This document shows, one piece after another, positions 1-64,000 of a stretch of 64,000 nucleotides of DNA. Source of the stretch: Candidatus Bathyarchaeota archaeon (lineage in GTDB: Archaea; Thermoproteota; Bathyarchaeia; Bathyarchaeales; Bathycorpusculaceae); NCBI GenBank assembly GCA_963767735.1, contig CAVYES010000008.1:160001-224000 (forward strand). The letters run 5' to 3'. Made by a program: the position numbers and the translations under genes. A model generated the notes under the pieces. That model was given only the letters and a program-made list of their open reading frames with translations. It was not told the origin of the DNA and ran no database searches. Position 1 is the first letter of the stretch. Each line of letters opens with the position of its first letter.

Positions 1-2
1 CC

Positions 3-1613
3 ATGAACATGGAAGAACAAACAGGACAATTCCTAAAAGCACCAGCCATATGCCAAGCTCCTGACTGCGGAAGAGATGGACCATTCGAGTTTGTCCAAGA
101 AGAATCAACCTTTATAGATTCCCAAGATCTTCGGCTGCAGGAAAAGCCTGAAGATTTACCTCCAGGACAATTACCACGTACATTAGCCGTGAAACTTGTC
201 GGCGACGACATAGTTGATGTTGCAAGACCAGGAGACCACATTGCCATAGTCGGAATCGTCCGCGCTTTTGCGCCTTCACTGATGGGAATGGGAAAACTCC
301 GAACATTCATCCTTCAACTTGACGCTAACTCAGTAGAAGTGCTCGGAAAAGAGCCAGAAACATCACCGCCCACACCTGAAGAAGAAGAAAAAATGCATGC
401 ACTCGCAAAAGACCCATGGGTGCACAGGAAAATCATGAGTTCAATAGCTCCATCAATCTTCGGCTACGAGCACATCAAAGAAGCAATAATGTACTTGCTC
501 TTCGGCGGAGTCTCCAAAAGCCTGCCAGACATAAACATAAGAGGAGAAATGAACGCTCTTTTAATCGGAGATCCTGGCACCGCAAAATCACAACTTCTCC
601 AGTACGTAGCCAGAATAGCGCCAAGAGGACTATACACTTCAGGAAGAGGAACAACCGCCGCAGGCTTAACCGCTGCAGTAGTAAGAGAAAAAGGCGGAAG
701 CATGAGCCTGGAAGCAGGCGCACTCGTGCTAGCCGACAAAGGAATTGCATGCATCGACGAAATGGACAAAATGCGTCCAGAAGACCGAGTTGCCATTCAC
801 GAAGCGATGGAGCAGCATACGGTTTCAGTTGCAAAAGGCGGAATTGTCGCCACACTAAACGCCAGAACAGCAGTGCTAGCAGCGGCCAACCCGTCTTTAG
901 GCAGGTATGAACCAAACAGAACGGTTGCCGAAAACGTTCCGCTGCCAGTAACTATTCTTTCGCGTTTTGACTTAATTTTCGTGCTGCGAGATGTGCCCAA
1001 CAAGGAAGCAGATGGAAAAATGTCTCAGCACATCTTAGAAATTCATCGTAGAGGAGTAAGCCCTGTAGAAGCACCGGTAGATGCGGAATTGCTGCGGAAA
1101 TACGTTAGCTATGCTAAAGGGATTAAGCCTGTACTTGGTACTGAAGCATTAAAGCGGCTAAGCGACTTTTACTTAGCCATGCGCGCGGCAAGCGAAACTG
1201 AAGGTTCACCAGTGGCAATAACCGCACGCCAGTTGGAATCGCTTGTTCGTATCTCAGAAGCCAGGGCACGCGTTGCATTACGAAAGGAAGTGACAGGTGA
1301 AGATGCAGAGGCAGCTATAGTCATTATGAAGAGGTCTCTGGAAGAAGTGGGAATCGACTTGTCCTCATACAAAGTGGATATTGACTTGATAATGACTGGA
1401 AGATCCAAAAGCATCCGGGACAGATTGCATGTTATCCTTTCAGTGCTGATGGACATGGAGAAAGTAACAGGCATAGTTGAGAAAGACGCACTTGTCAACG
1501 AACTGGAAACAAAGCATAAGATACCCAGAGCCGAAGTTGAACGCATGATAAGCCAATTGCTGCGTGAAGGAACAATTTATGAACCCAGAGAAGGATGCCT
1601 AAAGAAAACCTAA
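3..1613 (+). CDS. mcm: MCM replicative helicase (5' part lies outside the window)
   Basis: Walker A GDPGTAKSQLL, Walker B IDEMDKM, Arg finger SRFD, ITARQLESL, C-terminal winged helix; no intein in the visible part. Confidence 0.97.
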   Translation: MNMEEQTGQFLKAPAICQAPDCGRDGPFEFVQEESTFIDSQDLRLQEKPEDLPPGQLPRTLAVKLVGDDIVDVARPGDHIAIVGIVRAFAPSLMGMGKLRTFILQLDANSVEVLGKEPETSPPTPEEEEKMHALAKDPWVHRKIMSSIAPSIFGYEHIKEAIMYLLFGGVSKSLPDINIRGEMNALLIGDPGTAKSQLLQYVARIAPRGLYTSGRGTTAAGLTAAVVREKGGSMSLEAGALVLADKGIACIDEMDKMRPEDRVAIHEAMEQHTVSVAKGGIVATLNARTAVLAAANPSLGRYEPNRTVAENVPLPVTILSRFDLIFVLRDVPNKEADGKMSQHILEIHRRGVSPVEAPVDAELLRKYVSYAKGIKPVLGTEALKRLSDFYLAMRAASETEGSPVAITARQLESLVRISEARARVALRKEVTGEDAEAAIVIMKRSLEEVGIDLSSYKVDIDLIMTGRSKSIRDRLHVILSVLMDMEKVTGIVEKDALVNELETKHKIPRAEVERMISQLLREGTIYEPREGCLKKT

Positions 1614-1631
1614 ACAAAAGCGAGACAAACG

Positions 1632-2721
1632 ATGAAGCCAGTAGTAGTTGTTGCTGGAACCAGACCTGAAATAATCAAGATGGCTCCAATAATCAGAGCC
1701 TTAAACAAAACCAAAATTCCATCAGTATTTGTCCATTGCGGCCAACACTACGACTACAATATGGCTCAGCAATTCATTGAAAACCTCGAGTTGCCAACAC
1801 CTGACTACTCCTTTAAAATTGAAGCTTCTTCGCCTGGAACGCAAACAGCAGAAATAATGATGAAGATGGATCAGTTGCTGGAGAAAATTGAGTCTTCAAT
1901 TGTTTTGGTTGAAGGTGACACGAACAGCGTTTTGGCAGCAGCTTTAGCAGCTAATAAACGAGTGATTCCTGTTGGGCATGTGGAAGCAGGTTTGAGAAGT
2001 TTTGACCTGCGCATGCCTGAAGAACATAACCGGCGTTTAACCGACCACATATCAGAATACTTGTTCACACCAACAGAAAGAGCAAAAGCAAATCTCTTGA
2101 AAGAAAATGTTTGGGGCAAAATTTACCTGACAGGGAACACAGCTATAGACGCGGTAATCCAGCATTTGCCTATTGCCGAAAAAAAATCATCCATAATGGA
2201 AAAAATTCCCTTTTGAAACGTTCGCTTTAGCAACGGCTCACAGGGCAGAAAATGTTGATAACGTTTCAGTTCTTGAGTCCTTTATGAATGTTTTCTCAAA
2301 ATCCCCAATTCCAATCGTTTATCCGATGCATCCACGCACAAAAAAGAGACTTCAAGAAAATAAGATGCTTGCTCAAATAGAAGCATTGAAGAACATGTTG
2401 ATTCTTCCGCCTTTGGGATACTTGGACTTTTTGATTTTAATGAAAAACTGCAAATTGATAATTACTGATTCAGGCGGTATTCAAGAGGAAGCCACTGCCC
2501 CGGGCATAAGGAAACCAGTGCTGGTGATGCGTTTATCGACTGAGAGGCAGGAAGCAGTGGAAGCAGGATTCGCCAAAGTAGTTGGAACAGACAGGAAAAA
2601 TATTTTGGCAGCTATGCAAGAAGCAGTTAAAAATGAAGTTGAGTTGCCCTATGCTTCACCTTTCGGCGACGGCACAGCAGCCCAGAAAATCGTTGAAATA
2701 TTGAAGAAAAGTTTTGCTTAA
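1632..2721 (+). CDS. wecB: UDP-N-acetylglucosamine 2-epimerase, split by a frameshift near 2210 (ORFs 1632-2216 and 2284-2721)
   Basis: GTRPEIIK, GQHYD, HVEAGLRS, PEEHNR in the first ORF; TDSGGIQEEA and ERQE in the second; frameshift at a CCC/TTTT run. Confidence 0.9.
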
Positions 2722-3491
2722 GAGATGTAAGTGGTTTTTTTATCTTCTTCTTTACGTGTTTGTTCAGCTTGCAAGGCTCGTTTTTCTTCAATTTGCTGCA
2801 GGCGAGTCACCATTGTTTCTGCACGGGCAATTTCCTCGTTTAATCCTGTCAGGTCTAAGTCGAAGTTGAAAGTCGATTTTAAAACTTCCAAAACGCTTTT
2901 TGCCGCAAGAGGATCAGGCAGATAACCGCGTGTTTCACCCAGCAGGCAGAGAGCATTTATTTTTTTGAATTTTGCTAAGCCAAGTATTAATCCTGCTGTT
3001 CCAACAATTGGGCTTCCTGAAGTGCTAAGCGTTGCGCCTGCTTGCAGTGCTTTGTCTAAGATATCCTGTGAAGTTGCAGCTATGAAGACTTTAGGTTTTT
3101 CTTTCGGCTCCATTCGGTAACCGCCGATTGTTGCGATTGTTTTAACTTTGTACTTTTCTGAGAAGTCAAGCATTCTGTCAGCGATTTCGTATTGCCCTTC
3201 GATTGTTTGCGATTGGCTATCGCCGGTAAATAGGATTAGATCGTTTGGTCCGTTTGGATTTTGGTAGTAGTAGAATGCGCCTCTTAAAAGGCGAACGTTG
3301 CCTTTTTTGTTGACGAGGACAAAATATGGGAAATGAGGAGAGTAGAGATAGGCAATTTTTTTGGCTTTTAACTGTTTGATCATGTAGCGAAGAGCGATTT
3401 TACCGACAAGCCCTAAACCTGGAAGACCTTCGATGAGAACAGGATTGTTCGGTTCAATTTGGATGAATTCTTTGATGTATGTTTCTTTCAT
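2718..3491 (-). CDS. PAC2-family proteasome assembly chaperone
   Basis: EGLPGLGLVGK, TIGGY, CLLGET, PDPLAA; usual position after nop10. Confidence 0.9.
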   Translation of the reverse strand: MKETYIKEFIQIEPNNPVLIEGLPGLGLVGKIALRYMIKQLKAKKIAYLYSPHFPYFVLVNKKGNVRLLRGAFYYYQNPNGPNDLILFTGDSQSQTIEGQYEIADRMLDFSEKYKVKTIATIGGYRMEPKEKPKVFIAATSQDILDKALQAGATLSTSGSPIVGTAGLILGLAKFKKINALCLLGETRGYLPDPLAAKSVLEVLKSTFNFDLDLTGLNEEIARAETMVTRLQQIEEKRALQAEQTRKEEDKKTTYIS

Positions 3492-3658
3492 TATTTTGTG
3501 CTGCTCCTTTTCATTGCCATTCGGTATTTTAGGTATTTATCATCAGGCGAGAATTTGGGAGGATGCGGAATTCTGACAGGCCCACCACAGTAAGGGCAAC
3601 TTGTTTTGTTTAGTGTATATTTTTCGCAGTTTACGCATTTGCGTAATTGCCAAACCAA
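3491..3658 (-). CDS. nop10: H/ACA RNP protein Nop10 (55 aa, not in the ORF track)
   Basis: Manual translation MVWQLRKCVNCEKYTLNKTSCPYCGGPVRIPHPPKFSPDDKYLKYRMAMKRSSTK; Zn knuckle and HPPKFSPDDKY motif. Confidence 0.95.
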   Translation of the reverse strand: MVWQLRKCVNCEKYTLNKTSCPYCGGPVRIPHPPKFSPDDKYLKYRMAMKRSSTK

Positions 3659-3763
3659 CTATTTTTCCCTTCTAAAAGCATAAGCGCCATGCGCCGTAAC
3701 GGTTTCAAAGGTGGCGATTAAAAGGTCGCCGCAGGTGGAACATTCGGGCTTACGCTCAGCCAT
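3659..3763 (-). pseudogene. Internally deleted aIF2-alpha remnant (34-aa mini ORF)
   Basis: MAERKPECSTCGDLLIATFETVTAHGAYAFRREK: resembles the S1-domain start of aIF2a (P-x-x-G-D-L-x-I-A-T...GAY) joined to a FRREK C-terminus; occupies the aIF2a slot between S27e and Nop10. Confidence 0.75.
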
Positions 3764-3778
3764 TCATTACTTCATCCC

Positions 3779-3975
3779 TTATTCAAGAACCGCTTGTACT
3801 TCGCCTTTAATTTTTGCTCTTCCGCCAGATGGTTCAGCTAATGTTTCTCCGCATACATTGCAGGTTATCTTGTTGACACGTTGCTGAAGACTAATTGTTC
3901 ATTGCCGCATTTTGGGCATTTAACTCTAAGGAAGACGCTTTTTGGCTTTGGGATAAGTTTGCTCCATTCAGACAT
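3779..3975 (-). CDS. rps27e: 30S ribosomal protein S27e (one base missing near 3868)
   Basis: [32 protein letters not shown] then, after a frame change, [32 protein letters not shown]; 197 nt instead of 198. Confidence 0.92.
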
Positions 3976-3993
3976 GACTTTTTTTCTCCATTA

Positions 3994-4278
3994 TTATTGT
4001 ATTTCTAGTTTTCTGAGGCGAATCCCGTCTTTATGCCTCATGTAATTGCAAACTTTGCATTTTAAACGCAGAGTTTGTTTTTTCGTTGTTTTCGCGAATT
4101 CTCTTTGAAGCGGATATTTTTGTCCACCATAACCATGCTTTTCTCTTTCGTGGTGACGTTCGCCATGAGCTAAGGCTCTGCGCTTTCCAGGCTTATAGAG
4201 AGTTACACTGTGAATTTGATGAATTTTACATTTCGGACAGTAGGTTTTAACTTCTTTAGGAACGTGCACCTTATTCAC
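3994..4278 (-). CDS. rpl44e: 50S ribosomal protein L44e (eL42)
   Basis: TYCPKCKIH, GYGGQKYP, AKTTKK, LKCKVC. Confidence 0.96.
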   Translation of the reverse strand: MNKVHVPKEVKTYCPKCKIHQIHSVTLYKPGKRRALAHGERHHEREKHGYGGQKYPLQREFAKTTKKQTLRLKCKVCNYMRHKDGIRLRKLEIQ

Positions 4279-4543
4279 GACCAGCTTTGCATAAGAGAAA
4301 CATACGCATTCTTATACTTTTTTACCTATCGCCCAAAAAGTGAGGGCCTTCAGCAAATAGAAGTAGCATTGAGCAGAATTCTACAGCAGTCTTATTTGAT
4401 CCTTAAGCCTATGCCCAAATTAACGGAATGTTTGTAATTTACTGCTATGCCATTTTGTCAAACTGTCAACTGGCAGAAAGGCGCATTCTTTTATAAACGG
4501 AAGCCAATTTTAACTCTATACATAGTCTGCAGGTAATGCGCTG

Positions 4544-5611
4544 ATGCAAATTCTTTCAAAACTTAAAGAGAACTCGGATATCATAATTAAGCTGTTGCCA
4601 TTGTTTGCTTTCGTCGTTCCGCTGGCTCTGCTATATGGGCTGAACCCAGCCGATCCGTATCTTAATCTTAGTCCTCAAAATTCTTTCCAGTTAATGTGGA
4701 AGGGCAGAACCTTCGAGCTGTTTTTTATTTGGTTAATAGCGTTGGAGTTTATTCTCAACTGGGAAATCTTCAAGTCAAAAATAATCAAACAAAACAAAGC
4801 AAAGCTCGCCGCCGTTGCAATATCCTTGTCACTTCCTACAATATTTGTAATTTCTGAGTATTATTTCGGGTTAAACGGCGCAATTGCCAACTTATCACTG
4901 CAAAACGGCGTTGCTTTTTACGATTCGATGCCTCTCGCAATTGAATACCTTGTTTTCGCGGTTCTTTTCTGCTTAACTATTTTTCTGTCTTTTGGGAAAA
5001 AGGGTTTAGCAGGTTTTGCTTTACCCGCTTTGTTTGTCGCTTTAGTCGGCGTTCTGTATACTATTGATAACGTGTTTCCTAACGGGGGGTTTACTCCATT
5101 CCAAATGTTTGTTCCAACAACCGCCACGCTTGCTGCTCGAGTCTTAAACTTCATGGGATGCACAACGTCGATGGTAATGCAAAATGGCATGCCTACCCTT
5201 CAAGCTACGGGACCTTTAGGAACAGCCAAATTCGCTATAGCTTGGCCTTGTGCAGGTATCGAAAGCTTTCTTATTTACACAGCTGTTGTTTTGGTGTTTT
5301 TGCAGCAGATACCAATCTCTTGGAAAGCTAAAACGGGATACTTTATCGTTGGCGCTACTGTCACATATTTCATAAATGTTATGCGGATAGTCACCATCTT
5401 CACTATCGGCATGCAGTATGGCGTAAACTCAAACCAAGTGCAAACGTTCCACTTCTACTACGGTCCACTATACGCGATAGCATGGATTGTTTCTTATCCA
5501 TTAATCATTCTTGTAAGCCAAGGTTTATGGCGAAAAATTAAAAGAGGAAAATCAAGCGCTAACCAAGGAACCCCTATGAAACCGCAACCACCACAGCCAA
5601 GCCCTGTTTAA
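4544..5611 (+). CDS. Archaeosortase/exosortase-family membrane protease
   Basis: Multi-pass membrane protein with catalytic Cys in AWPCAGIES, Arg in NVMRI, His in FHFYYG. Confidence 0.8.
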   Translation: MQILSKLKENSDIIIKLLPLFAFVVPLALLYGLNPADPYLNLSPQNSFQLMWKGRTFELFFIWLIALEFILNWEIFKSKIIKQNKAKLAAVAISLSLPTIFVISEYYFGLNGAIANLSLQNGVAFYDSMPLAIEYLVFAVLFCLTIFLSFGKKGLAGFALPALFVALVGVLYTIDNVFPNGGFTPFQMFVPTTATLAARVLNFMGCTTSMVMQNGMPTLQATGPLGTAKFAIAWPCAGIESFLIYTAVVLVFLQQIPISWKAKTGYFIVGATVTYFINVMRIVTIFTIGMQYGVNSNQVQTFHFYYGPLYAIAWIVSYPLIILVSQGLWRKIKRGKSSANQGTPMKPQPPQPSPV

Positions 5612-6125
5612 CCAGCATCTTTGCATTATCGACAGGCAAAGAAGCAACATCCTCAGCCTTAAATGGCCCGTAAGTTTTCATGTCTAAACCAATAATGGCT
5701 GGAGTGTTTTTTGCAAATCTTAAAGTCAATCGTTTATGACTAACCACTTCATCTTCAGCTTTAACAGTTTGCCCTTGCATTAGATCTTTAGCGAATTTTT
5801 GGTATGCGCAAGCAAAAGTGACAAAACTTTCACACATCTTGGCTTCTTCAACAGTTAACAACTCTGAGGGCAACTGTGGGTTTTGCGTTATTGTTTTTAC
5901 TAATTTTTTGTATCTTGCCCGAAGCAGCTCATCCAGCATCCGGGTTACGTTCTGCGCTTCACAATCCAGCAGGTCTAATTTAACTGATTTTTTGTCAAGC
6001 ATCTTGCTCTCTTCGCAGATAAGCCTCAGGTAATCTGCTATTCTAGAGTAGAAGTCAGGCGGTAAACCTCCAAGAGAAGCCTCTTCAATTTCTCTTCGCC
6101 ATGCCACGTAAAGTTCATTGTACAT
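5574..6125 (-). CDS. GINS complex subunit (GINS15-like)
   Basis: Helical A domain (LPPDFY..IADYL, R..K) plus C-terminal B domain GLDMKTYGPFKAEDVASLP; adjacent to priS. Confidence 0.88.
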   Translation of the reverse strand: MYNELYVAWRREIEEASLGGLPPDFYSRIADYLRLICEESKMLDKKSVKLDLLDCEAQNVTRMLDELLRARYKKLVKTITQNPQLPSELLTVEEAKMCESFVTFACAYQKFAKDLMQGQTVKAEDEVVSHKRLTLRFAKNTPAIIGLDMKTYGPFKAEDVASLPVDNAKMLVKQGLAVVVAVS

Positions 6126-7351
6126 TAGTTCGCCACCTTAGCCCTTCCCTTACAGATAAGCATAACTGCCGCCGCAACAGGCAACTCTTTAGTCTCATTC
6201 TTGTATGGACCCAACGTTTCCCCGCCCAACTTAAACTCCGGAGCATCAGAGACCATCACTTTTACCTCGCCCTTTTTAAAAGCTACCGCTTCAGTGAACG
6301 GATCAAAATCCTGCAGGTTTTCAGCCGGAAACTCGACTTTTTTTAAGCCTGTTTTGCCATGCAAAGTGCCGTTCATCCTGATTAAACGGTGAATATCAGT
6401 TGTGACAACCGTATCAATCTTTGACGATTGCAAATCTCTCACATGCTCAGCCAGTTTTAACCAGGTTTGAACGCTGACTCCGTTAATGCTGTCCCATCGA
6501 CCGTCATTTATACAACGTTTAATGATGGCTTCCTTGTTTTTAAAAAGTGCATTATTCTTTAAACCAACCTCTTTCAAATCTTCCGAGGTTGCGTTGACGA
6601 GAAAATTTTGCATTCCTAATTTTAGTCGCTTGTTCCAGCCAAAGTTGTGTAGATTAAATTTTTTAGTTGCGCGTTTTCCCCGTTTTTCTTTCACGTCTTT
6701 ATCTAGTACAGTTAAGCCTAATCCGGTAACGTAATCAACAATTTCCTTCCGCGCCATGGAGTCTAATGAACGCACCGATTCATTCTCTACATGCACGTGA
6801 TATCCTCGATGACCGGAAAAAAACACATGCAACTCATCTAAAGAAAAACCCAAATCATCACTTAACATGTCAATCAGCTTGGCGGCTTCTTGTCGAGCGG
6901 AATCTATGCAAAGCTCGCAGGCCCAGGTTTTTGTTTCAAATTTTGTTGCTTCGCAGGCTGGGCAGATCTCGGGAGTTATTCCTCTACCGCTGAAGCCGCA
7001 TTTGGTGCAGGTGAATTCATCGTGGATTTTGTTGCAGGATGTCGGAATGTGATCGGCGTCTATGTCGAAGACTAAGTCAGCGCCTATCCAACCTTTTTTG
7101 TCCATGTCAAAATCTGGGTTTTCATAGTAAGCGCAAGAATGATAAACATCTGATGGAACAGTCTGGTTCAGCACTGCCCTCAGGTTGCTAATTTTTTCAA
7201 ACCTCTTGTGCCTAACCATAAACCGTTCCTTGAAGAGCAGATAGCCAAATTCTCTTTGGCTGAGAAGAATCGGGGCAGGAATAATGGTTGTAGGGTCTCG
7301 GTAGTATTCGCAGAATTTTTGATAAACGAAGTCTCGAGAAGCCTCATCCAT
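6125..7351 (-). CDS. priS: DNA primase catalytic subunit
   Basis: REFG, ADLVFDIDAD, FSGHRGYH, IDTVVTTDIHRLIR, TLHGKTG. Confidence 0.96.
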   Translation of the reverse strand: MDEASRDFVYQKFCEYYRDPTTIIPAPILLSQREFGYLLFKERFMVRHKRFEKISNLRAVLNQTVPSDVYHSCAYYENPDFDMDKKGWIGADLVFDIDADHIPTSCNKIHDEFTCTKCGFSGRGITPEICPACEATKFETKTWACELCIDSARQEAAKLIDMLSDDLGFSLDELHVFFSGHRGYHVHVENESVRSLDSMARKEIVDYVTGLGLTVLDKDVKEKRGKRATKKFNLHNFGWNKRLKLGMQNFLVNATSEDLKEVGLKNNALFKNKEAIIKRCINDGRWDSINGVSVQTWLKLAEHVRDLQSSKIDTVVTTDIHRLIRMNGTLHGKTGLKKVEFPAENLQDFDPFTEAVAFKKGEVKVMVSDAPEFKLGGETLGPYKNETKELPVAAAVMLICKGRAKVAN

Positions 7352-7466
7352 GTTCCCTTGCCCCTTTGAAAGTGATTGTAATGATTACGCTTCCCAAATT
7401 TATCTATATACCGCCCGCCTAGCCAAATCGTATATTGTTTCGGTGAGTATCAAAACTTCAGGCAAT

Positions 7467-9155
7467 TTAAATACCGAGCAGTAAATTAAAGAAGGACGCA
7501 GCGAAAGCAAGCATGAAAATGATAAACATTAGCCAAAGCGCGGTGATCTCTAATTCTTTTTTCTGTTGAGGAATCAGAACGTATACAAAAATGAAGGGCA
7601 GGTACCAATTTTGGAAGTAAGGCAGCATAAAACTTGGCAAGAGAAGAAAAAGCGCTGAAAGGGAAAGCAAAGTGTTCTTGTTTAGCATATAAAATGCGTA
7701 AGCCAAAGTAACCGCCAGTATCAGCAAAACCAAGAAGGATTGAAGCCCCCAAGGAATTTGCGTGTTGGATGAAAAAGCGTTGATGCCGTTCATTATCAAC
7801 TGTGGTGCGTTTGCCAGAAAGTATGGAACGCTTAAATACGCAGTGAAGATGCTTGCAACCCCGAAGATAACGCCAGCGATTACAGCTTTATTTCTTAGTA
7901 AATTGCTTAACTTGTTTTTTTGGAAAAGTTTGATTAAACCCACAATAATTAGTGGGAAAAGGAAAATGCCTGCTTCATATTTAAAAAATATAGAAACGGC
8001 AATAAGCAAAAAGAAATAATCGTAACGCTCCGTCATAAACATGTATATTGCAAATAAAGAAAAAAGGAAAGCAACTGAATCAAACATTCCGTCTGCAGCG
8101 TAAACTACCAAACTAACATAAATAATGTAAACTCCCAAAAGTTTGAGGATCAAAGTCATGTCCTTTTGCAAATAACTTTTAAGGAAAAAATAAGCGCAAA
8201 CGGTCGCAAATACTAGAAATATAACTATCTCAGCTTTGTAAATTAAAGAGGGGTCAAAACCCTTTTGGAGAAGAACACCAAAGGGCAAGAACAAGAAAAT
8301 GCTGCCCAATGGGTACAGCTGCGGCATTTCTGGCCATGTTACAAACTTGTAGTGTGAATTATCAAGGTTTGCTAGCTTGCCTAAGGGTTGATTAAAAACT
8401 GAAAACCCATCTTTAAGAAACAAACTGGAAACATAGGAGTCTCGGGCATTATCAGTATACCAGTTTTCGAATGCCCCAAGCGGATTAGAATTTATTGCTA
8501 TTAGGAAAAGCCAAATCATCAGCGACAATAAAAGTAAAATTAAGAGGTATCGGCGGTTTTTCTTGCTAAGAGACGGTAAACTGAGCGTATTTGACTTGAA
8601 TTTGGTTGAGAAAGACACCATTTTTAACATTATGAGTATTGTTAGGGCTAAACTTAAGAGGAACACTATTTTTGAGGGCTCGTTAAGCCACGAATATGGA
8701 AGGGTACTTTGTGGTTCTTGTGCAGATACTTGAAAATGAACCGTGCCGACGTTAGGTGAATCGGAGACGAAAGAGGCTTCATAGTAGTTGGCTTGTGCAA
8801 CAAATGAGTAAGTGATGTTTGATTGTGTTAAAACAGAGTAATCCACGTTGCTAGTAATTATAAAAAAATAGGGTCTGGTGGGGAAAATAATGGAAAAGTT
8901 TTTTTCGAAAGCGGTTGGGCATTGTACTGAAAGTGAAACGTTTTCTCCGCCGCGAAAAGATCCTAAGCCTTCCATGTATGTTTCGTTTGGGCCTAATTGG
9001 AAAGTATCGTTAAGCAAAACAGTTGATTGGTTTCCACCTGATTCTTTTGGAAATAAGCTGACGGTTGCAAGGACTACGCTCATCACCAGGACTGTAATGG
9101 CTATAAGCAAAAGAACCTTAGTGCTGTGGGGTTTCATAAACGCGGCGTCCTTCAA
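7467..9155 (-). CDS. Polytopic membrane protein, possibly a GT-C fold glycosyltransferase
   Basis: Many TM helices, WYTD loop, YPLG, GMFDS, FFKY; directly downstream of a polyprenol-phosphate GT2. Confidence 0.5.
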   Translation of the reverse strand: MKDAAFMKPHSTKVLLLIAITVLVMSVVLATVSLFPKESGGNQSTVLLNDTFQLGPNETYMEGLGSFRGGENVSLSVQCPTAFEKNFSIIFPTRPYFFIITSNVDYSVLTQSNITYSFVAQANYYEASFVSDSPNVGTVHFQVSAQEPQSTLPYSWLNEPSKIVFLLSLALTILIMLKMVSFSTKFKSNTLSLPSLSKKNRRYLLILLLLSLMIWLFLIAINSNPLGAFENWYTDNARDSYVSSLFLKDGFSVFNQPLGKLANLDNSHYKFVTWPEMPQLYPLGSIFLFLPFGVLLQKGFDPSLIYKAEIVIFLVFATVCAYFFLKSYLQKDMTLILKLLGVYIIYVSLVVYAADGMFDSVAFLFSLFAIYMFMTERYDYFFLLIAVSIFFKYEAGIFLFPLIIVGLIKLFQKNKLSNLLRNKAVIAGVIFGVASIFTAYLSVPYFLANAPQLIMNGINAFSSNTQIPWGLQSFLVLLILAVTLAYAFYMLNKNTLLSLSALFLLLPSFMLPYFQNWYLPFIFVYVLIPQQKKELEITALWLMFIIFMLAFAASFFNLLLGI

Positions 9156-9218
9156 ATAAAGCAGCCAAAGAGGTATTTAATTCTGCTATCAACTAAAATA
9201 AGTGTTGGCTAACTAAGC

Positions 9219-9965
9219 TTACGAGCGGGAGATTGCTTTTAATGTATAGGTTATGTAGCTTTCGATTTCAGTCCAAGAGAGTTTAGATTTTCCTCTTTTT
9301 CGGTTAACAAATAAAATGGGAGTTTCTTTCACGTTAAAATTCCTCAAAGCGGCTTGCCTTATTGTTTCTATTTGAATCTCATACGTGTGACTGTGCAAGT
9401 TGCCAATTGTTGCTCTTAGAAACTTTGTGGAGTAGCAGCGAAAGCCGCTGGTGCAGTCATGCGGTTTTAGTCCAAGGGATACCTTGGCGATGAAGTTAGC
9501 AGTTTTACTAATTACTTTTCTGGTGAAAGGCCAACCTGTTATGTTGCCGCCCTTGATATATCTGCTACCGATTACTATTCCGTAATCAGACTTATACATG
9601 GCTGAAATGAGTTGTGGGATATCTTTGGGGTTGTGGGAGTAGTCAGCATCCATTGTAATGATATATTTTGGTGTTTGTTTTGAAGACAAAAAGAATTTGA
9701 ATCCGACGGTTATTGCTGTGCCTAATCCGCTTTTTTTAGGTCTAACGCATAATAGAACATTATTGTATTTGTTCTGTTTTTCTTGCACAATTTTTGCAGT
9801 TTCATCGGGACTTGAATCATCAATGACAAGTATTGAAGCATTTAATTTTAAATCTTCAATGTCTTCAATTAATTTAGAAATATTGTCCGCTTCTCGATAA
9901 GTAGGAAGAATTATCCCAATTTCGGAGCCGACCACGTTACTATTTCCAATTAATTGATAAGGCAT
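9219..9965 (-). CDS. Polyprenol-phosphate mannose synthase-like GT2 glycosyltransferase
   Basis: PTYRE, IDDSSPD, MDADYSH, GSRY, DCTSGFR. Confidence 0.9.
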   Translation of the reverse strand: MPYQLIGNSNVVGSEIGIILPTYREADNISKLIEDIEDLKLNASILVIDDSSPDETAKIVQEKQNKYNNVLLCVRPKKSGLGTAITVGFKFFLSSKQTPKYIITMDADYSHNPKDIPQLISAMYKSDYGIVIGSRYIKGGNITGWPFTRKVISKTANFIAKVSLGLKPHDCTSGFRCYSTKFLRATIGNLHSHTYEIQIETIRQAALRNFNVKETPILFVNRKRGKSKLSWTEIESYITYTLKAISRS

Positions 9966-10022
9966 AAGGACTCTACCCTATTTTACCTTAGTGACCTAAT
10001 AAATCTTAGCTAAAAACGAGTT

Positions 10023-11045
10023 TTAAGCATGCTTTAGTTTCCGCTTATAATAGGCAAGAGGATGATAAATTCGGCTGCACAAATCATCTTTGCTTCTGCA
10101 TACACCATGCGTCTGCAACACTGAGCATTGAGGACAAGTGTAATGAGTCGCTGAACCTCTTTCTCCAGCGATATGCTCGATTTGATAGCGCGTTAACCTT
10201 TCATTGTAGTCTGAAAAAGTCTTGAACAACTCATTAAGAGCTTCAGGTGACATTCCTATGTTGATAAGGAAAGAAGTTAGAGTGAACCTACCGATGTGCG
10301 AAAGATGATGACTTTTTGCGGCATCCTCATAAAGCATGTTTATACACGGCGGAAAAGCTCCTTGAACAACAGTTTTAGGCATTTCCTCAATTTCTTGTCC
10401 CATTATGTCTTGAGCTAATTTTGTTAGATTGTTAGCGATAATAGTAATGTCTTCAGGTAGGTTCTTGAGATCCGGAATATCGAGCCTTTTTTCTATTCTT
10501 CTTTTTACTTCCTCTTGAAGAAGGCGAGCTACCTTATCTTTATTTAAATAAACCATGCCCTTGTCTATAATTTGATTAATGAGCTTCCATTCATAACCAT
10601 GTAAATGGGCGGCGTTTCTTAAATAAAAGGTAAACCCTAAGCGAAAATCTTTGTAGGGTTTTCCCTCGTTAATCTCCCAATCAAAATCTTGAGCTATTGT
10701 CAGTATCTTTTCATTACTTTTCTCTTGAAGCATTTCTACATAGGCATTTTTTGCTTCAGCTAGGGCATATCTTTTCTTAATCCAAGAATTTTTTGTAGCG
10801 ATAACAAGGACAAGTGCACCTGGAAAAGAAGGAATCTCGATATTGTCTTTTTTTCTTTTGCCAGGTTCAAGCGTCAGTATTGCATTTTCTACCCTTTCTT
10901 TAGCTCTATCAAAAACTTGTGGGTTTTGCGAGCTTACTAGTTCTTCAATTGTTATCTGAGTTTCTTTAACTCGCTCAGCTGTTTTTTTTAAAAAAGGATA
11001 TTTTGAGCAATCGGTATCTTCAAACCGCACGTTTGCTCTTTGCAT
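10023..11045 (-). CDS. priL: DNA primase large subunit
   Basis: FPPCI, HIGRF, YQIEHIAG, YTCPQC...C, HPL Fe-S domain. Confidence 0.93.
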   Translation of the reverse strand: MQRANVRFEDTDCSKYPFLKKTAERVKETQITIEELVSSQNPQVFDRAKERVENAILTLEPGKRKKDNIEIPSFPGALVLVIATKNSWIKKRYALAEAKNAYVEMLQEKSNEKILTIAQDFDWEINEGKPYKDFRLGFTFYLRNAAHLHGYEWKLINQIIDKGMVYLNKDKVARLLQEEVKRRIEKRLDIPDLKNLPEDITIIANNLTKLAQDIMGQEIEEMPKTVVQGAFPPCINMLYEDAAKSHHLSHIGRFTLTSFLINIGMSPEALNELFKTFSDYNERLTRYQIEHIAGERGSATHYTCPQCSVLQTHGVCRSKDDLCSRIYHPLAYYKRKLKHA

Positions 11046-11057
11046 TTAATTATCTCG

Positions 11058-11813
11058 TTATTCCGTTTCGATTCTTGGTGCCAAAAAGAAGGTTAGTTTT
11101 CCCTCTTTTGTTTGTTGAAAGTCTATTTTCACAGGCATGTCGGTTGAGAATTCAAGTGTCGCAATGTCTGAGGTTGCGGACGCGGCTTTAATTATTTCAG
11201 ACAGGTAGCTTAAGCTAAATGTTGCTTTGGCGTTTTCTTTCACGTCCAAATCAAGCAACGCATCGCTGCCTTTCTGCAGAGTTATGGTTGCACCCATTAA
11301 GTCTCCAGAAGCGGTCAGGGTTAGTTTTTCTGGTTCAGCTTCAATTCGAACGTGGTCACTTACTAGTTGGGCGTCTTCGATTGCTTGGCTTAAACCTTGG
11401 GTTGTTGTTTTAGCTTTTACGTTGAAGGTTATTTTTGGAGTAGGCACTTCTTCTTCCGAGGCTTCAAGGGTGGGCATCGTGAAGTTTCGGCTATACTTTC
11501 CAGTTATCGTTATCTGCAATCGTCCAGTTTTGTCATCTAGGGATAGCTCAACTGCCTCGTCTCTTCCTGCACGTTTAAGTAATTTTAGCAGTTCACTTAT
11601 GTTAATGCATATTTTCGTTGGATCTGTTGCGACGTACTCTTGAAAAATAGATTTTGGCCATTCAAAATCAATCATAGCCACCCGGGAGGGATCCATGGCG
11701 CGGAGTTTTAAGCCTTCAGGGTCAATTTTGAATGTTGCTTCATCCACTAGGATTGAGATGGCTGTAGCCATGTCTCTTAAGAGTTTAGCGTCAGATACTT
11801 TGAGCTTGAACAT
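11058..11813 (-). CDS. pcn: PCNA sliding clamp
   Basis: RAMDPSRVAMIDF; C-terminal FFLAPRIE. Confidence 0.97.
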   Translation of the reverse strand: MFKLKVSDAKLLRDMATAISILVDEATFKIDPEGLKLRAMDPSRVAMIDFEWPKSIFQEYVATDPTKICINISELLKLLKRAGRDEAVELSLDDKTGRLQITITGKYSRNFTMPTLEASEEEVPTPKITFNVKAKTTTQGLSQAIEDAQLVSDHVRIEAEPEKLTLTASGDLMGATITLQKGSDALLDLDVKENAKATFSLSYLSEIIKAASATSDIATLEFSTDMPVKIDFQQTKEGKLTFFLAPRIETE

Positions 11814-12261
11814 GTTATTCTCATCCTCGCTAATGCATATTACTGTAAAGTTATATAGCTTATGATTACACTTTTAGCTAATAAATAAATTGTTTCAGCA
11901 AACCAAAAATACTCTCACAAAACAGATTATTGTAATTATTTGGTTCTTGCCTTTTCTTTTTCCATCCTTTTTTTAAATCCAAAAAGCACATTTTAACATA
12001 GAAAAAGCATTGTTTAATGTTGAAAGTGCGGGACGTTGGCTCTATATTGCAGTATGTTGAATCATATTTGGCGTCTAATAGGCCTCATCTAGTAGACCGG
12101 AGGGTAGACTGTAGCGCACACAAACGCTATAGGCAAAAAAAGACAGGGCTAAATAATATTGAGTTATTTGGAGATTGGATAGTTAAGAATAAATCACGTT
12201 AGATGAATAAGATATTGCTTAACAATACGGTTCCTATAGGAATTAAATAGAAAAAATGTTC

Positions 12262-12618
12262 TTAGCTGTATTCTCTGAACGTGTAATTGCATTTTGTGCA
12301 GCGGAGAAACTGGGTTGAAGATTCATCTGCGCCCCTCGTCTGGACCTGCCAAACATAAGCTGTGTTGTTCCCGCATCTTGTGCACTCAATGTGTACAGTT
12401 GGCAATGTATTTAATTTTTGCTCTTCTTTACCAATAACGGCTACAAACTGTTGGGGGGTATGCTGAATAACTTTAGATGCTAATTTTGGCTCGACTTTTT
12501 CGCCAGCCTCAGGCTTCTTATACCCACATTTTGGGCACGCAAGAACTAAAGAAGCGTCTTTACCAGCCTTTGATTTCTTTGGCTCAAGACGCGAACCACA
12601 TTTAGGGCAAAATTCCAT
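12262..12618 (-). CDS. tfs: Transcription factor S (TFS/RpoM family)
   Basis: MEFCPKCG, two Zn ribbons, QTRGADE acidic hairpin. Confidence 0.93.
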   Translation of the reverse strand: MEFCPKCGSRLEPKKSKAGKDASLVLACPKCGYKKPEAGEKVEPKLASKVIQHTPQQFVAVIGKEEQKLNTLPTVHIECTRCGNNTAYVWQVQTRGADESSTQFLRCTKCNYTFREYS

Positions 12619-12690
12619 AGTCGTTATCCCTACCCGTTTGCGAATCCCTTAGCACTGTAACATTTAAACCTTTTCCAAATCTGTGCCAAA

Positions 12691-13269
12691 TCAAGGAGTG
12701 ATGCCAGAGGCAATAAGATGTGCAACGCGCAAAGGCTCAGGAAAACTGCTTCTTGTAGAAGTCAATTCAACAATCTTTCGGGCATCAACCAATGAAATTC
12801 CAGATAGCTCCATGTAAATCTGCTTACCGTGGCAACAGACTTCATGGATCGTTCCTGCCTCAAGAATCATGTTCCAACGCTCTTCAGTTTTTGGCAAATT
12901 ATTAACCGCGTTGCGAATGGCTTCTAAATCAGGTTTATCACGCGTTAAGGCAATAACAGGAAGCTTTGTTGCCAAATTTAGCCTTTTGATATCCACCACG
13001 TTAAAACCAGCAAACGTTATCCCGTTTAACATTACTAAACGCAACTGTTTACAATGAGGCGAACTATTAATCATGGAAGCTATCTGTTCAGTGGCATCAA
13101 AGCCATCAAGTTCAACTCGAGTATGCATCACTCCCTCAAGCCAGCATCCTCCTCTAAACACAACGCCAACAACAATCACAGCTCCTTTAGTATGTGGAAC
13201 AAATTTTCCATCGTCCACACCAAGCACGCGGATTTCAGATTTTATGACTCGAAAGTCTTTAACTTCCAA
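12691..13269 (-). CDS. DUF99-family protein (endonuclease V-like fold)
   Basis: RVLGVDDG, DGFDAT, GITFAGFNVVD, PEPLRVAHLIA. Confidence 0.85.
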   Translation of the reverse strand: MEVKDFRVIKSEIRVLGVDDGKFVPHTKGAVIVVGVVFRGGCWLEGVMHTRVELDGFDATEQIASMINSSPHCKQLRLVMLNGITFAGFNVVDIKRLNLATKLPVIALTRDKPDLEAIRNAVNNLPKTEERWNMILEAGTIHEVCCHGKQIYMELSGISLVDARKIVELTSTRSSFPEPLRVAHLIASGITP

Positions 13270-13394
13270 ACCTTTCCCCTGAAGCTATAAGGATATTTTC
13301 AGCTTTTAAATAAAACTCAGCAAACAGCTTCTTGACTTTTATGAAGGGATATTAAAACCAAGAACTAAGGCTAAAAGTTAGAACAAAAAAAGAG

Positions 13395-13692
13395 TTAAGC
13401 TTTTAGAACGTAAGCTTTTAGAACGTGATCTAACTCTTTGCTGAAAGCGTCATTTGTTTCTCGAACTTTCTCAACAGCCTTAATCAACGCGTCTTCGGGT
13501 TTAGCGGTCCCCTTCATTATAATGTAAATAACGGGGTTCGATGCCAAAGGATGTGGAACATCGTAACCTGCAAAATCTACTGTTTTATCTTCTAAAAGCC
13601 TCTTTTGTAGCAAGTTGCATAGGCCGTGAGTGCCGCCTTCAATTTCAATTTTAAGCTCGTTACCCTGATTTTTTTAGCACATTAATTTTCAC
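13395..13692 (-). CDS. rpoL: RNA polymerase subunit L (Rpo11), frameshifted near 13664
   Basis: GTG start at 13692 gives MKINVLKKS; then GNELKIEIEGGTHGLCNLLQ...FAGYDVPHPL; one extra G in a GGG run. Confidence 0.9.
13396..13425. repeat. 15-bp tandem duplication TAAGCTTTTAGAACG at the rpoL 3' end
   Basis: Two adjacent exact copies, giving the C-terminus VLKAYVLKA. Confidence 0.85.
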
Positions 13693-13713
13693 TTGTCATT
13701 TCCTCTTTTTTTG

Positions 13714-14295
13714 CTAAATCGGTTCTTTTCCATAATCTGGCGCGATTTTACGATTTTCTGTATTGCCGCATTTTGGACAATGCAGTTCATACCGTTGAGG
13801 TTCCAGCAAAGTGCCGCATCGAGAACAGAAAGCATACACTATGCCTAAGTTCTTGTCGTTGGTTGATAGATGGAAGATGCGGTTTTTTCCACTGATTACT
13901 TTAGCTCTGACAATGTCACCAGGCTTGCATACATCATTCATTGAATCGATATACCTGTCTGAAACATCGGAAATGTGCAAGATGCCGCCAAATTCGCCTG
14001 AGAGCCTTTTGTTTTCTATTTTAAAGATTTTTACCAAAACATTATCAGATTGGGCATTACCAATTTGCCCCACAACCGTGCTTGAAACTTTCGGGACGAG
14101 TTCACCGTTGACTAGTGGGTAAACAGAAACACGTTTGTTTAGCAAGTCAAGCAATGCACGACCAACAATTTTGGAGTAGATAACGCCGTCTTTAACGTAT
14201 GTTCCGGAGTCTGGAATAAACTCTTCAATAACACCTAAGCGTTCTCCAGGCACCACTAAATGACCGCTTTTTTGTTCAGGTGATTTTAGACTCAT
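13714..14295 (-). CDS. csl4: Exosome RNA-binding subunit Csl4
   Basis: VVPGERLG, S1 domain GILHISDV...GDIVRAKV, Zn ribbon CSRCG..CPKCG, ENRKIA. Confidence 0.94.
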   Translation of the reverse strand: MSLKSPEQKSGHLVVPGERLGVIEEFIPDSGTYVKDGVIYSKIVGRALLDLLNKRVSVYPLVNGELVPKVSSTVVGQIGNAQSDNVLVKIFKIENKRLSGEFGGILHISDVSDRYIDSMNDVCKPGDIVRAKVISGKNRIFHLSTNDKNLGIVYAFCSRCGTLLEPQRYELHCPKCGNTENRKIAPDYGKEPI

Positions 14296-14428
14296 GATAG
14301 TTTCCCTTTTATGTTAAATAAGCTAAACATTAGCTGATTGATAAATGCATATGCTTAGTTTCCAGTCGCATCAATAAACCTTTTGATTAATAAACAAAAT
14401 TAATTCCAGCCCCAAAGGGCCTAAAAAT

Positions 14429-15133
14429 TTATTCAACGCTTACCTTTTTGATAACATATAAGTCAACGACAAATTCATGCTTAATTTTTGTGTGAAAATC
14501 AAACATTCTGGGAATAGTCATGAGCATAGCATAAACTGCTTTAACAACGCCATTATGTTGCGCCACTAACCTTTCTAAAAAGGGAGAAGGCGAAACCTGC
14601 AAAAACCCATTGCTTGCTTTAAGCTGCTTGATTAATTGCTTATCGGTTTCTGGATGGTTATGAAGAGAGTAAACGCAATTCCCAACTTCCAACGCCTTTA
14701 CTAAAAACGCTCTGTCAGCCTCCCGTGTTTGCACTCCAAAAGGCGGATTCTGCAAAACAGTATCAAACCTGCCCGTGATAGCGTTGATGTCGCCAATAAT
14801 CCACTGAACGTTACCAGCTAAACCAACTTTCAAAGAGTTTTCAACGGCAGTTTTAATGGCTAACCTATCAACGTCAACTCCCACAACGTTGTCGGCGCCA
14901 AGGTAAGAGGCGCCTAAAGCGAGCCTGCCTGTTCCGCAGCCTAAATCCAGCACTGTTTTGCCAATAATGTCGTTGTTCGCATAGGTAGCGATGTACAGCA
15001 TGGTTGATGCAATCGATGGGGAAATAGTGTACTGTTCAAGTTGCGCCTGAGGAGAAGGCTGAAGAGCAATTTTTGAGAGAAACAGCTCTAAATCTAATTT
15101 TCGAATAATCCTTTTTTGAGCATGTTCTCCCAT
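14429..15133 (-). CDS. METTL5-like N6-adenine RNA methyltransferase
   Basis: [23 protein letters not shown]. Confidence 0.88.
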
Positions 15134-16096
15134 GAAGATTCGCCAGAAGCCACCATGAACTCGTTAATAGTTAACACAGGCTTTGAAAACTTTTCCGAAG
15201 CATCAAGAGAAATGCGGGGGCATGCCGTGTTGACATATGCATCGATAGATGGAAACTCCAGGAGTGTTTCAGGAGTAATTTCCCTAGACAGCTAACAGAT
15301 AAGCTGCTTTCCCATGTTTCTCGGCTAACGCCTTGACGCTTAAGGCTTGGTCAAACCGTTTTTGTCCCGGTTTCAAACCGACAAGAACTCCGAAAGCTTT
15401 AGCGTCTTGCGCTTCTTCAATGCATGCCCAACGTTTCTTGAGTATTTTTTGGGCTTCATCATTAATTGCGAAAGCCCTGTTATCGTAGGGGTCAGCTATG
15501 AAGGTTGGTTTAGAAGTGCTTAAAGCAATGCCTAAAGCATGGAACATTCCGCCGCCAACAAAAAGGAAAGCGTCTACCTCCTCGGCGATTGATTTTACGT
15601 TGCTGTAATTGCAGCCGCTGACTTGCCCAGCATAACTCATTTGTCCACTGTCGCCGATTATTACTGTTTTTCCAGCCCTGATTAAAATTTCTCTTGCCTG
15701 ATTTAGCGCTTGCAAATGCTGCACTGAAGTGGCTAAACCAATCTTACTGTACTTGCTCAAGAGCGGTAAAGATTTTTTGACAGCTTCCTCAACCGTTACT
15801 GTTGCTCTTGCTTCAACATAGATTGTTGGAATCTGCTCATGCTTTACAAGTTTTGAGTGCCCAAAATGCACTATCAAATCTACGCCTAAACTTTCTGCTT
15901 CATTAACCGCTATGTCGCAGGCACCGTAGCATGGGTCAGCGGAAATTATTGGAAGCGCACCGCTCTTTTCAACAATTTTGGCTAAGCGTGGACCTTCAGG
16001 TTTTAATCCTTCTGGCAGTTGCAGTAGAACACGTTTGGCGCCAAGTTTGGTTATCTCTTGCTTTATTCTTTCTTCTTCAAAATCAAACCCTTTCAT
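15094..16096 (-). CDS. dph2: Diphthamide synthesis protein Dph2, frameshifted near 15285
   Basis: [25 protein letters not shown]; continues in another frame as [28 protein letters not shown] to a stop at 15094. Confidence 0.92.
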
Positions 16097-16178
16097 ACTT
16101 TACCTCGACCACTAATGGAAAAAAATAAATTAAAGAAAAGAAAAAAGAGGCTAAACTGTTGCATAATGATTCTTAGTG

Positions 16179-18615
16179 CTATTGTGGCCATTCCCAGTCT
16201 TGAGTTGGTTTTTTAAGTGGTTGCCCACGAGCTAAAGCAGCTTGTTCAGCTAGGCGTTCAAGAATTATTTTTTGTTCTATGCTGGCAACATTTTTTCTTG
16301 TAGTTACTACAGCGTCGTTGTTTACGGATATGCTGTCGATTCCAACGCGAACGAGGAATTCAGCGAAGTCTGGAAGGTTTGATGGTCCTTCACCGCAGAT
16401 TGAGACGGTGCATCCGTTTTCATGTGCGGCTTTGATGAGGTGTGCAATGATTCTTTTTACTGCTGGATCTCTTTCGTCGAAGTAGCCCATTTGACCTAAG
16501 CGTTCAGAGTCGCGGTCAATCATTAGTACGCCTTGGGTCATGTCGTTTGAGCCTATTGAGAAGCCGTCGACAAGCTTAGAGAATTCGTCAGCCATTATTC
16601 CTATAGATGGGGTTTCAGCCATAAACCAAACTTTGAAGTCGCGAGAGCGCTCTAAGCCTTCTTCCTTCATAATTTCAAGAGCTTTTTTGGCTTCCCAAAG
16701 AGTGCGAACCATTGGAAGCATGACATAGACGTTTTTGAGGCCCCATTCTGTGCGGCATTTTTTGATGGCTTGGCATTCAAGTCGGAAGGCTTGGATATAC
16801 CATTTGCTTATGTAGCGGCTGCAGCCTCTCCAACCCAACATTGGGTTTTCTTCAATGATTTCGTATTTTTCTCCGCCTTTCAAGCCTCGGTATTCGTTAG
16901 TTTTGAAGTCGCTTAAACGTACTACAACTGGTTCGGGCTGAATTGCTCGAGCAACGGTTGCTATGCCGTCGGCAAGTTTGTCAACGAATTTTTGGCTTTC
17001 ACCTGTTTCGACAAACACCATTGGGTGCTGTCCTATGGCGCTGGCTAAGATGAATTCGATTCGCATTAAGCCGATGCCTTCAAACGGCAGATTTTTGTAA
17101 TGTTCAATCATCTCTGGAGTACCCAAATTCATATAGATTTTTGTGCCTGTTACTGGAGCGTCAATCTGCTGCTTGCATAACCATAGCTGGTCCGTTTGAT
17201 GTACTGCTGGTTGAACGGCTTGGGCCATTATGCCTTCGTAAATTACGCCGTTTCTTGAATCAACAGTGTATTCTTTGCCTGTTTTCATTACTTGAGTAGC
17301 TGTTTCTGTTCCTACGACACAGGGAATGTTAAGTTCTCGGCTTACAATTGCTGCGTGAGATGTGATTCCGCCTTTGTCGGTGACTATGGCACTTGCCATT
17401 TTCATGAATGGCACAAAGTCAGGGTCAGTCATACCTGTTACGAGAATATCTCCTTTTTTCATGTCTCTGTGTGCATCGTCAGGGTTTAGGACAACTGTGG
17501 CTTTTCCTATGCCGTAACCTCTTCTTCCAGCCGAAATGCCTCTCACTACTACTTTTAATGTTTCTTCAGCTTTATTTTCTTCAGTTCTTAATGGTGTTTC
17601 CATGTTTTTTGTGCTCCAAACTGTTTCTGGCCGAGCTTGAACTATGAACATGTTTTCTGGGAAAGATAGGTCTTGGTCAATTGCCCATTCAATATCCATG
17701 GGTTTGCCATAATGCTTTTCAATTCGTTTGGCAAGTTCTGCAAGCGTAAAAATTTCTTGATCACTTATGCAGGTTACTTTCTGCTTATCCGTCTGGCACG
17801 TCCAAGTGCACTGTTTTGCCTGTTTTTGGGTCGCGAAGATACATTATTGTTTTACGCGAAATTCTTCTTTCCTTAATCTTAACTGTGTTCTTGTCAACGA
17901 CAAAATCATCAGGGTTAACAGCGCCTGAAACGACAGTTTCTCCTAAGCCGTAGTTGCCTTCGATCACAATTTCATCCGAGTTACCTGTCACAGGGTTAAT
18001 GGTAAACATGACTCCAGCACATCCGGAGTTCACCATTTTTTGGACCCCGACGCTTATGAAGACTTTGTCATGTGCAAAGCCTTTTTCGGTTCGATAAAAG
18101 ATTGCACGTGGCGTAAATAGGCTTGACCAGCATTTTCTTACTTTATCAATGAGGTCATCCGCGCCTTTAACGTTTAAGAAAGTTTCTTGTTGACCTGCAA
18201 AGGACGCGTCAGGTAAATCTTCGGCTGTTGCGCTTGACCGTACAGCAACAAAAATGTCCTTTAACTCAAGCCGTTGGTTTAGTTCTTTGTAAGCTGTTCT
18301 TATGGCGGTTTCAATTTCTTTAGGCATCGGAGTTTTTTCGATAAGTTCACGTATTTTCTTAGACGCTGTATCATACTGTTTAGGGTCATTTGGGTTTGTG
18401 ACTGTTTCCTTAATTATTTTATAGATTTGCTCAGCTATTCGTTTTTCTTGAAGATATTTTTCATAAGAATAAGCAGTTACCGCAAAACCTGGTGGAACAG
18501 GTAATCCGGCATTAATCATTTCGCCTAGGCTGGCGTTTTTGCCGCCAACAACAGGAATATCTTCTTTTCTTACATCATCAAACCATAAAACCAGTTCTTT
18601 CTCTTTAACTCTCAA
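16179..18615 (-). CDS. ppsA: Phosphoenolpyruvate synthase, split by frameshifts around 17700-17790
   Basis: [57 protein letters not shown]. Confidence 0.94.
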
Positions 18616-19180
18616 GTGTCTCCGTCTCCGGTTCGGACTTCTCAGCTACATCTAGAGAAGGTGGAATCTTGGAGATAACTATTTTGCAGGGTATTGGAAG
18701 TTTTGCGCTTCCTCTTTTGAGCGATTCTTTGGCTGTTTCAGCAGCTCCTGCTTTAACTTTGACCGTTATGATGGTTTGTCCTACCTCTACTTTTGCTGCA
18801 GTGCCGATCGCTGTTCCGAAGGAACGTCTCATTCCCTGTTGAAGTCGGTCAGCGTGAGCGCCGAAAATCATTTTGTTTTCTCTTAGGATAATGTGAGGGT
18901 ATGGATGAACAACCATAAGATAATCATTTATGAGTTTATCAATTAAGACACGGTTTGTAGCTACACGTACTGCTTCTAAGGCACTGTGACGTATTTGAGC
19001 CCGTTCTAAAGCTATAATTTTGCCTTCGACCTCAAAGGTACCTTTAGTATCACCCATAGTGAACTTTACTATTTTTGGTGGTGGAAAACCTCTAGCATAT
19101 TCTTTTCTTGTGTAGGCTCGATTTTTCACGTGCCTGTAATTTCTTGCGTGCATACAAACGTCCCTTTTTAGCATACTCAT
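18605..19180 (-). CDS. rpl10e: 50S ribosomal protein L10e (uL16)
   Basis: AYTRKEY, QIRHSALEA, LRENKM..GA.ADRLQQGMRRSFG. Confidence 0.96.
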   Translation of the reverse strand: MSMLKRDVCMHARNYRHVKNRAYTRKEYARGFPPPKIVKFTMGDTKGTFEVEGKIIALERAQIRHSALEAVRVATNRVLIDKLINDYLMVVHPYPHIILRENKMIFGAHADRLQQGMRRSFGTAIGTAAKVEVGQTIITVKVKAGAAETAKESLKRGSAKLPIPCKIVISKIPPSLDVAEKSEPETETLES

Positions 19181-19320
19181 TTAGCGGTATTTAAACGATT
19201 TGTAACTTCACGGTGAAGCTTCGCGTGAATTTTTCAATTTCTAATTGTCTACTTTAAACATTTGTTCAGTTAAACGGCGGCGTTATTTCTTATATACTTA
19301 GTTTAACTTTTCTTTTCCAG

Positions 19321-20622
19321 ATGCCAACAGAGTTGTTTATTTCAGGGAAAAACTGGAAGCTTTCATTAGCGGAGCTAACTTCTTACTTGAAAGCATAGAG
19401 AAATCAAATTTGAAGTGCAATTTTTTTCGAAAGAATTCTTTGCGGTTAACATTGAAGAAGAGCTTTGGCGCTTCTGTTATTGAGGATTTAGGCGGAACAA
19501 TAAAAATTGGCGAAGTAAAAGCAAAGTTTCCAACCCAAATTGTTAAGGAAGCATTTCTTGAAAGAAACAAGCAAGCCCAGTCACAAATAACTGAATCGTT
19601 AGCATCAAGCGGTTTAGTTGATGATATGGATAAGTCGGCTGAGAAAGTGCTTTTTGGAGTAAGCGTTTATTGTGCTGAGAAAACACTGCGTCCATTATCA
19701 GGGGTTATTCAGCGGTTTGTCGGAAGCGCTGTAAAGGATGAGTTGGCAGGTTATGGCAAGAAATCAAAGTTTATGGGTTTTTCTAAAGATAGAAGGCTCG
19801 CTCAGCTAAGCCATGTTGAAGTTTTAAAGAAGAATTTAGTTGAAAACAAAGCGGAAGTGTTGTTATGTATCGGCAAAGGAAGAAACATGGGTTGCCACAA
19901 CAGTTGCTGTGCATAACCCGTTTGAATTTCAAAAAAGAGACATTTACAAGCCTAATCAACGCAAAATTTTTGCTATACCTCCAAGGTTAGCTAGGATAAT
20001 GGTTAATTTATCCGCTTGTACGCCTGGAAAGGTTTTGCTTGACCCATTCTGCGGTGTTGGCACAATTCTTCAAGAAGCACTCCTTGAGAAAGCAAAGGTT
20101 GTTGGCGTAGATGTTAATCCTTGGTGTGTTAAAGCAGCAAATGAAAATCTTGAATGGATCAAAAGAGAGTATAGCCTTGAAGATGCGGAGTTTAGGGTTG
20201 TGCAAGGAGACGTGGGCAGGTTGGCAGAGAAAGTTGGGCAAGAAACAGTTGATTGCATCGTGACTGAGCCTGATTTGGGTCCAGCATTACGACAAGTGCC
20301 AACGGGACCATATGCATTAAAGATTATCCAGAAGCTTGAGCCCTTGTATTTCACTTTTGTTGAAGAAGCATATAGAGTGCTGCAAAAGGGTGGACGATTG
20401 GTTCTTGTGACACCTTACATCATAACGCGTTCAGGGCAATCAGTAACTATGCCTATTGGTGAGAAACTTGAGAATTTAGGCTTTAAGAGAATTCAGCCTT
20501 TCTCAGAAGACATGTTTTCAGAAGATGCAAAAGGTCTTGAAGAATTAATCAATGCTTCCTCTTTGGTTGAAGTTGATGAGCGACACAAAATTTGCAGAGA
20601 AATTCACATTTACCAAAAATAA
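19321..20622 (+). CDS. Trm11/TrmG10-like tRNA methyltransferase with two frameshifts
   Basis: MPTELFISGKNWKLSLAEL from 19321; THUMP-like middle; PPRLARIMVN, LDPFCGVG, IVTEPDLG in ORF 19840-20622. Confidence 0.8.
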
Positions 20623-20691
20623 GCCGTTTGTTTTCAGATATGATTTATTAATTTGTTATTAACGAACTAAACGGGTTGAGGCATGAGACTG

Positions 20692-21178
20692 TTGGATAAA
20701 TAATTCAAGGCCTGATTGGGATAGATACTTCTTAGATTTATGTGAAGCAGTGGCTAGGCGCGCTACCTGTGACCGTGGAAGAAGCGGCTGTGTAATTGTT
20801 AAAGACAAACGAATTATGACCACTGGGTATGTTGGTGCTCCTGCTGGTTTGCCACACTGCGACGAAGTTGGGCATGACATCCGCAAAGTATTTGACAACA
20901 ACGGCAACGTAACCCAACATTGCGTGCGCACTCTTCATGCAGAACAAAACGCCATTATTCAAGCAGCTAGGTTTGGAATACCACTTGAAGGAGCAACACT
21001 TTTCTGCAAAATGACTCCGTGCCGAACTTGCGCCATGATGATAATTAACGCTGGCATAAAACGAGTAGTTTGCGAAAAGCGCTATCATGCTGACGCTGAC
21101 ACTATAGAGATGTTCAAGCAAGCATGTATTGAATTAGCCATAATGAATGATGAAGTCGAAAAATACGACAAGCAATGA
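20692..21178 (+). CDS. dCMP deaminase / cytidine deaminase family
   Basis: RPDWDRYF in frame upstream of the called start; HAEQNA and PCRTC Zn motifs; start position uncertain. Confidence 0.9.
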
Positions 21179-21260
21179 ACCGCTGCAATTTGGTTTAAGT
21201 TTTATTTAGAAGAAAATAAATGAGAGTCAGCTCCCTTCCTCTGGCGCCTAATTTTAGTTT

Positions 21261-21590
21261 TTATTTTATTTTCGGAACAACTACCCATTTAACGTTATCA
21301 AACCCATACTTTGTAATTAATGGATCGAGGAAGTCCGGGGCTAAGTCATCATCTATCTCTGAAAAAACCACGGTGTCGCCTATCCTGTAAACGTCACATA
21401 TTTCTGAAAGGTCTTTTAGGGCAGCGTATTTGCCTTTGATTTCCCAGTAGCCAGGCTCATCTTGCCCAACTTCCATAATCCAAGAGTACTGATCCTCAGG
21501 ATGCTTGCCTTGTGTAAAGTTGAAACTGCAAACAACATCTCCAACAATCTTTGGATCATCGTTTGTTTTAACATAAACCCAAAGAGTCAT
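21261..21590 (-). CDS. Hypothetical protein
   Basis: Clean 109-aa acidic ORF with an upstream TATA-like element; no motif recognised. Confidence 0.65.
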   Translation of the reverse strand: MTLWVYVKTNDDPKIVGDVVCSFNFTQGKHPEDQYSWIMEVGQDEPGYWEIKGKYAALKDLSEICDVYRIGDTVVFSEIDDDLAPDFLDPLITKYGFDNVKWVVVPKIK

Positions 21591-21670
21591 TTTTCAATCA
21601 CTGACAATAACCAATGCATTATACCTTTATTTGCTTTTCAGCGCAATCAGATAGCACTTGCTTAGTCAGG

Positions 21671-22286
21671 CTATGTTTTAGCTTCTATAAGCGTTAAAGT
21701 TTCAAAGAAAGGCAGCTTACGTTCGGCTTTGATGCTTGCTTTAAGATTGTTCTCGGCAAATTTGCTAATCGTTTCTTCAACATTTGCAAGTGTAGACTGC
21801 ATTAAGAGGATTCGACCGTCGAGTTTCAAGTGCTGTGGTGCTGTGGCGATGAAGCGGTCGATAACTTGCCGTCCATTAATGCCTCCTGCCCATGAGCGGC
21901 CAATCCAAGATTCCGTTTCACACTCAGCGGCGGGAAGATACGGTGCATTAAAGAGGATTAAATCAAATATTGCGCTTTCGTTAAAAGCGGTCAATAGGTC
22001 AGTTTGGATGAAAGCCATTTTACAACTGCAGATTATTAAGCGCCGCATTCTCCCTTGCGCAGCAAACAGCATACGGATTTAAGTCAACCGCAACCACGTT
22101 GTCTGCTTTTTCCGCTGCCAATATGCCAAGCAACCCGCAGCCAGTTCCAATATCCAATACCTGTGCGCCTTTTTCTACGGCGAGGTTTTCGGCGAAAAGA
22201 AATGAATCCTCTGCAGGCTCGTAAACATTCTCCCAAACATTAAAAACGTATTTGCCAAAATGTACTCTTTTAACTGGAGATGGCAT
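21671..22286 (-). CDS. HemK/PrmC-like (HemK2) methyltransferase, frameshifted near 22025
   Basis: VYEPAEDSFL, LDIGTGCG, DLNPYA in one ORF; FNAPYLP, WAGG.NGR in the other. Confidence 0.88.
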
Positions 22287-23088
22287 TTGCTAATACTCCG
22301 AAATTTTCAGGAGATAACTCTCTTGCACGTTTTTCCTGAAATGGCATGTTGAGGACTATTTTTTCGGCGTCTGTTTTGCTTATCTTTAAGGTACTCTTTA
22401 TGAATGGCACAAGTGCTTTGCCTATTTTTTTGTTTCGCTGGGTAAAAAGCCATTTAACCATTTGCTTGAAAAACACTTCATCTTTCACTTCAAACGAGGT
22501 TTTAATCCAAGGCTTTATCCGAACGATTAGCGAATCCACTTCTGGTTGAGGATAAAACATTTCTTTTGGAACTGCATCCAAAAGCTCAACCTCTACATGT
22601 AGAAAAGTAAAAACTGTTAACCAACTATAATCCTCACTGCCTACCGCCGCTATTAGTCGACGGGCAAATTCTTTCTGTAAAATCATCACTGCACAATCGA
22701 TTCTGCCTTCTACAAGCCACGTAACGAGATGAGAAGACAAATAGTAGGGGGGAATTGCTATGACCTTGTTAAACTCTGGCAAAGCTGCCTTCAACACGTC
22801 GCCCTCGATTACAATCACATTGCCAGCGCATTTGACTTGTTCACGAAGCGCATCTGCAACCTGCGGATCCTTCTCAACTGCAATAACAGCCTTACACTTA
22901 TCGGCCAAGAAACGACTCAGAAAACCGAAACCTGCGCCAGCATCCAACACCACGTCTGAATCGTCAAGCATGGCATAAGTGCACAACTTACCGTAAAGTG
23001 AAGGCTGAACCATGAAATTCTGTCCCGAAAGCTTATTCGGGGTAATTCGATAAGTTCGAAGCAGCTGCTTCGTTTCCTCAAGACTCAT
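22270..23088 (-). CDS. rsmA: 16S rRNA dimethyladenosine transferase
   Basis: GQNF, DAGAGFG, QKEFARRL, FYPQPEVDS, FTQRNK. Confidence 0.93.
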   Translation of the reverse strand: MSLEETKQLLRTYRITPNKLSGQNFMVQPSLYGKLCTYAMLDDSDVVLDAGAGFGFLSRFLADKCKAVIAVEKDPQVADALREQVKCAGNVIVIEGDVLKAALPEFNKVIAIPPYYLSSHLVTWLVEGRIDCAVMILQKEFARRLIAAVGSEDYSWLTVFTFLHVEVELLDAVPKEMFYPQPEVDSLIVRIKPWIKTSFEVKDEVFFKQMVKWLFTQRNKKIGKALVPFIKSTLKISKTDAEKIVLNMPFQEKRARELSPENFGVLANAISS

Positions 23089-23099
23089 CGCTTTATGCC

Positions 23100-23675
23100 T
23101 TACTGTGCTCTAGTGAACAATCGGTACTTGCTTTCGCTATCAAGTTCTTCCATAACTCGTTTAGTAATCAACTTTACAGGATTAGGTAACTCTGTACGCT
23201 TCTGCAAATCCTCAAAACTCTCAAACGGCTTACGGTCACGCTCATTGAGTACCTGCCACATATACTTCTTGCCGATACCTGGAACAAGCTCTAAAGCATG
23301 CATACGAGGGGTAATTGCTCGCGCGGTGTTGAAAAAGTTCACAAACGATTTTTCACGATTCTTCACTATAAGGCTAATCGTGCTTGGAAGCTCCGCTTTG
23401 GCGGATGCAGTTAACTCTTCATAACCGATGCGGCCAATAATGTAAGTAACCTCTTCGCGAGAGTCTTTTCCCACGTACACGCGGTCGCCTGGCTTAAGCA
23501 TTAAACCCTCTTTCACCAAAGCCTCCAAGAGCGTAAAAAACTCTTCACCCACGCATTGAATTAAAGCTCCAGCTCGATAACCCGCCCGTCCAGTTGGTCG
23601 GAACCCAGGCTTGCCATGTGATAAGAAATCTAACACGTAAGCGTACTCTTCATACCTTTTTTCCATACCAGTCAC
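23100..23675 (-). CDS. DUF655 putative RNA-binding protein
   Basis: EEYAYVLDFL, GEEFFTLLE, HALELVPGIGKK; conserved L21e-RpoF-DUF655-KsgA order. Confidence 0.92.
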   Translation of the reverse strand: MTGMEKRYEEYAYVLDFLSHGKPGFRPTGRAGYRAGALIQCVGEEFFTLLEALVKEGLMLKPGDRVYVGKDSREEVTYIIGRIGYEELTASAKAELPSTISLIVKNREKSFVNFFNTARAITPRMHALELVPGIGKKYMWQVLNERDRKPFESFEDLQKRTELPNPVKLITKRVMEELDSESKYRLFTRAQ

Positions 23676-23728
23676 TAAGCCCTCTAGTCTATTGCGCTTA
23701 CTGCTTAAAAATACTTAGCCGTTTCCCG

Positions 23729-24067
23729 CTACTTCAGAGTTTTATTTTCATTCAAAAGCTCAACTATAGCGTGCAATTTTGCAGTCTCGATAATCTTGCG
23801 ACCACCCGCCAAGAAAACCCTCAGTTCATCAACAGTTTCAGGCATACAATTTATAATCTGAATCGCTTCAGCTTCGTCAATTTCGTATTCTTTAACTATA
23901 GTTTGCAAGAGCACTTCGGCCTTCTCAGGATCAACTTTGGAGAATTTGCTGACATAATCTAATGTTCGACGTTGGAACTGGTCAAGATTTTCCTCGCCAA
24001 TGTCCCCTAAGAGCTTCTTAACCTGTGGTAATGTCAAGCGGCTTTCGCTTATTTCCCTCTTACTCAT
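23729..24067 (-). CDS. rpoF: RNA polymerase subunit F (Rpo4)
   Basis: QRRTLDYVSKFSK, IINCMPETVDELR; gene context. Confidence 0.92.
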   Translation of the reverse strand: MSKREISESRLTLPQVKKLLGDIGEENLDQFQRRTLDYVSKFSKVDPEKAEVLLQTIVKEYEIDEAEAIQIINCMPETVDELRVFLAGGRKIIETAKLHAIVELLNENKTLK

Positions 24068-24369
24068 TTTTCTCCACTGCCCATGTACGACTCTATATGT
24101 TCAGAGCGAACAATGATTGCTTTAATGGAATTACCTTGAGGGACACTGATTACGTAGCCTCGACCCCGCTTTTCAATTATGGTGCCTATTTTACCGTGGA
24201 ACCGTTTATGAGGCATACTTTTCTGTACGCTAGAATCCATCCTTATTATCACTTGAGACCCAGGCTGGTATTCTTGGAGTATTTTGCCAATGTGTGGTTT
24301 ACCTTTTTCTCGGGTTGGCTTTCGAAGTAAACTGCGAGTTCCCGTGTAATATCCTTTTGAACCTCTCAT
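24064..24369 (-). CDS. rpl21e: 50S ribosomal protein L21e
   Basis: SKGY..TRSLL, MPHKRFHGKIG, RSEHI. Confidence 0.96.
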   Translation of the reverse strand: MRGSKGYYTGTRSLLRKPTREKGKPHIGKILQEYQPGSQVIIRMDSSVQKSMPHKRFHGKIGTIIEKRGRGYVISVPQGNSIKAIIVRSEHIESYMGSGEK

Positions 24370-24384
24370 CCAATTTCACCTTTT

Positions 24385-25719
24385 TTAATCATCCATTATA
24401 ACTTTTAGAACGTCAAGCTTAAGCGTCTTCGCTCTGTTTCCAAGCAAATCTGAAACGTTCGGGTTTGTTCTTCCTTCATCTCCAGACACCAATTCTTTGA
24501 CGTAGAGGCCGCCTTGGCAACGAATTTCCATAAGAGCCCTCTTAAGCGACACCTTCCTAACTTTAAACTGATATATGTACCTTTCCCGGATTAAATCTGC
24601 CCGTCGATGCAAAACACGAAGGGGCGTCTGTTGTTTTATTGTGACGCCAGTTAACGTGTCTTCCAACGTGTGCAAGCCTTCTTCGGAGACTTCGTTCTCA
24701 AATTCGGCTAGTAACCTATACTCCTTCTGTGCGCCTTCACCCTTCTTGAGCCGTCTCACCACGTCCTTAGTAGTAAAACGCAGCCGCGAAACCTCAACTT
24801 TATCCACTGCTCCAGCGTTGATTTTGGCTTCAATTTCCTTTAAATCAACAAACCGCTTCTTAGGTTTAGAAACCTCAATAACAAAAGGTCGACCTGTCCC
24901 CAGCATTCGAGCATCGATGTCTTCTCGTCCAGAGGCGTGAAATGATGTTTTTTCACCTTTAGTTGCTTCCAACAGGGGCTTTGAAGAGAGCTCTTCAACT
25001 GATTCAGGATACAGTTGTCCTGTTCCGCCGCATTTTTCGCAGCCTCGTCCACGGCAGTTTGAGCAGAACCATTTTGACTGTGGAATGTCGCGCACCAGCT
25101 TGCGATATCTGCCTCCGACGAAAAGTGGGTTTACCTGAAGTCTAACTTTCTCTTGGAAAGGGTTGATCACTATCACCATGTCAGGCGCTAAGTAATCCAC
25201 CTCTTTACCAGTTCGTTCAGCAAGAGCTTTACCAAACAACCTGCCAAATTCATGCTTTATGCTTTCGCCATAGCTAAGGTTCAGAGTAGCCTTAAACTCG
25301 TCTTCACGCTCTTCAACCTTAACGGGCAATTCAATGCCTACTAGAAATGTAGTAAACTCGTAACCTTCAAGGGCGCTTAAAGATCTCTCAGTTAAGCTAC
25401 CAAGATGCTCAAACTTACCTTCACAAAGAAAACACTTATCGTCCAACCCTTTTTTGGGAACACGTTTCTTGAGGTGTTTTAGGGTTTCTTGAGCTTCTCT
25501 TGAAAAACCATTAGTAGCCAAAATTTTAAGTTGCTTAATTCCGTCGAGGTTTTTTTCTTTGGCAAGGTCGTTTGCTTGCAGGGTTAAACTGACTTTTAAT
25601 GCCGATCCGCGAACGTCATTTTCCATGCTGTAACCGAGCGATGCGAATTGTCTTCCAAGGCAGTGGTCGCAGAGGGGATGTTTGCTGAGAAGTTCAAGCG
25701 TTTTTTCGAGTATATCCAT
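24385..25719 (-). CDS. pus10: tRNA pseudouridine(54/55) synthase Pus10
   Basis: LCDHCLGRQF, FHASGREDIDARMLG, QQTPLRV, GGLYVKEL. Confidence 0.95.
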   Translation of the reverse strand: MDILEKTLELLSKHPLCDHCLGRQFASLGYSMENDVRGSALKVSLTLQANDLAKEKNLDGIKQLKILATNGFSREAQETLKHLKKRVPKKGLDDKCFLCEGKFEHLGSLTERSLSALEGYEFTTFLVGIELPVKVEEREDEFKATLNLSYGESIKHEFGRLFGKALAERTGKEVDYLAPDMVIVINPFQEKVRLQVNPLFVGGRYRKLVRDIPQSKWFCSNCRGRGCEKCGGTGQLYPESVEELSSKPLLEATKGEKTSFHASGREDIDARMLGTGRPFVIEVSKPKKRFVDLKEIEAKINAGAVDKVEVSRLRFTTKDVVRRLKKGEGAQKEYRLLAEFENEVSEEGLHTLEDTLTGVTIKQQTPLRVLHRRADLIRERYIYQFKVRKVSLKRALMEIRCQGGLYVKELVSGDEGRTNPNVSDLLGNRAKTLKLDVLKVIMDD

Positions 25720-25728
25720 TTCATGAGC

Positions 25729-27075
25729 CTACTTGCCGAAAGCCGCTGGCAGCCCTTGTCCGCCAAGTCCGAAGGGCAGTTTCTTTTTACGCTTAAACGT
25801 CTTTAGCATTTTACGCATCATAATGTACTGCTTGAGGAGTTCTTTAACTTCTTTTTCAGTTGTGCCTGAACCTCGTGCCACACGTCTTGCCCTAGAAGAG
25901 TTCAGTACTTTGGGGTTTTCTCTTTCTTTAGGTGTCATGGATTGAATTATTACGCCCCATTTATCCAAGCGACCCTCGGCTGAATTGAGCATATCTTGTG
26001 GAATATCAGAAGAAGCCATTCCGGGGATCATCTTTAGCACTTTACTGAATGGACCCATTTTTTTGACGGCTTGGAACTGCTCGTACATATCTGTTAGGGT
26101 GAAGTTTCCGCTAAGTATTTCCCTGGCTTTCTTTGGCGGAACCTTAATTTCGGCGTCATGCACCTTTTCCAAGAGCGTTTCTAAATCGCCCATGCCGAGG
26201 AGTCGACCGACAAAACGTGAGGGAATAAAAGACTCAATGTCTTCGATTTTTTCGCCTGTCCCAATAAACTTTATGGGAGCCCCCGTTGCTGCAACTGCCG
26301 AAAGCGCACCTCCTCCACGCGAGGAACCGTCAAGTTTTGTCACTATAATTGCGCCTATGGGAGTTGCTTCATGGAAAGTTTTGGCTTGAATAAGGGCTTG
26401 CTGACCGATGGTGCCGTCGATAACCATTATGACTTCGTCAGGTTTGACGTGTTTTTCAAGATCCTTCATTTCTTTAATTAAATCTTTTTCTTCTTTGTGC
26501 CTACCTGAAGTGTCAACAATTACCAGGTCCTTATCATTGAACTGTTTTAACCCTTCTTTAACGACTTTAATTGGGTCTTTAGCCTTCAAGTCGCCGTAAA
26601 TTGGAATATTTATTCTAGCGGCCAATTGCTGAAGTTGAGCAAATGCGCCTGGGCGAAAAGTATCAGCGCAAATCAACGCGGGTTTTAAACCTCTTTTCTG
26701 GAAATAACGCGCCAGTTTCGCCGCCTGAGTGGTTTTTCCTGAGCCCTGAATTCCAACAAGCATTATAATTTCCCTTTTTCCAGGCTCCATCTTAATTGGA
26801 ACAGGCTTATCGCCGACAAAGCGCGTTAGTTCCTCGTAAACGACTTTGATTACATGTTCGCGTCTTGAAATGCCCGGAGGAACTTTCTCTTTCAGCGCAC
26901 GCTCCTCTATGCGTTTGGATATTTCGAGGACAAGCTGGACGTTAACGTCTGCCTGGAGTAGCGCCCTTTGGATGTCGCGGACAAGTTCCTTCACTGTCGC
27001 TTCGTCCACTACGGTAGCCTTAAACAGTTTTTTTATGGCGTCGGTTAGGGAAGAACTTAGTTTGTCTAGAGCCAT
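25729..27075 (-). CDS. srp54: Signal recognition particle protein SRP54
   Basis: GIQGSGKTT, DTSGRH, TKLDG, M domain IQSMT..ER, RVARGSG. Confidence 0.97.
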   Translation of the reverse strand: MALDKLSSSLTDAIKKLFKATVVDEATVKELVRDIQRALLQADVNVQLVLEISKRIEERALKEKVPPGISRREHVIKVVYEELTRFVGDKPVPIKMEPGKREIIMLVGIQGSGKTTQAAKLARYFQKRGLKPALICADTFRPGAFAQLQQLAARINIPIYGDLKAKDPIKVVKEGLKQFNDKDLVIVDTSGRHKEEKDLIKEMKDLEKHVKPDEVIMVIDGTIGQQALIQAKTFHEATPIGAIIVTKLDGSSRGGGALSAVAATGAPIKFIGTGEKIEDIESFIPSRFVGRLLGMGDLETLLEKVHDAEIKVPPKKAREILSGNFTLTDMYEQFQAVKKMGPFSKVLKMIPGMASSDIPQDMLNSAEGRLDKWGVIIQSMTPKERENPKVLNSSRARRVARGSGTTEKEVKELLKQYIMMRKMLKTFKRKKKLPFGLGGQGLPAAFGK

Positions 27076-27364
27076 CAGAGTCTCCAGCCTTATTATGCTA
27101 TAATTCTTTTAAATAAAGATTACAGCCAAAAACTAAAGAATTAACCTGATTTTTTCCGTTTATGCTTGCCATTAGCTTTTTCTAACCTGAGAATTATGGC
27201 TGCTGACTTGAAGCCTCAGTTCCCCATTATAGCTATCTTCACAATTCAGACGGCTCTTCATGCATCATTGGCTTCAACATCAAAAGGTTCCAAGCTAGAA
27301 CATAAACGTTAATGGAAAATCTTTTAACAACATCGAAACAATCTAATAACAACTGGTGTAATAG

Positions 27365-27580
27365 TTGACGGCAGAACGAGTAATCCACGCGAGCATTTTC
27401 GTTTTGTTACTTGTAGGATTAACGGTTTTAAGCGCGTGAGCAAGTTACACGTACCTGCAAGCTAACCTTATTCTTTTTATCTCAAGTGTTCCGTTGGGCT
27501 GGGGAATAATTCTTTTAGCAATGTACCTTAGCTTCAAAAGCTCGGTTGGAAATGGTGGAGCTAAAAAAACTCTTAGGTAA
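27365..27580 (+). pseudogene. Small two-TM membrane protein with an in-frame TGA
   Basis: MTAERVIHASIFVLLLVGLTVLSA*ASYTYLQANLILFISSVPLGWGIILLAMYLSFKSSVGNGGAKKTLR; TGA at 27437. Confidence 0.4.
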
Positions 27581-27614
27581 GTAAGAAGAGAAATATTAGT
27601 AACTTGCTAACTAA

Positions 27615-28007
27615 TTATTTTACTCTGACGATTTTTACTCTTCCAAGTATTTTCCAGTATTCGATTTCCGCGCCTGCGGCAATCTTGGCTTTGAGTTCTG
27701 GCTCTTCAGGATATGGAGCGTCTAAGTACTCGTAGGTTTCCAGATCCATTATTTGGACGCCTGTGGGGTTAATGGCGAAAACTTGTCCCGGTCTCTTGTC
27801 AATTATCGGAATTTCAGCGCCTAAATCAACGGGTTTAACGAACTGTCTTTTTTGACCATCAAATACGCCGATAGCAATTATTCTAAATTTGGCGGATCCG
27901 TGTTTTCCAGGCTTTGACTTTGCAATGTCTACTATTTTGCAGGGTTCGCCATCAATCATCATGTAACCGCCGACGCGTAACTCTCCGACATCAACTGGTC
28001 TGCTCAT
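27615..28007 (-). CDS. eif5a: Translation factor aIF5A
   Basis: Hypusine motif KSKPGKHGSAK; likely start MSRPVDV at 28007. Confidence 0.96.
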   Translation of the reverse strand: MSRPVDVGELRVGGYMMIDGEPCKIVDIAKSKPGKHGSAKFRIIAIGVFDGQKRQFVKPVDLGAEIPIIDKRPGQVFAINPTGVQIMDLETYEYLDAPYPEEPELKAKIAAGAEIEYWKILGRVKIVRVK

Positions 28008-28321
28008 ACACTCACCAACAGCACTATTTCTACCCAAAACATTCTGAACAACAACCATATATAGATATTTATTTAGTTTCTAAAAAATAAGTAAACTACT
28101 AGATATTCGCTAGTCATTCGCGTCGAGTAGAAAAACTCAAGGTCATCTGTTTTTTGAGGCATGCAGGGAAGGATAAAGGAAGCGAGCTTAGAAATTCTAA
28201 AATTGAAGCTAAAACTTCAAAAAACGCTAAATTTCAAGTTAAAATAGGCTTAAATTGAGGTTAGAAACGCTTAACCACGTTAGAAAGGGGTCAGAGTGCC
28301 TTGATTTTGTGAAGCTCCCAG

Positions 28322-28377
28322 ACGTGGTTTATACGTGTTTTTGCGCTTTTATACGTGATTTTACGTGGATTTGACGC
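28322..28377. repeat. About 10-bp phased ACGTG repeats
   Basis: ACGTG at 28322, 28333, 28353, 28363; degenerate copies at 28343 and 28374. Confidence 0.55.
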
Positions 28378-28457
28378 TCTGTGCCGACCGCACCAAACCA
28401 ACCTCATTTTCAACTTTAAAAAAATTAGAGAATAGCCTACTTGAAGCGGAAGTAGCT

Positions 28458-28748
28458 TTACCCGAATTTTGCGAGCACTTCCCGTCCGAAATCATTTATT
28501 TCGACGGCGTAGAACTCGTAGGGCCCCATTCTTTTTGGCGTTTCAAGTATGTCGATGAGCTTGGATTTTGACAGGTGCCTCACTGCGTCGTTAAGGCCTT
28601 CAGGCATCAAACCTGTCTTTCTATGTAAGACATCAACTTTCACCAACATACCTTTCTCAAATTGAGATAGGACTACAAGTACCCGTTTAGCTGACTGGTC
28701 AAGCATGTCGAAATCGTCTTGTTCAAAATCTTCAACCATACAAAACAC
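28458..28748 (-). CDS. Small winged-helix-like protein
   Basis: AKRVLVVL...LHRKTGLMPEGLNDAVRHLSKSKLI...INDFGREVL resembles a wHTH. Confidence 0.55.
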   Translation of the reverse strand: MFCMVEDFEQDDFDMLDQSAKRVLVVLSQFEKGMLVKVDVLHRKTGLMPEGLNDAVRHLSKSKLIDILETPKRMGPYEFYAVEINDFGREVLAKFG

Positions 28749-28921
28749 CTACCCCTAACTATTGCAGTCTTTACATAAAAACCATTTGAAAATTCTAGCG
28801 GTTGAGTTGCTTGCACTAAAGCGCCCGTCGGTTCCCAAGGGTTCGAGAAACTCCAACCACCGCCCGTTAGGCAAATTGAAGGGCGCAATAACGCAGGGCA
28901 TGTAATACTTCCTCTTTCCAG

Positions 28922-29275
28922 TTAAGAGGTTCGGGATGGCCATAACCTCGCAGCCAGGAAAACGTTCGAGCCCGCGATCAGAAAGGAAACACCGAAGAAA
29001 CCGGCGATGATTGGTCCATAAAAACCTAATCCGATGGAAATTGAACCTCCGTTGAATCTCATCACTGCCTGACCCGACCCGATAAGCAAGATTGTCAGGA
29101 CAAGCAGAATTGCCGCAAAAGTGAGCCTCACTACGCTTCCAGGCCTTCCGACCTGCGCGGTTTTCGGGGCATTCAACCGCACCGGCGGACAGCAGTTAGC
29201 TTTGCATGATAGGTCTACGGATATTCTATTGTACCCCTGTTTCTTGAAACACCCCTGAGTATATAAAACGCGCAA
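28922..29275 (-). CDS. Hypothetical membrane protein, possibly a remnant
   Basis: Two hydrophobic segments; start uncertain. Confidence 0.35.
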   Translation of the reverse strand: MRVLYTQGCFKKQGYNRISVDLSCKANCCPPVRLNAPKTAQVGRPGSVVRLTFAAILLVLTILLIGSGQAVMRFNGGSISIGLGFYGPIIAGFFGVSFLIAGSNVFLAARLWPSRTS

Positions 29276-29346
29276 AAAAAAAGCGTTTGAGTAAAATTTA
29301 TTAAAAAAGACTGATCATCGTTGAAAGTAGCAGAAAGCTCATACGC

Positions 29347-29901
29347 CTATGCTGGCTTCAACTTGTAGACTGATTGTGAGAAGCTTGTTGCAAGAGCGTT
29401 TGTATTTGAAGTGCCAAGTACCAGGTATTTTTCGCTTGTAAGCTGAATTATAAGGTCGGTAGAGTTATTGGAGATAACGTAAGCTGTAGCGCCGTTTCCA
29501 AGTGTGAATACTCCTACGTTAACGTGGTCATAGTTAGTTCCGTGCTGTTTTGACAAGGCAAGGTTTCCTGAACCGATTTGTCCCACATAAGCAGACACTA
29601 TCTGGTTAGAAGTGACTTTGAGGTTTCCTGCGCCGTTAAAGCTAGGCGAATGAATGCTCACATACCCCGAGCCGACTGTTATTGTTGAGGGAGTACTTGT
29701 GGCATAAAACAGTCCCACGCCAAGTCCGATAACCGCTATTCCTATAGCCAACAGCGCGATAAAAGTGGGTCTAACGGTTTTGGCTCGTCTTCCAGTTGTT
29801 AGGGCCAAAATCAAAAGGGCCACACCTGTAACAACCAGAATGATCAATGCAACGGTTCCTATACTTGAGGAGGGCTGAATTGTAAATTGCTCAACAGACA
29901 T
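29347..29901 (-). CDS. Membrane protein with two TM helices and a PH-like beta domain
   Basis: N-terminal TM pair; KQHGT...VGVFTL.NG..AYV motif resembling bacterial PH-like domains. Confidence 0.55.
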   Translation of the reverse strand: MSVEQFTIQPSSSIGTVALIILVVTGVALLILALTTGRRAKTVRPTFIALLAIGIAVIGLGVGLFYATSTPSTITVGSGYVSIHSPSFNGAGNLKVTSNQIVSAYVGQIGSGNLALSKQHGTNYDHVNVGVFTLGNGATAYVISNNSTDLIIQLTSEKYLVLGTSNTNALATSFSQSVYKLKPA

Positions 29902-30315
29902 CTATTTCGCCCCGTTTACGGTACCATTTGTGTAACGGGTTGCTTTTCTATAGAGATATGCAATATAAGCCAATATCCATATAATCCCAATTACTGAAGG
30001 AATAAGGACAACAAGAGCGCTGTGGAATGTTCCTGTGGCGACCAATAAAATGCCTATGGCGACAAGAACTATCAGGGGGCCAGCCGCTAACGCAATGTTT
30101 TTTCCGCCGATTGAGGTCTCCGCGTTGTCTCCGTGTGTTGGCAGTGAAGGATCTGTACCGAAGTGGTTGATGTAGAACTTGTGGAGTTCTTTGCAGTTAG
30201 GGCACTTGAATATTCTTGCCGGACCCAAACGTATAGACGTGAATGAGGCTCCTGGGATAAACTCGTAATTGAACCTGTAATGGCAATGCGGACATTCCAC
30301 AATTGAAGTCGTCAA
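29902..30315 (-). CDS. Zn-ribbon protein with two C-terminal TM helices
   Basis: CPHC...CPNC then two TM helices; abuts the next gene. Confidence 0.65.
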   Translation of the reverse strand: MTTSIVECPHCHYRFNYEFIPGASFTSIRLGPARIFKCPNCKELHKFYINHFGTDPSLPTHGDNAETSIGGKNIALAAGPLIVLVAIGILLVATGTFHSALVVLIPSVIGIIWILAYIAYLYRKATRYTNGTVNGAK

Positions 30316-30478
30316 TAACTTGCCTCGCGCATAAAGTCTTTAGTCCAGTGACTATCAGCAAACATTAAAAATTTTGCGGTTATCCAACCTTGTCACCGGT
30401 TTTTGCCATTTCATGGTCTTATCAAGCCGCCCCGAACCTTGGCATCTGTATAGAGCGCAGAAAGACTAAACTTTGGTC

Positions 30479-30817
30479 CTAAGGTGTTAGGTCCAATGCC
30501 TCGATGATCATTTCCTTAACGAGCGGCCTTTTGCTTACTTTCTTAAATTCCTCAGGAGTATACATTAGCAGATCCAACTCTTCAAGAAATGACCAATCTT
30601 CAAGAAGCATCTTTCCACGCTCAAGACTGGTCAGACCCATGAAATTTTTCGAAACAACTATCAAATCGATGTCGCTGCCTATTTTTCTCTTTTGTTTCGC
30701 TGTTGAGCCGAAAAGAAGGACTTTTTCAAGTCCTATTTTTGCATCCACAACTTTCAAAAATTCGTCCAGTTTATCCATTAAGGGCCTGTTATCGTCAAGC
30801 ACCAAAGCCTTCGTCAA
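30479..30817 (-). CDS. MNT (minimal nucleotidyltransferase) antitoxin
   Basis: LFGSTA...SDIDLIVVS, DLLMYTPEEF. Confidence 0.9.
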   Translation of the reverse strand: MTKALVLDDNRPLMDKLDEFLKVVDAKIGLEKVLLFGSTAKQKRKIGSDIDLIVVSKNFMGLTSLERGKMLLEDWSFLEELDLLMYTPEEFKKVSKRPLVKEMIIEALDLTP

Positions 30818-31242
30818 GTCGTTTCCTCCTCAATCCTTTCCTTAATAACTTTGATGATGGGCAAAGCTTTTGTCATGAATTCATCCACTACGGTTTTAGT
30901 GTATATTTCACTAGGTAATTCAAGAGTAGCATCAAAATATCTTGTTTCTCGAACAGCCAAAGATAGTTGTCTGAGAAAACGAATTTGCTCTTCGGTAAGT
31001 TCGACCTCATCAGCTATTTTCGAATGTAATTCAACCAAATTATGCACCTTAGGAGGAGCCGCTTTTTTTAAGACAACGATAGCTGCCTTCAAGGATTTTT
31101 CGACTGTCAAATGAAGCTAGAAAGCTACTACAGGATATGCCTCGCAGCTAATAACCTTCTCCAGCATTCTTAAAGAATCATCTATATCCTTAAGCCACAA
31201 TTGAATGTATTCATCCGAGACTGAGCCATTTTTTTTAGTCAC
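30814..31242 (-). pseudogene. HEPN-domain protein with an in-frame TAG at 31117-31119
   Basis: MTKKNGSVSDEYIQLWLKDIDDSLRMLEK...VAF*LHLTVEKSLKA...PPKVHNL...ETRY; paired with MNT. Confidence 0.8.
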
Positions 31243-31306
31243 TTGACACTCTGAGTAGTACATGAGCGCTTTCTAACTATTTTGATTTTTCTATCTTCCA
31301 AAATTA

Positions 31307-31327
31307 TGGTGACGTCGGGGGGTGGGA
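31307..31327 (-). repeat. tRNA-Leu-like 3'-end fragment (att-like scar)
   Basis: Minus strand TCCCACCCCCCG(ACGT)CACCA: acceptor-stem 3' end with CCA and a 4-nt insertion. Confidence 0.55.
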
Positions 31328-31698
31328 CATCCACCTTATTTTACCGGTAAAAAACTCCCAAAATGTGCTCACATTCGAGTGGTGAATCCAGGTAAGCATA
31401 GCCGCCCAACGGCATACTAAAAAAAGATTAACCGAGGCTCCACGGAAGAAAAGGTCAAGAAACGATTATTTGGAAAAACAGCCGAATTTTGAAATGGCGC
31501 GGGATGTTAAGTTTAAACCCAAGTTTAAATTCCACACGAAAATCCAACGATAAAAAATCAAACCTAATAGGTTTCAACGTTCAAACTCTCGGTTCGGACA
31601 CCGCGCACAAAACTACTCTAAGCAAACTCTTTTCAGGTCTCAAAAAATCAAAATTTACATATTCTTCTCTCTCACATAATGTACCAAGTAATTGTTAG

Positions 31699-33102
31699 GT
31701 GATTAATGTGGAAGCAAAAGCCAATTTTAGGCTAATAGATGAAGAGTCCAATTTAAAGTTTGAAGGAGAAGCAAAGGTCGTTCTTGATGATCAATATGTA
31801 ACCTTAGTTTTTGGATTCGGCGAGCCCAGACTTTTTTCTTACACAGACATCATCGGAATTTCAGAACAAGAATATAGAATTGAGCTATTCTTAACCTCCA
31901 AAGAAACACTGGAACTTTCGGGATTGGGGTACCAGTACGAAGACTTTCTTTCCGAACTCTACAGACTGCGAAATGAAATTTTGCTCAAATACATGTTGAT
32001 GGAAGAATCGCTCATAAAGTCAGGGTTTAACGCACAGTTCTCCTGGTTCGACTCGAAGGGGCAAGTTAACCAATCTGGCAACTGTGAACTCCGCGTGTAT
32101 GAGAACGCACTTCTTATACTACCTCAAAAAAACGAACCAATTCGCGTTCCGTACTGCTATTTATTCCAAACCAGCAAAATAGAATACACCGTCGTTCTGA
32201 ATACCGAGTTTGAAGAGAGGTTCGAATTTTCAAAACTTGGCGAAAAATTCGATGCCTTCGGCAAGAGCCTATCAGATGCGCTCAACAAAATGATGCTAAG
32301 GTCGCAAACAACCATTAAAGAAATGATCCCAGAAACTGATCCTCTCAAAACGTACAAACTCGCTGCATTAATGAAAGACGGAAGAGCAGCTAAAAGAAAA
32401 GACATAGACGCGATTTCGACAGAGCTCTGGCGACGGCTAACGAAGAAGCATCGACGAAGCAGGGATGGGTCAAGAATACGGCTTTCTCGACGCAATTGCT
32501 CTAAAAGAGCAAGAATGCGTCGGAGTGAAACGAGGGCTCATGGGAGATTTAACAGGTGATTACATATGGCTACTGTTTCCGCTTATGCAGTTCGGGATCA
32601 AACAAACTGCTGAATGTGTTGCTTTGGAAGCGTTCTCAACAAGCTCAAGTGACGAACAAAAGCCAGAAGCACAACTCGAGAAAAATAACATGGCCAGAGC
32701 TTCCAACCAGGAGGATACAGAAGAAAAAAGCTCAAATGCAAGTGGAAAGGCAACTTACTTTTTTAGGCTTCTGAGTGGACAAGCCTACACTCAAGCTCAG
32801 CGACGAAGAGCTGAAAATCGAGCTTGATAATTTTATCAAAAACATCAATCGTTGCATGATTGACATCAACTTCAGAAGAGAACCAATATACTTATCTGAT
32901 GACAGCCTTGACAGCCCTAAATACACTCAGTACCGTTTTGCGGTGGCGAAGATACCGTCTGCTCAGGGTTTTGAGGAGCCTGTTCATTGGCAGAGTAATT
33001 CATTCGTCCTTCGACCAATGGAAGAATGACATCACAAATTTATTAGACTTAAACGCTAGTATTAAGGATGATTCGGCAAAATGGAAAAAAGGAGCTAATT
33101 TA
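31699..33102 (+). CDS. Hypothetical protein with tandem PH-like domains, broken by about 3 frameshifts
   Basis: ORFs 31699-32559, 32465-32827, 32775-33029 and 32860-33147 overlap consecutively and read as one protein. Confidence 0.6.
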
Positions 33103-33104
33103 GA

Positions 33105-33440
33105 TTGCCAGGATATAAGCATCCATGCAAGTATTGTGGAAAATTAGTGTCCTCTGACGATAATGTTTGTCCGTTCTGTGGTAAAGTTAACCCGGTAGGA
33201 CCCACTAGATGCCCCAAATGTCAGAATCCAACCGAAACAGGGCAAATCAGCTGCAGCCATTGCGGTTTGTCTTTACAAACCAATTGCCCCTTCTGCGGAA
33301 AAGCAACATTTTTCGGTGACTATTGCCAAAGCTGCGGCCTTCGACTGATGGTTGTCTGCCCAAAATGCGGCACTCAACAGCCTCCTCTGGGAGAGAAATG
33401 CATAAAATGCGGTAAACCGTTATATCCTATAAAGAGATGA
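33105..33440 (+). CDS. Double zinc ribbon (DZR) protein
   Basis: Eight CxxC motifs in 111 aa. Confidence 0.85.
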   Translation: MPGYKHPCKYCGKLVSSDDNVCPFCGKVNPVGPTRCPKCQNPTETGQISCSHCGLSLQTNCPFCGKATFFGDYCQSCGLRLMVVCPKCGTQQPPLGEKCIKCGKPLYPIKR

Positions 33441-34109
33441 ATTATATGACTCTTCAACCTTTTACCAGAAACTACCAAGACAACAGTACTGACGCGGGAT
33501 TTCAATTTACGTTTTTATGCGACATCTGTGGCGACGGCTATAAAACAGCCTTCATCCAATCAAAGACCTACAAAAAAGCAGGTCTGTGGAAAGGCTTTGG
33601 CAGTGTAGCCCAAATCGGTGGACAATTAACAGGTCACAGTAGTGGATACAGTGTTGGACAGGGCGCCGACGTGATGGGGCAACGTTTTCAGGGCATGACC
33701 CCTGAATGGCACAAAGAACACGAAGCTGCTTTTGATACTGCTCAGAACGAGGCCAAAGGCCACTTCTTCCGATGCCCAAGATGCCACAAATACGTTTGTG
33801 AAAACGACTGGAACGAACAAGAAGGTCTCTGCATCAATGACGCTCCTCGCGAAAGCACCGAAGTCGCCGCAGCCCGCAATGAAAAAATGGTAGCAGATAT
33901 CAAACAAAAAGCCGAAACCACACAGGTTTTCACAGGCGAAATAAGCAGCCGACAAACAATATGCCCAGTATGCGGAAAACCAGCCGGACAAGGCAAATTC
34001 TGCAACAAACTGCGGAGCGCCCCTAGGCTTAAAAGTCTGTCCCAAATGCGGAGCAAAAAATCCTGCTGGCACAAGCTTTTGCGGTGAATGCGGAACCAAA
34101 CTTACCTAA
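33437..34109 (+). CDS. Zinc-ribbon protein with C-terminal DZR, frameshifted near 34008
   Basis: DNSTDAGFQFTFLCDIC, CPRC..VC, CPVCG...FC; continues as CGAPLGLKVCPKCG...FCGECGTKLT. Confidence 0.8.
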
Positions 34110-34343
34110 CTGCAAACAACTCAAATCGCTCATCATTTACTCCAAAACCTAACAATGATACCGAAACCAACTCTTTTGCATCGCAAAGAAGAACCCAAAA
34201 CAAAAACAAATTTCGCTTTTTTCTTTTTTTAAGGCTTTTTTTGATAATTCTAGACCATTTGAAGCGATCAACTCGATAATTGAGTAACCTGTTTATTCGT
34301 AGAAACGAGTGAAAATCAGGCCATAATTTACAAAAGGGGCAAA

Positions 34344-34389
34344 GCGTGGGATGTGGGAGTTGAACCGACGAAGGCCTGCGCCAAAGGAT
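34344..34389 (-). repeat. Degenerate tRNA-Leu-like 3' half
   Basis: Minus strand ATCCTTTGGCGCAGGCCTTCGTCGGTTCAACTCCCACATCCCACGC: long variable arm, GGTTCAA T-loop, acceptor 3' strand. Confidence 0.65.
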
Positions 34390-34469
34390 TTCCTATCAAA
34401 TTGTGGTAATTGATTATTAGTAAGAATTGTTAGTAAATACCATGTGCCTAAGGGGTAAGGAAAAAAGAT

Positions 34470-34721
34470 ATGAGGCCAGTTACTGTTACGAAGCATTCGC
34501 AAGTTACAATACCCAAAGAAATACGTGAAGAACTGGGTATAACGGAAGGAGATAAGCTGAAGATGAGAATAGTGGAAGGCAACAAAATAATGATTGAAAA
34601 AGCAAGCGAAGAAGCGTGGAAAGACTGCACTGACTTTTTACCTGACGATTTCGAAAAGGTGCTAGCATCCACACGCGTTGACTCAACAAGCAGATTCAAG
34701 CACCTTGGGCTGGTTCCCTGA
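34470..34721 (+). CDS. AbrB/MazE-family antitoxin with no toxin partner
   Basis: VTVTKHSQVTIPKEIREELGITEGDKL. Confidence 0.88.
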   Translation: MRPVTVTKHSQVTIPKEIREELGITEGDKLKMRIVEGNKIMIEKASEEAWKDCTDFLPDDFEKVLASTRVDSTSRFKHLGLVP

Positions 34722-34803
34722 ATTGCCACAAAAAGGAAAACCCGCTTTTTGCTTCGTCCCTTTCACCAAAATGAACCGCCGTTTGCAGGCCCTAAAAGTT
34801 TAG

Positions 34804-34830
34804 TGGCGCAGCGTTGGAACTTGAACCCCG
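34804..34830 (-). repeat. tRNA 3'-end fragment
   Basis: Minus strand CGGGGTTCAAGTTCCAACGCTGCGCCA. Confidence 0.55.
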
Positions 34831-35023
34831 AGGCAGTAGAGACATCGGCTCGCAAAACCCTATTTTTTCAGGCTAGTCATATTAAATTATTAAATAGTTT
34901 TTAATCTCGTTGACATAAAGATATCGAAAGCAGGATACTAGAAACAAGGGGTTGGGTCTTTGCTTCAATCAAAAGCAACAAAATTGATAGCACGCAACAG
35001 ATGACAAGCAGGGTGAATTAGAA

Positions 35024-35917
35024 ATGCACACTTTAGAATTGAATAATGTGTCTTCCGGCTACAATAAACAAGTCGTTTTACACGATATCAGCTTTAAGCT
35101 TCAAGAACCCTCAATCTACGTTGTTTTAGGGCCAAACGGCGCAGGCAAAACAACGCTGTTTAGAACAATCGCGGGCATACTAGAGCCATTCAGCGGAAAA
35201 ATTCTTCTCGACGACCAAAACACAACCACATCAGGCAAGACGCGCTCAAAAATAAGCTATCTCTCACAGTACAACGCAATGCCTGAAGAAATGACCGTGT
35301 TTAACGCGCTAAAATTTTACTCAGATATCGAAGGCGGAGACCCCGATAAGGTGATTGACCTGCTTGATCTTGGCCAACTAAAAAACAAGAGGTTTTCTGA
35401 CCTTTCACAAGGACAAAAAAAGAGAGCAGCAATCGCAAAGGTGTTCCTTCACGAAAGTGATTTGTACTTGCTGGATGAACCCACAGCGAATTTAGACCCA
35501 GCAGTTTCAAAAGAAATCCGAGATATCATCCTAAAACTAAGCAAAGACAAAATGATCCTGTACTCTTCCCACAACCTTTATGAAGCAACTGATATTGGGA
35601 CCTACCTTATTTTAATCAAAAATGGCTCAGTGACATTGTTTGATAAAATCTCAAACATTAAACCCAAACAGTACCGAGTAGGCATCAAAGCCTCAACGGA
35701 CATATCAAAAATCGTAGATGCCCACCGTGAGGGTGACTATTTTGTTTTGAATGTGTCTAGCCCTGAGGAAGCAGGGCTTGCTTTGAAGAAATTGGTTGAA
35801 AAGGGCGTTTTGGTTACTGAAATGCGTCAGCTTGATAATCCATTGCAGGAGCTTTTTGAGTCGTCAAATGGAAAGGTGGAAAAAACACAAAAGGAGCCTC
35901 AGCAAGTTGCCAAATAG
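35024..35917 (+). CDS. ABC-2 type exporter ATP-binding subunit
   Basis: GPNGAGKTT, LSQGQKKR, LLDEPT, SSH. Confidence 0.93.
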   Translation: MHTLELNNVSSGYNKQVVLHDISFKLQEPSIYVVLGPNGAGKTTLFRTIAGILEPFSGKILLDDQNTTTSGKTRSKISYLSQYNAMPEEMTVFNALKFYSDIEGGDPDKVIDLLDLGQLKNKRFSDLSQGQKKRAAIAKVFLHESDLYLLDEPTANLDPAVSKEIRDIILKLSKDKMILYSSHNLYEATDIGTYLILIKNGSVTLFDKISNIKPKQYRVGIKASTDISKIVDAHREGDYFVLNVSSPEEAGLALKKLVEKGVLVTEMRQLDNPLQELFESSNGKVEKTQKEPQQVAK

Positions 35918-36581
35918 TGCCGTAATTTTTGCTAAACGAAGCCTCAGTTTGAGCAAAATATATTCGGCTGTAGGGATTTTTTTTGCTGCCTTCGGAGTCT
36001 TTGTATCAATTGCATTCATCCTTGCTGGGCAAAGTGTGCCTGTAGCGTACTTTCTTTTTCCCTCCGCGTTTATGGCTTTTGGGATGCTTATGTTCTCTAC
36101 ATCTGTTATACTGCTTTACGTCTATGACAAAAATAACGGAGTTTTGGAGTATCTACTTTCTCTTGGATGGAGTCAAAGCGACATCTTTAAGTGCTACTTG
36201 AAATCTGCCCTTTTAATTTCGCTAACCCTTTTCACTGCTGAATTTGTTGCCAATGTTGTAGCAATTGTGATTACAGGGGCACTTCAAGGTTTAGTGACGT
36301 TAGCTTTTACCGCCATGCTGGGTTTTTCAGCCATTTCTTTAATTACAATTGCCATGATGGCTTTCAGCTCATTACAGAAGCAGAGAGTAGGTGCTAATAG
36401 TCCTCTTGCTTTAACCATTGGCGTCCCGATTATCATTCCTACATTTTACATCCCGTTTTTTTTACCATTTTATGTCGCCATTTTAGTTGAGTTATTTATT
36501 ATCGCGCTTGCCGGTGGGCTGTCAATCGTATTGTTGATTTTGTCAAGCAGACTAATCAGAAGGGAAAAAATGCTTCCATAA
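35907..36581 (+). CDS. ABC-2 type exporter permease
   Basis: About 6 TM helices, DKNNGVLEYLLSLG; likely TTG start overlapping the ATPase stop. Confidence 0.8.
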   Translation: MPNSAVIFAKRSLSLSKIYSAVGIFFAAFGVFVSIAFILAGQSVPVAYFLFPSAFMAFGMLMFSTSVILLYVYDKNNGVLEYLLSLGWSQSDIFKCYLKSALLISLTLFTAEFVANVVAIVITGALQGLVTLAFTAMLGFSAISLITIAMMAFSSLQKQRVGANSPLALTIGVPIIIPTFYIPFFLPFYVAILVELFIIALAGGLSIVLLILSSRLIRREKMLP

Positions 36582-36676
36582 ATGCCGAGCAGTTTGCAAG
36601 TTTTTTGAGCGCGAAGCCTAAGCGGCGAATCCAATTACATTTCAAAGGCAGTTATAACCCATCTCTTCAAATAGAC

Positions 36677-36892
36677 TTACTCAAATTCGGACCGGGGCTT
36701 TTCTGTTTGCTTGATAATGTATTGGATTACAAAAACGGTGACTTCTTTGTGATGCGGCACCCATGTGGTTAAAATATGCTGACGTACTGTTTTCTTGAAT
36801 GTAGTATGCTTACTGGATCTCACTTCTTGAAAGCCGTTAGACCTTAAAATTTCAATTACTTTTCGCTGAGGTAATGGTGGAAGCTTTGCCAT
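36677..36892 (-). CDS. hicA: HicA-family toxin
   Basis: MAKLPPLPQRKVIEILRSNGFQEVRSSKH...VPHHKEV...IIKQ. Confidence 0.85.
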   Translation of the reverse strand: MAKLPPLPQRKVIEILRSNGFQEVRSSKHTTFKKTVRQHILTTWVPHHKEVTVFVIQYIIKQTEKPRSEFE

Positions 36893-37130
36893 GCATAACA
36901 CTCTTTGGAACCTTGACAGGAATGTTCGTTAGAGAAAAAGACATCAAATCATCCAGCGAAGGCTTTGCAGTGTCGGGGTCACTTAAGTATTCGTCTATGA
37001 GTTCAGTCATGTTTTCTTTTACCTCTTTTTCTGTTTTTCCTTGCGTAGCAATGTCCAAAATGGGGCAAGAGGCTACAAACCATTTTCCCTCTTTTGTTAT
37101 TAGAATTGGAAGAGGTATCTTCTCACACAT
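36852..37130 (-). CDS. hicB: HicB-family antitoxin
   Basis: EGKWFVASCPILDIATQGKTEKEVKENMTELIDEYL. Confidence 0.88.
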   Translation of the reverse strand: MCEKIPLPILITKEGKWFVASCPILDIATQGKTEKEVKENMTELIDEYLSDPDTAKPSLDDLMSFSLTNIPVKVPKSVMHGKASTITSAKSN

Positions 37131-37280
37131 AATCGGTAGAATAGCCCTTTTTGCCTTATAAGGATTTTATCAAATCCAAAAGCAAAAGAAGTCATCTGGC
37201 GACATCTTTGCGACAGTTAATCAACACATATTGGCTAAAATACCCCCAATCGCGCCCTAATCGGCAAAAGGATGTAGTAA

Positions 37281-37308
37281 TGGTGCAGGGATGGGATTTG
37301 AACCCCAC
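37281..37308 (-). repeat. tRNA-Leu-like 3'-end fragment with CCA
   Basis: Minus strand GTGGGGTTCAAATCCCATCCCTGCACCA. Confidence 0.7.
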
Positions 37309-37416
37309 AAACAAAAGTGTACTTTTCGCGATCCCCATTTTTGCGTTATTTCAGTTTCACCTGAGAGCCATAGCGAAAGACGATTTTTTTGAGCCTCAAA
37401 CCTATGCCGGGTTGAT

Positions 37417-38004
37417 TTAGTTTATTCTATTATATCTCAATTCAACAGCACCTGAATTGAACGTCTTTGTGCCGATTAGTTTCAGTTTCTGCCTCACATC
37501 AACGTCTTTTAGCAAAAGTTTTCCTTTGCCTAAAATCACAGGATGAACAACAATCAAGTACTCGTCAATCAACCCCAATTTCGCAAACGTCTGCGCCACC
37601 GTTGCTCCTCCCACCACGATCATGTTTTTTCCTGGTTGCTGCTTTAGTTTCTGGATTTCTTCGGCTATGTTGTTTTTAATCAGAGTGGAGTTTTTCCATT
37701 CTACGCCGTCCAGCGTGCTTGAGACTACAATTTTTCTGGTTTCGTCCGCATACCGTGAAAACTTTTTGTCGCTCTCAGAACTCTGAGGGTTACTTGCCGC
37801 TGCAGGCCAATATTTCTCCCATATTTGATAAGTGCTCCGTCCAAGAATAACAGTGTCCGCAAGATCGAGATTTTTCCACATTTCATCATGAAGGTCTTTC
37901 CACATTTTTTCCTTACCGAAAGGTGGAAGATAATCCATTTCATCGTTCGGTCCAGTGGAGAAACCGTCAAGCGTCATTTGCATTGACAAGATTACTTTTC
38001 TCAA
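37417..38004 (-). CDS. Dihydrofolate reductase-like (RibD C-terminal) protein
   Basis: MTLDGF, ILGRSTY, GGATVA, LIDEY...HPVILGKG. Confidence 0.9.
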   Translation of the reverse strand: MRKVILSMQMTLDGFSTGPNDEMDYLPPFGKEKMWKDLHDEMWKNLDLADTVILGRSTYQIWEKYWPAAASNPQSSESDKKFSRYADETRKIVVSSTLDGVEWKNSTLIKNNIAEEIQKLKQQPGKNMIVVGGATVAQTFAKLGLIDEYLIVVHPVILGKGKLLLKDVDVRQKLKLIGTKTFNSGAVELRYNRIN

Positions 38005-38137
38005 AAAATCACCAAATTAAACCCACCAAATATCCTATAAAAATGTTTTTAGCTTGTCTCGCAGACACTTTTCATCTTGTTTTTCTGGCAGTCAAAGCTC
38101 ATCAAGTTTTATACCGTTAAGTCGATAATTCAGTTGC

Positions 38138-38254
38138 ATGCCAAAGAAAGTATTACTTGAAGTTACCGACGAAACCTATGAGCAACTGGAAAGATTCTCT
38201 GCTTTTTACATTGGCTTCGTCAAATTCTATAGCAATATCTACACAGGTCTATGA
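38138..38254 (+). CDS. Tiny ribbon-helix-helix-like ORF, possibly an antitoxin remnant
   Basis: MPKKVLLEVTDETYEQLERFSAFYIGFVKFYSNIYTGL. Confidence 0.35.
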   Translation: MPKKVLLEVTDETYEQLERFSAFYIGFVKFYSNIYTGL

Positions 38255-38463
38255 AGTTAACTTAGCGGTGAAATGACGCTTTTTTGGAAAAATCATTGTA
38301 ATATATACAGAAAAATTTCATTTTTATTATATTTTTCTGAATGACTTTATTTGAAAAATACGAAATTGTTTTAAGTATCTTGAAACATATTTGTACCATA
38401 TATTGTAGCATATTAAGAAACATTAAAAAGCAAAATATGCATGTGTTTAACGGTGAAAAATTG

Positions 38464-38814
38464 ATGGCATCACGGTCAGAGGTCGAAAGCTGTTTTTCTG
38501 TCTTAGCAACAGGATTAGCGGGGCTAAGATTGCTAAAGACGTACGGCTTGAAGTCTAAAGAGTTGGATTTCTTTATTAATGCTATGTCTACAGAGGAGCA
38601 AGTCAAAATTTGTGCTTTTGCGCCATCACCATTACGCGAACAATACAAAGCATCGATCTCAGAAGCACAGACAAAGGTAAAGCAAGACATCGAAAGCCTG
38701 TCTGTTGAAGAGCCATCTGATAAAGCGATAGATGACACAATTAAAGATACAAAACAATTGTACGGTATATTGGCTGAGCTTCATAGAACAGCAGTCTCAG
38801 GTCTAGTCATCTAA
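38464..38814 (+). CDS. Hypothetical helical protein
   Basis: Likely start MASRSEVES at 38464; 11 bp upstream of the 474-aa gene. Confidence 0.6.
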   Translation: MASRSEVESCFSVLATGLAGLRLLKTYGLKSKELDFFINAMSTEEQVKICAFAPSPLREQYKASISEAQTKVKQDIESLSVEEPSDKAIDDTIKDTKQLYGILAELHRTAVSGLVI

Positions 38815-38825
38815 AGGCCAATCAA

Positions 38826-40250
38826 TTGCAACTAACCGCTTTAATTCAACATATTGACGGATTAATAGCCGAAACCGATGACCAAATAAAGAAACTGAAA
38901 GATATTCCTTTTTCAAAAATTGCAGATATACTAGCTATAGCTATAACGAACTACAAAAATGGTCTAACTATAATTAACGACTGCTTGGATAATTCACTCA
39001 CAAAAAAAGCTTTAGCTATTTCAAAAATACAAACAAAAAACGGCGAATACCTGAGTGCAGATCAGATAATTTATGATATTTACCGAGAAACCGTGGGTTC
39101 AGCGTATAGCACGGCCGAGGGGTTTAATGGATCAATTGCCTTGCTAGTCGAAAGCTGTATCCCTTGGGAACTTTATTACTGGTCACTAGAAATTCCTCAA
39201 GGTTTTGGCGTAAGCAAACCTTTTGTTTTTCGACAAGGTGTACAGTTTATCAGTAAAAGTTTCAAAGATGAAATCATTAAACCGCTAGATCCGTTGATTG
39301 CAATAGCTAAAGATCCCAACATAAAAGGCTCTTTGATGCAAATCCAACCAGTTGACATTTTAGCAAAACACAAAATTGATGAGGGGTACGTCATAGATTG
39401 TATTAGGAGCGAAGCAGCAAATCCTATAATGTGGCCAATTCTATGCCATGAAATGTTTGAAGCGGTAGACAAGGATTTAGGCTTGACAGGTCAAAGTATA
39501 ATGAATAAATTTGAAATTTTTGTTAAGACGCAAACTGAGTCAATGCCAAGCATTAATGATGAGAAGTTAGCAAATGAAAATTGGCTTTTGGAAATTCTTA
39601 TGGATTTTCTAGCAATCACCAGTTTTGGCCCGATGTATGCTAAATCGCTTTTAGACTATTGCCAACGATCTCCTTATTATCCAACTCCTGAGCATCCTGA
39701 GATGTGCTACAGAATTTATTCCGTTTACTTGTACCTCACTTCGCCTGCATTGTCTCAAAGCGATATTTTCAAAAGATGCCAAGAGGTCGCGAAAGCTGAG
39801 ATACAGCCTGAGGTAAGCAGATATGAAGACGAAGGAAATCTCGATTCCGAAAATGAACGATCTCTTTCCGAACTTTTTAAGTTAATGACTAAATTCAGGC
39901 ATACAATTCCGGTTCCGACTTTTTTGCAAATCCTTGATAACTACATTGTTCAATCCCAGCCCTCGGGAGCAACTTTAAAGTCATTGCTAAAAAAAGGGAC
40001 CCCTGACTTTGAAAACAGACCAAAGTTCATACCCTTCAAGGACCCGTTGCTTTCTTTCGATAACATACAGAACGCTATTTTTCAAGGGGTATCTTTAGCG
40101 ATTCATCCTGATATTCTTCTTAATGTAGTAATCGCCAATGCTGATGATTACAACAAAGATGAGGACTATGATATCATTGTGGACAGCATCAAAAAATGGA
40201 AAATTAAAGAGGTCTGGAATTCATCTATTAGCCAGATCAAAAAGCTATAG
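38826..40250 (+). CDS. Uncharacterised zincin-like protein (HExxE variant)
   Basis: LCHEMFE, EILMDFLA..FGPMY, PEHP...R resemble the M48-like zincin layout. Confidence 0.55.
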   Translation: MQLTALIQHIDGLIAETDDQIKKLKDIPFSKIADILAIAITNYKNGLTIINDCLDNSLTKKALAISKIQTKNGEYLSADQIIYDIYRETVGSAYSTAEGFNGSIALLVESCIPWELYYWSLEIPQGFGVSKPFVFRQGVQFISKSFKDEIIKPLDPLIAIAKDPNIKGSLMQIQPVDILAKHKIDEGYVIDCIRSEAANPIMWPILCHEMFEAVDKDLGLTGQSIMNKFEIFVKTQTESMPSINDEKLANENWLLEILMDFLAITSFGPMYAKSLLDYCQRSPYYPTPEHPEMCYRIYSVYLYLTSPALSQSDIFKRCQEVAKAEIQPEVSRYEDEGNLDSENERSLSELFKLMTKFRHTIPVPTFLQILDNYIVQSQPSGATLKSLLKKGTPDFENRPKFIPFKDPLLSFDNIQNAIFQGVSLAIHPDILLNVVIANADDYNKDEDYDIIVDSIKKWKIKEVWNSSISQIKKL

Positions 40251-40847
40251 TTTTTTGTTTACAATTGTCAGAATGCCCGTCGTGAACTCCTTATCTGATC
40301 GTAGCATAGTGTTTAGCGTTTTTGCGTACTTCTTATCTTTTTTTGCTTGATAGGGAACAACAACGTTATCGTCCAAGGTTTCAAGTGTTAATGCCGCAAT
40401 CCGCTGTAAAGGGTGCAAGGCAACTGGCATCTTGCCAAGATTCGTAAGCTCACAGGTTACTTGACCCGTATATCCTGGGTCTATTCCTCCAGCTGTTGCA
40501 TGAATAATTAAGCCTAGCCGCCCCAAAGAACTTCTGCCATCTAATCTTCCCAGAATATGAGAGGGCAACCTAATTCGTTCAAATAGAGGCGCAATTGCAA
40601 AGTCTCCCGGTTGAAGAATAAATCCACGTTCGTTGAAACCAATGTTCCTTTCGTCGCCGTAATCTGGCTGCTCATCTCGCATAGGGTCATAATACGGTTG
40701 CTGTGAATGCTTTATTAAATAAACGCGATTTGCAAGTCTCAAGTCAATTTTTGCGCCTTGAATCTGATTTAAGTCTAATATTGGGTGAATAATAATTTCC
40801 CGTTTCATGAGGCTTTGGAAGATGTGCTCATCAGTAAGGACTGTCAT
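40245..40847 (-). CDS. dcd: dCTP deaminase (trimeric dUTPase fold)
   Basis: IDLRL, GRSSLGRLGL, AGGIDPGYTGQVTCEL.N. Confidence 0.9.
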   Translation of the reverse strand: MTVLTDEHIFQSLMKREIIIHPILDLNQIQGAKIDLRLANRVYLIKHSQQPYYDPMRDEQPDYGDERNIGFNERGFILQPGDFAIAPLFERIRLPSHILGRLDGRSSLGRLGLIIHATAGGIDPGYTGQVTCELTNLGKMPVALHPLQRIAALTLETLDDNVVVPYQAKKDKKYAKTLNTMLRSDKEFTTGILTIVNKKL

Positions 40848-41279
40848 CTATGCCTTTCTTCCTTTGAGAGCGCCATGTTTGACTTCTCCTCTATCATATT
40901 CCCAGAAATGCAGGCCCTTCGCAGTCTTAAAAACATAACAGCTATAGTCTTTTTTGTCTTCAGATTCAATTTCCAGCAAAGGAGAAAGTCCTGCAAGCAT
41001 TTCTTTAGCCAACCTATGCCTTGTCTTGAAATCGACATATCCGTTTTTGGCATGTATTTTCTTAAAAAGATCGGATGCTACCGGAATTAATCCGGCGAGT
41101 GAAATCATTATTTGGACTGCAACGTCAGGGGGGACAGGGGCAAACTTGTTTTCTTTAATTAGCTTAAATTCGATCGCTGAATCTCTGACTGTTTTAAGAA
41201 TATCCATGGAATCCTTTTGGGTCGTAATAACAACTAGTTCAAAGTCAGTACCAGTCATGGTTAATTCTGATAGAGGCAT
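40848..41279 (-). CDS. Hypothetical protein coupled to dcd
   Basis: Its stop directly abuts the dcd ATG; one central hydrophobic helix. Confidence 0.65.
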   Translation of the reverse strand: MPLSELTMTGTDFELVVITTQKDSMDILKTVRDSAIEFKLIKENKFAPVPPDVAVQIMISLAGLIPVASDLFKKIHAKNGYVDFKTRHRLAKEMLAGLSPLLEIESEDKKDYSCYVFKTAKGLHFWEYDRGEVKHGALKGRKA

Positions 41280-41522
41280 GCCGATTTAAGGTTTGCTTCT
41301 TTAGCCTCTCATAAAAAACCACTAAAAATATAATCGCTCGCGTTAACTCAACGAAAAAAGAAAGGCGTAAAACGATTACATGCACGGTCTCATAAGGATT
41401 TATCTTGGGGAGATTCACTTTGGGGGCACGGTAAATTAACTAACTAACAGATAAAAGTAGGGCAATAAAAAGGGGAGAATTGTTGCGGAGAAACATTAGG
41501 AGGTAATATCGCCACTTTCTCT

Positions 41523-41546
41523 GGGGTTTGAATCCTTCCCCGGCAC
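41523..41546 (+). repeat. tRNA-Ser-like 3'-end fragment; direct repeat of 48000-48026
   Basis: GGGGTTTGAATCCTTCCCCGGCAC versus GGGGTTCGAATCCCTTCCCCGGCGCCA. Confidence 0.65.
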
Positions 41547-41740
41547 TTTTATTTGAGCTTATTTTATCAAAATGGAACTTATTCAGGGCTAATCTGAGTC
41601 AGCATCTAAAAGTAACTTCAATACGGCGAGATTTTTACCGCTAATGTGTGTGCCCTAAAATGGGTTCAAGTGCTAAATAATTTGTAACCTTATACGGGAT
41701 TTAGCCAGAACTCGAAATGAGACGTGACGCTCACTTACAA

Positions 41741-41761
41741 GTGGGTCGAGGGGATTTGAAC
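41741..41761 (-). repeat. tRNA 3'-end fragment
   Basis: Minus strand GTTCAAATCCCCTCGACCCAC, just past the S53 stop codon. Confidence 0.6.
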
Positions 41762-41778
41762 AGTAATGGGTTAGCGCG

Positions 41779-44700
41779 TTACCTGAAAGTTGACAGGAGC
41801 GATTTTCTTTGCAGCTTATTAGTATTGGAGGAGGAAATCGGCTCTGATGCTGGAAGGGCCAGAGGCTGACTCTTCGAGCGCTTCCTCAGGACTGCCACGG
41901 CACCGATGGTGACGCCCGCTACGCCTATTCCGATTCCTGCGTAAGCGTAGTCGTATGCTCTGTTCACGCTGGCCTTGAGACTGCTGATTTGGTTTTGGAG
42001 AGCAGCTTGGGAAGCGTTTAGGCTTTTCCCGAGACTACTAAGCTGGTTTTGCTGAGATGTCTCAGATGAATTGAGGCTGTTTAGGCTTCCCCCCAAACTG
42101 TTGGTCTGGTTTTGCACAGAGGCTTGAGATGACTTTACGCTGTTCAGGCTACTTGTAAGACTATTGGTCTGACTTTGCAGAGACTGAATGGAGCTCTGGG
42201 AGTTTTGTAGGCTGGAAGTTTCTGAGTTTAATTGGTTCTGGAAGTACATTGTCGAGTTGGCGCTGGAGCTGACTCCGTCTGTTTGGGTGGCGACTATCAG
42301 TAGCGAGTAGCCGCCGTCGGCATAGTTGGCGGTGTTTATGGTGAAGCTGAGCGTTCCGTTGTTGCTGAAAGTTTGGGTTGGCTGGTTGTTGAGGTAAACG
42401 ACGATGGAGTTAATGCTGTTTCCTGAGACGGTTACGCTTCCGACCAGGTTACCGGTATATTTTCCTCCGTTGGTGGGCGAAGAAATCTGAATCGTAGGTG
42501 GAAGCGGGGAGATACTCTGATAGCTTGACGATGTCAACGAAAGGTTCGAGTTAACAAGAGCAATTGAGTTTAGATCAGTGTTGACTAAGTTAATGCTGCT
42601 GTTTGAAGCGACAATTTCCCCACCGTGCACGCCCTCAAGCGTTAGGTTGGCGCCGTTTGCAAATATAGTCCCGTTTACAAACGAGTCTGAGATGACGGTT
42701 GTGCCTGACGTGAACCAGTTTGATCCCATGAAGATATCGTTAGACAGGTTCGCCGATTTTGTCACGTTGACTCCGCTCAAAGCTAGCCCCGAACTCTGCT
42801 GGAACAAGGTGATTTGTTGGTTTGACAAGTACACGTAGGGCTGTATAGAGAAGGCTTGCTGGGCGGAGAGCGCGGCGGTTGTGGGGAAACCGTCGTAGGA
42901 GATGCCTGTCACGTAGACGTCGTAAGGACCAGCATAATTGAACGAGTTATCATTTATTGGTGATAGAACGCCGGCATTGTATGGTGAAGGCAGCAAGACA
43001 TTGGCGGTCCACCTGTTCAGCGTCGGACTATACAGCAATGGCGTCAACTCAAAACCCTGATACTCCGCATACATTATGGCTGTGTAGTCATTCTGCAGTT
43101 CCTGCGGATAAATAACCGCCGAGTATTCACCCTGCGTAACTTCTTGACCATTCGGATAATGAATATCAGCAGTTATCTGCGCCGTTTGCCCCATATACAA
43201 AGTTGACGGCGAAAGCGTTATCTCAGGAGTTATTGCGCCACTCGAAACAAGGATTTGACCGTAAAAGGCGCCATTGAGGGTGTACCCAAGAGTCACAGAG
43301 CCATAGTTTGCCTGAAGCAAAATCGTGTACAACCCAGGAGCCGCGTTAGACGGGACCGTGAGCAAGCCGACCATTTCTGAATTTTGCAAAAACAGGCTCG
43401 TGCTCGCAACCGTTTGACCCGACGGAGTTAATAGAAAGGCATTGACGTTTGAGCCGCTGGCCACATCGGAACCGATTGTTTCGCCAGTATCATACGATGT
43501 CTCTTTTGCAACGTTCAATGGGGCAATGGGAGAGACAGAGAGAGTAAGTGATTGTCCAGGGGCTATCGCGCCAGGTTCCACTGCCACCTCAGGGAGGACG
43601 ACGGCGGTTTGCAGGTAAATCCCATTGGTAAACGGTAGAAATCCATACGTGCCCCCCTGAAGCATCAAATCGATGGGGCCTGCTGGATATGGGGATGTTA
43701 GCGTCGCTTCAGTTACGTTTACTCCAGATACAAGGGTAGGTTGCAGCGTAACCGTGCCTTGAGAGCTGTAGAGATTATTGAGAATCGAATAGGAATTCAC
43801 CTGCATTGTGAGCGGTTGCAACGGGGCTGGATTGCCGTAGAGGTCTGTAGCGGTGACAACCACTTTTAAGCCTCCCGCTGTTGTCCATGGGTCTGTTGGA
43901 GTTGGACTAGTGAAGGTTGCGAGGTAACCAGCAAAAATTTCGGCGGAACCCGCCCCTGAAATTCCTGCTGATGTGCCGTTGACGTTGACGTATGCAACAC
44001 CGGACTGCTGCCCCATCACGAAAGAAGCACTAAAAGCCCCGCTTGCACTGTCGAAATTCATAGGAATGGATAAGGAAGCCCCATTAAGCGTCACAAGGCT
44101 GGCTGTAAAGCTTCCAGTAGTTATAGGCGTGAAGAAAGCTCCATTATAGATAGATGCTGTTACCTCAACAGTTTGACCCGAAGTGAATTCAAGTTGAGAT
44201 CCGCCTGTGGAGTTAGCGACTCCGACTAAAACGATTAGGCTGGACTGTGGATTTTGAGCGTTGTAGAGGGAAGCAATTTCGCCGATATTGGGACTACCCC
44301 ATCCTGTAGCAAGATTATAACCATAAGATGAAGTCCACGGGATAGTGTTGCCAAATGTGATAGGAGTGAAAGCTTTGGCGTAAGTAGCAGCGCTATTGCC
44401 CAGGCTATAAAGGAACGGATTGATGAGACCAAGCGGACCTCCCGCAGACTCAGCTACCAGTGTGAGTAGCCCCGAGAGAAGCTGAACAGATTCCGACGTG
44501 CCGCCCACAGCCATAACTGAACCCGAATCCACGATGAAAGTGGCTGGATTAACACCAGCCTGCAAAGAAAGATCTGGTTCCAATCTTCCGTTCGGATAAG
44601 AGGGAGGTGTCTGCTGACTTTGCTGATACCACGGCTTAGGCTCCACAAAACTTACCCCGCCTCCGCCTCCACCAGAATTAACAAAGTTCGGGACGTATCC

Positions 44701-45951
44701 GCCGTTCGACCACGCCGTTTGAGCGACCGTTTCGGTCCCGTTTGGTTGAGTGTAGAAGTAAGTTTGAGTTCCTCCCACAGCAGTAACATATGGTGAATTA
44801 TCTGGGTTTCCTAAGTTGCCTGCCGGGCCTGAACTGTAGCCACTTCCTCCTCCATCACCTGTGGAGCTTAGGAAAGTGATTCCCTCAAGCGAGCCCAACA
44901 TGAAGTACTGGTCGGGGAGAAACATGTTGAAATAAAACAGTGGTCCGCCAATGACAGAGTCCTCCCATTCGGGGGCAATAGAAAAGCTCATTGAAAGTGT
45001 AGTGACACTATCGTCACCTACTATTTGTGCAATATCATAGGCAAAACTTGGCGCGCCGGTCGTCACGTACATATCAATGGCGGCTTTAGGAGCCATTGCA
45101 TGCGATATCTCAACATCAAGAGATACTTCGGTGCTCCAGCCCTCCGAAACGCCAAGGTTAGGATTGTAGGGCACAATAGGTGTCACAGTCAAGCTCGGAT
45201 TTGAGAACCCGAATTGTGCATCGAAAAGCTGCAAATCTTGGGTGATGGTCGGAGAGCCAAAAAATTCAAGCAGACCAATAGTCTGGCCTTGGCCTTGGAA
45301 GCCCTGTGCATAAAGAGAGGTTGCGTTATAAACGCTCTGAAGAGCCTTCGCAGATGACGCTCCTTCCGAGAAGGTCACGTTTGCATTCGTTTGAGACGCT
45401 GCAGAACTTGCTACCTGTGGTTGAACCATAAGGCTTGTCGCGTTCGATGCAACAAAATAAGCTCCTTCAAACAAGGAATTCCCGCTCGTTACATAATAAG
45501 AGTCCGTGCCATTCGAGTAAATGTTCACGCTGGCACCAAAGTACTGATTAACCTGGGCAACAGTAGCCTGAACAATTATCATGGAATCCATAGATTGCCT
45601 AACAACCTGCAATCCGACCCCCTGAAGATAAGCAAGCATCGAATTATACGCGTCCACAGGCAAGAATTCCTGTTGAATCTGAGTACTGGTCAAAAATTGC
45701 CTAAACAAAGGCGACGAGGGGTTCGAAACTTGCTCCACCATAGAACTGAGAAGCCCCACATTTCTCAAAGGAATCGCAATGTTAACAAGCACAGAGAGAT
45801 CACTCGGCGCTTGACCCTGAAGAACATAGCCTAAAAGGGGCTGAGCAACATTGGAACTGGAATCAGCAACATAGAAACTGGCTCCCAAAACGCTGCTGAC
45901 CGACGAGACGACCAGCAAAATCAAAACTAAACTAACGATTAAGCCCTTCAC
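41779..45951 (-). CDS. Membrane-anchored sedolisin/kumamolisin (S53) protease
   Basis: Signal peptide, pro-domain, catalytic EVSLDVE, STGDGG, GGTSES; Ig-like stalk, coiled coil, C-terminal TM followed by RKR. Confidence 0.9.
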   Translation of the reverse strand: MKGLIVSLVLILLVVSSVSSVLGASFYVADSSSNVAQPLLGYVLQGQAPSDLSVLVNIAIPLRNVGLLSSMVEQVSNPSSPLFRQFLTSTQIQQEFLPVDAYNSMLAYLQGVGLQVVRQSMDSMIIVQATVAQVNQYFGASVNIYSNGTDSYYVTSGNSLFEGAYFVASNATSLMVQPQVASSAASQTNANVTFSEGASSAKALQSVYNATSLYAQGFQGQGQTIGLLEFFGSPTITQDLQLFDAQFGFSNPSLTVTPIVPYNPNLGVSEGWSTEVSLDVEISHAMAPKAAIDMYVTTGAPSFAYDIAQIVGDDSVTTLSMSFSIAPEWEDSVIGGPLFYFNMFLPDQYFMLGSLEGITFLSSTGDGGGSGYSSGPAGNLGNPDNSPYVTAVGGTQTYFYTQPNGTETVAQTAWSNGGYVPNFVNSGGGGGGVSFVEPKPWYQQSQQTPPSYPNGRLEPDLSLQAGVNPATFIVDSGSVMAVGGTSESVQLLSGLLTLVAESAGGPLGLINPFLYSLGNSAATYAKAFTPITFGNTIPWTSSYGYNLATGWGSPNIGEIASLYNAQNPQSSLIVLVGVANSTGGSQLEFTSGQTVEVTASIYNGAFFTPITTGSFTASLVTLNGASLSIPMNFDSASGAFSASFVMGQQSGVAYVNVNGTSAGISGAGSAEIFAGYLATFTSPTPTDPWTTAGGLKVVVTATDLYGNPAPLQPLTMQVNSYSILNNLYSSQGTVTLQPTLVSGVNVTEATLTSPYPAGPIDLMLQGGTYGFLPFTNGIYLQTAVVLPEVAVEPGAIAPGQSLTLSVSPIAPLNVAKETSYDTGETIGSDVASGSNVNAFLLTPSGQTVASTSLFLQNSEMVGLLTVPSNAAPGLYTILLQANYGSVTLGYTLNGAFYGQILVSSGAITPEITLSPSTLYMGQTAQITADIHYPNGQEVTQGEYSAVIYPQELQNDYTAIMYAEYQGFELTPLLYSPTLNRWTANVLLPSPYNAGVLSPINDNSFNYAGPYDVYVTGISYDGFPTTAALSAQQAFSIQPYVYLSNQQITLFQQSSGLALSGVNVTKSANLSNDIFMGSNWFTSGTTVISDSFVNGTIFANGANLTLEGVHGGEIVASNSSINLVNTDLNSIALVNSNLSLTSSSYQSISPLPPTIQISSPTNGGKYTGNLVGSVTVSGNSINSIVVYLNNQPTQTFSNNGTLSFTINTANYADGGYSLLIVATQTDGVSSSANSTMYFQNQLNSETSSLQNSQSSIQSLQSQTNSLTSSLNSVKSSQASVQNQTNSLGGSLNSLNSSETSQQNQLSSLGKSLNASQAALQNQISSLKASVNRAYDYAYAGIGIGVAGVTIGAVAVLRKRSKSQPLALPASEPISSSNTNKLQRKSLLSTFR

Positions 45952-46721
45952 GAAAACACTTCCAGAATAAAAAAATCTTAATTTTCATAAACTCGCATCA
46001 TCCACCTTACTATCATCAGAAATTTAACTTCACGTGGGTCACACGCCCGCGCATTCCGCAACAAAAAGACTAGCTATTCTTGGTTATCTATTTTGAAAGT
46101 AATCTAATATATGCTTTTGTGACTACAAAGCGAAGTCTCAAACTTTTGCGCGCTTATACGGTGAAAGGCAAATATGCAAAAGCAACCATTACCCAATACC
46201 TTAAAGCTGTTCAGACTAGCATCACCACAATTAATTATTTTTTTCTTGATCACTGCGACACACCGACGCCTGCAAACAGGTTCTTGCATACAATTACTAA
46301 ACCACAAAACATAGGGAACCATGCCGATATAGGCAACAACGCCTATAACAGATCTAACCAAGGGCTAGAAGGGGATTATCTTGAAGATTACCCTAGGAAT
46401 AATCTACGTTAAGCATTCCCCACCACCTCCTTCGGAGCTGAATGGATAGTAAACCCTTTCTTTAGATTAATCATCATTACTTTCAATTATTTTTTTCTTA
46501 ATTACTCCAATGCCTATTCCCATAATAGGCGGAGACCACTTTTGTTGCCTAGCAGCCATTGCCAAAGTAACAACGCAGTAATCATGATAGCCTTCGGGCT
46601 ATGTTTTGTAAAAGTTCCTTAGCGTGGGAGTTGAAGTTGGCGTTGGAGCGGTTGTGGTTGCTGTTATGCAGTCACAGAGTCTTAAAGGCATGATTTTACA
46701 AAAATAACAACGGTGTTTTAA

Positions 46722-47006
46722 TTGGAAAAAAGCATGATGAAATATCAAGTTTTAATCAAAACGATTTCAGGAAAGGGCGGCGAGTTCTGGGAAGCGTTCA
46801 AAAAAATGCCTACCGAGCCAATGAAAGGAGTAATGGTGGAGTCTTCCTGGAGCTTATATGGATACTGGGATTTCGTTATTTTCTTCAAAGCCGACAGCAA
46901 TGAAAACAGCCTTCACTTCATCGGAGAGGTCTTACGAGCAATGCCGGGCATCGCCGATACCAGCACGTCACCGATGACCGTTCTCAAAGAACACAAAAAG
47001 CTATAG
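46722..47006 (+). CDS. Lrp/AsnC ligand-binding (RAM)/GYD-like small protein
   Basis: WSLYGYWDFVIFFKA...LRAMPGIADTST. Confidence 0.65.
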   Translation: MEKSMMKYQVLIKTISGKGGEFWEAFKKMPTEPMKGVMVESSWSLYGYWDFVIFFKADSNENSLHFIGEVLRAMPGIADTSTSPMTVLKEHKKL

Positions 47007-47204
47007 ACAACTGTATCGTAACTATTTCGTCCCTTCTTTTTCTTTCCAAGCATCTTGAAATGTGGTTGAAGGTCCATCCTCTGGCAAATTGAGTAGGGCA
47101 TGGATTTTGAAGCCTCATTGCTGTAGAGGCACTGCCCATCAATTCCTCTTTACGTGAGGGACTAACTCATTTAAATTCCCGTAAACATCTGGAATTGTGT
47201 GAAT

Positions 47205-47330
47205 TCACTTTTTGAGAGTTTGATTGGCGAGTTAATGGTGAAGGTTGTTCACTTTTCCAACTGGCTTTCGACGGTGATTTTTCCCCAGGGCATCTACTAT
47301 CCACTTACAAATAGCCAAACCCCTTCCTGG
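47205..47330 (-). pseudogene. Histidine kinase HATPase C-terminal remnant
   Basis: GRGLAICKWIVDA[frameshift]ITVESQLEK*TTFTINSPI matches the G2-box end of HATPase_c. Confidence 0.65.
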
Positions 47331-47376
47331 GCGTCGATACAAATTACTTGGGGTCTCTTAAAGAAAAGAGAGTGTA

Positions 47377-47709
47377 CTATTGTGTTTTGAGTCCGCTAAG
47401 TCTCTTGTTGAGTTCATCAAAGATCAGTTGCTTTTTCTCTTCGCTTAAGTTGAAGATAACCTTGTTAGCCATTTCATTTGAAATTGTAAAAATATAGTTT
47501 AATTTTATGACGCTGTCTTTTATGGCGCCTTCATTTTTGGTTAGGGGTATTCCCTTCATCTTAAGATTGCTTGTTATGCCCGCTATCACAACATTGCCAA
47601 GTTCTTCGAACAAAACCACGGCGGGTCTAACTTTCACTTCATCGGCATCAGTGAACTGCACTCTGGCAAGGATAACATCGCCAGGCTTAAGCATCTTCCC
47701 AAGCCTCAT
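47377..47709 (-). CDS. PemK/MazF-family toxin
   Basis: PGDVILARVQFTD...KVRPAVVL, ITSN, DSVIK. Confidence 0.88.
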   Translation of the reverse strand: MRLGKMLKPGDVILARVQFTDADEVKVRPAVVLFEELGNVVIAGITSNLKMKGIPLTKNEGAIKDSVIKLNYIFTISNEMANKVIFNLSEEKKQLIFDELNKRLSGLKTQ

Positions 47710-47929
47710 CTTCCTCGTTATCCCATAATTCTTTCATTTTCGCCTGCTGAATCCTATGGAGAAACTCATCGTATTGCCTTCTCTTGCCCGATTCCTTTGC
47801 AGTTTTTATTAAATTTAAAATGGTTTCGTTGTAGGTTTCTCTTGGGTATTTCCTGATATTTTTGAGTTCCTTAACTACCGATTTCTTAAGCTGTATTGAG
47901 GTAACATCTTCGTTTGTCATATAAGTCAC
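47687..47929 (-). CDS. RHH-type antitoxin for the PemK toxin
   Basis: TSIQLKKSV..L...RETYNETI; acidic tail LWDNEEDEAW; overlaps the toxin gene. Confidence 0.8.
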   Translation of the reverse strand: MTYMTNEDVTSIQLKKSVVKELKNIRKYPRETYNETILNLIKTAKESGKRRQYDEFLHRIQQAKMKELWDNEEDEAWEDA

Positions 47930-47982
47930 TATAACTAACTATAGCTCATTATAATAAATTTATTGCCCCAAGCATTAAAGTT

Positions 47983-48026
47983 AGTGTTTCGTGCTCGCAG
48001 GGGTTCGAATCCCTTCCCCGGCGCCA
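47983..48026 (+). repeat. tRNA-Ser-like 3' half with CCA (att-like scar)
   Basis: AGTGTTTCGTGCTCGCAGGGGTTCGAATCCCTTCCCCGGCGCCA; no D-arm or 5' acceptor strand upstream. Confidence 0.75.
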
Positions 48027-48386
48027 TCAACAAAGTAGGGTCCTTATTTTTGAGAACGCTCGCCTTACGGTCGACCAACCAAATTCGTAAATTGTTATTT
48101 TAGGGCAGCGTAAATTTAATATTGCTATAAGGATAAAGAGAAGCTATAAGACCCCCCCTCGGGGTCTGTCTCTGTCTGTCTATGTGACTCACTATGCCGC
48201 TGTTTGAAACAAAAAAGAGCAATATACTGCAAGACCTTTCCGTACTAGATACACAATCGGATCCACCAGACGGCATACTGCTCTGCCGCGAAACGCTCCT
48301 GACATTCATGGCTTCCAACGTCTCTAACATCTTTTACTCGGTCTGTATCAAAGCTTATAGGGTCAACGAGATGTTTTCTATTGTAA

Positions 48387-48620
48387 GTGTCGGTTATGGT
48401 AAAAATCAAGGGAAAAAAATTCACAGTAATCTTAAGAGAGGAGCTTGAAAGTGGCTATTCAGCTCAATGCCTGGAACTTCCTGGAGCGTTAAGCGAAGGC
48501 GACAGCCGCAAGGAAGCACTTGCCAACATTAAAGAAGCCATCGAAGGTTACTTGGAAGTTTTCCCAGAAGAAGTTTACCTGCTTAAACGCAAAAGAGAGT
48601 TCGTGGAAATAACTGTCTGA
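48387..48620 (+). CDS. hicB: HicB-family antitoxin
   Basis: GYSAQCLELPGALSEGDSRKEALANIKEAIEGYL. Confidence 0.9.
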   Translation: MSVMVKIKGKKFTVILREELESGYSAQCLELPGALSEGDSRKEALANIKEAIEGYLEVFPEEVYLLKRKREFVEITV

Positions 48621-48833
48621 AAAGCTGCCGTCTGTCTCTTGGCGGGAAATCATAAAGCTCTCGCTAAAGCCAAATTTACCGTTGCCGGCCAGAAGGGGAG
48701 CCACATATTTTTAGCTGATGGAAAACACAAACTCACCGTTCCACGCCATGACTCAGTCAAAAAAGGAACGCTTCTAGCCATAATACAACAAGCCGGGTTA
48801 ACAAAGGATGAATTTATTGAATTGCTCAAATGA
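48613..48833 (+). CDS. hicA: HicA-family toxin, frameshifted near 48655
   Basis: SEKLPSVSWREII then ALAKAKF...QKGSH...VPRH..VKKGTL.AIIQQAG. Confidence 0.85.
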
Positions 48834-48841
48834 AAGGCGGT

Positions 48842-48873
48842 TGGAGGCTTCGGCGAGATTTGGACCCGCCACC
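48842..48873 (-). repeat. Degenerate tRNA 3' fragment at the island's right edge
   Basis: Minus strand GGTGGCGGGTCCAAATCTCGCCGAAGCCTCCA. Confidence 0.6.
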
Positions 48874-49040
48874 ATTACCTAACAAAGGGCATCCCCCCAA
48901 ATTGGTCAAAATTGATCAATACCACGGAAAAAGTTATGTTGAAGCAGCCCAATCACAAAAAAAGGAAAAACTGTAGAAATTAGAGAATTCTCCACTGAAA
49001 GGGTTAATATAGAGTTAAGTCACGCTATTTTACAAGAGCT

Positions 49041-49892
49041 GTGGGATTTGTGTTCAAAAGTGTGGGATTAGTCGCCCGCTACGATAAGAAACCAGCTTTG
49101 AAACTTACAGAAGAGTTGGCGGAGTATCTTTCAAAGAAAGGATTGAAGGTTTACATAGAAGATACACTGGCAGATAAAGTCACCACCACGCAGCAAGAGA
49201 TGGTTCCCCTCTCGCAGATGAAAACAGACTTCTTGATTACAATCGGCGGCGACGGAACAATATTGCGAACGTGCATAGGCCTCGCTAAGCCTGAACCGCC
49301 AATTTTAGCTATAAACATGGGACTCCGGGGGTTTTTGACTGAAGCGGAGCCGAAAAACGCTTTTGAAGCGGTAAATAAAATTCTTAGCGGCGATTACAAG
49401 ATAGAAAAATGTGCAAAGCTATCTGTGGTTGCGGGCGAAGATAGATTGCCTGATGCCTTAAATGACGTTGTTATTTCTGCGGGTGAACCTTCAAAAATAC
49501 TTTATACTCGGATATGTAAGGATGGCAAGCCGATTCTTAATTGCCAATCAGACGGTTTGATTGTGGCCACCGAAACGGGTTCTACCGGTTACTCTTTTTC
49601 TGCAGGCGGACCAGTTTTAGACCCCGCGCTGGGTGCTTTTGTTTTAACGCCTATTTGCTCGTTAACCGTGTTCCACCCGCTTGTTTTCCCCGCAAACTCC
49701 ACCATCACCTTCAACGTAATTAGGGCGGAGAAAATCCTTGTTCTCATAGATGGAAAATACCATAAGCAAGTAAACTGCAAGGAGCCAACCTTAGAAATCA
49801 AAGTATCCAAAAACGTAACTTCCTTCATAAGGTTTGAAACCGACTTTTACGACCGACTGAAAAGCCGGCTACTTTTTAAGGGAACAGAATGA
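49041..49892 (+). CDS. nadK: NAD kinase
   Basis: GGDGTIL, GLRGFL, ALND, DGLIVAT.TGSTGY..SAGGP. Confidence 0.94.
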   Translation: MGFVFKSVGLVARYDKKPALKLTEELAEYLSKKGLKVYIEDTLADKVTTTQQEMVPLSQMKTDFLITIGGDGTILRTCIGLAKPEPPILAINMGLRGFLTEAEPKNAFEAVNKILSGDYKIEKCAKLSVVAGEDRLPDALNDVVISAGEPSKILYTRICKDGKPILNCQSDGLIVATETGSTGYSFSAGGPVLDPALGAFVLTPICSLTVFHPLVFPANSTITFNVIRAEKILVLIDGKYHKQVNCKEPTLEIKVSKNVTSFIRFETDFYDRLKSRLLFKGTE

Positions 49893-50446
49893 AAACTCAG
49901 AAAGAGCGGCCAGGCAGACGAGTCATTGTTCTAGACACTTCTGCTTTCTTGGCGGGCTATGACGCGTTCTCTGTAAGCGAAGAGCAAGTTACGGTTCCCA
50001 AAGTTGAAGAAGAAATAAGAAGAAACTCGATGGTTTTGGTTAGATTTTCAACGGCAATAGAGAGCGGAAAGGTAAAGGTTAAGGCTCCTTCGGAAGAGTT
50101 TTTGATTAAAATAAAAGCATCTGCAAACAGGGTTGGGGACTCATTTAAGTTATCGGAAACTGACATGCAGCTTTTAGCTTTGGCCTCAGAGTTGAAGGCT
50201 GCCGGCTATCTGTCTCAGATTGTTACCGATGACTATTCAATTCAGAATGTAGCGACGCAGATGGGAATCGATTTTTTGGCGCTGGCGACTTTTGGTATAA
50301 AGCGGCTTTTAGAATGGGTAAGGTATTGCCCGGCGTGTTACCGAGAGTACCCCGCCGACTACGCATCTAAGGAGTGCCAAGTTTGTGGAACACAACTGAA
50401 GCGAAAGCCCCGCAGAACAGTGAAAAAAGTAAAGACAAAAGGTTAG
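49889..50446 (+). CDS. nob1: Nob1-like PIN endonuclease with Zn ribbon
   Basis: VLDTSAF, LSETD, TDDYSIQN, CPAC...CQVCG. Confidence 0.9.
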   Translation: MKTQKERPGRRVIVLDTSAFLAGYDAFSVSEEQVTVPKVEEEIRRNSMVLVRFSTAIESGKVKVKAPSEEFLIKIKASANRVGDSFKLSETDMQLLALASELKAAGYLSQIVTDDYSIQNVATQMGIDFLALATFGIKRLLEWVRYCPACYREYPADYASKECQVCGTQLKRKPRRTVKKVKTKG

Positions 50447-51780
50447 CTTTCTTTCGCAACCTCGTTAATTGTATCTTCAACTATATCCAATGCCGCTGCA
50501 AGCATGTCAGTTTGTATAGTAAGCGGTGGAGCTATCCTAAGCGTTGACGAACCGCAAGTAACAACTGCTACTCCCCGTTTCCATGAACGCAAAATAACCT
50601 GAGAAGCCTTCTGCGGCGCATGCTTTCTTGTTTCTTTGTCTTCAACAAGTTCAACTCCGATCATCAGACCCTTTCCACGCACATCCCCAACTATGCCGCA
50701 AGTCACAGAAAAGTCCTCCAATCTTTTCATCGCGTAAGCGCCTTGCTTGTTGGCGTTATCGAGCAACTGCTGATCTTTAATTATGTCTAAGACCGCGTTT
50801 GCGGCAGCGCATGATAGTGGGTTTCCTCCAAACGTACTTGCGTGCGAGCCACTCGTCCAATCCATAATTTTTGCTTTAGCAATTGTAGCGCCGATTGGCA
50901 AGCCGGAAGCTAAACCTTTTGAAGTGCAGATTATGTCTGGTTCGAGACTCCAGTGTTCAACGGCGAACCATTTTCCCGTTCGGCCCATGCCAGATTGTAC
51001 TTCATCGTCAATTAGCAGTATTCCGTTTTTGTCGGCGATTTTCTTTAGTTTTGGGAAGAACTCGGCTGGAGGAACTATGTAGCCGCCTTCGCCCTGGATT
51101 GGTTCAAAGAGGATTGCCGCCACATCTTCAGGAGGCATAAACTTTTGAAGTACTTGCTCTTCAATGAAGTCTGCACACCAATAGTTACAGCTTGGCTGCT
51201 CCAACTTGAATGGGCATCGGTAGCAATAGGGGTAAGGGACATGAGTTACGCCAGGCATGAAGGGAGAAAAATGGCTTCTTTGCGCCGGTTTACTGCTGGT
51301 AAAAGCTAACGAACCCATAGTTCGCCCATGAAAAGCGTTGATGAATCCAATAAATAATGGTTTGCGCGTGTGCCATCTAGCAAGCTTTACCCCTGCTTCG
51401 ATTGCTTCGGTGCCGCTGTTGCCAAAGTAGACCTTTTTCTCAAATTCGCCAGGAACAATTTTCACCAACTTTTCTGCCAGGCTGATTGCTTCTTTGTAGT
51501 AAAAATCAGTGTTAGAATAACTAAGAAAACGGTCACATTGGCTTTTTATGGCTTCAACCACGCGTGGGTGACTATTGCCAACGTTCATGCAGCATATGCC
51601 GGAGTTTAAGTCGATGTATTCGTTTCCGTCAACGTCCTTAACTGTGCAATCATTTGCTGACTCAACAACCATAGGGTAATACCGCGTGTAAGATGGCGAA
51701 ACAAACTGCTCATCCATCTGAACAAGCTCTCTAGCTTTAGGGCCAGGCGGAGAAACAACAATTTTTGGATAATCGACCAT
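50443..51780 (-). CDS. Class III PLP aminotransferase (acetylornithine/4-aminobutyrate family)
   Basis: NSGTEA, FHGRT, EPIQGEGG, DEVQSGMGRTG, SKGLASG, STFGGNP. Confidence 0.93.
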   Translation of the reverse strand: MVDYPKIVVSPPGPKARELVQMDEQFVSPSYTRYYPMVVESANDCTVKDVDGNEYIDLNSGICCMNVGNSHPRVVEAIKSQCDRFLSYSNTDFYYKEAISLAEKLVKIVPGEFEKKVYFGNSGTEAIEAGVKLARWHTRKPLFIGFINAFHGRTMGSLAFTSSKPAQRSHFSPFMPGVTHVPYPYCYRCPFKLEQPSCNYWCADFIEEQVLQKFMPPEDVAAILFEPIQGEGGYIVPPAEFFPKLKKIADKNGILLIDDEVQSGMGRTGKWFAVEHWSLEPDIICTSKGLASGLPIGATIAKAKIMDWTSGSHASTFGGNPLSCAAANAVLDIIKDQQLLDNANKQGAYAMKRLEDFSVTCGIVGDVRGKGLMIGVELVEDKETRKHAPQKASQVILRSWKRGVAVVTCGSSTLRIAPPLTIQTDMLAAALDIVEDTINEVAKES

Positions 51781-51853
51781 TTGGAAATGACTCCGGTTAA
51801 GCGTCTAGGAAAGATGCAATATTAACCTTTACGCACGGAGAATGTGAGGCTGG

Positions 51854-53674
51854 CTAAAGAAGCAGCAGAAGCAAAATCAAAATTAACCCTTCTAAACCGA
51901 AGATTGGGAACACCATTTGCTTTGCTCTTCGAAGAGTTTTGTCTACCAGGGTAGACATCGCCTGCAGATGGGTTTCCCCTATAACTCTGACATTGGAAAC
52001 AACAAGGTGGACGGCTCCAGCTTTGGATGACTCTAAGGTGGACTCTGCCTTTTTGGCGACATCACAGATGTATCCAATAAGAACTTCTTGATTCATCACT
52101 TCACCGACGGGATGGTAACCCCGCCGCACACTGCGCCCAGACGATAGCGCGCTTACTGCATGAGTGTCTGTGGTGAAAACTTCGCTCTCATCAAATCCAG
52201 CGGAGGTTAAGGCGGCAAGGATTTTCTCTCTCAAACCCGAAATCATGTTGTTGCCGTCGATTACCACGTAAGCGGTTTTCTGTGTGCCAACCTGAATAAC
52301 TGTCGCTGTGATGCCTCCTGCGCCCATGCCTTCTTTTAGGGTGAACTCTTTGGGGTAAACGGTGGCTGCTCCCACCATAAACCGCTCGGTCGGCAACGAA
52401 ACCGCTTTCTGTAGGCACTTGGAAGCCGCGGTTTGCAGAGCACCGACGTACTTCTCAACCTCAACCACGTCAGTGATGCTGTTGTGGGTGTTAGTGACTA
52501 TTGCTGACTTTAGCCCCATCTTGGATGCCATCTCATTAACCATGCGTCCTAACTCTTGGGGCAAGTCTTCAGTAGTTTTTGGTGCAAGGGAGAAAGAGAC
52601 AAAGGCGGTGTCGCCGAAAATTTGGCAGGATGCAGAGGCGACGTCCTCAGTGGCTCTGACGCAGGGTGAAGCTAAGTCTGCTGTTGCTGTAAACTTGGCT
52701 GAAGCAATGACCTGCGAGATTATTTTGTGGTTTTGCGCTTGAGAGGCTAAGTCAAGCTCGTGACCAAGAATACCCAGGGGAACGCAGGCGTTGCAACCAT
52801 ATTCCTTCTCGAAATCCTGCTTCATCAGCGACGGCAAGAGGCTGCTGCCGATGTTTTTGAATGGGCCAGGATGCACCTGTGGAACGATTATGGCTGCTTT
52901 AGGTTTGGATGCATCGAACTTGAGAAAATTAACTTCGATGTCAGCGTTTTCGCCAGTTTTTTCAAAAAGGTCTTCAAGAGGCTCGTTTAGCGAGGCTACC
53001 CAGTTAAGCATGAAGGCTCTAAACAGCGGCAAAGAATGTATTGAATAGGTTTTGCCCAGACGCTCCAAAGAGGACATAAAAACAAAAACTGCGACACATG
53101 CGACTACTGGAAAAATGATTATTAGAGGTGAAATCTGAATAAGGTTTATCGTTGGAATGCTACTCCAGAAAACAACAAACGCGACTATGCAGAGGACTGG
53201 GTTAATCAAAACTGCCGTGAGGTTTTTCCAAGTAGCCGCTGACGAGGTTGCAGTGAACACGACAGTTCTTAGTGTAACGACGGCGGCGTAGCCGACAAGG
53301 CAAAGTTTGACCCAGATTAAAGAGCCAAAGGGAAAGCTAAAGGCGAGTCCTATGAGGATAAAAATGAGCCAGAAGACCCAGCCTACTAGTGAAAGCACCA
53401 AAGTTCGCCGCAGCGAAAAAATCAGGTCCCGCCTGAGAAGCAACTGGGTAATTATCAAATCAGCAGCTATTGTTAAAACGAGAAGTGAAATGCCAAAGGC
53501 AAAAGAGCCAAGTAGCCCATCCCTGGAGGAAACAAAGAACGCTGAGAGACCTGCTATGATGCAGAGGGCGGCGACGGCTACGACGGCTGTTTTGAGTGAT
53601 GGAAGAGAAAACATGGAGGTGTAATGTTTTGATGCGCTGTCTATTGAGCTGTTAAGTTGACTTTTGCTCTCCAT
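51854..53674 (-). CDS. DUF2070-family membrane protein
   Basis: N-terminal TM bundle; HPGPF, HELD, THNS, DGNN, TTDTH. Confidence 0.85.
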   Translation of the reverse strand: MESKSQLNSSIDSASKHYTSMFSLPSLKTAVVAVAALCIIAGLSAFFVSSRDGLLGSFAFGISLLVLTIAADLIITQLLLRRDLIFSLRRTLVLSLVGWVFWLIFILIGLAFSFPFGSLIWVKLCLVGYAAVVTLRTVVFTATSSAATWKNLTAVLINPVLCIVAFVVFWSSIPTINLIQISPLIIIFPVVACVAVFVFMSSLERLGKTYSIHSLPLFRAFMLNWVASLNEPLEDLFEKTGENADIEVNFLKFDASKPKAAIIVPQVHPGPFKNIGSSLLPSLMKQDFEKEYGCNACVPLGILGHELDLASQAQNHKIISQVIASAKFTATADLASPCVRATEDVASASCQIFGDTAFVSFSLAPKTTEDLPQELGRMVNEMASKMGLKSAIVTNTHNSITDVVEVEKYVGALQTAASKCLQKAVSLPTERFMVGAATVYPKEFTLKEGMGAGGITATVIQVGTQKTAYVVIDGNNMISGLREKILAALTSAGFDESEVFTTDTHAVSALSSGRSVRRGYHPVGEVMNQEVLIGYICDVAKKAESTLESSKAGAVHLVVSNVRVIGETHLQAMSTLVDKTLRRAKQMVFPIFGLEGLILILLLLLL

Positions 53675-53937
53675 GTTTCCAACTCGGTTAGGCTTCCTTA
53701 TGGGATTAGGGAGGCTTATTAAAATTTAGCCTACACGAAGCTGCATGTCTCAGTTTTAAGGCAGGAAACACAAATTTTTTTGCAAACCAAAAAGTATCGA
53801 TTAGCAATTTAGCATAAACAAGTTAAAGCGCCATTGGGCAAAACGCCGCTTTGAGGTTTTTGGCAGGAAGTAAACATGCCTTTTGGAAGGGAACTGTTTT
53901 ATCTTTAGAATGACAATTGTATTAGTTTGCGAAGTCT

Positions 53938-54228
53938 ATGGCAGATCAAGATTTGCCCCTCTCGATATTTCATATGTTGGAGAGGAACGTGGGCAAGAAA
54001 ATCAGGGTTATTATAGATCCAGCTTACGGTTTTGAAGGCATCTTAGCCGCCGTGACGCATGACCCATCAGGAATTTGGCTTTCAGACGCAGAAGCGATTG
54101 TTTTGAGATCAACTATTGCTCAGCCTATCCCGCAAGTTGCAAGTCGAGAAGAAAGAAGCGAGCTATTTCTTCATTTAAATTCGGTTCAAAGAATAGAAGT
54201 ATTACACGCCACTGCACCGAGGCGGTAA
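53938..54228 (+). CDS. Divergent Sm/LSm-fold protein
   Basis: Sm1-like LERNVGKKIRV....FEGIL.......IWLSDAE and Sm2-like LFLHLNSVQRI. Confidence 0.55.
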   Translation: MADQDLPLSIFHMLERNVGKKIRVIIDPAYGFEGILAAVTHDPSGIWLSDAEAIVLRSTIAQPIPQVASREERSELFLHLNSVQRIEVLHATAPRR

Positions 54229-54539
54229 AGGCAGCGTTTAACTGTCTATAACTATTTTTATTACAACTGAAAGAACTATCAATGAGACCGCAAAGACGAC
54301 AAGCAGTTCAGGTCTAATTTTTATTCCTTCAGTCTCTTCCTCAAAGAACCTCAGCAAACCTGCACTTGCTGCTGGCATTGGACCTGTATCTTTCTTCTTT
54401 CTTCCTAGTGCTCACCAAATATCCCTGCCCTTTCAATGTATTATTTGCATTAATTAATGTTACGCAGATTCCAAAATGTTTTAAGGTACTAAATATTTAA
54501 CTTGCCCAAAGTTAAGAGTACCCTAAATCTGGTGAGTCT

Positions 54540-54832
54540 ATGCAATATAAAAGAATTTCAAGACATGATGCGGCAGCTATATTTCAAAAGAGACACAGAA
54601 CGCGGAATAGACGGAACATACAATTGGCTTGTTGATGAGGTTGCAGAGTTAGGGGAAGAATTGAAAAAAGGAACAGATCAAGAGGCTACTGAGAAAGAAT
54701 TTGCGGATGTAATTGCGTGGCTTGCGTCTCTTGGCTAACATAATAGGAATCGACCTTGAAAAAGCAGCCATCAACAAATACAACCATAAATGCCCAAAAT
54801 GCCAGCAATCACCCTGCCAATGCACATTTTAA
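54540..54832 (+). CDS. MazG-like nucleotide pyrophosphohydrolase with two frameshifts
   Basis: EFQDMMRQLYF.RD, WLVDEVAELGE, EFADVIAWLASL, then NIIGIDLEKAA..KY..KCPKC...PCQC. Confidence 0.85.
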
Positions 54833-55102
54833 CAAACTAAGCGTTTCTGCCCTAAACCTGTAGACGACCCAATAAGAGGGTCTACGTCCTTTACGGTGAA
54901 CTATACCTTCGTTTTCAAGAAGACGCAAATGATGCATGACAACACTGTAAGATAAAGAGGATTCCTTTGCAATTCTTACCGCACTATATGGCTGGTTCTC
55001 GAGAGCTTCCAATATTTTGGTTCTGGCTTTAAGACCGCTATTTACGTTTCTTATATTTTTCAAGTAAGCGTTCGGATGCAAAGTTTCCTTTATGCTATTC
55101 AC
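54809..55102 (-). CDS. ArsR-like wHTH regulator
   Basis: RTKILEAL..., IAKESSLSYSVVMHHLRLLENEGIV; the 3' end is probably frameshifted. Confidence 0.8.
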   Translation of the reverse strand: MNSIKETLHPNAYLKNIRNVNSGLKARTKILEALENQPYSAVRIAKESSLSYSVVMHHLRLLENEGIVHRKGRRPSYWVVYRFRAETLSLLKCALAG

Positions 55103-55140
55103 CGATTAATAAACAGCGGTTTACATTGAAAAGCTTTAGG

Positions 55141-58100
55141 TTAATTAAAATCAAAAAGTTTAGCTTGTTTGGGTTTTTTGTTATCGAACATGGAAGCTAT
55201 CTCTTCTTTTATAAGATCCATGCGTTGGGTGTAATAGTTGGGTAAGCCATATGTGTCAACAAGTTGCTGAGCTGCCACAAGATACTTCTCTATGCCACCA
55301 CGATAAACGGTAAGAGTCAGCTTTCCACCGCAGAATGGGCATTTCCCTTTGAGAGGCAGTCGACGGAACTTTTTGTTGCATGATTTGCACCTAAACGCTT
55401 GCGTTGAGAAAGCACGTAAATTCCCTGCTATGTCTCTGATGAAATGGGTGGTTAAAACTTTCAAAGCGACGCGTTCGACGTCTACAGCGTCAATTTTTTC
55501 GCCTAGCTCCAGTTGCATGTTGAGTTTTTCAATCATAGATTTGAATTCTTTGTAGGCGCTGTTAGCGTTGCCGAGGTTTATGTTTGTAACGGGAGTGGTG
55601 TATTGGAAGCCTTCAAACTGGGCTTCAGTTCCAAGCCTATGACTGATGACATCCATAATTGAACTCACGGGTCTAGCTTCGGCTTTCTCCAGAGTTTTTT
55701 GGTAAAATTCAAGCGGATAAGAAGCGTCAACGTCAAAATCATGCGCTTGCCTCTGCACTTCCTTGGTGTTAACAAACGGAATTAAAAGTATAGGAGCATC
55801 CATAATTCCGCCGATCTGAGCAGGCAAATAGACACGAGAAAAGTTCAGAAGCGTATCCAACGCCAGCATAATCGCGTCTTCATCACCGTCACAGTCCCGG
55901 CGTTTGGCTGAGTGCCAAATCGGATGAGCATAAATCAGGTTACGATCCGTGTAACCAACAATGCGACCTAAAATGCAAGCGCACGTGTGGGGGGCTAAAC
56001 CAAAAACCAAATGCCCAACGAGGTCTTCTGGCTTCTTAACGTTATAGTAAGGTGGAAGCTTGTAGACTCTTGCGAGCAAATCGTCAATGAAAGCCGCGAT
56101 CTGAATAAAGTATTCCCCTGCCTTGCTAGGGAATCACAATATCCTGAACCTTGAGCTCACAAACCTGATTAGGATCAGTCAAAGATGCGCCGTGTGTGTC
56201 GTAGCTGTATCCTAACTGCCTAATCTTTTCTACGGGCACTCCAACTTCGGCAGGCGTAAAATGCGTTAAAGGAGCGTTGGTGGCGTCAAATCGGATTGTG
56301 CCATCCTTGTAAACAGATAAGCCATATTTAGCTCGCAAAATTCCTTTTTCGACTATTTCAGGAGTTTTGTCTAGGTTCGTTAAGCCTTTGACGCCTCTTA
56401 GAATTTTCGGAGCTGGATAACCAAGCGACTTGCACGCGTCATCTACCATTTCTTTAAAGTTAACTGGTTGCCGCTGGTATTGAACTCCTTCTGTTTTACA
56501 GGTGGGGCAACTGTTATCTTTTACAGCCTTGCCGCAACGAGGACAACTTTTTTCAGCAACAGTGTCGCATCCGCAGTTGAAGCATTTTACCCTTAAAGTG
56601 TAAGTTTTACAGTTAGGGCACTTCCTCTTAACCATGTCGACAAACACAGGACCCTGCTTTGCAGCTTCCAAAAGGTCTCTATGTGAACCGCCAGCTAAGC
56701 TTACTGGAAAAAGAACATGAACAAGAGGCTTCATTTCCCGCCTTTTAGCCTTCTCAGGCCTTCCCATGCGGGCACCTACAAAGGTCGGTGCTTTGTCCTT
56801 AACTTGCACTCCTGAAAGCATGCTGATTGCCTCGAAGACAGAAGTAGTCTGAGTGCCCTCAATCGTATTTGTGGTGCCGCAGCCAAGACAGAACGCTAAA
56901 GCGGCGGCATCCTCGCCTTCCAGCAAAATCCTATTACTAATTAGTTTATGAGGAGCAAAGATCAATCTAAGTAACCTTACAACATTTTCATTGGCTTCGC
57001 CGAAAATTTTGCAAACGCATCCATCTGCCAAGGCGACTTCGCAGGAACCCAGCCATTTTTTCAGCACCTCAACTTCTTGAACATTGGTTAAGCTTGCCCA
57101 AAAGAATGTACGGGCGGGGTGCAAAGGTATGCCCATGCGAAGGCTGAGAAGTATTGCCTCTTTAGTCGTTGGTTTATTTCTAAAGGGGTCATCTAGAAAG
57201 CTTTTGAGCCTTTCCGCAGAAACCTGAGTGGCATTTGCCGCTTTCGCAGAATCTGAGCTAAATTTTTGGGTCAGAGCGCCCTGTAGGTCTTTAACCCACC
57301 ATTCCTCCACGTATCCCGAGGGAGGAAGCCCCTTGCTGGTATAGAGAAAGTCGCCAAAACTAATCAGGATGTCCCCTAGAAACAAGATTTTTTGGACCTT
57401 GCCTTTTATCTCCGGAAAATTTTCCATTGTTACTCGAACTACAGAATTATCCTTCAACAAAACAATGGGGGACTCAATAGTATCCACAGGAAGCGTAACG
57501 CAGCCTTTTCCTGGAAGCTCTAAGCGCATTTGGGTGCCTGCCGCAAGAAAATTCTCAACAACAAGCATAGTGGCGGGGTGGATGCCTACAGCTGAAAGGC
57601 CTGTGTTTCGTGATCGGCCATACCTTAATCTGAAGCCGCCTCGTCTTGAGGGGAAAGCGAAAATTGGTCGTCCCGCAATCACATCGTCCATAAAGCCGCC
57701 TGATTTCTTTTCAGATTTCTTTTTGAAATCTTTTAGCCAATCCCAGCCTTGGAAACCGATCTTATCGATAATCACGAAAACTTTTTGGGCCCGTCCAACG
57801 ATGCCGTCGTTTACCACGCGAAGGGCGCCGCCTCTGACGCGGTTAGTTTCTACTCTTGGGAGGTTTCTGTAGGAGGAAACTTCAACTGGGTCTGATTCAG
57901 TTCCTGTGCATTCGACTGGAATGAGGTTAAGCGCCCTCCTTAATTCCTCGTCAGGAATGTGATATTGGAAACGGCCAACTGATCGTTCATATAATCGCAA
58001 TTCTTCTATGAAGCGGGAGATTTCCTCCTCCGTCGGCTTGTACTTATCCAAGCCAAGCTGGGTCCGCACGAAGTCTCCCACGACTAAAGTTAACGCTTGG

Positions 58101-58552
58101 TCTGTTCCACCCGCTGACCTTATTGGACCTGCAAAGTAAATAGCCAGGTAACGTGTCCGATCGGCGTTAGTTTTTATTTTTACGTGAGCTATGCCTTGTA
58201 TTGGCGCTGCGGTTAAGCCTTCAGTGAAAATTGCCAGGGCAGTTCGTATTGCCTGCTCAGCCGCTTTTTCAGGTTCCATGTGACCAAATTTGCCTAGGAC
58301 GGTTTCTTCAGCAACTTTGAATGCGATTTCTTCTCTTTGCATTTTAGTGCTTAATTCTCTGATGCTGAGCGCAACGCCTTTGGGTCCAACTAGCCCTTCC
58401 ACTAAGTCAGCAATGTCTTGGGCAATAATGCACTCAGTTTTCAACGCGGGGTCAAAGCCTTCTGATCTAGCGCTGTCGCTTAACGCATACAATCGCTTGA
58501 GCTCATTTCCCATTGTGTCAACGTAGTTTTGATAACCCTTGCTGATATTCAA
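55141..58552 (-). CDS. polC: DNA polymerase D large subunit DP2, one frameshift near 56128
   Basis: AGPIRSAGGT, FRLRYGRSRNTG, ARMGRPEK, KDGTIRFD, catalytic RRDCDGDED, C-terminal Zn motifs and QAKLFDF PIP-box. Confidence 0.96.
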
Positions 58553-58642
58553 AGTGCAGCTTCCAGTGGCAACATATAGAGTAATGGGTTATTTTGGCTT
58601 TCTTAAAATTAAACGGAAATCTAATCCCAAGTCTGCCAAGCA

Positions 58643-59396
58643 TTAAACCTTAATGCTTTTGATTGCCTTAATGATTTCAGAGATCCTTTGTTTAGCATCA
58701 CTTGACTCAGTAACATTGCCGGTGACGATTATGTCTGCTCCTGCAGATACAGCAGCTACGGCTTGCTCTTTAGTTCTTATTCCTCCGCCCACTATGAGTG
58801 GAATTTCAATCACATGCTTAACTGCGTGGATCATTTCTGGGGGTACGGGATTTGCTGCTCCAGAACCGCCTTCCAGATAAATGAAGCGCATCCCAAGGTA
58901 TTGGCCTGCAAGGGCATGAGCGGCTGCAAGTTCAGGCTTAGAGTAGGGCACCGAGATGGCTTTTCCTACAACACCTGCAGTGCCGCCGTCTCCAACAATT
59001 ATGTAACCCATGGAAATAGGTTCTAAACCGTACTTTTTGACGAGCGGTGCGCCAAGAATCTGAGCGCCCATAAGAAAATAAGGATCAACCGAATTCAGAA
59101 GCGACATAAACCATATGGCGTCGGCGTAACTGCTAATTCCAGTTATGTTGTTTGGGAACAGTATTGTAGGAATTTTTACTGCGGACTTTATGTTCTTTAC
59201 TACGTCGTCAAGGTGGGCTTGAGAAGCAAATGTTGAGCCTCCAATCATTATGGCGGCGGTTCCGCTATTTGCAGAATTTTCAGCAATGCGTGAAGCTTGT
59301 AGGGCTGACACTTTTTCTGGGTCGATTAGCGTTATGTGGATTGATCCTTCGAGCTTTTATTTTTTCGAGTAAGTACTTTTCGATAGGCCCTAGCAA
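58643..59396 (-). CDS. Geranylgeranylglyceryl phosphate synthase, frameshifted near 59350
   Basis: HITLIDPEK, IGGST, YLEGGSGA, VGGGIR, VTGN. Confidence 0.92.
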
Positions 59397-59412
59397 AGCT
59401 ATTATCCTTCGA

Positions 59413-59682
59413 TTATTCTTTTTTTACGTTGGTTATAGGTGTTCTTTTTGTAGAACCATAAACCCGGTCTGTGAGCATACAGTAAACGTCAACTTCGCCT
59501 TGCGCTGGTTTAACGGGGAATTCTTCTTTAAGACCACAACTACTGCATTGTGCAACGGAATGACCACCGTCTTCTCTGGATATTTCAACTTTTACCGTTT
59601 CTTTTCCGCATTTTGGGCAAGAGAAGAATTTAGGTAAACGTTTCTTAGGAATATGAACTACTTTTTTCCTTCTTCGCCCCAA
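59413..59682 (-). CDS. elf1: Transcription elongation factor Elf1-like
   Basis: MGRRRKK...LPKFFSCPKCG...CSSCG...VDVY. Confidence 0.88.
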   Translation of the reverse strand: MGRRRKKVVHIPKKRLPKFFSCPKCGKETVKVEISREDGGHSVAQCSSCGLKEEFPVKPAQGEVDVYCMLTDRVYGSTKRTPITNVKKE

Positions 59683-59727
59683 ATAACAGCCTTCTAAATT
59701 GATGATAATGTTGAATGATATTTATGC

Positions 59728-60624
59728 TTGTCCTTAAATACTTGCCTAGAAACCAAGAATATGAGGCTGCGTGAAAGCCAAGTGAAATTAACGCCTTCTG
59801 TCTTAGAAATGGATTTCTCAGAAGCTCAAAAAAGAATTTGCCGCTTCATTAAAGAGTACGTGGAAAACGCTGGGGCAAAAGGCATAGTACTGGGTCTTTC
59901 AGGGGGAATCGACAGTGCAACAATTGCAGCACTTTCAAGTCTTGCAATAGGCGGAGACAACGTGTTGGCTCTGATGCTGCCGGAAAAAGAAAACTTTAAC
60001 CAAAAAGACATCGACGATGCAAAAGTAGTTGCAGACAAATTTAAATTGCAAACACAAATCTGTGACATGTCAAATGTTTTAGAAGGCTTCTACAACAGCA
60101 TTCCAGCGTTTGAGCCAAAAGACAGGCTTTGTAAGGGCAACATTAAAGCAAGAACTAGAATGATTTACCTCTACTATTACGCTAACAAACTTAACAGAAT
60201 CGTTTGCGGAAGTTCTGACAAATCAGAGACAATGATGGGCTACTTCACTAAGTGGGGAGACGTCGCCTCCGATATAACGCCAATTATGGATTTATACAAA
60301 ACACAAGTTCGCAAACTCGCAATTCATTTAGGAATCCCAGAGGAGCTTGCATTAAAGCCTTCTACACCGGCGCTTTGGCCCAACCAGACTGCAGAAAACG
60401 AGCTTGGAATCAAATATGAAACCTTAGACCTAATTCTTTATGGGATAGAACGGTTTATGACTACTGAAGAGATTGCAAGTCAACTAAGCATTGAGAAGTC
60501 TATCGTTGACAAGGTTAAGATCAGATGGCTCGCAAATGAACATAAAAGAAGAATGCCATTACCCCCCAAAATTGGATATAGAACTGTGGGAAATGATTTT
60601 AGGCTTCCCAGACATACCTATTGA
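59728..60624 (+). CDS. nadE: NAD+ synthetase (no fused glutaminase)
   Basis: LSGGIDSA, GNIKARTRM, GYFTKWGD, DLYKTQV, EHKR; true start probably somewhat downstream. Confidence 0.95.
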   Translation: MSLNTCLETKNMRLRESQVKLTPSVLEMDFSEAQKRICRFIKEYVENAGAKGIVLGLSGGIDSATIAALSSLAIGGDNVLALMLPEKENFNQKDIDDAKVVADKFKLQTQICDMSNVLEGFYNSIPAFEPKDRLCKGNIKARTRMIYLYYYANKLNRIVCGSSDKSETMMGYFTKWGDVASDITPIMDLYKTQVRKLAIHLGIPEELALKPSTPALWPNQTAENELGIKYETLDLILYGIERFMTTEEIASQLSIEKSIVDKVKIRWLANEHKRRMPLPPKIGYRTVGNDFRLPRHTY

Positions 60625-61472
60625 AAAGTGGAAACAACATGAAAGACAAGATAAAACTTGCCCTTGCCCAAATAAGCAGTAAACGAGAAAACAAAGAGGC
60701 AAATCTACAGAAAATAGAAACATTAACCTGCAAAGCCAAAGAGCAAGGGGCAGATTTAGCCATTTTCCCTGAGATGTCATTAACTGGCTACGTGGTTAGA
60801 GATCAATTCTACGAGTTAGCTGAAACAATCCCCGGACCCACAGTTGAGAAAGTGGAGGCGTTGGCAAAGAAGACAGGGATGCATGTTATTTTTGGGATGC
60901 CGGAGTTAAGCGAAAAAACAAAAGCCACAATCTTTAACACCGCCGTCTTTGTTGGTCCAAAAGGTTTAATCGGTAAATACCGAAAAATGTATCTGCCAAC
61001 TCACAGCGTGTTTGAAGAGAAAAGGTACTTTCGCCCAGGTTATGAGACAGCCGCGTTTCAAACCGATTTGGGCAACATTGGCTTATGCATTTGCTATGAC
61101 ATTTTCTTCCCTGAAGTGCTTAGGCTTACCCGTTTGAAGGGAGCACAATTAATCGTCTGCATATCCGCATCTCCAGCTGTACGAAGAAGCTACTTTGAAA
61201 CTTTAACTTGCGCCAGAGCAATAGAAAACACGGCTTACCTCGCTTACGTGAACCTTGCTGGCGTTCAAGATGGCTTGCAATTCTGGGGAGGAAGCCGACT
61301 TGTTAGTCCAACTGGAGATGTTCTTGCGAAGGCAAAGTATGATGAGGAGGATTTTGTCACCTGTGAGGTAGATTACAGTGACCTGAGAACGGCAGAAACA
61401 TTCATCCCCACCCTAAAGGACCTTAGACCTGAACTTTTTGATAAACTAAAAGAGTACTCAGAAGGTCTATAA
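60621..61472 (+). CDS. Carbon-nitrogen hydrolase (nitrilase superfamily)
   Basis: E-K-C triad FPEM, YRKMYL, ICYD; overlaps the nadE stop. Confidence 0.92.
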   Translation: MKSGNNMKDKIKLALAQISSKRENKEANLQKIETLTCKAKEQGADLAIFPEMSLTGYVVRDQFYELAETIPGPTVEKVEALAKKTGMHVIFGMPELSEKTKATIFNTAVFVGPKGLIGKYRKMYLPTHSVFEEKRYFRPGYETAAFQTDLGNIGLCICYDIFFPEVLRLTRLKGAQLIVCISASPAVRRSYFETLTCARAIENTAYLAYVNLAGVQDGLQFWGGSRLVSPTGDVLAKAKYDEEDFVTCEVDYSDLRTAETFIPTLKDLRPELFDKLKEYSEGL

Positions 61473-61506
61473 TTCGAAAAGGCGATTGCAAAGCTAAGCA
61501 AGGGAA

Positions 61507-61599
61507 ATCACAAAGACATCACAAGCCTATCACAATGCTGTGATATCAAGTGACTTGATGGTAAATCACCGTGATTTTAATGTGACAACATGACGTCAC
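61507..61599. promoter_or_regulatory. Array 1 of RTCAC/GTGAY half-sites and TGAYRTCA palindromes
   Basis: ATCAC 61507, 61518, 61529; GTGAT 61540; GTGAC 61550; ATCAC-C-GTGAT 61565-61575; GTGAC 61582; TGACGTCA 61591. Confidence 0.75.
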
Positions 61600-61980
61600 G
61601 CTACCAATTTGAGTTTATTATTAGCCTTTTGGCATAAAAAAGTGAATTGATGAATGTTTCAACAGAAGCTGGCAATGATAATAAGTGAGTTTTAAAATAG
61701 CTTGTTAAAGCATGAATATCGGTTAGGAGCGACTTTGAAAAACTGCATTTTTGTTTAAAATTCACGGTAAAGCCAGCACCAGATATCGAATAATTTTGCC
61801 ATTTATCTGTTAATCGCACTTATTAATTGGCTAATTGAATAAAAACACTCACATTCACCGTATTTTGATGATTAACTCGTTTTTCGCGGCATTTATGACC
61901 GTCTGATAAAGTGGTTTTGCTTGGGCAAGACTTAAAAACTCGACTCAGTATACAAAAGCGTATCCATTTAGGCTACGGAG

Positions 61981-62472
61981 ATGACAGCGAGTTTGAAGCT
62001 AAAAGACGGCGTTCAAGCATGGCTAAACGGGGCATTAAACGACCCCATTGTAAAAATATTGGCTAAAAACAGCCAATTAACCAAAACACAACTTGAAACA
62101 CTGCTAATAGACATTTTAGCCGAGAACATCTCGGGCAAACAGTTAAAGTACGATGAAAAAGCCGATTTAAGACTAACTAAGGCTAAAATAAGCCGCGGCT
62201 CCTTTAACAGGACGTTAAAACAGTCTAAAGAAAACGTGATAAAATCAATCTACACGGTACTACTTTTAGGATATTTAGGAGTGTTTGACAGCACAACTCT
62301 TGACCCATATCTCGAAATAGCCAATAAACTGCACCAATATGTGGAGGCACACCAAGAGGCACCCGACAAGGAGGAGGAGCTAAAAGACCATCTAAAAGTC
62401 ATAGAAATCATTCGGGAAGAGCTTGAAACAAGCCTAAAACGGCTTTCTAGTCCATCAGAAGAGCACTTGTGA
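61981..62472 (+). CDS. Uncharacterised helical, probably DNA-binding protein
   Basis: LTKTQLETL...ISRGSFNRTLKQSKENV resembles an HTH; flanked by the motif arrays. Confidence 0.7.
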   Translation: MTASLKLKDGVQAWLNGALNDPIVKILAKNSQLTKTQLETLLIDILAENISGKQLKYDEKADLRLTKAKISRGSFNRTLKQSKENVIKSIYTVLLLGYLGVFDSTTLDPYLEIANKLHQYVEAHQEAPDKEEELKDHLKVIEIIREELETSLKRLSSPSEEHL

Positions 62473-62756
62473 CGTCACAAATCACAGATAAAACCGAGTA
62501 TTTTTAAATATCAAAGGAAGTACGGAAAGTCAAAATATAAAGGTCATTTACAAGTCTTAATTTTAAAAATAACCTCAAATCACAGCTATACTATTGAGAG
62601 ATGAATGCGAAGATAGTAGAGGAAAATAGTTGTGACATGTGATATCATGACAAGCATGGCGATAACGTCACCGTAAACCTTAAAAAGTCCATGGATTACT
62701 GTGATGTGTGATGCAACTGATTAAATCACGTGCAAGTCACAGGGATGAAAAATCAC
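62467..62756. promoter_or_regulatory. Array 2 of RTCAC/GTGAY half-sites and TGAYRTCA palindromes
   Basis: TTGTGACGTCACAA 62467-62480; half-sites at 62481, 62579, 62632, 62639 (GTGATATCA), 62667, 62701, 62708, 62725, 62736, 62752. Confidence 0.75.
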
Positions 62757-63480
62757 GGTTGATTTTGTAACGATAATTTTGGGCGTTTTGCTTACCGTGA
62801 CCGTCGCAGCAACAGTCGAATATTATAGGCAAATACGTAAGGCACAAAAAGAGTATGAGAAAGCCAAAGGTGTTGTTGAAGACATAGTTCTTAGTTTTAA
62901 CCGAGATCTCAAGCGTGGAGCCGACAAACTAGATTTAATCGCGTTCAAAATAGAAGGAAACTTGGCCAAAGCGGACACCAGCCTAAAAAAAGTAGACACT
63001 TTAGAAAAAAGGCTATTGCCTATCGAAAATCAAATGGGCACTATTTCACAGACGGTTTCACAGAGTACCAATAAAATTCTCTCAGGATTAACAGATTTGG
63101 AATCTAAAATTAGAGATATTGAAGGGGCACAAGAGACGTTAAAATTGAAGATAACAGGCTTTGAAGAGCAAATTCAAAAGTTCAACGTTACTCCAGAAAT
63201 CAGCGAAACCGTCATCCCAATTAAACGTGACAAAGCAATGGCCTCATTAACAGACACAGAAATCACAGTGCTGGAAATGTTATCTTCAGAGGGACCCAAA
63301 ACAGCGCCAGAAATCAAAGACAGAGTTAAACTTAGCAGAGAACACACAGCAAGACTAATGAAAAAACTCTATGAAGAAGGATACTTAGAACGCGAAGTAG
63401 GCAAAATACCCTTCAGATACAGCATCAAAAAAGAGATGGAAAAGATACTGAAAAAGTCCGAGAGCAGCCCCTCGGCATAA
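62745..63480 (+). CDS. Protein with N-terminal TM, long coiled coil and C-terminal winged helix
   Basis: TM FVTIILGVLLTVTVAATV (ATG 62745 if one A of an A5 run is an error, otherwise 62779); heptad region; LTDTEITVLEML...TAPEIKDRVKLSREHTARLMKKLYEEGYLER. Confidence 0.8.
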
Positions 63481-63671
63481 ACCGCAAAGAAAGCGTCTCG
63501 TGACTGCCCAACCGACAAGAGTTATCCTGTCTCTACCATAGCGGTAAGTGTATGTTCCTTTTCAGGCATCCACGCCAACAGTTCTACTCAAATTGTACTT
63601 ACCTAAATTCGCGCTAAATACTTCTTAACCCAACAAAATTTATTTCAGTTTACTTCTCTTAGCAACTCAAG

Positions 63672-64000
63672 TCACTTTATTCTTTGTTTTATAGTTGCCT
63701 GAGAAATATTCGCTGTTTTGTACTTTAAGCTATTTGGCCCACCGGTCCTTAACAGCATACCTTTACTTGTCATCCTGGAAAGATAAGTGGAAACGGTACT
63801 AAGACTGACGGGTTCCTTAAGTTCCTGTTCATAAACAGACTGGATGTCCTTTGAAGAAAACCAAATCAAGGGAAAACTTTTCTGAATCACTGACTGAACT
63901 TTTTCGAAGCGTGAAAGTACACGATTTTGCAAGGACGCTCCTGTGCCCGTGGTTGGACCCTCGCCTGGTGCGCCGCCTAGCAATTCAACAAGATCTAAGA
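63672..64000 (-). CDS. Winged-helix protein (5' part lies outside the window)
   Basis: WFSSKDIQSVYEQELKEPVSLSTVSTYLSRMTSKGML; frame is open to the window edge. Confidence 0.75.
   Translation of the reverse strand, partial: LDLVELLGGAPGEGPTTGTGASLQNRVLSRFEKVQSVIQKSFPLIWFSSKDIQSVYEQELKEPVSLSTVSTYLSRMTSKGMLLRTGGPNSLKYKTANISQATIKQRIK

Follow-up and report, generated by a model that had tools for sequence, protein, structure and literature searches.

The 34-codon open reading frame found between rps27e and nop10 in the window (the whole 64,000-nucleotide stretch of Candidatus Bathyarchaeota DNA that was analyzed) is, by its sequence, a real leftover of an aIF2-alpha gene. Comparison across 120 genomes of the genus suggests that this operon copy of the gene (hereafter A) was replaced by a paralog at another locus (B), and that the stump of A has probably been kept for termination-reinitiation coupling to nop10. 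We infer the translation of the stump, and the dependence of nop10 yield upon it, from what was observed, namely the homology of the stump, the presence of the paralog, the distribution of the two copies and the conservation of start codon, frame and stop position.

The interval between rps27e and nop10

The genes of the cluster lie on the minus strand. The first gene of the LSIN cluster (L44E-S27E-aIF-2alpha-Nop10), rpl44e, is a 94-aa ORF at 3994..4278 (Pfam Ribosomal_L44, 91.3 bits), and it is followed by rps27e at 3779..3975, which falls into two frames (pieces 3865-3975 and 3785-3886) through one missing base near 3877. A 15-nt spacer at 3764..3778 leads from the rps27e stop to the ATG of the stump. 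Codons 1-29 of the stump (3677..3763) correspond to the former N-terminus of copy A, the start of its S1 domain, and codons 30-34 with the TAG stop (FRREK*, 3659..3676) correspond to its former C-terminal end; the complete ORF occupies 3659..3763 and encodes 34 amino acids (MAERKPECSTCGDLLIATFETVTAHGAYAFRREK), with the TAG at 3659-3661. The TTG start of nop10 (3491..3658; 55 aa; Pfam Nop10p, 83.3 bits) adjoins this TAG at 3658 with a gap of 0 nt, and the distance from the rps27e stop (3779-3781) to the nop10 start is exactly 120 nt. The close-packed chain of genes goes on downstream, where the ATG of a PAC2-family gene (2718..3491; Pfam PAC2, 150.6 bits) overlaps the nop10 stop by 1 nt. There is a single copy of nop10 in the genome. 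An earlier note on this DNA, made from the sequence alone, had described a 34-codon frame between rps27e and nop10 whose stop abuts the nop10 TTG, and its description agrees with the ORF, the interval and the Pfam-confirmed neighbors given here.

The spacer contains the stretch GGGATGA, which is 80-90% conserved after the S27e stop in the 66 genomes of the genus that have a short interval, and which is likely the ribosome-binding stretch of the former aIF2-alpha gene. The energy of its anti-Shine-Dalgarno (anti-SD) duplex is only -5.2 kcal/mol.

Homology of the stump to aIF2-alpha

Residues 1-29 of the stump share 16 of 29 identities with the full-length aIF2-alpha of the same genome (pairwise E 1e-08) and 62-69% identity with the in-operon aIF2-alpha of species of the same genus, and 79% with the stump of a close relative (G004). 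In DNA alignments, the first 87 nt of the stump fall on the start of full-length operon genes (G003, G045 and G077), and the last 18 nt (TTTAGAAGGGAAAAATAG) fall on the last 5 codons and the stop codon in the full-length operon genes of sister species (..GGQGTFRREK*). The two parts are separated by an in-frame deletion of about 690 nt, which has removed 229 of about 263 codons. The protein matches and the DNA alignment with sister species thus bear out the earlier proposal of an in-frame N- and C-terminal aIF2-alpha remnant inside the L44e-S27e-aIF2a-Nop10 cluster. With respect to the aIF2-alpha/eIF2-alpha family (PF00575 and PF07541), the stump derives from the family and keeps 29 + 5 of its approximately 263 residues; these are the only residues that align with aIF2-alpha, and a Pfam search of the 34-aa sequence gave no family at E<=0.01. 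The 34-codon stump cannot act as an initiation factor.

The N-terminus of the stump had been described as diverged, with a CSTC motif, and this is real: relatives read W-P-E-A at the same place. The motif (window 3722-3742, minus strand) is the product of a local burst of changes, a cluster of approximately 7 substitutions in 12 nt when the closest relatives are taken as reference (TGGCCAGAAGCC in G018).

A full-length aIF2-alpha at an unlinked locus

The assembly comprises 3.04 Mb in 10 contigs and is 94.9% complete. Searched in full with the PF07541 profile, it gave one match over the cut-off, copy B, at positions 238019-238810 of contig C5 of the genome that contains the window (G000). Copy B is an intact frame of 263 aa without stops and is a regular member of the family, with both PF07541 (86.7 bits) and PF00575 (45.8 bits) over the cut-off. 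Searches for the other two subunits each gave one match over the cut-off, aIF2-beta (PF01873) at C2:115218-115553 with 128.1 bits and aIF2-gamma (PF09173) at C5:42668-42925, in a 420-aa open frame, with 105.1 bits; both of these genes are single and intact. The job of aIF2-alpha is done by full-length copy B at its unlinked locus. The earlier note had called for this genome-wide search of the three subunits and had offered two outcomes, either that the lineage had lost a near-universal initiation factor subunit or that the gene had moved and left a relocation scar. The first is contradicted by the presence of alpha, beta and gamma. The second was right that an intact copy exists elsewhere and wrong that the same gene moved, as 27 of 120 genus genomes keep both A and B intact and a paralog has replaced A.

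The relationship of the two copies was analyzed in a tree of 52 A proteins, 48 B (C5-type) proteins and 9 outgroup proteins with SH-aLRT support. In this tree B forms a clade (99) that is sister to the A clade of the genus (83), and A and B together are separated from the other families of the order with a support of 99. After 18 sequences from further genera of the family had been added, B was still a clade (99), which now included two genomes of genus g21 with the same gene context, and it grouped weakly (87 SH-aLRT) with the operon copies of genera g21 and g23. By these trees, B may be the product either of duplication or of transfer between sister genera. B may be a distinct, faster-diverged aIF2-alpha lineage that is perhaps no mere duplicate in function.

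Open frames of 379-383 aa at the B locus had raised the candidate of a fusion of B to its downstream gene. This was rejected: all 48 of the 48 extracted B proteins measure 255-270 aa without stops, and the longer frames are due to open sequence upstream of the B start. An ORF of 112 aa, with no Pfam match, is located 9 nt after B (G000:C5:238819-239157; L001:1941-2279). It stands beside B in 30/30 loci of the nearer B clade and in 0/18 of the deeper B clade, for which the flanks extended over only 500 nt, and it may be a B-specific partner, as judged by this distribution.

Copies A and B across the genus

In a survey of the genus, nop10 was located in 120/120 genomes and the S27e-nop10 interval was fetched for all of them. 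The interval is of full length (795-812 nt) in 54/120 genomes and short (59-300 nt) in 66/120, so that the comparison with sister genomes, also proposed in the earlier note, places stumps in more than the window's own genome. Among the 54 full-length intervals, A is intact in 52, with a frame of 255 aa or more, and the other 2 have a pseudogene, with 7 stops in G086 (C1:666998-667780) and 1 stop in G088 (C13:102801-103583). B is present in both of these genomes, and their pseudogenes look like the first stage of decay, prior to deletions. The 52 genomes with intact A consist of 27 that also have B and 25 that have A only. Full-length B was found in 61 of the 68 genomes without intact A; it was not found in the other 7 (G011, G085, G089, G093, G020, G073 and G130), all of which are 52-88% complete. 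Loss of A is thus confined to genomes in which B was found or which are incomplete. At least one full-length aIF2-alpha copy is present in all 73 high-quality genomes of the genus. In the other families of the order, aIF2-alpha is of full length in the operon and occurs as a single copy per genome.

Recurrent erosion of the operon copy

On a tree of the flanking genes (approximately 985 columns), the change from full-length to short interval takes 11 steps, at least 7 of which are forced by well-supported branches, and the length of the stump changes 40 times. The genome of the window belongs to a clade of 10 species (support 99) that all have short intervals, with stump lengths of 44, 45, 105, 138, 162, 216 and 217 nt. 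The closest relatives of the window's genome (G004, G018, G078 and G130) carry the 216/217-nt form, and removal of 111-112 nt (KLDEY..GGQGT) from this form yields the form of the window.

The 105-nt stump (34 codons and a stop) occurs in 12 genus genomes besides that of the window, and other sizes occur in 53 more. The 105-nt stumps are distributed over three species groups: G000 itself; G013, G115, G111, G104 and G048; and G011, G085, G103, G114, G125, G118 and G092. The G013 group, which stands elsewhere on both trees, has the same junction as the window (..AYA|FRRE..), and the third group has another junction. The junction common to the window and the G013 group has apparently arisen by convergence, as far as the two trees indicate; the sharing suggests either recurrence at a microhomology of 2 nt (CT), or a preferred length, or interspecies recombination. 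In some parts of the flanking-gene tree, longer stumps branch off within sets of shorter ones that have one and the same junction, for example the 57-nt class relative to the 105-nt class of G011. Because deletions cannot be undone, either this tree, which is based on 1 kb, is wrong at these places or stump alleles are moving by homologous recombination.

Start codon, frame and stop position of the stumps

The stumps of the 66 genomes range from approximately 14 to 94 codons in 31 distinct lengths, and nearly all of the frames start with MAERKPEWPEAGDL.. and finish with ..GGQGSFRREK*. The start of each stump was anchored by a motif at the ancestral start, by which 64/66 stumps could be aligned, and the ATG is kept in 59 of these 64. 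When read from the ancestral start, 53/66 stumps end no more than 2 nt from the nop10 start. The others comprise 7 stumps that end at -12/-13 (with the TAG inside TTTTAGAAGG), 1 that ends at -5, 3 that enter nop10 by 28 nt and the 2 that are unalignable. Full-length A genes show the same stop positions relative to nop10 (0, +1 and -1), and hence the arrangement in which the stop lies next to nop10 is ancestral. The distance from the ATG to nop10 takes 31 values between 44 and 285 nt, and 24 of the 31 give an end next to nop10 (binomial against 1/3: 6e-7, for lineages that are not fully independent). Five of the 7 out-of-register values are within 1-2 nt of the value of an in-register sister (44/45, 55/57, 211/213, 217/216 and 284/285).

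In the 64 alignable stumps (2154 codons, without the last 18 nt), frame 0 contains 0 stops, compared with 114 and 219 in the two alternative frames, a contrast that is partly a legacy of the former coding sequence. Point variants were compared within four length classes that cover 24/66 genomes, using intact members only, and the 131 distinct variants comprised 98 non-synonymous, 33 synonymous and 0 nonsense changes, versus 5.7 nonsense changes expected (Poisson 0.003, with classes that are not phylogenetically independent). The omega-like ratio of the stumps is 0.83, and stumps of equal length share as little as 47% identity, compared with approximately 90% for the flanking proteins. By these comparisons the peptide of the stump drifts freely and its frame does not. 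The most conserved stretch of the interval is formed by the last 18 nt (TTTTAGAAGGGAAAAATAA), which are 80-99% conserved in the 66 short-interval genomes.

The best surviving alternative to the coupling proposal is that the stump is a neutral relic, or simply what deletions have yet to remove, with an open frame and ends that are inherited and meaningless. The near-neutral evolution of the peptide, the wide variation in length with shrinking that continues, and the partial legacy in the open-frame contrast are all in agreement with such a relic, as are the two genomes that tolerate a stop-containing A. A further point in its favor is that 13/66 stumps are out of register, a count that is blurred in both directions by the many relatives that look like long-read metagenome-assembled genomes with 1-nt errors. 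Random deletion is expected to leave the old stop in frame in approximately one third of cases, and this is far from the proportions found both by genomes and by lengths. The lack of nonsense changes, the retention of the ATG, and the small offset of most out-of-register cases from an in-register sister also run against an unselected relic, which we consider unlikely.

Initiation at nop10 and the coupling proposal

The start codon of nop10 is TTG in most genomes of the genus. The 22 nt upstream of nop10 pair with the 3′ end of the genome's own 16S rRNA (..GGATCACCTCCT) with an energy of -4.1 kcal/mol, and 45% of random 22-mers from the genome pair as strongly; the corresponding anti-SD duplexes of S27e and PAC2 have energies of -6.4 and -6.3 kcal/mol. 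Two candidate signals were rejected. The duplex energy does not support a strong nop10 Shine-Dalgarno sequence inside the conserved AGAAGGG, and no structured RNA is indicated in the interval, for which window 3620-3790 (minus strand) folds with -43.2 kcal/mol versus a shuffle mean of -43.1 (z = -0.02). Because nop10 has a weak TTG start and anti-SD pairing no better than random, the stump can be read as a relay ORF.

In the available part of PMC10666635, termination-reinitiation in Haloferax volcanii and E. coli drops by 40-80% when the distance is increased to +14 nt and is nearly abolished at approximately 20-38 nt; for coupling, no more of the upstream gene is needed than its last 15 nt. 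At 0 nt in the window, the co-directional pair of stump and nop10 lies within the range of coupled pairs (overlap, or about -8 to +10 nt). The distance rule of PMC10666635, as far as its available text defines it, predicts a preferred stop at 0, rarer stops at -13 (7 vs 53), rare read-over (3) and invariant last 18 nt.

The proposed course of events is as follows. An ancestor in this group of Bathyarchaeia would have gained a second aIF2-alpha, copy B, at another locus beside operon copy A. Where B took over, A would no longer have been needed as a protein, and internal deletions would have removed it piecewise. The deletions would have spared the ribosome-binding stretch and the ATG, 29 codons of the N-terminus and 5 of the C-terminus, and the stop in contact with the nop10 TTG. 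This stump would then have been kept as a relay ORF, in which ribosomes start at the old aIF2-alpha start, translate a meaningless peptide, terminate at the TAG and at once re-initiate on nop10. The earlier note had proposed an in-frame deletion that keeps translational coupling to nop10; the in-frame deletion is confirmed, and the comparative data back the coupling, which is deduced from comparison.

The main observation against coupling is that the 13 out-of-register stumps do not end at nop10. Some cases that are off by 1 nt may be assembly errors, and in G113 and G022, two odd cases, S27e is broken too. The out-of-register stumps, together with the stop-containing A genes of G086 and G088, imply that expression of nop10 is possible, for some time at least, when ribosomes are not relayed from the old aIF2-alpha start; any dependence of nop10 on the stump is therefore partial and quantitative. 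The conserved last 18 nt could also serve nop10 initiation in a way other than reinitiation. One contig from an RNA library extends from nop10 into a longer-type stump, and this is weak evidence for co-transcription of stump and nop10, as DNA can be present in such libraries.

Polarity occurs in archaeal operons, and translation of the stump might matter without reinitiation, either because it protects the polycistronic RNA from polar termination or decay or because it stops ribosomes from blocking the nop10 start. The third frame, which carries ribosomes 28 nt into nop10, is indeed the rarest outcome (3/64 alignable stumps). However, if avoidance of read-over were all that counted, an end at -13 would be as good as an end at 0, which is at odds with 7 versus 53 genomes; for polarity, 60-300 nt is a short untranslated gap, and the interval has no stable RNA structure that would need opening. 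Such a role is therefore distinctly improbable.

If the stump encoded a functional micro-protein, such as a piece of the S1 fold, this would account for the retention of an intact ORF from ATG to stop in many species. Such a micro-protein is very unlikely in view of the omega-like ratio and the low identity of same-length stumps relative to their flanks, the range of lengths with differing junctions, and the lack of a Pfam match.

Assembly quality

The rps27e gene in the window is the only S27e gene of the genome, and it is frameshifted by the missing base near 3877 (3865-3886), a break that the earlier note does not mention. Near-identical contigs of 3 public runs, one of which is an RNA library, have an extra base behind 3877 that restores ..VFSNVVNKITC.., and S27e is intact in 116/120 genomes of the genus; the frameshift is probably an assembly consensus error. 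The UDP-N-acetylglucosamine 2-epimerase gene (wecB; Pfam Epimerase_2) at 1632-2721 on the plus strand is also split, into frames of 194 and 145 aa with a break near 2205-2216. The break, a shift of 1 nt, lies next to runs of A6, C3 and T4 and is either a second sign of homopolymer errors or a real pseudogene. With respect to the stump junction, no public run contained more than 0.30 of the sampled words; the contigs obtained came from near relatives, and none of them spans 3679-3740 in the form of the window, a gap in coverage that is no evidence either way.

It is hardly credible that approximately 690 nt were collapsed out of the contig, or that the full-length copy on C5 comes from another organism: the two frameshifts within 2.3 kb do point to an imperfect consensus, and the exact 34-codon form is spanned by no public contig, but 1-nt consensus errors do not delete 690 nt in frame, the 105-nt architecture and other stump sizes recur in the genomes counted above, at this place contigs of other runs exceed the form of the window by 111 nt in one version and fall 39 nt short of it in another, and B is present in 59/66 stump-bearing genomes. 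Contamination of the bin by B is unlikely, as the contigs that carry B, in those 59 genomes and in 29/54 others, reach megabase size. The earlier judgment in favor of real decay over assembly collapse is upheld by the stumps in 66/120 independently assembled genus genomes and by the longer and shorter versions in contigs of other runs.

Discussion

The gene order and strand in the window are those of the LSIN cluster (Berthon et al. 2008, PMC2643942), according to the available part of that paper. Unlike the cluster as described there, the "I" of the window consists of 34 codons and the working aIF2-alpha is unlinked, a break that is common to 66/120 species of the genus. The same source places PCNA-PriS-Gins15 next to LSIN in a replication-translation supercluster. 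The cluster in the window is flanked by an MCM-like ORF (3-1613, plus strand), a 183-aa ORF (5574-6125, minus strand) and a 408-aa primase-like ORF (6125-7351, minus strand). Their identities were assigned by eye, and by eye they are as expected for the supercluster of PMC2643942; the ORFs at 5574-7351 sit where the available text puts PriS and Gins15, a match of position only. In terms of membership, L, S and N are present in order on one strand, and the slot of I holds the 34-codon remnant, which belongs to the cluster only historically.

Upstream or leader ORFs exist whose translation matters rather than their peptide, and in-frame, non-polar deletions are a laboratory practice. The stump is like both in that its sequence can drift under a constraint on start, frame and stop position. 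It is unlike both leader ORFs and engineered deletions in that it comes from natural, repeated in-frame erosion of a paralog of an essential gene.

With the known termination-reinitiation pairs (Huber et al., PMC6728339; PMC10666635, as described in the available text), the pair of stump and nop10 shares its co-directional arrangement, a stop and start that touch (0 nt), a weak downstream start and a conserved stretch of the last 15-18 nt. The pairs differ in that the upstream partner here is a shrinking gene remnant without a product and in that the coupling here is deduced from sequences. Coupling by termination-reinitiation is thus already known (PMC6728339, PMC10666635), and an eroding remnant of a replaced gene as the upstream partner was not found in our search of the literature, which drew on some sources available only in part. 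That search, which covered a limited collection with supplements excluded, gave no paper on Bathyarchaeia aIF2-alpha paralogs or on remnants kept for translational coupling, and in the review PMC12548453 there are 0 occurrences of "remnant", "pseudogene" and "vestig".

The genus offers a natural experiment in which a highly conserved archaeal cluster is broken in over half of the genomes. The decay of a dead gene would show which features of an operon are selected apart from its proteins, namely a start codon, an open frame and a stop that touches the next start, and it lends comparative support, in archaea not yet cultured, to the distance rule for coupling that was measured in Haloferax and E. 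coli. For annotation, it is a warning that tiny "hypothetical" ORFs in ribosomal operons may function as translated spacers. As aIF2-alpha serves as a marker gene and this genus has two paralogs of it, phylogenies and completeness estimates that rely on markers can be disturbed.

On balance, the comparative data incline us toward a picture in which this genus of soil and peat Bathyarchaeia has whittled down a redundant aIF2-alpha independently many times (at least 7-11 truncations and approximately 40 changes of length among 120 species), with only the start, the frame and the stop being selected. The stump would then be an evolved relay ORF and the synthesis of Nop10 would depend on termination-reinitiation, and copy B, to which the task of aIF2-alpha has passed, would perhaps be no mere functional duplicate of the gene that it replaced.

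What the first reader, a model, noticed from the sequence alone, without database searches (positions are those of the whole stretch)
31307..48873. Eight degenerate tRNA 3'-end fragments punctuate the accessory cassettes, with no intact tRNA or integrase
Seen: T-arm/acceptor fragments at 31307, 34344, 34804, 37281, 41523, 41741, 47983 and 48842. They appear to come from several isotypes (Leu-like, Ser-like, others), lie on both strands and are always intergenic at cassette edges. Known: archaeal tyrosine-integrase elements duplicate tRNA 3' ends as att sites. Inference: a graveyard or capture platform where cassettes first integrated at different tRNAs have accumulated, possibly by recombination between tRNA-derived sites acting like integron attC sites with an integrase supplied in trans.
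Basis: partly seen in the sequence, partly recalled or inferred. Interest (0 to 1): 0.7.

Follow-up and report, generated by a model that had tools for sequence, protein, structure and literature searches.

The report
tRNA-scar mosaic island in Bathyarchaeia
A 21-kb accessory island in an archaeal genome is stitched together from small gene cassettes, mostly toxin-antitoxin pairs, that still carry the tRNA-end scars of the sites where their relatives sit in other species.

Summary
Of the eight claimed tRNA 3'-end fragments:
- Five are clearly tRNA-derived: 34341 Leu(TAA), 37279 Leu, 41518 Ser(CGA), 47988 Ser(CGA) with 45/45 identical, and 48840 Thr(GGT).
- One (31307) is supported only by homology to Leu att sites in relatives.
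- Two (34804, 41741) cannot be told from chance.

No tRNA gene and no integrase lies in the window.

The fragments sit in a 20.9-kb island (28067-49006) inserted into a spacer between the divergent aIF5A and NAD kinase genes. That spacer measures 38-265 nt in 22 of 26 relatives where both genes share a contig.

The island is a mosaic of at least 11 small units, five of them toxin-antitoxin (TA) modules. In related species the same units lie directly 3' of the intact cognate tRNA gene, in tandem arrays separated by the same tRNA-end repeats:
- HicBA at tRNA-Thr in 6 of 7 loci.
- MazEF at tRNA-Ser(CGA) in 6 of 22 loci.
- The ABC unit at tRNA-Ser(GCT) in 3 of 5 loci.
- The protease unit at tRNA-Ser(CGA) in 1 of 2 loci.

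The fragments are therefore att scars carried along with cassettes. An integron-like capture mechanism is not shown. An intact integrase does sit beside the genome's own tRNA-Leu(TAA). How array pieces reached a tRNA-less site remains inferred.

The parts
27615..28058 (-). aIF5A gene, core left flank of the island
   Evidence: Pfam IF5A-like_N/eIF-5a. Colinear with relatives up to 28066.
28067..49006 (.). 20.9-kb mosaic accessory island
   Evidence: In G004 (L037) and G018 (L035), window 28066 and 49007 are joined with an 8-nt overlap. In 22 of 26 relatives with both genes on one contig the gap is 38-265 nt.
28198..28384 (.). 190-nt AT-rich non-coding repeat near the left edge; six copies in the genome, two of the other five <100 nt from a tRNA fragment
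30465..31328 (-). HEPN/MNT toxin-antitoxin unit (MNT 30479-30817, HEPN 30814-31110) ending in F1
   Evidence: Pfam. 90% identical unit in G070 (L140) flanked by Leu-type atts; also G079 and G040.
31307..31330 (-). F1: short Leu(TAA)-like acceptor-end remnant. Weak on its own; supported by position homology.
   Evidence: SW 22. Window 31316-31354 is 95% identical to C8:132246-132284. Aligns to the Leu-type att of L140.
31596..34231 (+). Operon unit of unknown function (includes a double zinc-ribbon protein). Single copy in this genome; different neighbours in each relative.
   Evidence: L147, L179-L181.
34341..34395 (-). F2: tRNA-Leu(TAA) 3' fragment running from the anticodon stem. Its last 8 nt differ from that tRNA and match tRNA-Ser(GCT) 7/8.
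   Evidence: SW 59, 34/37.. Window 34353-34389 is 92% identical to C9:60118-60154 and to L140 5712-5748.
34470..34721 (+). Orphan MazE/AbrB-type antitoxin gene between F2 and F3
   Evidence: Pfam MazE_antitoxin, 1.9e-13.
34804..34834 (-). F3: T-arm-like stretch with TTCAAGT loop. Not distinguishable from chance.
   Evidence: SW 25 against a null 99th percentile of 25. No match in 30 relatives.
35025..36582 (+). ABC ATPase plus 261-aa unit
   Evidence: Pfam ABC_tran. Directly 3' of intact tRNA-Ser(GCT) in L175, L176 and L178, of tRNA-Phe in L188, and no tRNA in L177.
36669..37304 (-). HicA toxin plus 92-aa partner unit, ending in F4
   Evidence: Pfam HicA. 88% in G090 (L137) including the att. 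L138 and L139 end before it.
37279..37312 (-). F4: tRNA-Leu 3' end with CCA and two indels
   Evidence: SW 46.
37410..38064 (-). RibD_C single-gene unit
   Evidence: Pfam. 90% in G040 and G067. A 29% paralog lies between Leu(GAG) repeats at C8:133585-134169.
38270..41302 (.). Unit of 157-aa, 474-aa, dCTP deaminase and 143-aa genes
   Evidence: Pfam DCD. In metagenome contig L168 it lies within a discrete 3.5-kb insertion with a ~20-nt direct repeat and an integrase C-terminal remnant.
41518..41544 (+). F5: degenerate tRNA-Ser(CGA) T-arm/acceptor remnant opening the protease unit
   Evidence: SW 34. Aligns to the 3' end of intact tRNA-Ser(CGA) in G069 L143.
41741..41765 (-). F6: T-loop-like stretch inside the protease unit. 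Unconfirmed.
   Evidence: SW 31 against a null maximum of 30 and a shuffle maximum of 36. No match in 30 relatives. The G069 homolog is not tRNA-like.
41779..45951 (-). 1390-aa sedolisin-like (pro-kumamolisin activation domain) protein gene; the unit spans 41523-46159
   Evidence: Pfam. 89% in G069 between tRNA-Ser(CGA) and a 27-nt Ser repeat.
46603..47107 (+). AsnC-ligand-domain-like 94-aa single-gene unit
   Evidence: Pfam. 86-89% in many genus genomes, with different neighbours in each of the 4 fetched.
47366..47987 (-). MazF (47377-47709) plus antitoxin (47687-47929) unit
   Evidence: Pfam PemK. 22 relatives' loci examined.
47988..48032 (+). F7: pristine tRNA-Ser(CGA) 3' fragment
   Evidence: 45/45 identity including 6 nt of 3' flank.
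48000..48334 (+). Repeat block that begins with the Ser att end (whole T-arm in 3 of 4 copies). Four copies in the genome, and in three a toxin-antitoxin module lies on the 5' side.
   Evidence: 93% identical copy inside the tRNA-Ser array of G087 (L134).
48344..48839 (+). HicB (48387-48620) and HicA (48639-48833) unit
   Evidence: Pfam. In tRNA-Thr arrays in 6 of 7 relatives' loci.
48840..48899 (-). F8: tRNA-Thr(GGT) 3' fragment, about 59 nt from the D-loop region to the 3' end
   Evidence: SW 73..
49041..49892 (+). NAD kinase gene, core right flank
   Evidence: Pfam. Colinear with relatives from 49007.

Best explanation
Window 28067-49006 is a mosaic accessory island in a Bathyarchaeia genome. 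It is inserted into the normally very short spacer between the divergent aIF5A and NAD kinase genes.

The island is built from at least 11 small units of 0.4-4.6 kb. Five are toxin-antitoxin modules.

The tRNA-like pieces are not decayed tRNA genes. They are attachment-site (att) scars: copies of the 3' part of a tRNA, running from the anticodon or variable arm to the 3' end. Site-specific integration into a tRNA gene leaves such copies at the borders of the inserted DNA.

In this genus such units pile up in tandem arrays directly behind tRNA genes, each separated by a tRNA-end repeat. Most have lost their integrase.

Pieces of three such arrays now lie in this hotspot without the 5' halves of their tRNAs:
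- A Leu-type array, minus orientation, F1-F4.
- A Ser(CGA)-type array, plus orientation, F5 to F7.
- A Thr(GGT)-type unit, minus orientation, F8.

Shown:
- The identity of five fragments.
- The empty site in relatives.
- The same units at cognate tRNA genes in relatives.
- Integrase remnants beside some units in relatives.

Inferred:
- That integration was by tyrosine integrases.
- That the integrases were lost while toxin-antitoxin cargo persisted.
- The route by which array pieces reached this tRNA-less site.
For: 1. Fragment identity.

2. Precise island borders and an empty site in G004 and G018. The two genes are adjacent in 22 of the 26 relatives where both lie on one contig.

3. The island DNA, searched against 120 genus genomes, breaks into discrete units found at scattered places. 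Unit ends fall at F1, F4, F5, F7 and F8.

4. Context in relatives:
- HicBA plus F8 lies immediately 3' of, or within the array of, an intact tRNA-Thr in 6 of 7 loci (5 GGT, 1 CGT). In G113 and G101 it is a ~0.56-kb cassette closed by a 52- or 36-nt Thr repeat.
- MazEF lies in tRNA-Ser(CGA) arrays in 6 of 22 loci. Three more loci have a Ser att only, one has tRNA-Arg(TCT), and 12 have no tRNA or att within 2.5 kb.
- The protease unit lies between tRNA-Ser(CGA) and a 27-nt Ser repeat in G069 (1 of 2 loci).
- The ABC unit lies directly 3' of tRNA-Ser(GCT) in 3 of 5 loci.
- HEPN/MNT is flanked by Leu-type atts in G070.

5. The host genome shows the same habit at its own tRNA genes. PIN plus antitoxin lies between tRNA-Pro(CGG) and a 44-nt repeat. 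ParE plus partner lies between tRNA-Arg(TCT) and a 98-nt repeat. Two RHH/PIN pairs lie behind tRNA-Ser(CGA).

6. Integrases:
- Intact ones lie next to tRNA-Leu genes in G046 (L130) and in the host (C9:58555-59871, beside tRNA-Leu(TAA)).
- Decayed ones lie beside units in L131, L168 and L186.
- An SSV-type pseudogene lies beside the host's Thr attR.

7. Independent public contigs with at most one mismatch bridge F1 (31180-31744) and the right island edge (48977-49240).
Against: - No pair of matching att repeats bounds any single unit in the window. Only F5 and F7, both Ser(CGA) in direct orientation, bracket a 6.4-kb multi-unit stretch.
- Several unit junctions carry no recognisable att: 30382/30465, 36582/36669, 38064/38270, 46159/46603, 47107/47366 and 48334/48344.
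- Twelve of 22 MazEF relatives, and all fetched loci of the 31596-34231 operon (4), show no tRNA or att nearby. Of the four AsnC-like loci, only L183 and L185 show a short Leu-like fragment (22 and 29 nt). So not every unit is demonstrably tRNA-linked.
- The site itself has no tRNA in any relative, so the insertion step is unexplained.
- Two of the eight fragments may be chance.
- No integrase activity or excision was observed.
Confidence: 0.7

Rival explanations
1. The island is an active capture platform that works like an integron or like cis-mobilizable elements. Integrase-less cassettes, each carrying a tRNA-end att, would be excised as circles and re-inserted at any matching att, including those in this island, by tyrosine integrases encoded elsewhere in the genome.
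For: - Minimal cassettes of 0.56-0.8 kb are bounded by 36-98-nt tRNA repeats at real tRNA genes in the host and in relatives.
- The same cassette type sits at different tRNAs. HicBA is at Thr(GGT) and Thr(CGT). A VapBC at Pro(CGG) has a 79% paralog about 0.6 kb 3' of tRNA-Pro(TGG), and a 68-69% relative sits in a Ser(GCT) array.
- The att(Ser)+block repeat has 4 copies in the genome, with a different toxin-antitoxin module on the 5' side in 3 of them.
- G070 has a tRNA-less array sharing HEPN/MNT-att and the F2-type att with this island, but with a different cassette between them.
- F7 is pristine.
- An intact integrase sits beside tRNA-Leu(TAA).
Against: - Most fragments in the island are decayed. 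F4 has indels, F5 has a deletion, and F1 keeps about 12 nt.
- Tycheposon-like or decay histories explain integrase-less units equally well. Integrase remnants lie beside units in L131, L168 and L186.
- No Ser(CGA)-associated integrase was found in the host.
- The att identities and orientations are mixed.
Confidence: 0.17
2. No dedicated recombinase is involved. Because tRNA 3' ends are nearly invariant across species, they would act as portable short homology. Circularised foreign DNA carrying a tRNA-end copy would integrate by general (RadA-type) recombination, leaving direct repeats. Recombination between such repeats, or within the shared T-arm, would then shuffle array pieces.
For: - Repeat lengths for one tRNA vary widely: Ser(CGA) 19-45 nt and Thr(GGT) 35-52 nt.
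- Non-tRNA direct repeats flank other integrase-less insertions. A 26-nt repeat of the aIF5A start flanks the insertion in G003. A ~20-nt repeat flanks it in L168. A ~490-nt duplication flanks it in G090.
- F2 changes identity exactly at the end of the T-arm. It is 92% identical to the Leu(TAA) att up to that point. After it, 3/8 bases match the Leu acceptor and 7/8 match tRNA-Ser(GCT), whose 17-nt T-arm is identical to that of three host tRNA-Leu genes (TAG, GAG, C7:169873) and differs by 1 nt from tRNA-Leu(TAA).
Against: - Fragment starts (anticodon loop or variable arm) fit the usual att extents of tRNA-targeting integrases.
- Integrases, intact or decayed, are found beside several arrays.
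- L168's insertion carries an integrase remnant at its edge.
- Different elements are expected to have att identities of different length in any case.
Confidence: 0.1
3. The tRNA-like pieces are chance matches, an assembly chimera joined through tRNA repeats, or the remains of a local tRNA gene cluster.
For: - F1, F3 and F6 score within or near the null.
- The genome is a metagenome-derived assembly of 10 contigs.
Against: - Five fragments score far above the null, and one is 45/45 identical.
- The flanks are colinear with relatives on both sides.
- Public contigs bridge F1 and the right edge.
- Relatives show an empty spacer without any tRNA.
Confidence: 0.03

Closest known systems
Remnants of tRNA-targeting integrative elements in archaea (SSV-type and pNOB8-type tyrosine integrases)
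   Same: - Duplicated 3' parts of tRNA genes mark the element borders.
- Elements decay and leave cargo and partial att or int pieces.
- The conserved T stem-loop serves as the core site.
Sources: passages read in PMC3718332 and PMC7253208.
   Different: - Here the scars lie at a locus without any tRNA gene.
- They come from at least four tRNAs.
- They border very small units (0.4-4.6 kb), with no integrase piece in the island.
Tycheposon-shaped genomic islands of Prochlorococcus
   Same: Repeated integration at tRNA genes pushes older elements into an island. That leaves fragmented integrases and partial tRNAs scattered through the island, and cargo behaves as plug-in cassettes. Source: passages of bioRxiv 10.1101/2020.12.28.424599.
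   Different: - Those islands sit next to their tRNA gene and belong to bacteria.
- Membership would need the tycheposon recombinase and replication modules, which were not looked for here.
- The cargo here is dominated by toxin-antitoxin pairs.
Cis-mobilizable elements (CIMEs) and accretion at att sites of ICEs/IMEs
   Same: Att-flanked units without their own recombinase lie in tandem with integrase-bearing elements. The concept is recalled; only search listings were seen.
   Different: - CIMEs are described in Firmicutes with conjugative helpers.
- Trans-mobilisation is untested here.
- The island has no paired att around single units.
Integrons
   Same: An array of small cassettes separated by short recombination sites. 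Toxin-antitoxin cassettes are common in chromosomal integrons (recalled).
   Different: - No intI, attI or Pc next to the array.
- The sites are tRNA ends of several kinds and in both orientations, not attC.
- The units include whole gene pairs and operons, unlike single-ORF integron cassettes; no promoters were mapped.

Membership tests
att scars of tRNA-targeting tyrosine-integrase elements | The sequence is a copy of the 3' part of a tRNA gene (from the anticodon, variable or T arm to the 3' end) | tested here: met
   Met for F2, F4, F5, F7 and F8. F1 is met only by position homology. F3 and F6 are not met.
att scars of tRNA-targeting tyrosine-integrase elements | An intact target tRNA gene sits at one end of the integrated DNA | tested here: not met
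   No tRNA in the window. The feature is met for homologous units in relatives: HicBA in 6 of 7 loci, MazEF in 6 of 22, the ABC unit in 3 of 5, and the protease unit in 1 of 2.
att scars of tRNA-targeting tyrosine-integrase elements | An integrase gene lies within or beside the element | tested here: not met
   None of 16 PF00589 matches or 6 PF16795 matches lies in the window. Island ORFs show no recombinase family: 35 were scanned with Pfam and 23 of those without a Pfam match were also scanned with PHROGs. Intact or decayed integrases lie beside related units in L130, L131, L168 and L186.
att scars of tRNA-targeting tyrosine-integrase elements | Direct repeats of the same tRNA end bracket the inserted DNA | tested here: inconclusive
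   Only F5 and F7 (both Ser(CGA), + strand) bracket 41545-47987. F1, F2 and possibly F3 are Leu(TAA)-like and all on the minus strand. No single unit in the window has a matching pair.
Integron | An intI integrase gene with attI and a cassette promoter at the head of the array | tested here: not met
   No tyrosine recombinase in the window. No common site at unit borders other than the tRNA ends.
Integron | attC sites of one kind and one orientation after each cassette | tested here: not met
   The sites derive from at least four tRNAs and lie on both strands. Six junctions have none.
CIME-like, trans-mobilised att-flanked units | The unit is flanked by att on both sides and lacks a recombinase | tested here: met
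   Met at tRNA genes of the host (Pro(CGG), Arg(TCT), Ser(CGA)) and of relatives (G113, G101, G125, G069). Not met for single units inside the window.
CIME-like, trans-mobilised att-flanked units | Excision or integration catalysed by an integrase encoded elsewhere | not testable with these tools
   Public contigs showed no joints, but they were low-depth contigs only.
Tycheposon | A tycheposon-clade recombinase plus a replication module, with the island adjacent to one of the target tRNAs | not tested
   No recombinase in the island to place in a tree. The island is not adjacent to a tRNA.

The most novel reading that the evidence does not exclude
This Bathyarchaeia genus may run a genus-wide cassette system analogous to integrons but built on tRNA ends. 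Integrase-less units of 0.5-5 kb, mostly toxin-antitoxin pairs, would each carry a tRNA-3'-end att. Integrases acting in trans would shuffle them between arrays behind tRNA genes and secondary tRNA-less platforms such as this aIF5A/NAD-kinase hotspot and the G070 array. The near-universal T-arm would allow crossovers between att sites of different tRNAs, of which the chimeric F2 could be a product.
Probability: 0.22. Interest if true: 0.75.

Novelty: new variant of a known kind. Interest (0 to 1): 0.5.

Why it matters
Mobile elements of Bathyarchaeia are almost unstudied. My searches listed no paper describing tRNA-linked cassette arrays or toxin-antitoxin mini-cassettes in this class.

The locus gives a concrete picture of how accessory genes are organised there:
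- Very small, mostly integrase-less units are marked by tRNA-end scars.
- They stack behind tRNA genes.
- They are sometimes relocated to hotspots between core genes.

If the units are still mobilised in trans, this would be an archaeal, tRNA-based counterpart of integron or CIME logic. It would also explain why toxin-antitoxin genes are so numerous and so variably placed in these genomes.

If the units are not mobilised in trans, the island is an ordinary graveyard of integrative elements in an unusual place.

Tried and rejected
- **Rfam in E-value mode** on 30000-50000. It gave only two 13-18-nt T-arm hits to tmRNA at F7 and F4 and four unrelated weak hits. It is not useful for fragments.
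- **Ungapped PWM of tRNA 3' ends**. It found F7, F8, F4 and F2 only, and its low scores are near the shuffle level.
- **Internal copies of the aIF5A-start repeat** that flanks the G003 insertion. Only the left copy, 28042-28067, is present in the window. There is a weak right-end resemblance (score 26), so serial integration at that site is not shown.
- **A common border motif** other than tRNA ends. None was found. One 25-nt, 76% repeat near both island ends (28422 and 48977) is of chance quality.
- **PADLOC.** Only weak candidate-family hits for MNT and generic ABC ATPase hits.
- **PHROGs.** Nothing for 23 unknown ORFs.
- **Public reads.** No RNA holder was listed. Contigs of four DNA runs were laid on 29600-49500 and showed no joints. 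The loose ends at 31484, 34353/34389 and 48000/48021/48334 coincide with the ends of repeats mapped, so they probably come from the other copies in the genome. Depth was about 1-4x, in contigs only.
- **Earlier scan notes.** None exist for this genome.
- **tRNA positions in five relatives**. The listing was cut at 150 rows and omits low-scoring intron-bearing tRNAs, so 'no tRNA nearby' for G070, G079, G090, G117 and G099 rests on ARAGORN runs on stretches of about +-3 kb.
- **Decayed local tRNA genes.** I considered this and rejected it because of the empty site in relatives.
- **Incomplete tRNA set.** My first host tRNA set missed an intron-bearing tRNA-Leu(TAA) (found). The assembly also lacks a tRNA-Ser(GCT). 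Assignments of F3 and F6 may therefore still change.

Full report
**Setting**

The window is C8:160001-224000 of a 3.04-Mb, 10-contig archaeal assembly with 43% G+C and intron-bearing tRNAs. The closest SRP54 loci in public genomes are titled Bathyarchaeia/Bathyarchaeota MAGs. The window holds no tRNA gene.

**Are the fragments real?**

I built a host tRNA set from Infernal and ARAGORN. I later added an intron-bearing tRNA-Leu(TAA) at C9:60101-60230 that both programs had missed. I also added tRNA-Ser(GCT) and tRNA-Phe from relatives.

Gapped local alignment of 71-nt windows against the 3' 62 nt of these 48 tRNAs gave the following scores. The null came from 500 random genomic 71-mers, with a 99th percentile of 25 and a maximum of 30.

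| Fragment | Coordinates | Score | Best match |
|---|---|---|---|
| F7 | 47988-48032(+) | 90 | tRNA-Ser(CGA) |
| F8 | 48840-48899(-) | 73 | tRNA-Thr(GGT) |
| F2 | 34341-34395(-) | 59 | tRNA-Leu(TAA) |
| F4 | 37279-37312(-) | 46 | a tRNA-Leu |
| F5 | 41518-41544(+) | 34 | tRNA-Ser(CGA) |
| F6 | 41741-41765(-) | 31 | weak |
| F3 | 34804-34834(-) | 25 | weak |
| F1 | 31307-31330(-) | 22 | weak |

- F7 is 45/45 identical to tRNA-Ser(CGA) at C5:21603-21726, including six bases past CCA.
- F8 covers about 59 nt of tRNA-Thr(GGT), from the D-loop region onward.
- F2 matches tRNA-Leu(TAA) 34/37 from the anticodon stem to the end of the T-arm.
- F3 and F6 found nothing in 30 relatives. They fall inside the range of shuffled windows.
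- F1 keeps only about 12 tRNA-like bases. It lies where G070 and G079 have a 32-34-nt Leu-type att at the end of the same unit.

Five of the eight are therefore solid, one is supported by position, and two are unconfirmed. All eight lie between the ORFs with family matches; F2 and F4 overlap only short ORFs without one.

Fragments of this kind are common in the genome. By my count, there are 24 places at E<=1e-3 outside tRNA genes, after dropping two rows. The island holds about ten times the average density. Of 8 clusters scoring >=27 in the window, 7 lie in the island.

**What the region is**

The core genes on the left are Pus10, SRP54 and aIF5A. Those on the right are NAD kinase, a PIN-domain protein and an aminotransferase.

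In G004 and G018 the window positions 28066 and 49007 are joined directly. Among 30 relatives, aIF5A and NADK lie on one contig in 26. The gap between the matched parts is 38-265 nt in 22 of these. It is 1.0, 1.2, 2.2 and 23.1 kb in G020, G014, G003 and G013.

The spacer is therefore a recurrent insertion hotspot:
- G013 carries an unrelated 23-kb island with a terminase-like gene, a type IIG restriction-modification gene and two VapBC pairs, and no integrase by Pfam.
- G003 carries a 2.1-kb insert with a P-loop kinase/dCMP-deaminase fusion. It is flanked by a 26-nt direct repeat of the aIF5A start region.
- No relative has a tRNA at this site.

**The island is a mosaic of small units**

I searched island DNA against 120 genomes of the genus. 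It splits into discrete pieces that occur at scattered places. Coordinates below are window coordinates.

| Unit | Coordinates | Att fragment at its edge |
|---|---|---|
| Unknown genes | 29357-30382 | none |
| HEPN/MNT | 30465-31328 | ends in F1 |
| Unknown operon | 31596-34231 | none |
| ABC pair | 35025-36582 | none |
| HicA unit | 36669-37304 | includes F4 |
| RibD_C | 37410-38064 | none |
| Protease unit | 41523-46159 | starts in F5 |
| AsnC-like gene | 46603-47107 | none |
| MazEF | 47366-48026 | includes F7 |
| HicBA | 48344-48888 | includes F8 |

A metagenome search added an eleventh unit, 38270-41302.

Most island genes have no close paralog elsewhere in the host. What is repeated in the host are border pieces:
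- The Ser att plus a 190-335-nt block, in 4 copies.
- The F1 and F2 flanks.
- A 190-nt AT-rich repeat near the left edge, in 6 copies.

**Where the units sit in relatives**

- **HicBA.** In 6 of 7 loci it lies in an array headed by an intact tRNA-Thr (GGT in five, CGT in one). In G113 and G101 it is a ~0.56-kb cassette closed by a 52- or 36-nt Thr repeat. G081 has two further Thr repeats downstream.
- **MazEF.** 22 loci were examined.
  - Six lie in arrays of an intact tRNA-Ser(CGA). An example is G091: tRNA, cassette, att, MazEF, att.
  - Three have a Ser att only.
  - One lies 320 nt from tRNA-Arg(TCT).
  - Twelve have neither within 2.5 kb. These are the more distant copies (75-79% identity), and their similarity stops before F7.
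- **Protease unit.** In G069 it lies between an intact tRNA-Ser(CGA) and a 27-nt Ser repeat, and F5 aligns to the tRNA's 3' end. G064 has no tRNA or att nearby.
- **ABC unit.** It is directly 3' of intact tRNA-Ser(GCT) in G003, G018 and G124. It follows tRNA-Phe in G111. In G004 it is a plain insertion between host-colinear flanks.
- **HEPN/MNT.** In G070 it lies between two Leu-type atts, with a third att whose flank matches F2's flank. That whole 4.6-kb array is itself at a tRNA-less site.

The host shows the same habit at its own tRNA genes:
- PIN plus antitoxin between tRNA-Pro(CGG) and a 44-nt repeat.
- ParE plus partner between tRNA-Arg(TCT) and a 98-nt repeat.
- Two RHH/PIN pairs behind tRNA-Ser(CGA).
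- ParE plus an IS200 fragment behind a second tRNA that ARAGORN also calls Ser(CGA) (C3:37145-37269, a different sequence).

**Recombinases**

The genome has 16 PF00589 matches, about 10 in long open frames, and none is in the window. Several lie beside tRNA genes. One intact 439-aa integrase (C9:58555-59871) sits immediately 3' of the intact tRNA-Leu(TAA) whose end F2 copies. A 24-nt Leu(TAA) repeat lies 36 kb away.

A 67%-identical integrase sits beside tRNA-Leu(TAG) in G046. Decayed integrase pieces lie beside related units in G101 (L131), G104 (L186) and the metagenome contig L168. In L168 a 33-37-residue C-terminal remnant sits at the edge of the 3.5-kb insertion that carries the 38270-41302 unit, and that insertion has a ~20-nt non-tRNA direct repeat.

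An SSV-type integrase pseudogene lies beside the host's Thr(GGT) attR.

**Reading of the anatomy**

The fragment orientations are coherent.
- F1, F2, F3 (if real) and F4 are all on the minus strand and Leu-like. Units lie on their 3' sides, as in an array.
- F5 and F7 are both Ser(CGA) on the plus strand. They bracket the protease, AsnC-like and MazEF units, and the Ser-att repeat block follows F7.
- F8 is on the minus strand with HicBA on its 3' side.

The island therefore looks like pieces of three tRNA-headed arrays that have lost the 5' halves of their tRNAs. They are joined head-to-head at 37313-41517 and tail-to-tail at 48334/48344.

The fragment starts (anticodon loop, variable arm or T-arm) are those expected of att identities rather than of random truncation. 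For archaeal integrases the literature places the att at the 3' end of tRNA genes. It proposes the conserved T stem-loop as the core, and suggests this could allow promiscuous targeting of different tRNA genes (PMC7253208, passages). Scattered partial tRNAs and fragmented integrases in islands built by repeated integration are described for Prochlorococcus (bioRxiv 10.1101/2020.12.28.424599, passages). Decayed remnants at tRNA genes are described for Sulfolobus (PMC3718332, passages).

**Mechanism**

- Shown: the identity of the scars, the empty site, and the cognate-tRNA location of homologous units.
- Inferred (about 0.7): the units entered by site-specific integration at tRNA genes. Integrases were later lost, while toxin-antitoxin cargo persisted. 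Array pieces were then relocated to the aIF5A-NADK hotspot.
- Open: the relocation step.

Two observations hint at recombination within att sites. First, F2 is 92% identical to the Leu(TAA) att and its 5' flank up to the end of the T-arm. Its last 8 nt then match tRNA-Ser(GCT) 7/8 and the Leu acceptor 3/8. The 17-nt T-arm of tRNA-Ser(GCT) is identical to that of three host tRNA-Leu genes (TAG, GAG and C7:169873), and differs by one base from tRNA-Leu(TAA), F2's source. Second, G000 and G070 share HEPN/MNT-att and the F2-type att but differ in the cassette between them.

Whether a trans-acting integrase or general short-homology recombination did this cannot be decided here. Repeat lengths for one tRNA vary from 19 to 52 nt. 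Non-tRNA repeats flank other integrase-less inserts. Both facts keep the second option alive.

**Checks on the assembly**

Public soil-metagenome contigs match the island at scattered positions in three runs, with at most one mismatch in most listed pieces. They bridge F1 (31180-31744) and the right edge (48977-49240). No joints indicating excision were seen, but depth was only about 1-4x and contigs only were available.

**Verdict**

The integron analogy describes the look of the arrays, but no defining feature of integrons is met. I file the island as a new variant of a known kind: att-scar-bearing remnants of tRNA-targeting integrative elements. It is unusual for three reasons. It lies at a tRNA-less hotspot, it mixes scars from several tRNAs, and it consists of very small, mostly toxin-antitoxin units.

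Noticed in passing
G000 C9:60101-60230 (outside the window): An apparently intact class-II tRNA-Leu(TAA) with an intron at a non-canonical place. The Infernal tRNA model and ARAGORN's default run both missed it. ARAGORN's relaxed mode mis-called it tRNA-Arg(CCT). An intact 439-aa tyrosine integrase lies directly 3' of it, and a 24-nt copy of its 3' end lies at C9:24248-24271. This suggests a ~36-kb integrated element.
   Followed up: partly
window 28198-28384: A 190-nt AT-rich non-coding repeat with tandem TTTATACG motifs. The genome has six copies at 75-89% identity. Two of the other five lie <100 nt from a tRNA fragment (C6:359702, C7:89510) and one lies 470 nt from tRNA-Ala (C4:295406). Its function is unknown. 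It may be an element end, a regulatory region or a replication region.
   Followed up: partly
L033 (G003:C1:2183000-2190500), positions about 2970-5080: The same aIF5A/NADK spacer in G003 holds a 2.1-kb insert flanked by a 26-nt direct repeat of the aIF5A start and promoter region. It carries one 419-aa P-loop kinase/dCMP-deaminase fusion gene and no integrase.
   Followed up: partly
L031+L032 (G013:C5:60000-88500): G013 has an unrelated 23-kb island at the same spacer. It holds a terminase-large-subunit-like gene, a type IIG restriction-modification enzyme, AsnC-type regulators, an ABC-2 transporter, a radical SAM gene and two VapBC pairs next to aIF5A. Only weak tRNA-like hits of 13-17 nt were found.
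   Followed up: partly
G000 C7:66999-67903, C2:237790-238737, C5:19707-21726, C3:36016-37269: Toxin-antitoxin mini-cassettes of 0.7-1.9 kb (PIN/DUF6290, ParE/DUF2683, two RHH/PIN pairs, ParE plus an IS200 fragment) lie between intact tRNA genes and 19-98-nt direct repeats of their 3' ends, without an integrase.
   Followed up: partly
L168 (metagenome contig), 9117-12617: The 38270-41302 unit (dCTP deaminase plus three unknown genes) lies within a 3.5-kb insertion at a site that is uninterrupted in the host (C5:~66760). It is flanked by a ~20-nt direct repeat, GAAGCnATAAAAGACTAG, and starts with a 33-37-residue integrase C-terminal remnant.
   Followed up: partly
L137 (G090:C4:76400-83100), 2526-4270: The HicA unit with its Leu-type att is flanked on both sides by copies (80% and 84% identity) of a ~490-nt stretch that is single-copy in the host (C4:470838-471329).
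   Followed up: no
window 41962-42141: Three tandem 54-63-nt repeats (63-71% identity) lie inside the 3' part of the 1390-aa sedolisin-like gene, in its coiled-coil-like C-terminal region.
   Followed up: no
window 34470-34721: A MazE/AbrB-type antitoxin gene stands alone between F2 and F3, with no recognisable toxin partner.
   Followed up: no
window 31596-34231, 35025-36582 and 46603-47107: These units are single-copy in the host, yet they are present at 70-89% identity in many genomes of the genus, always with different neighbours. Genes that look like soft-core genes of the genus therefore also move as small units.
   Followed up: partly
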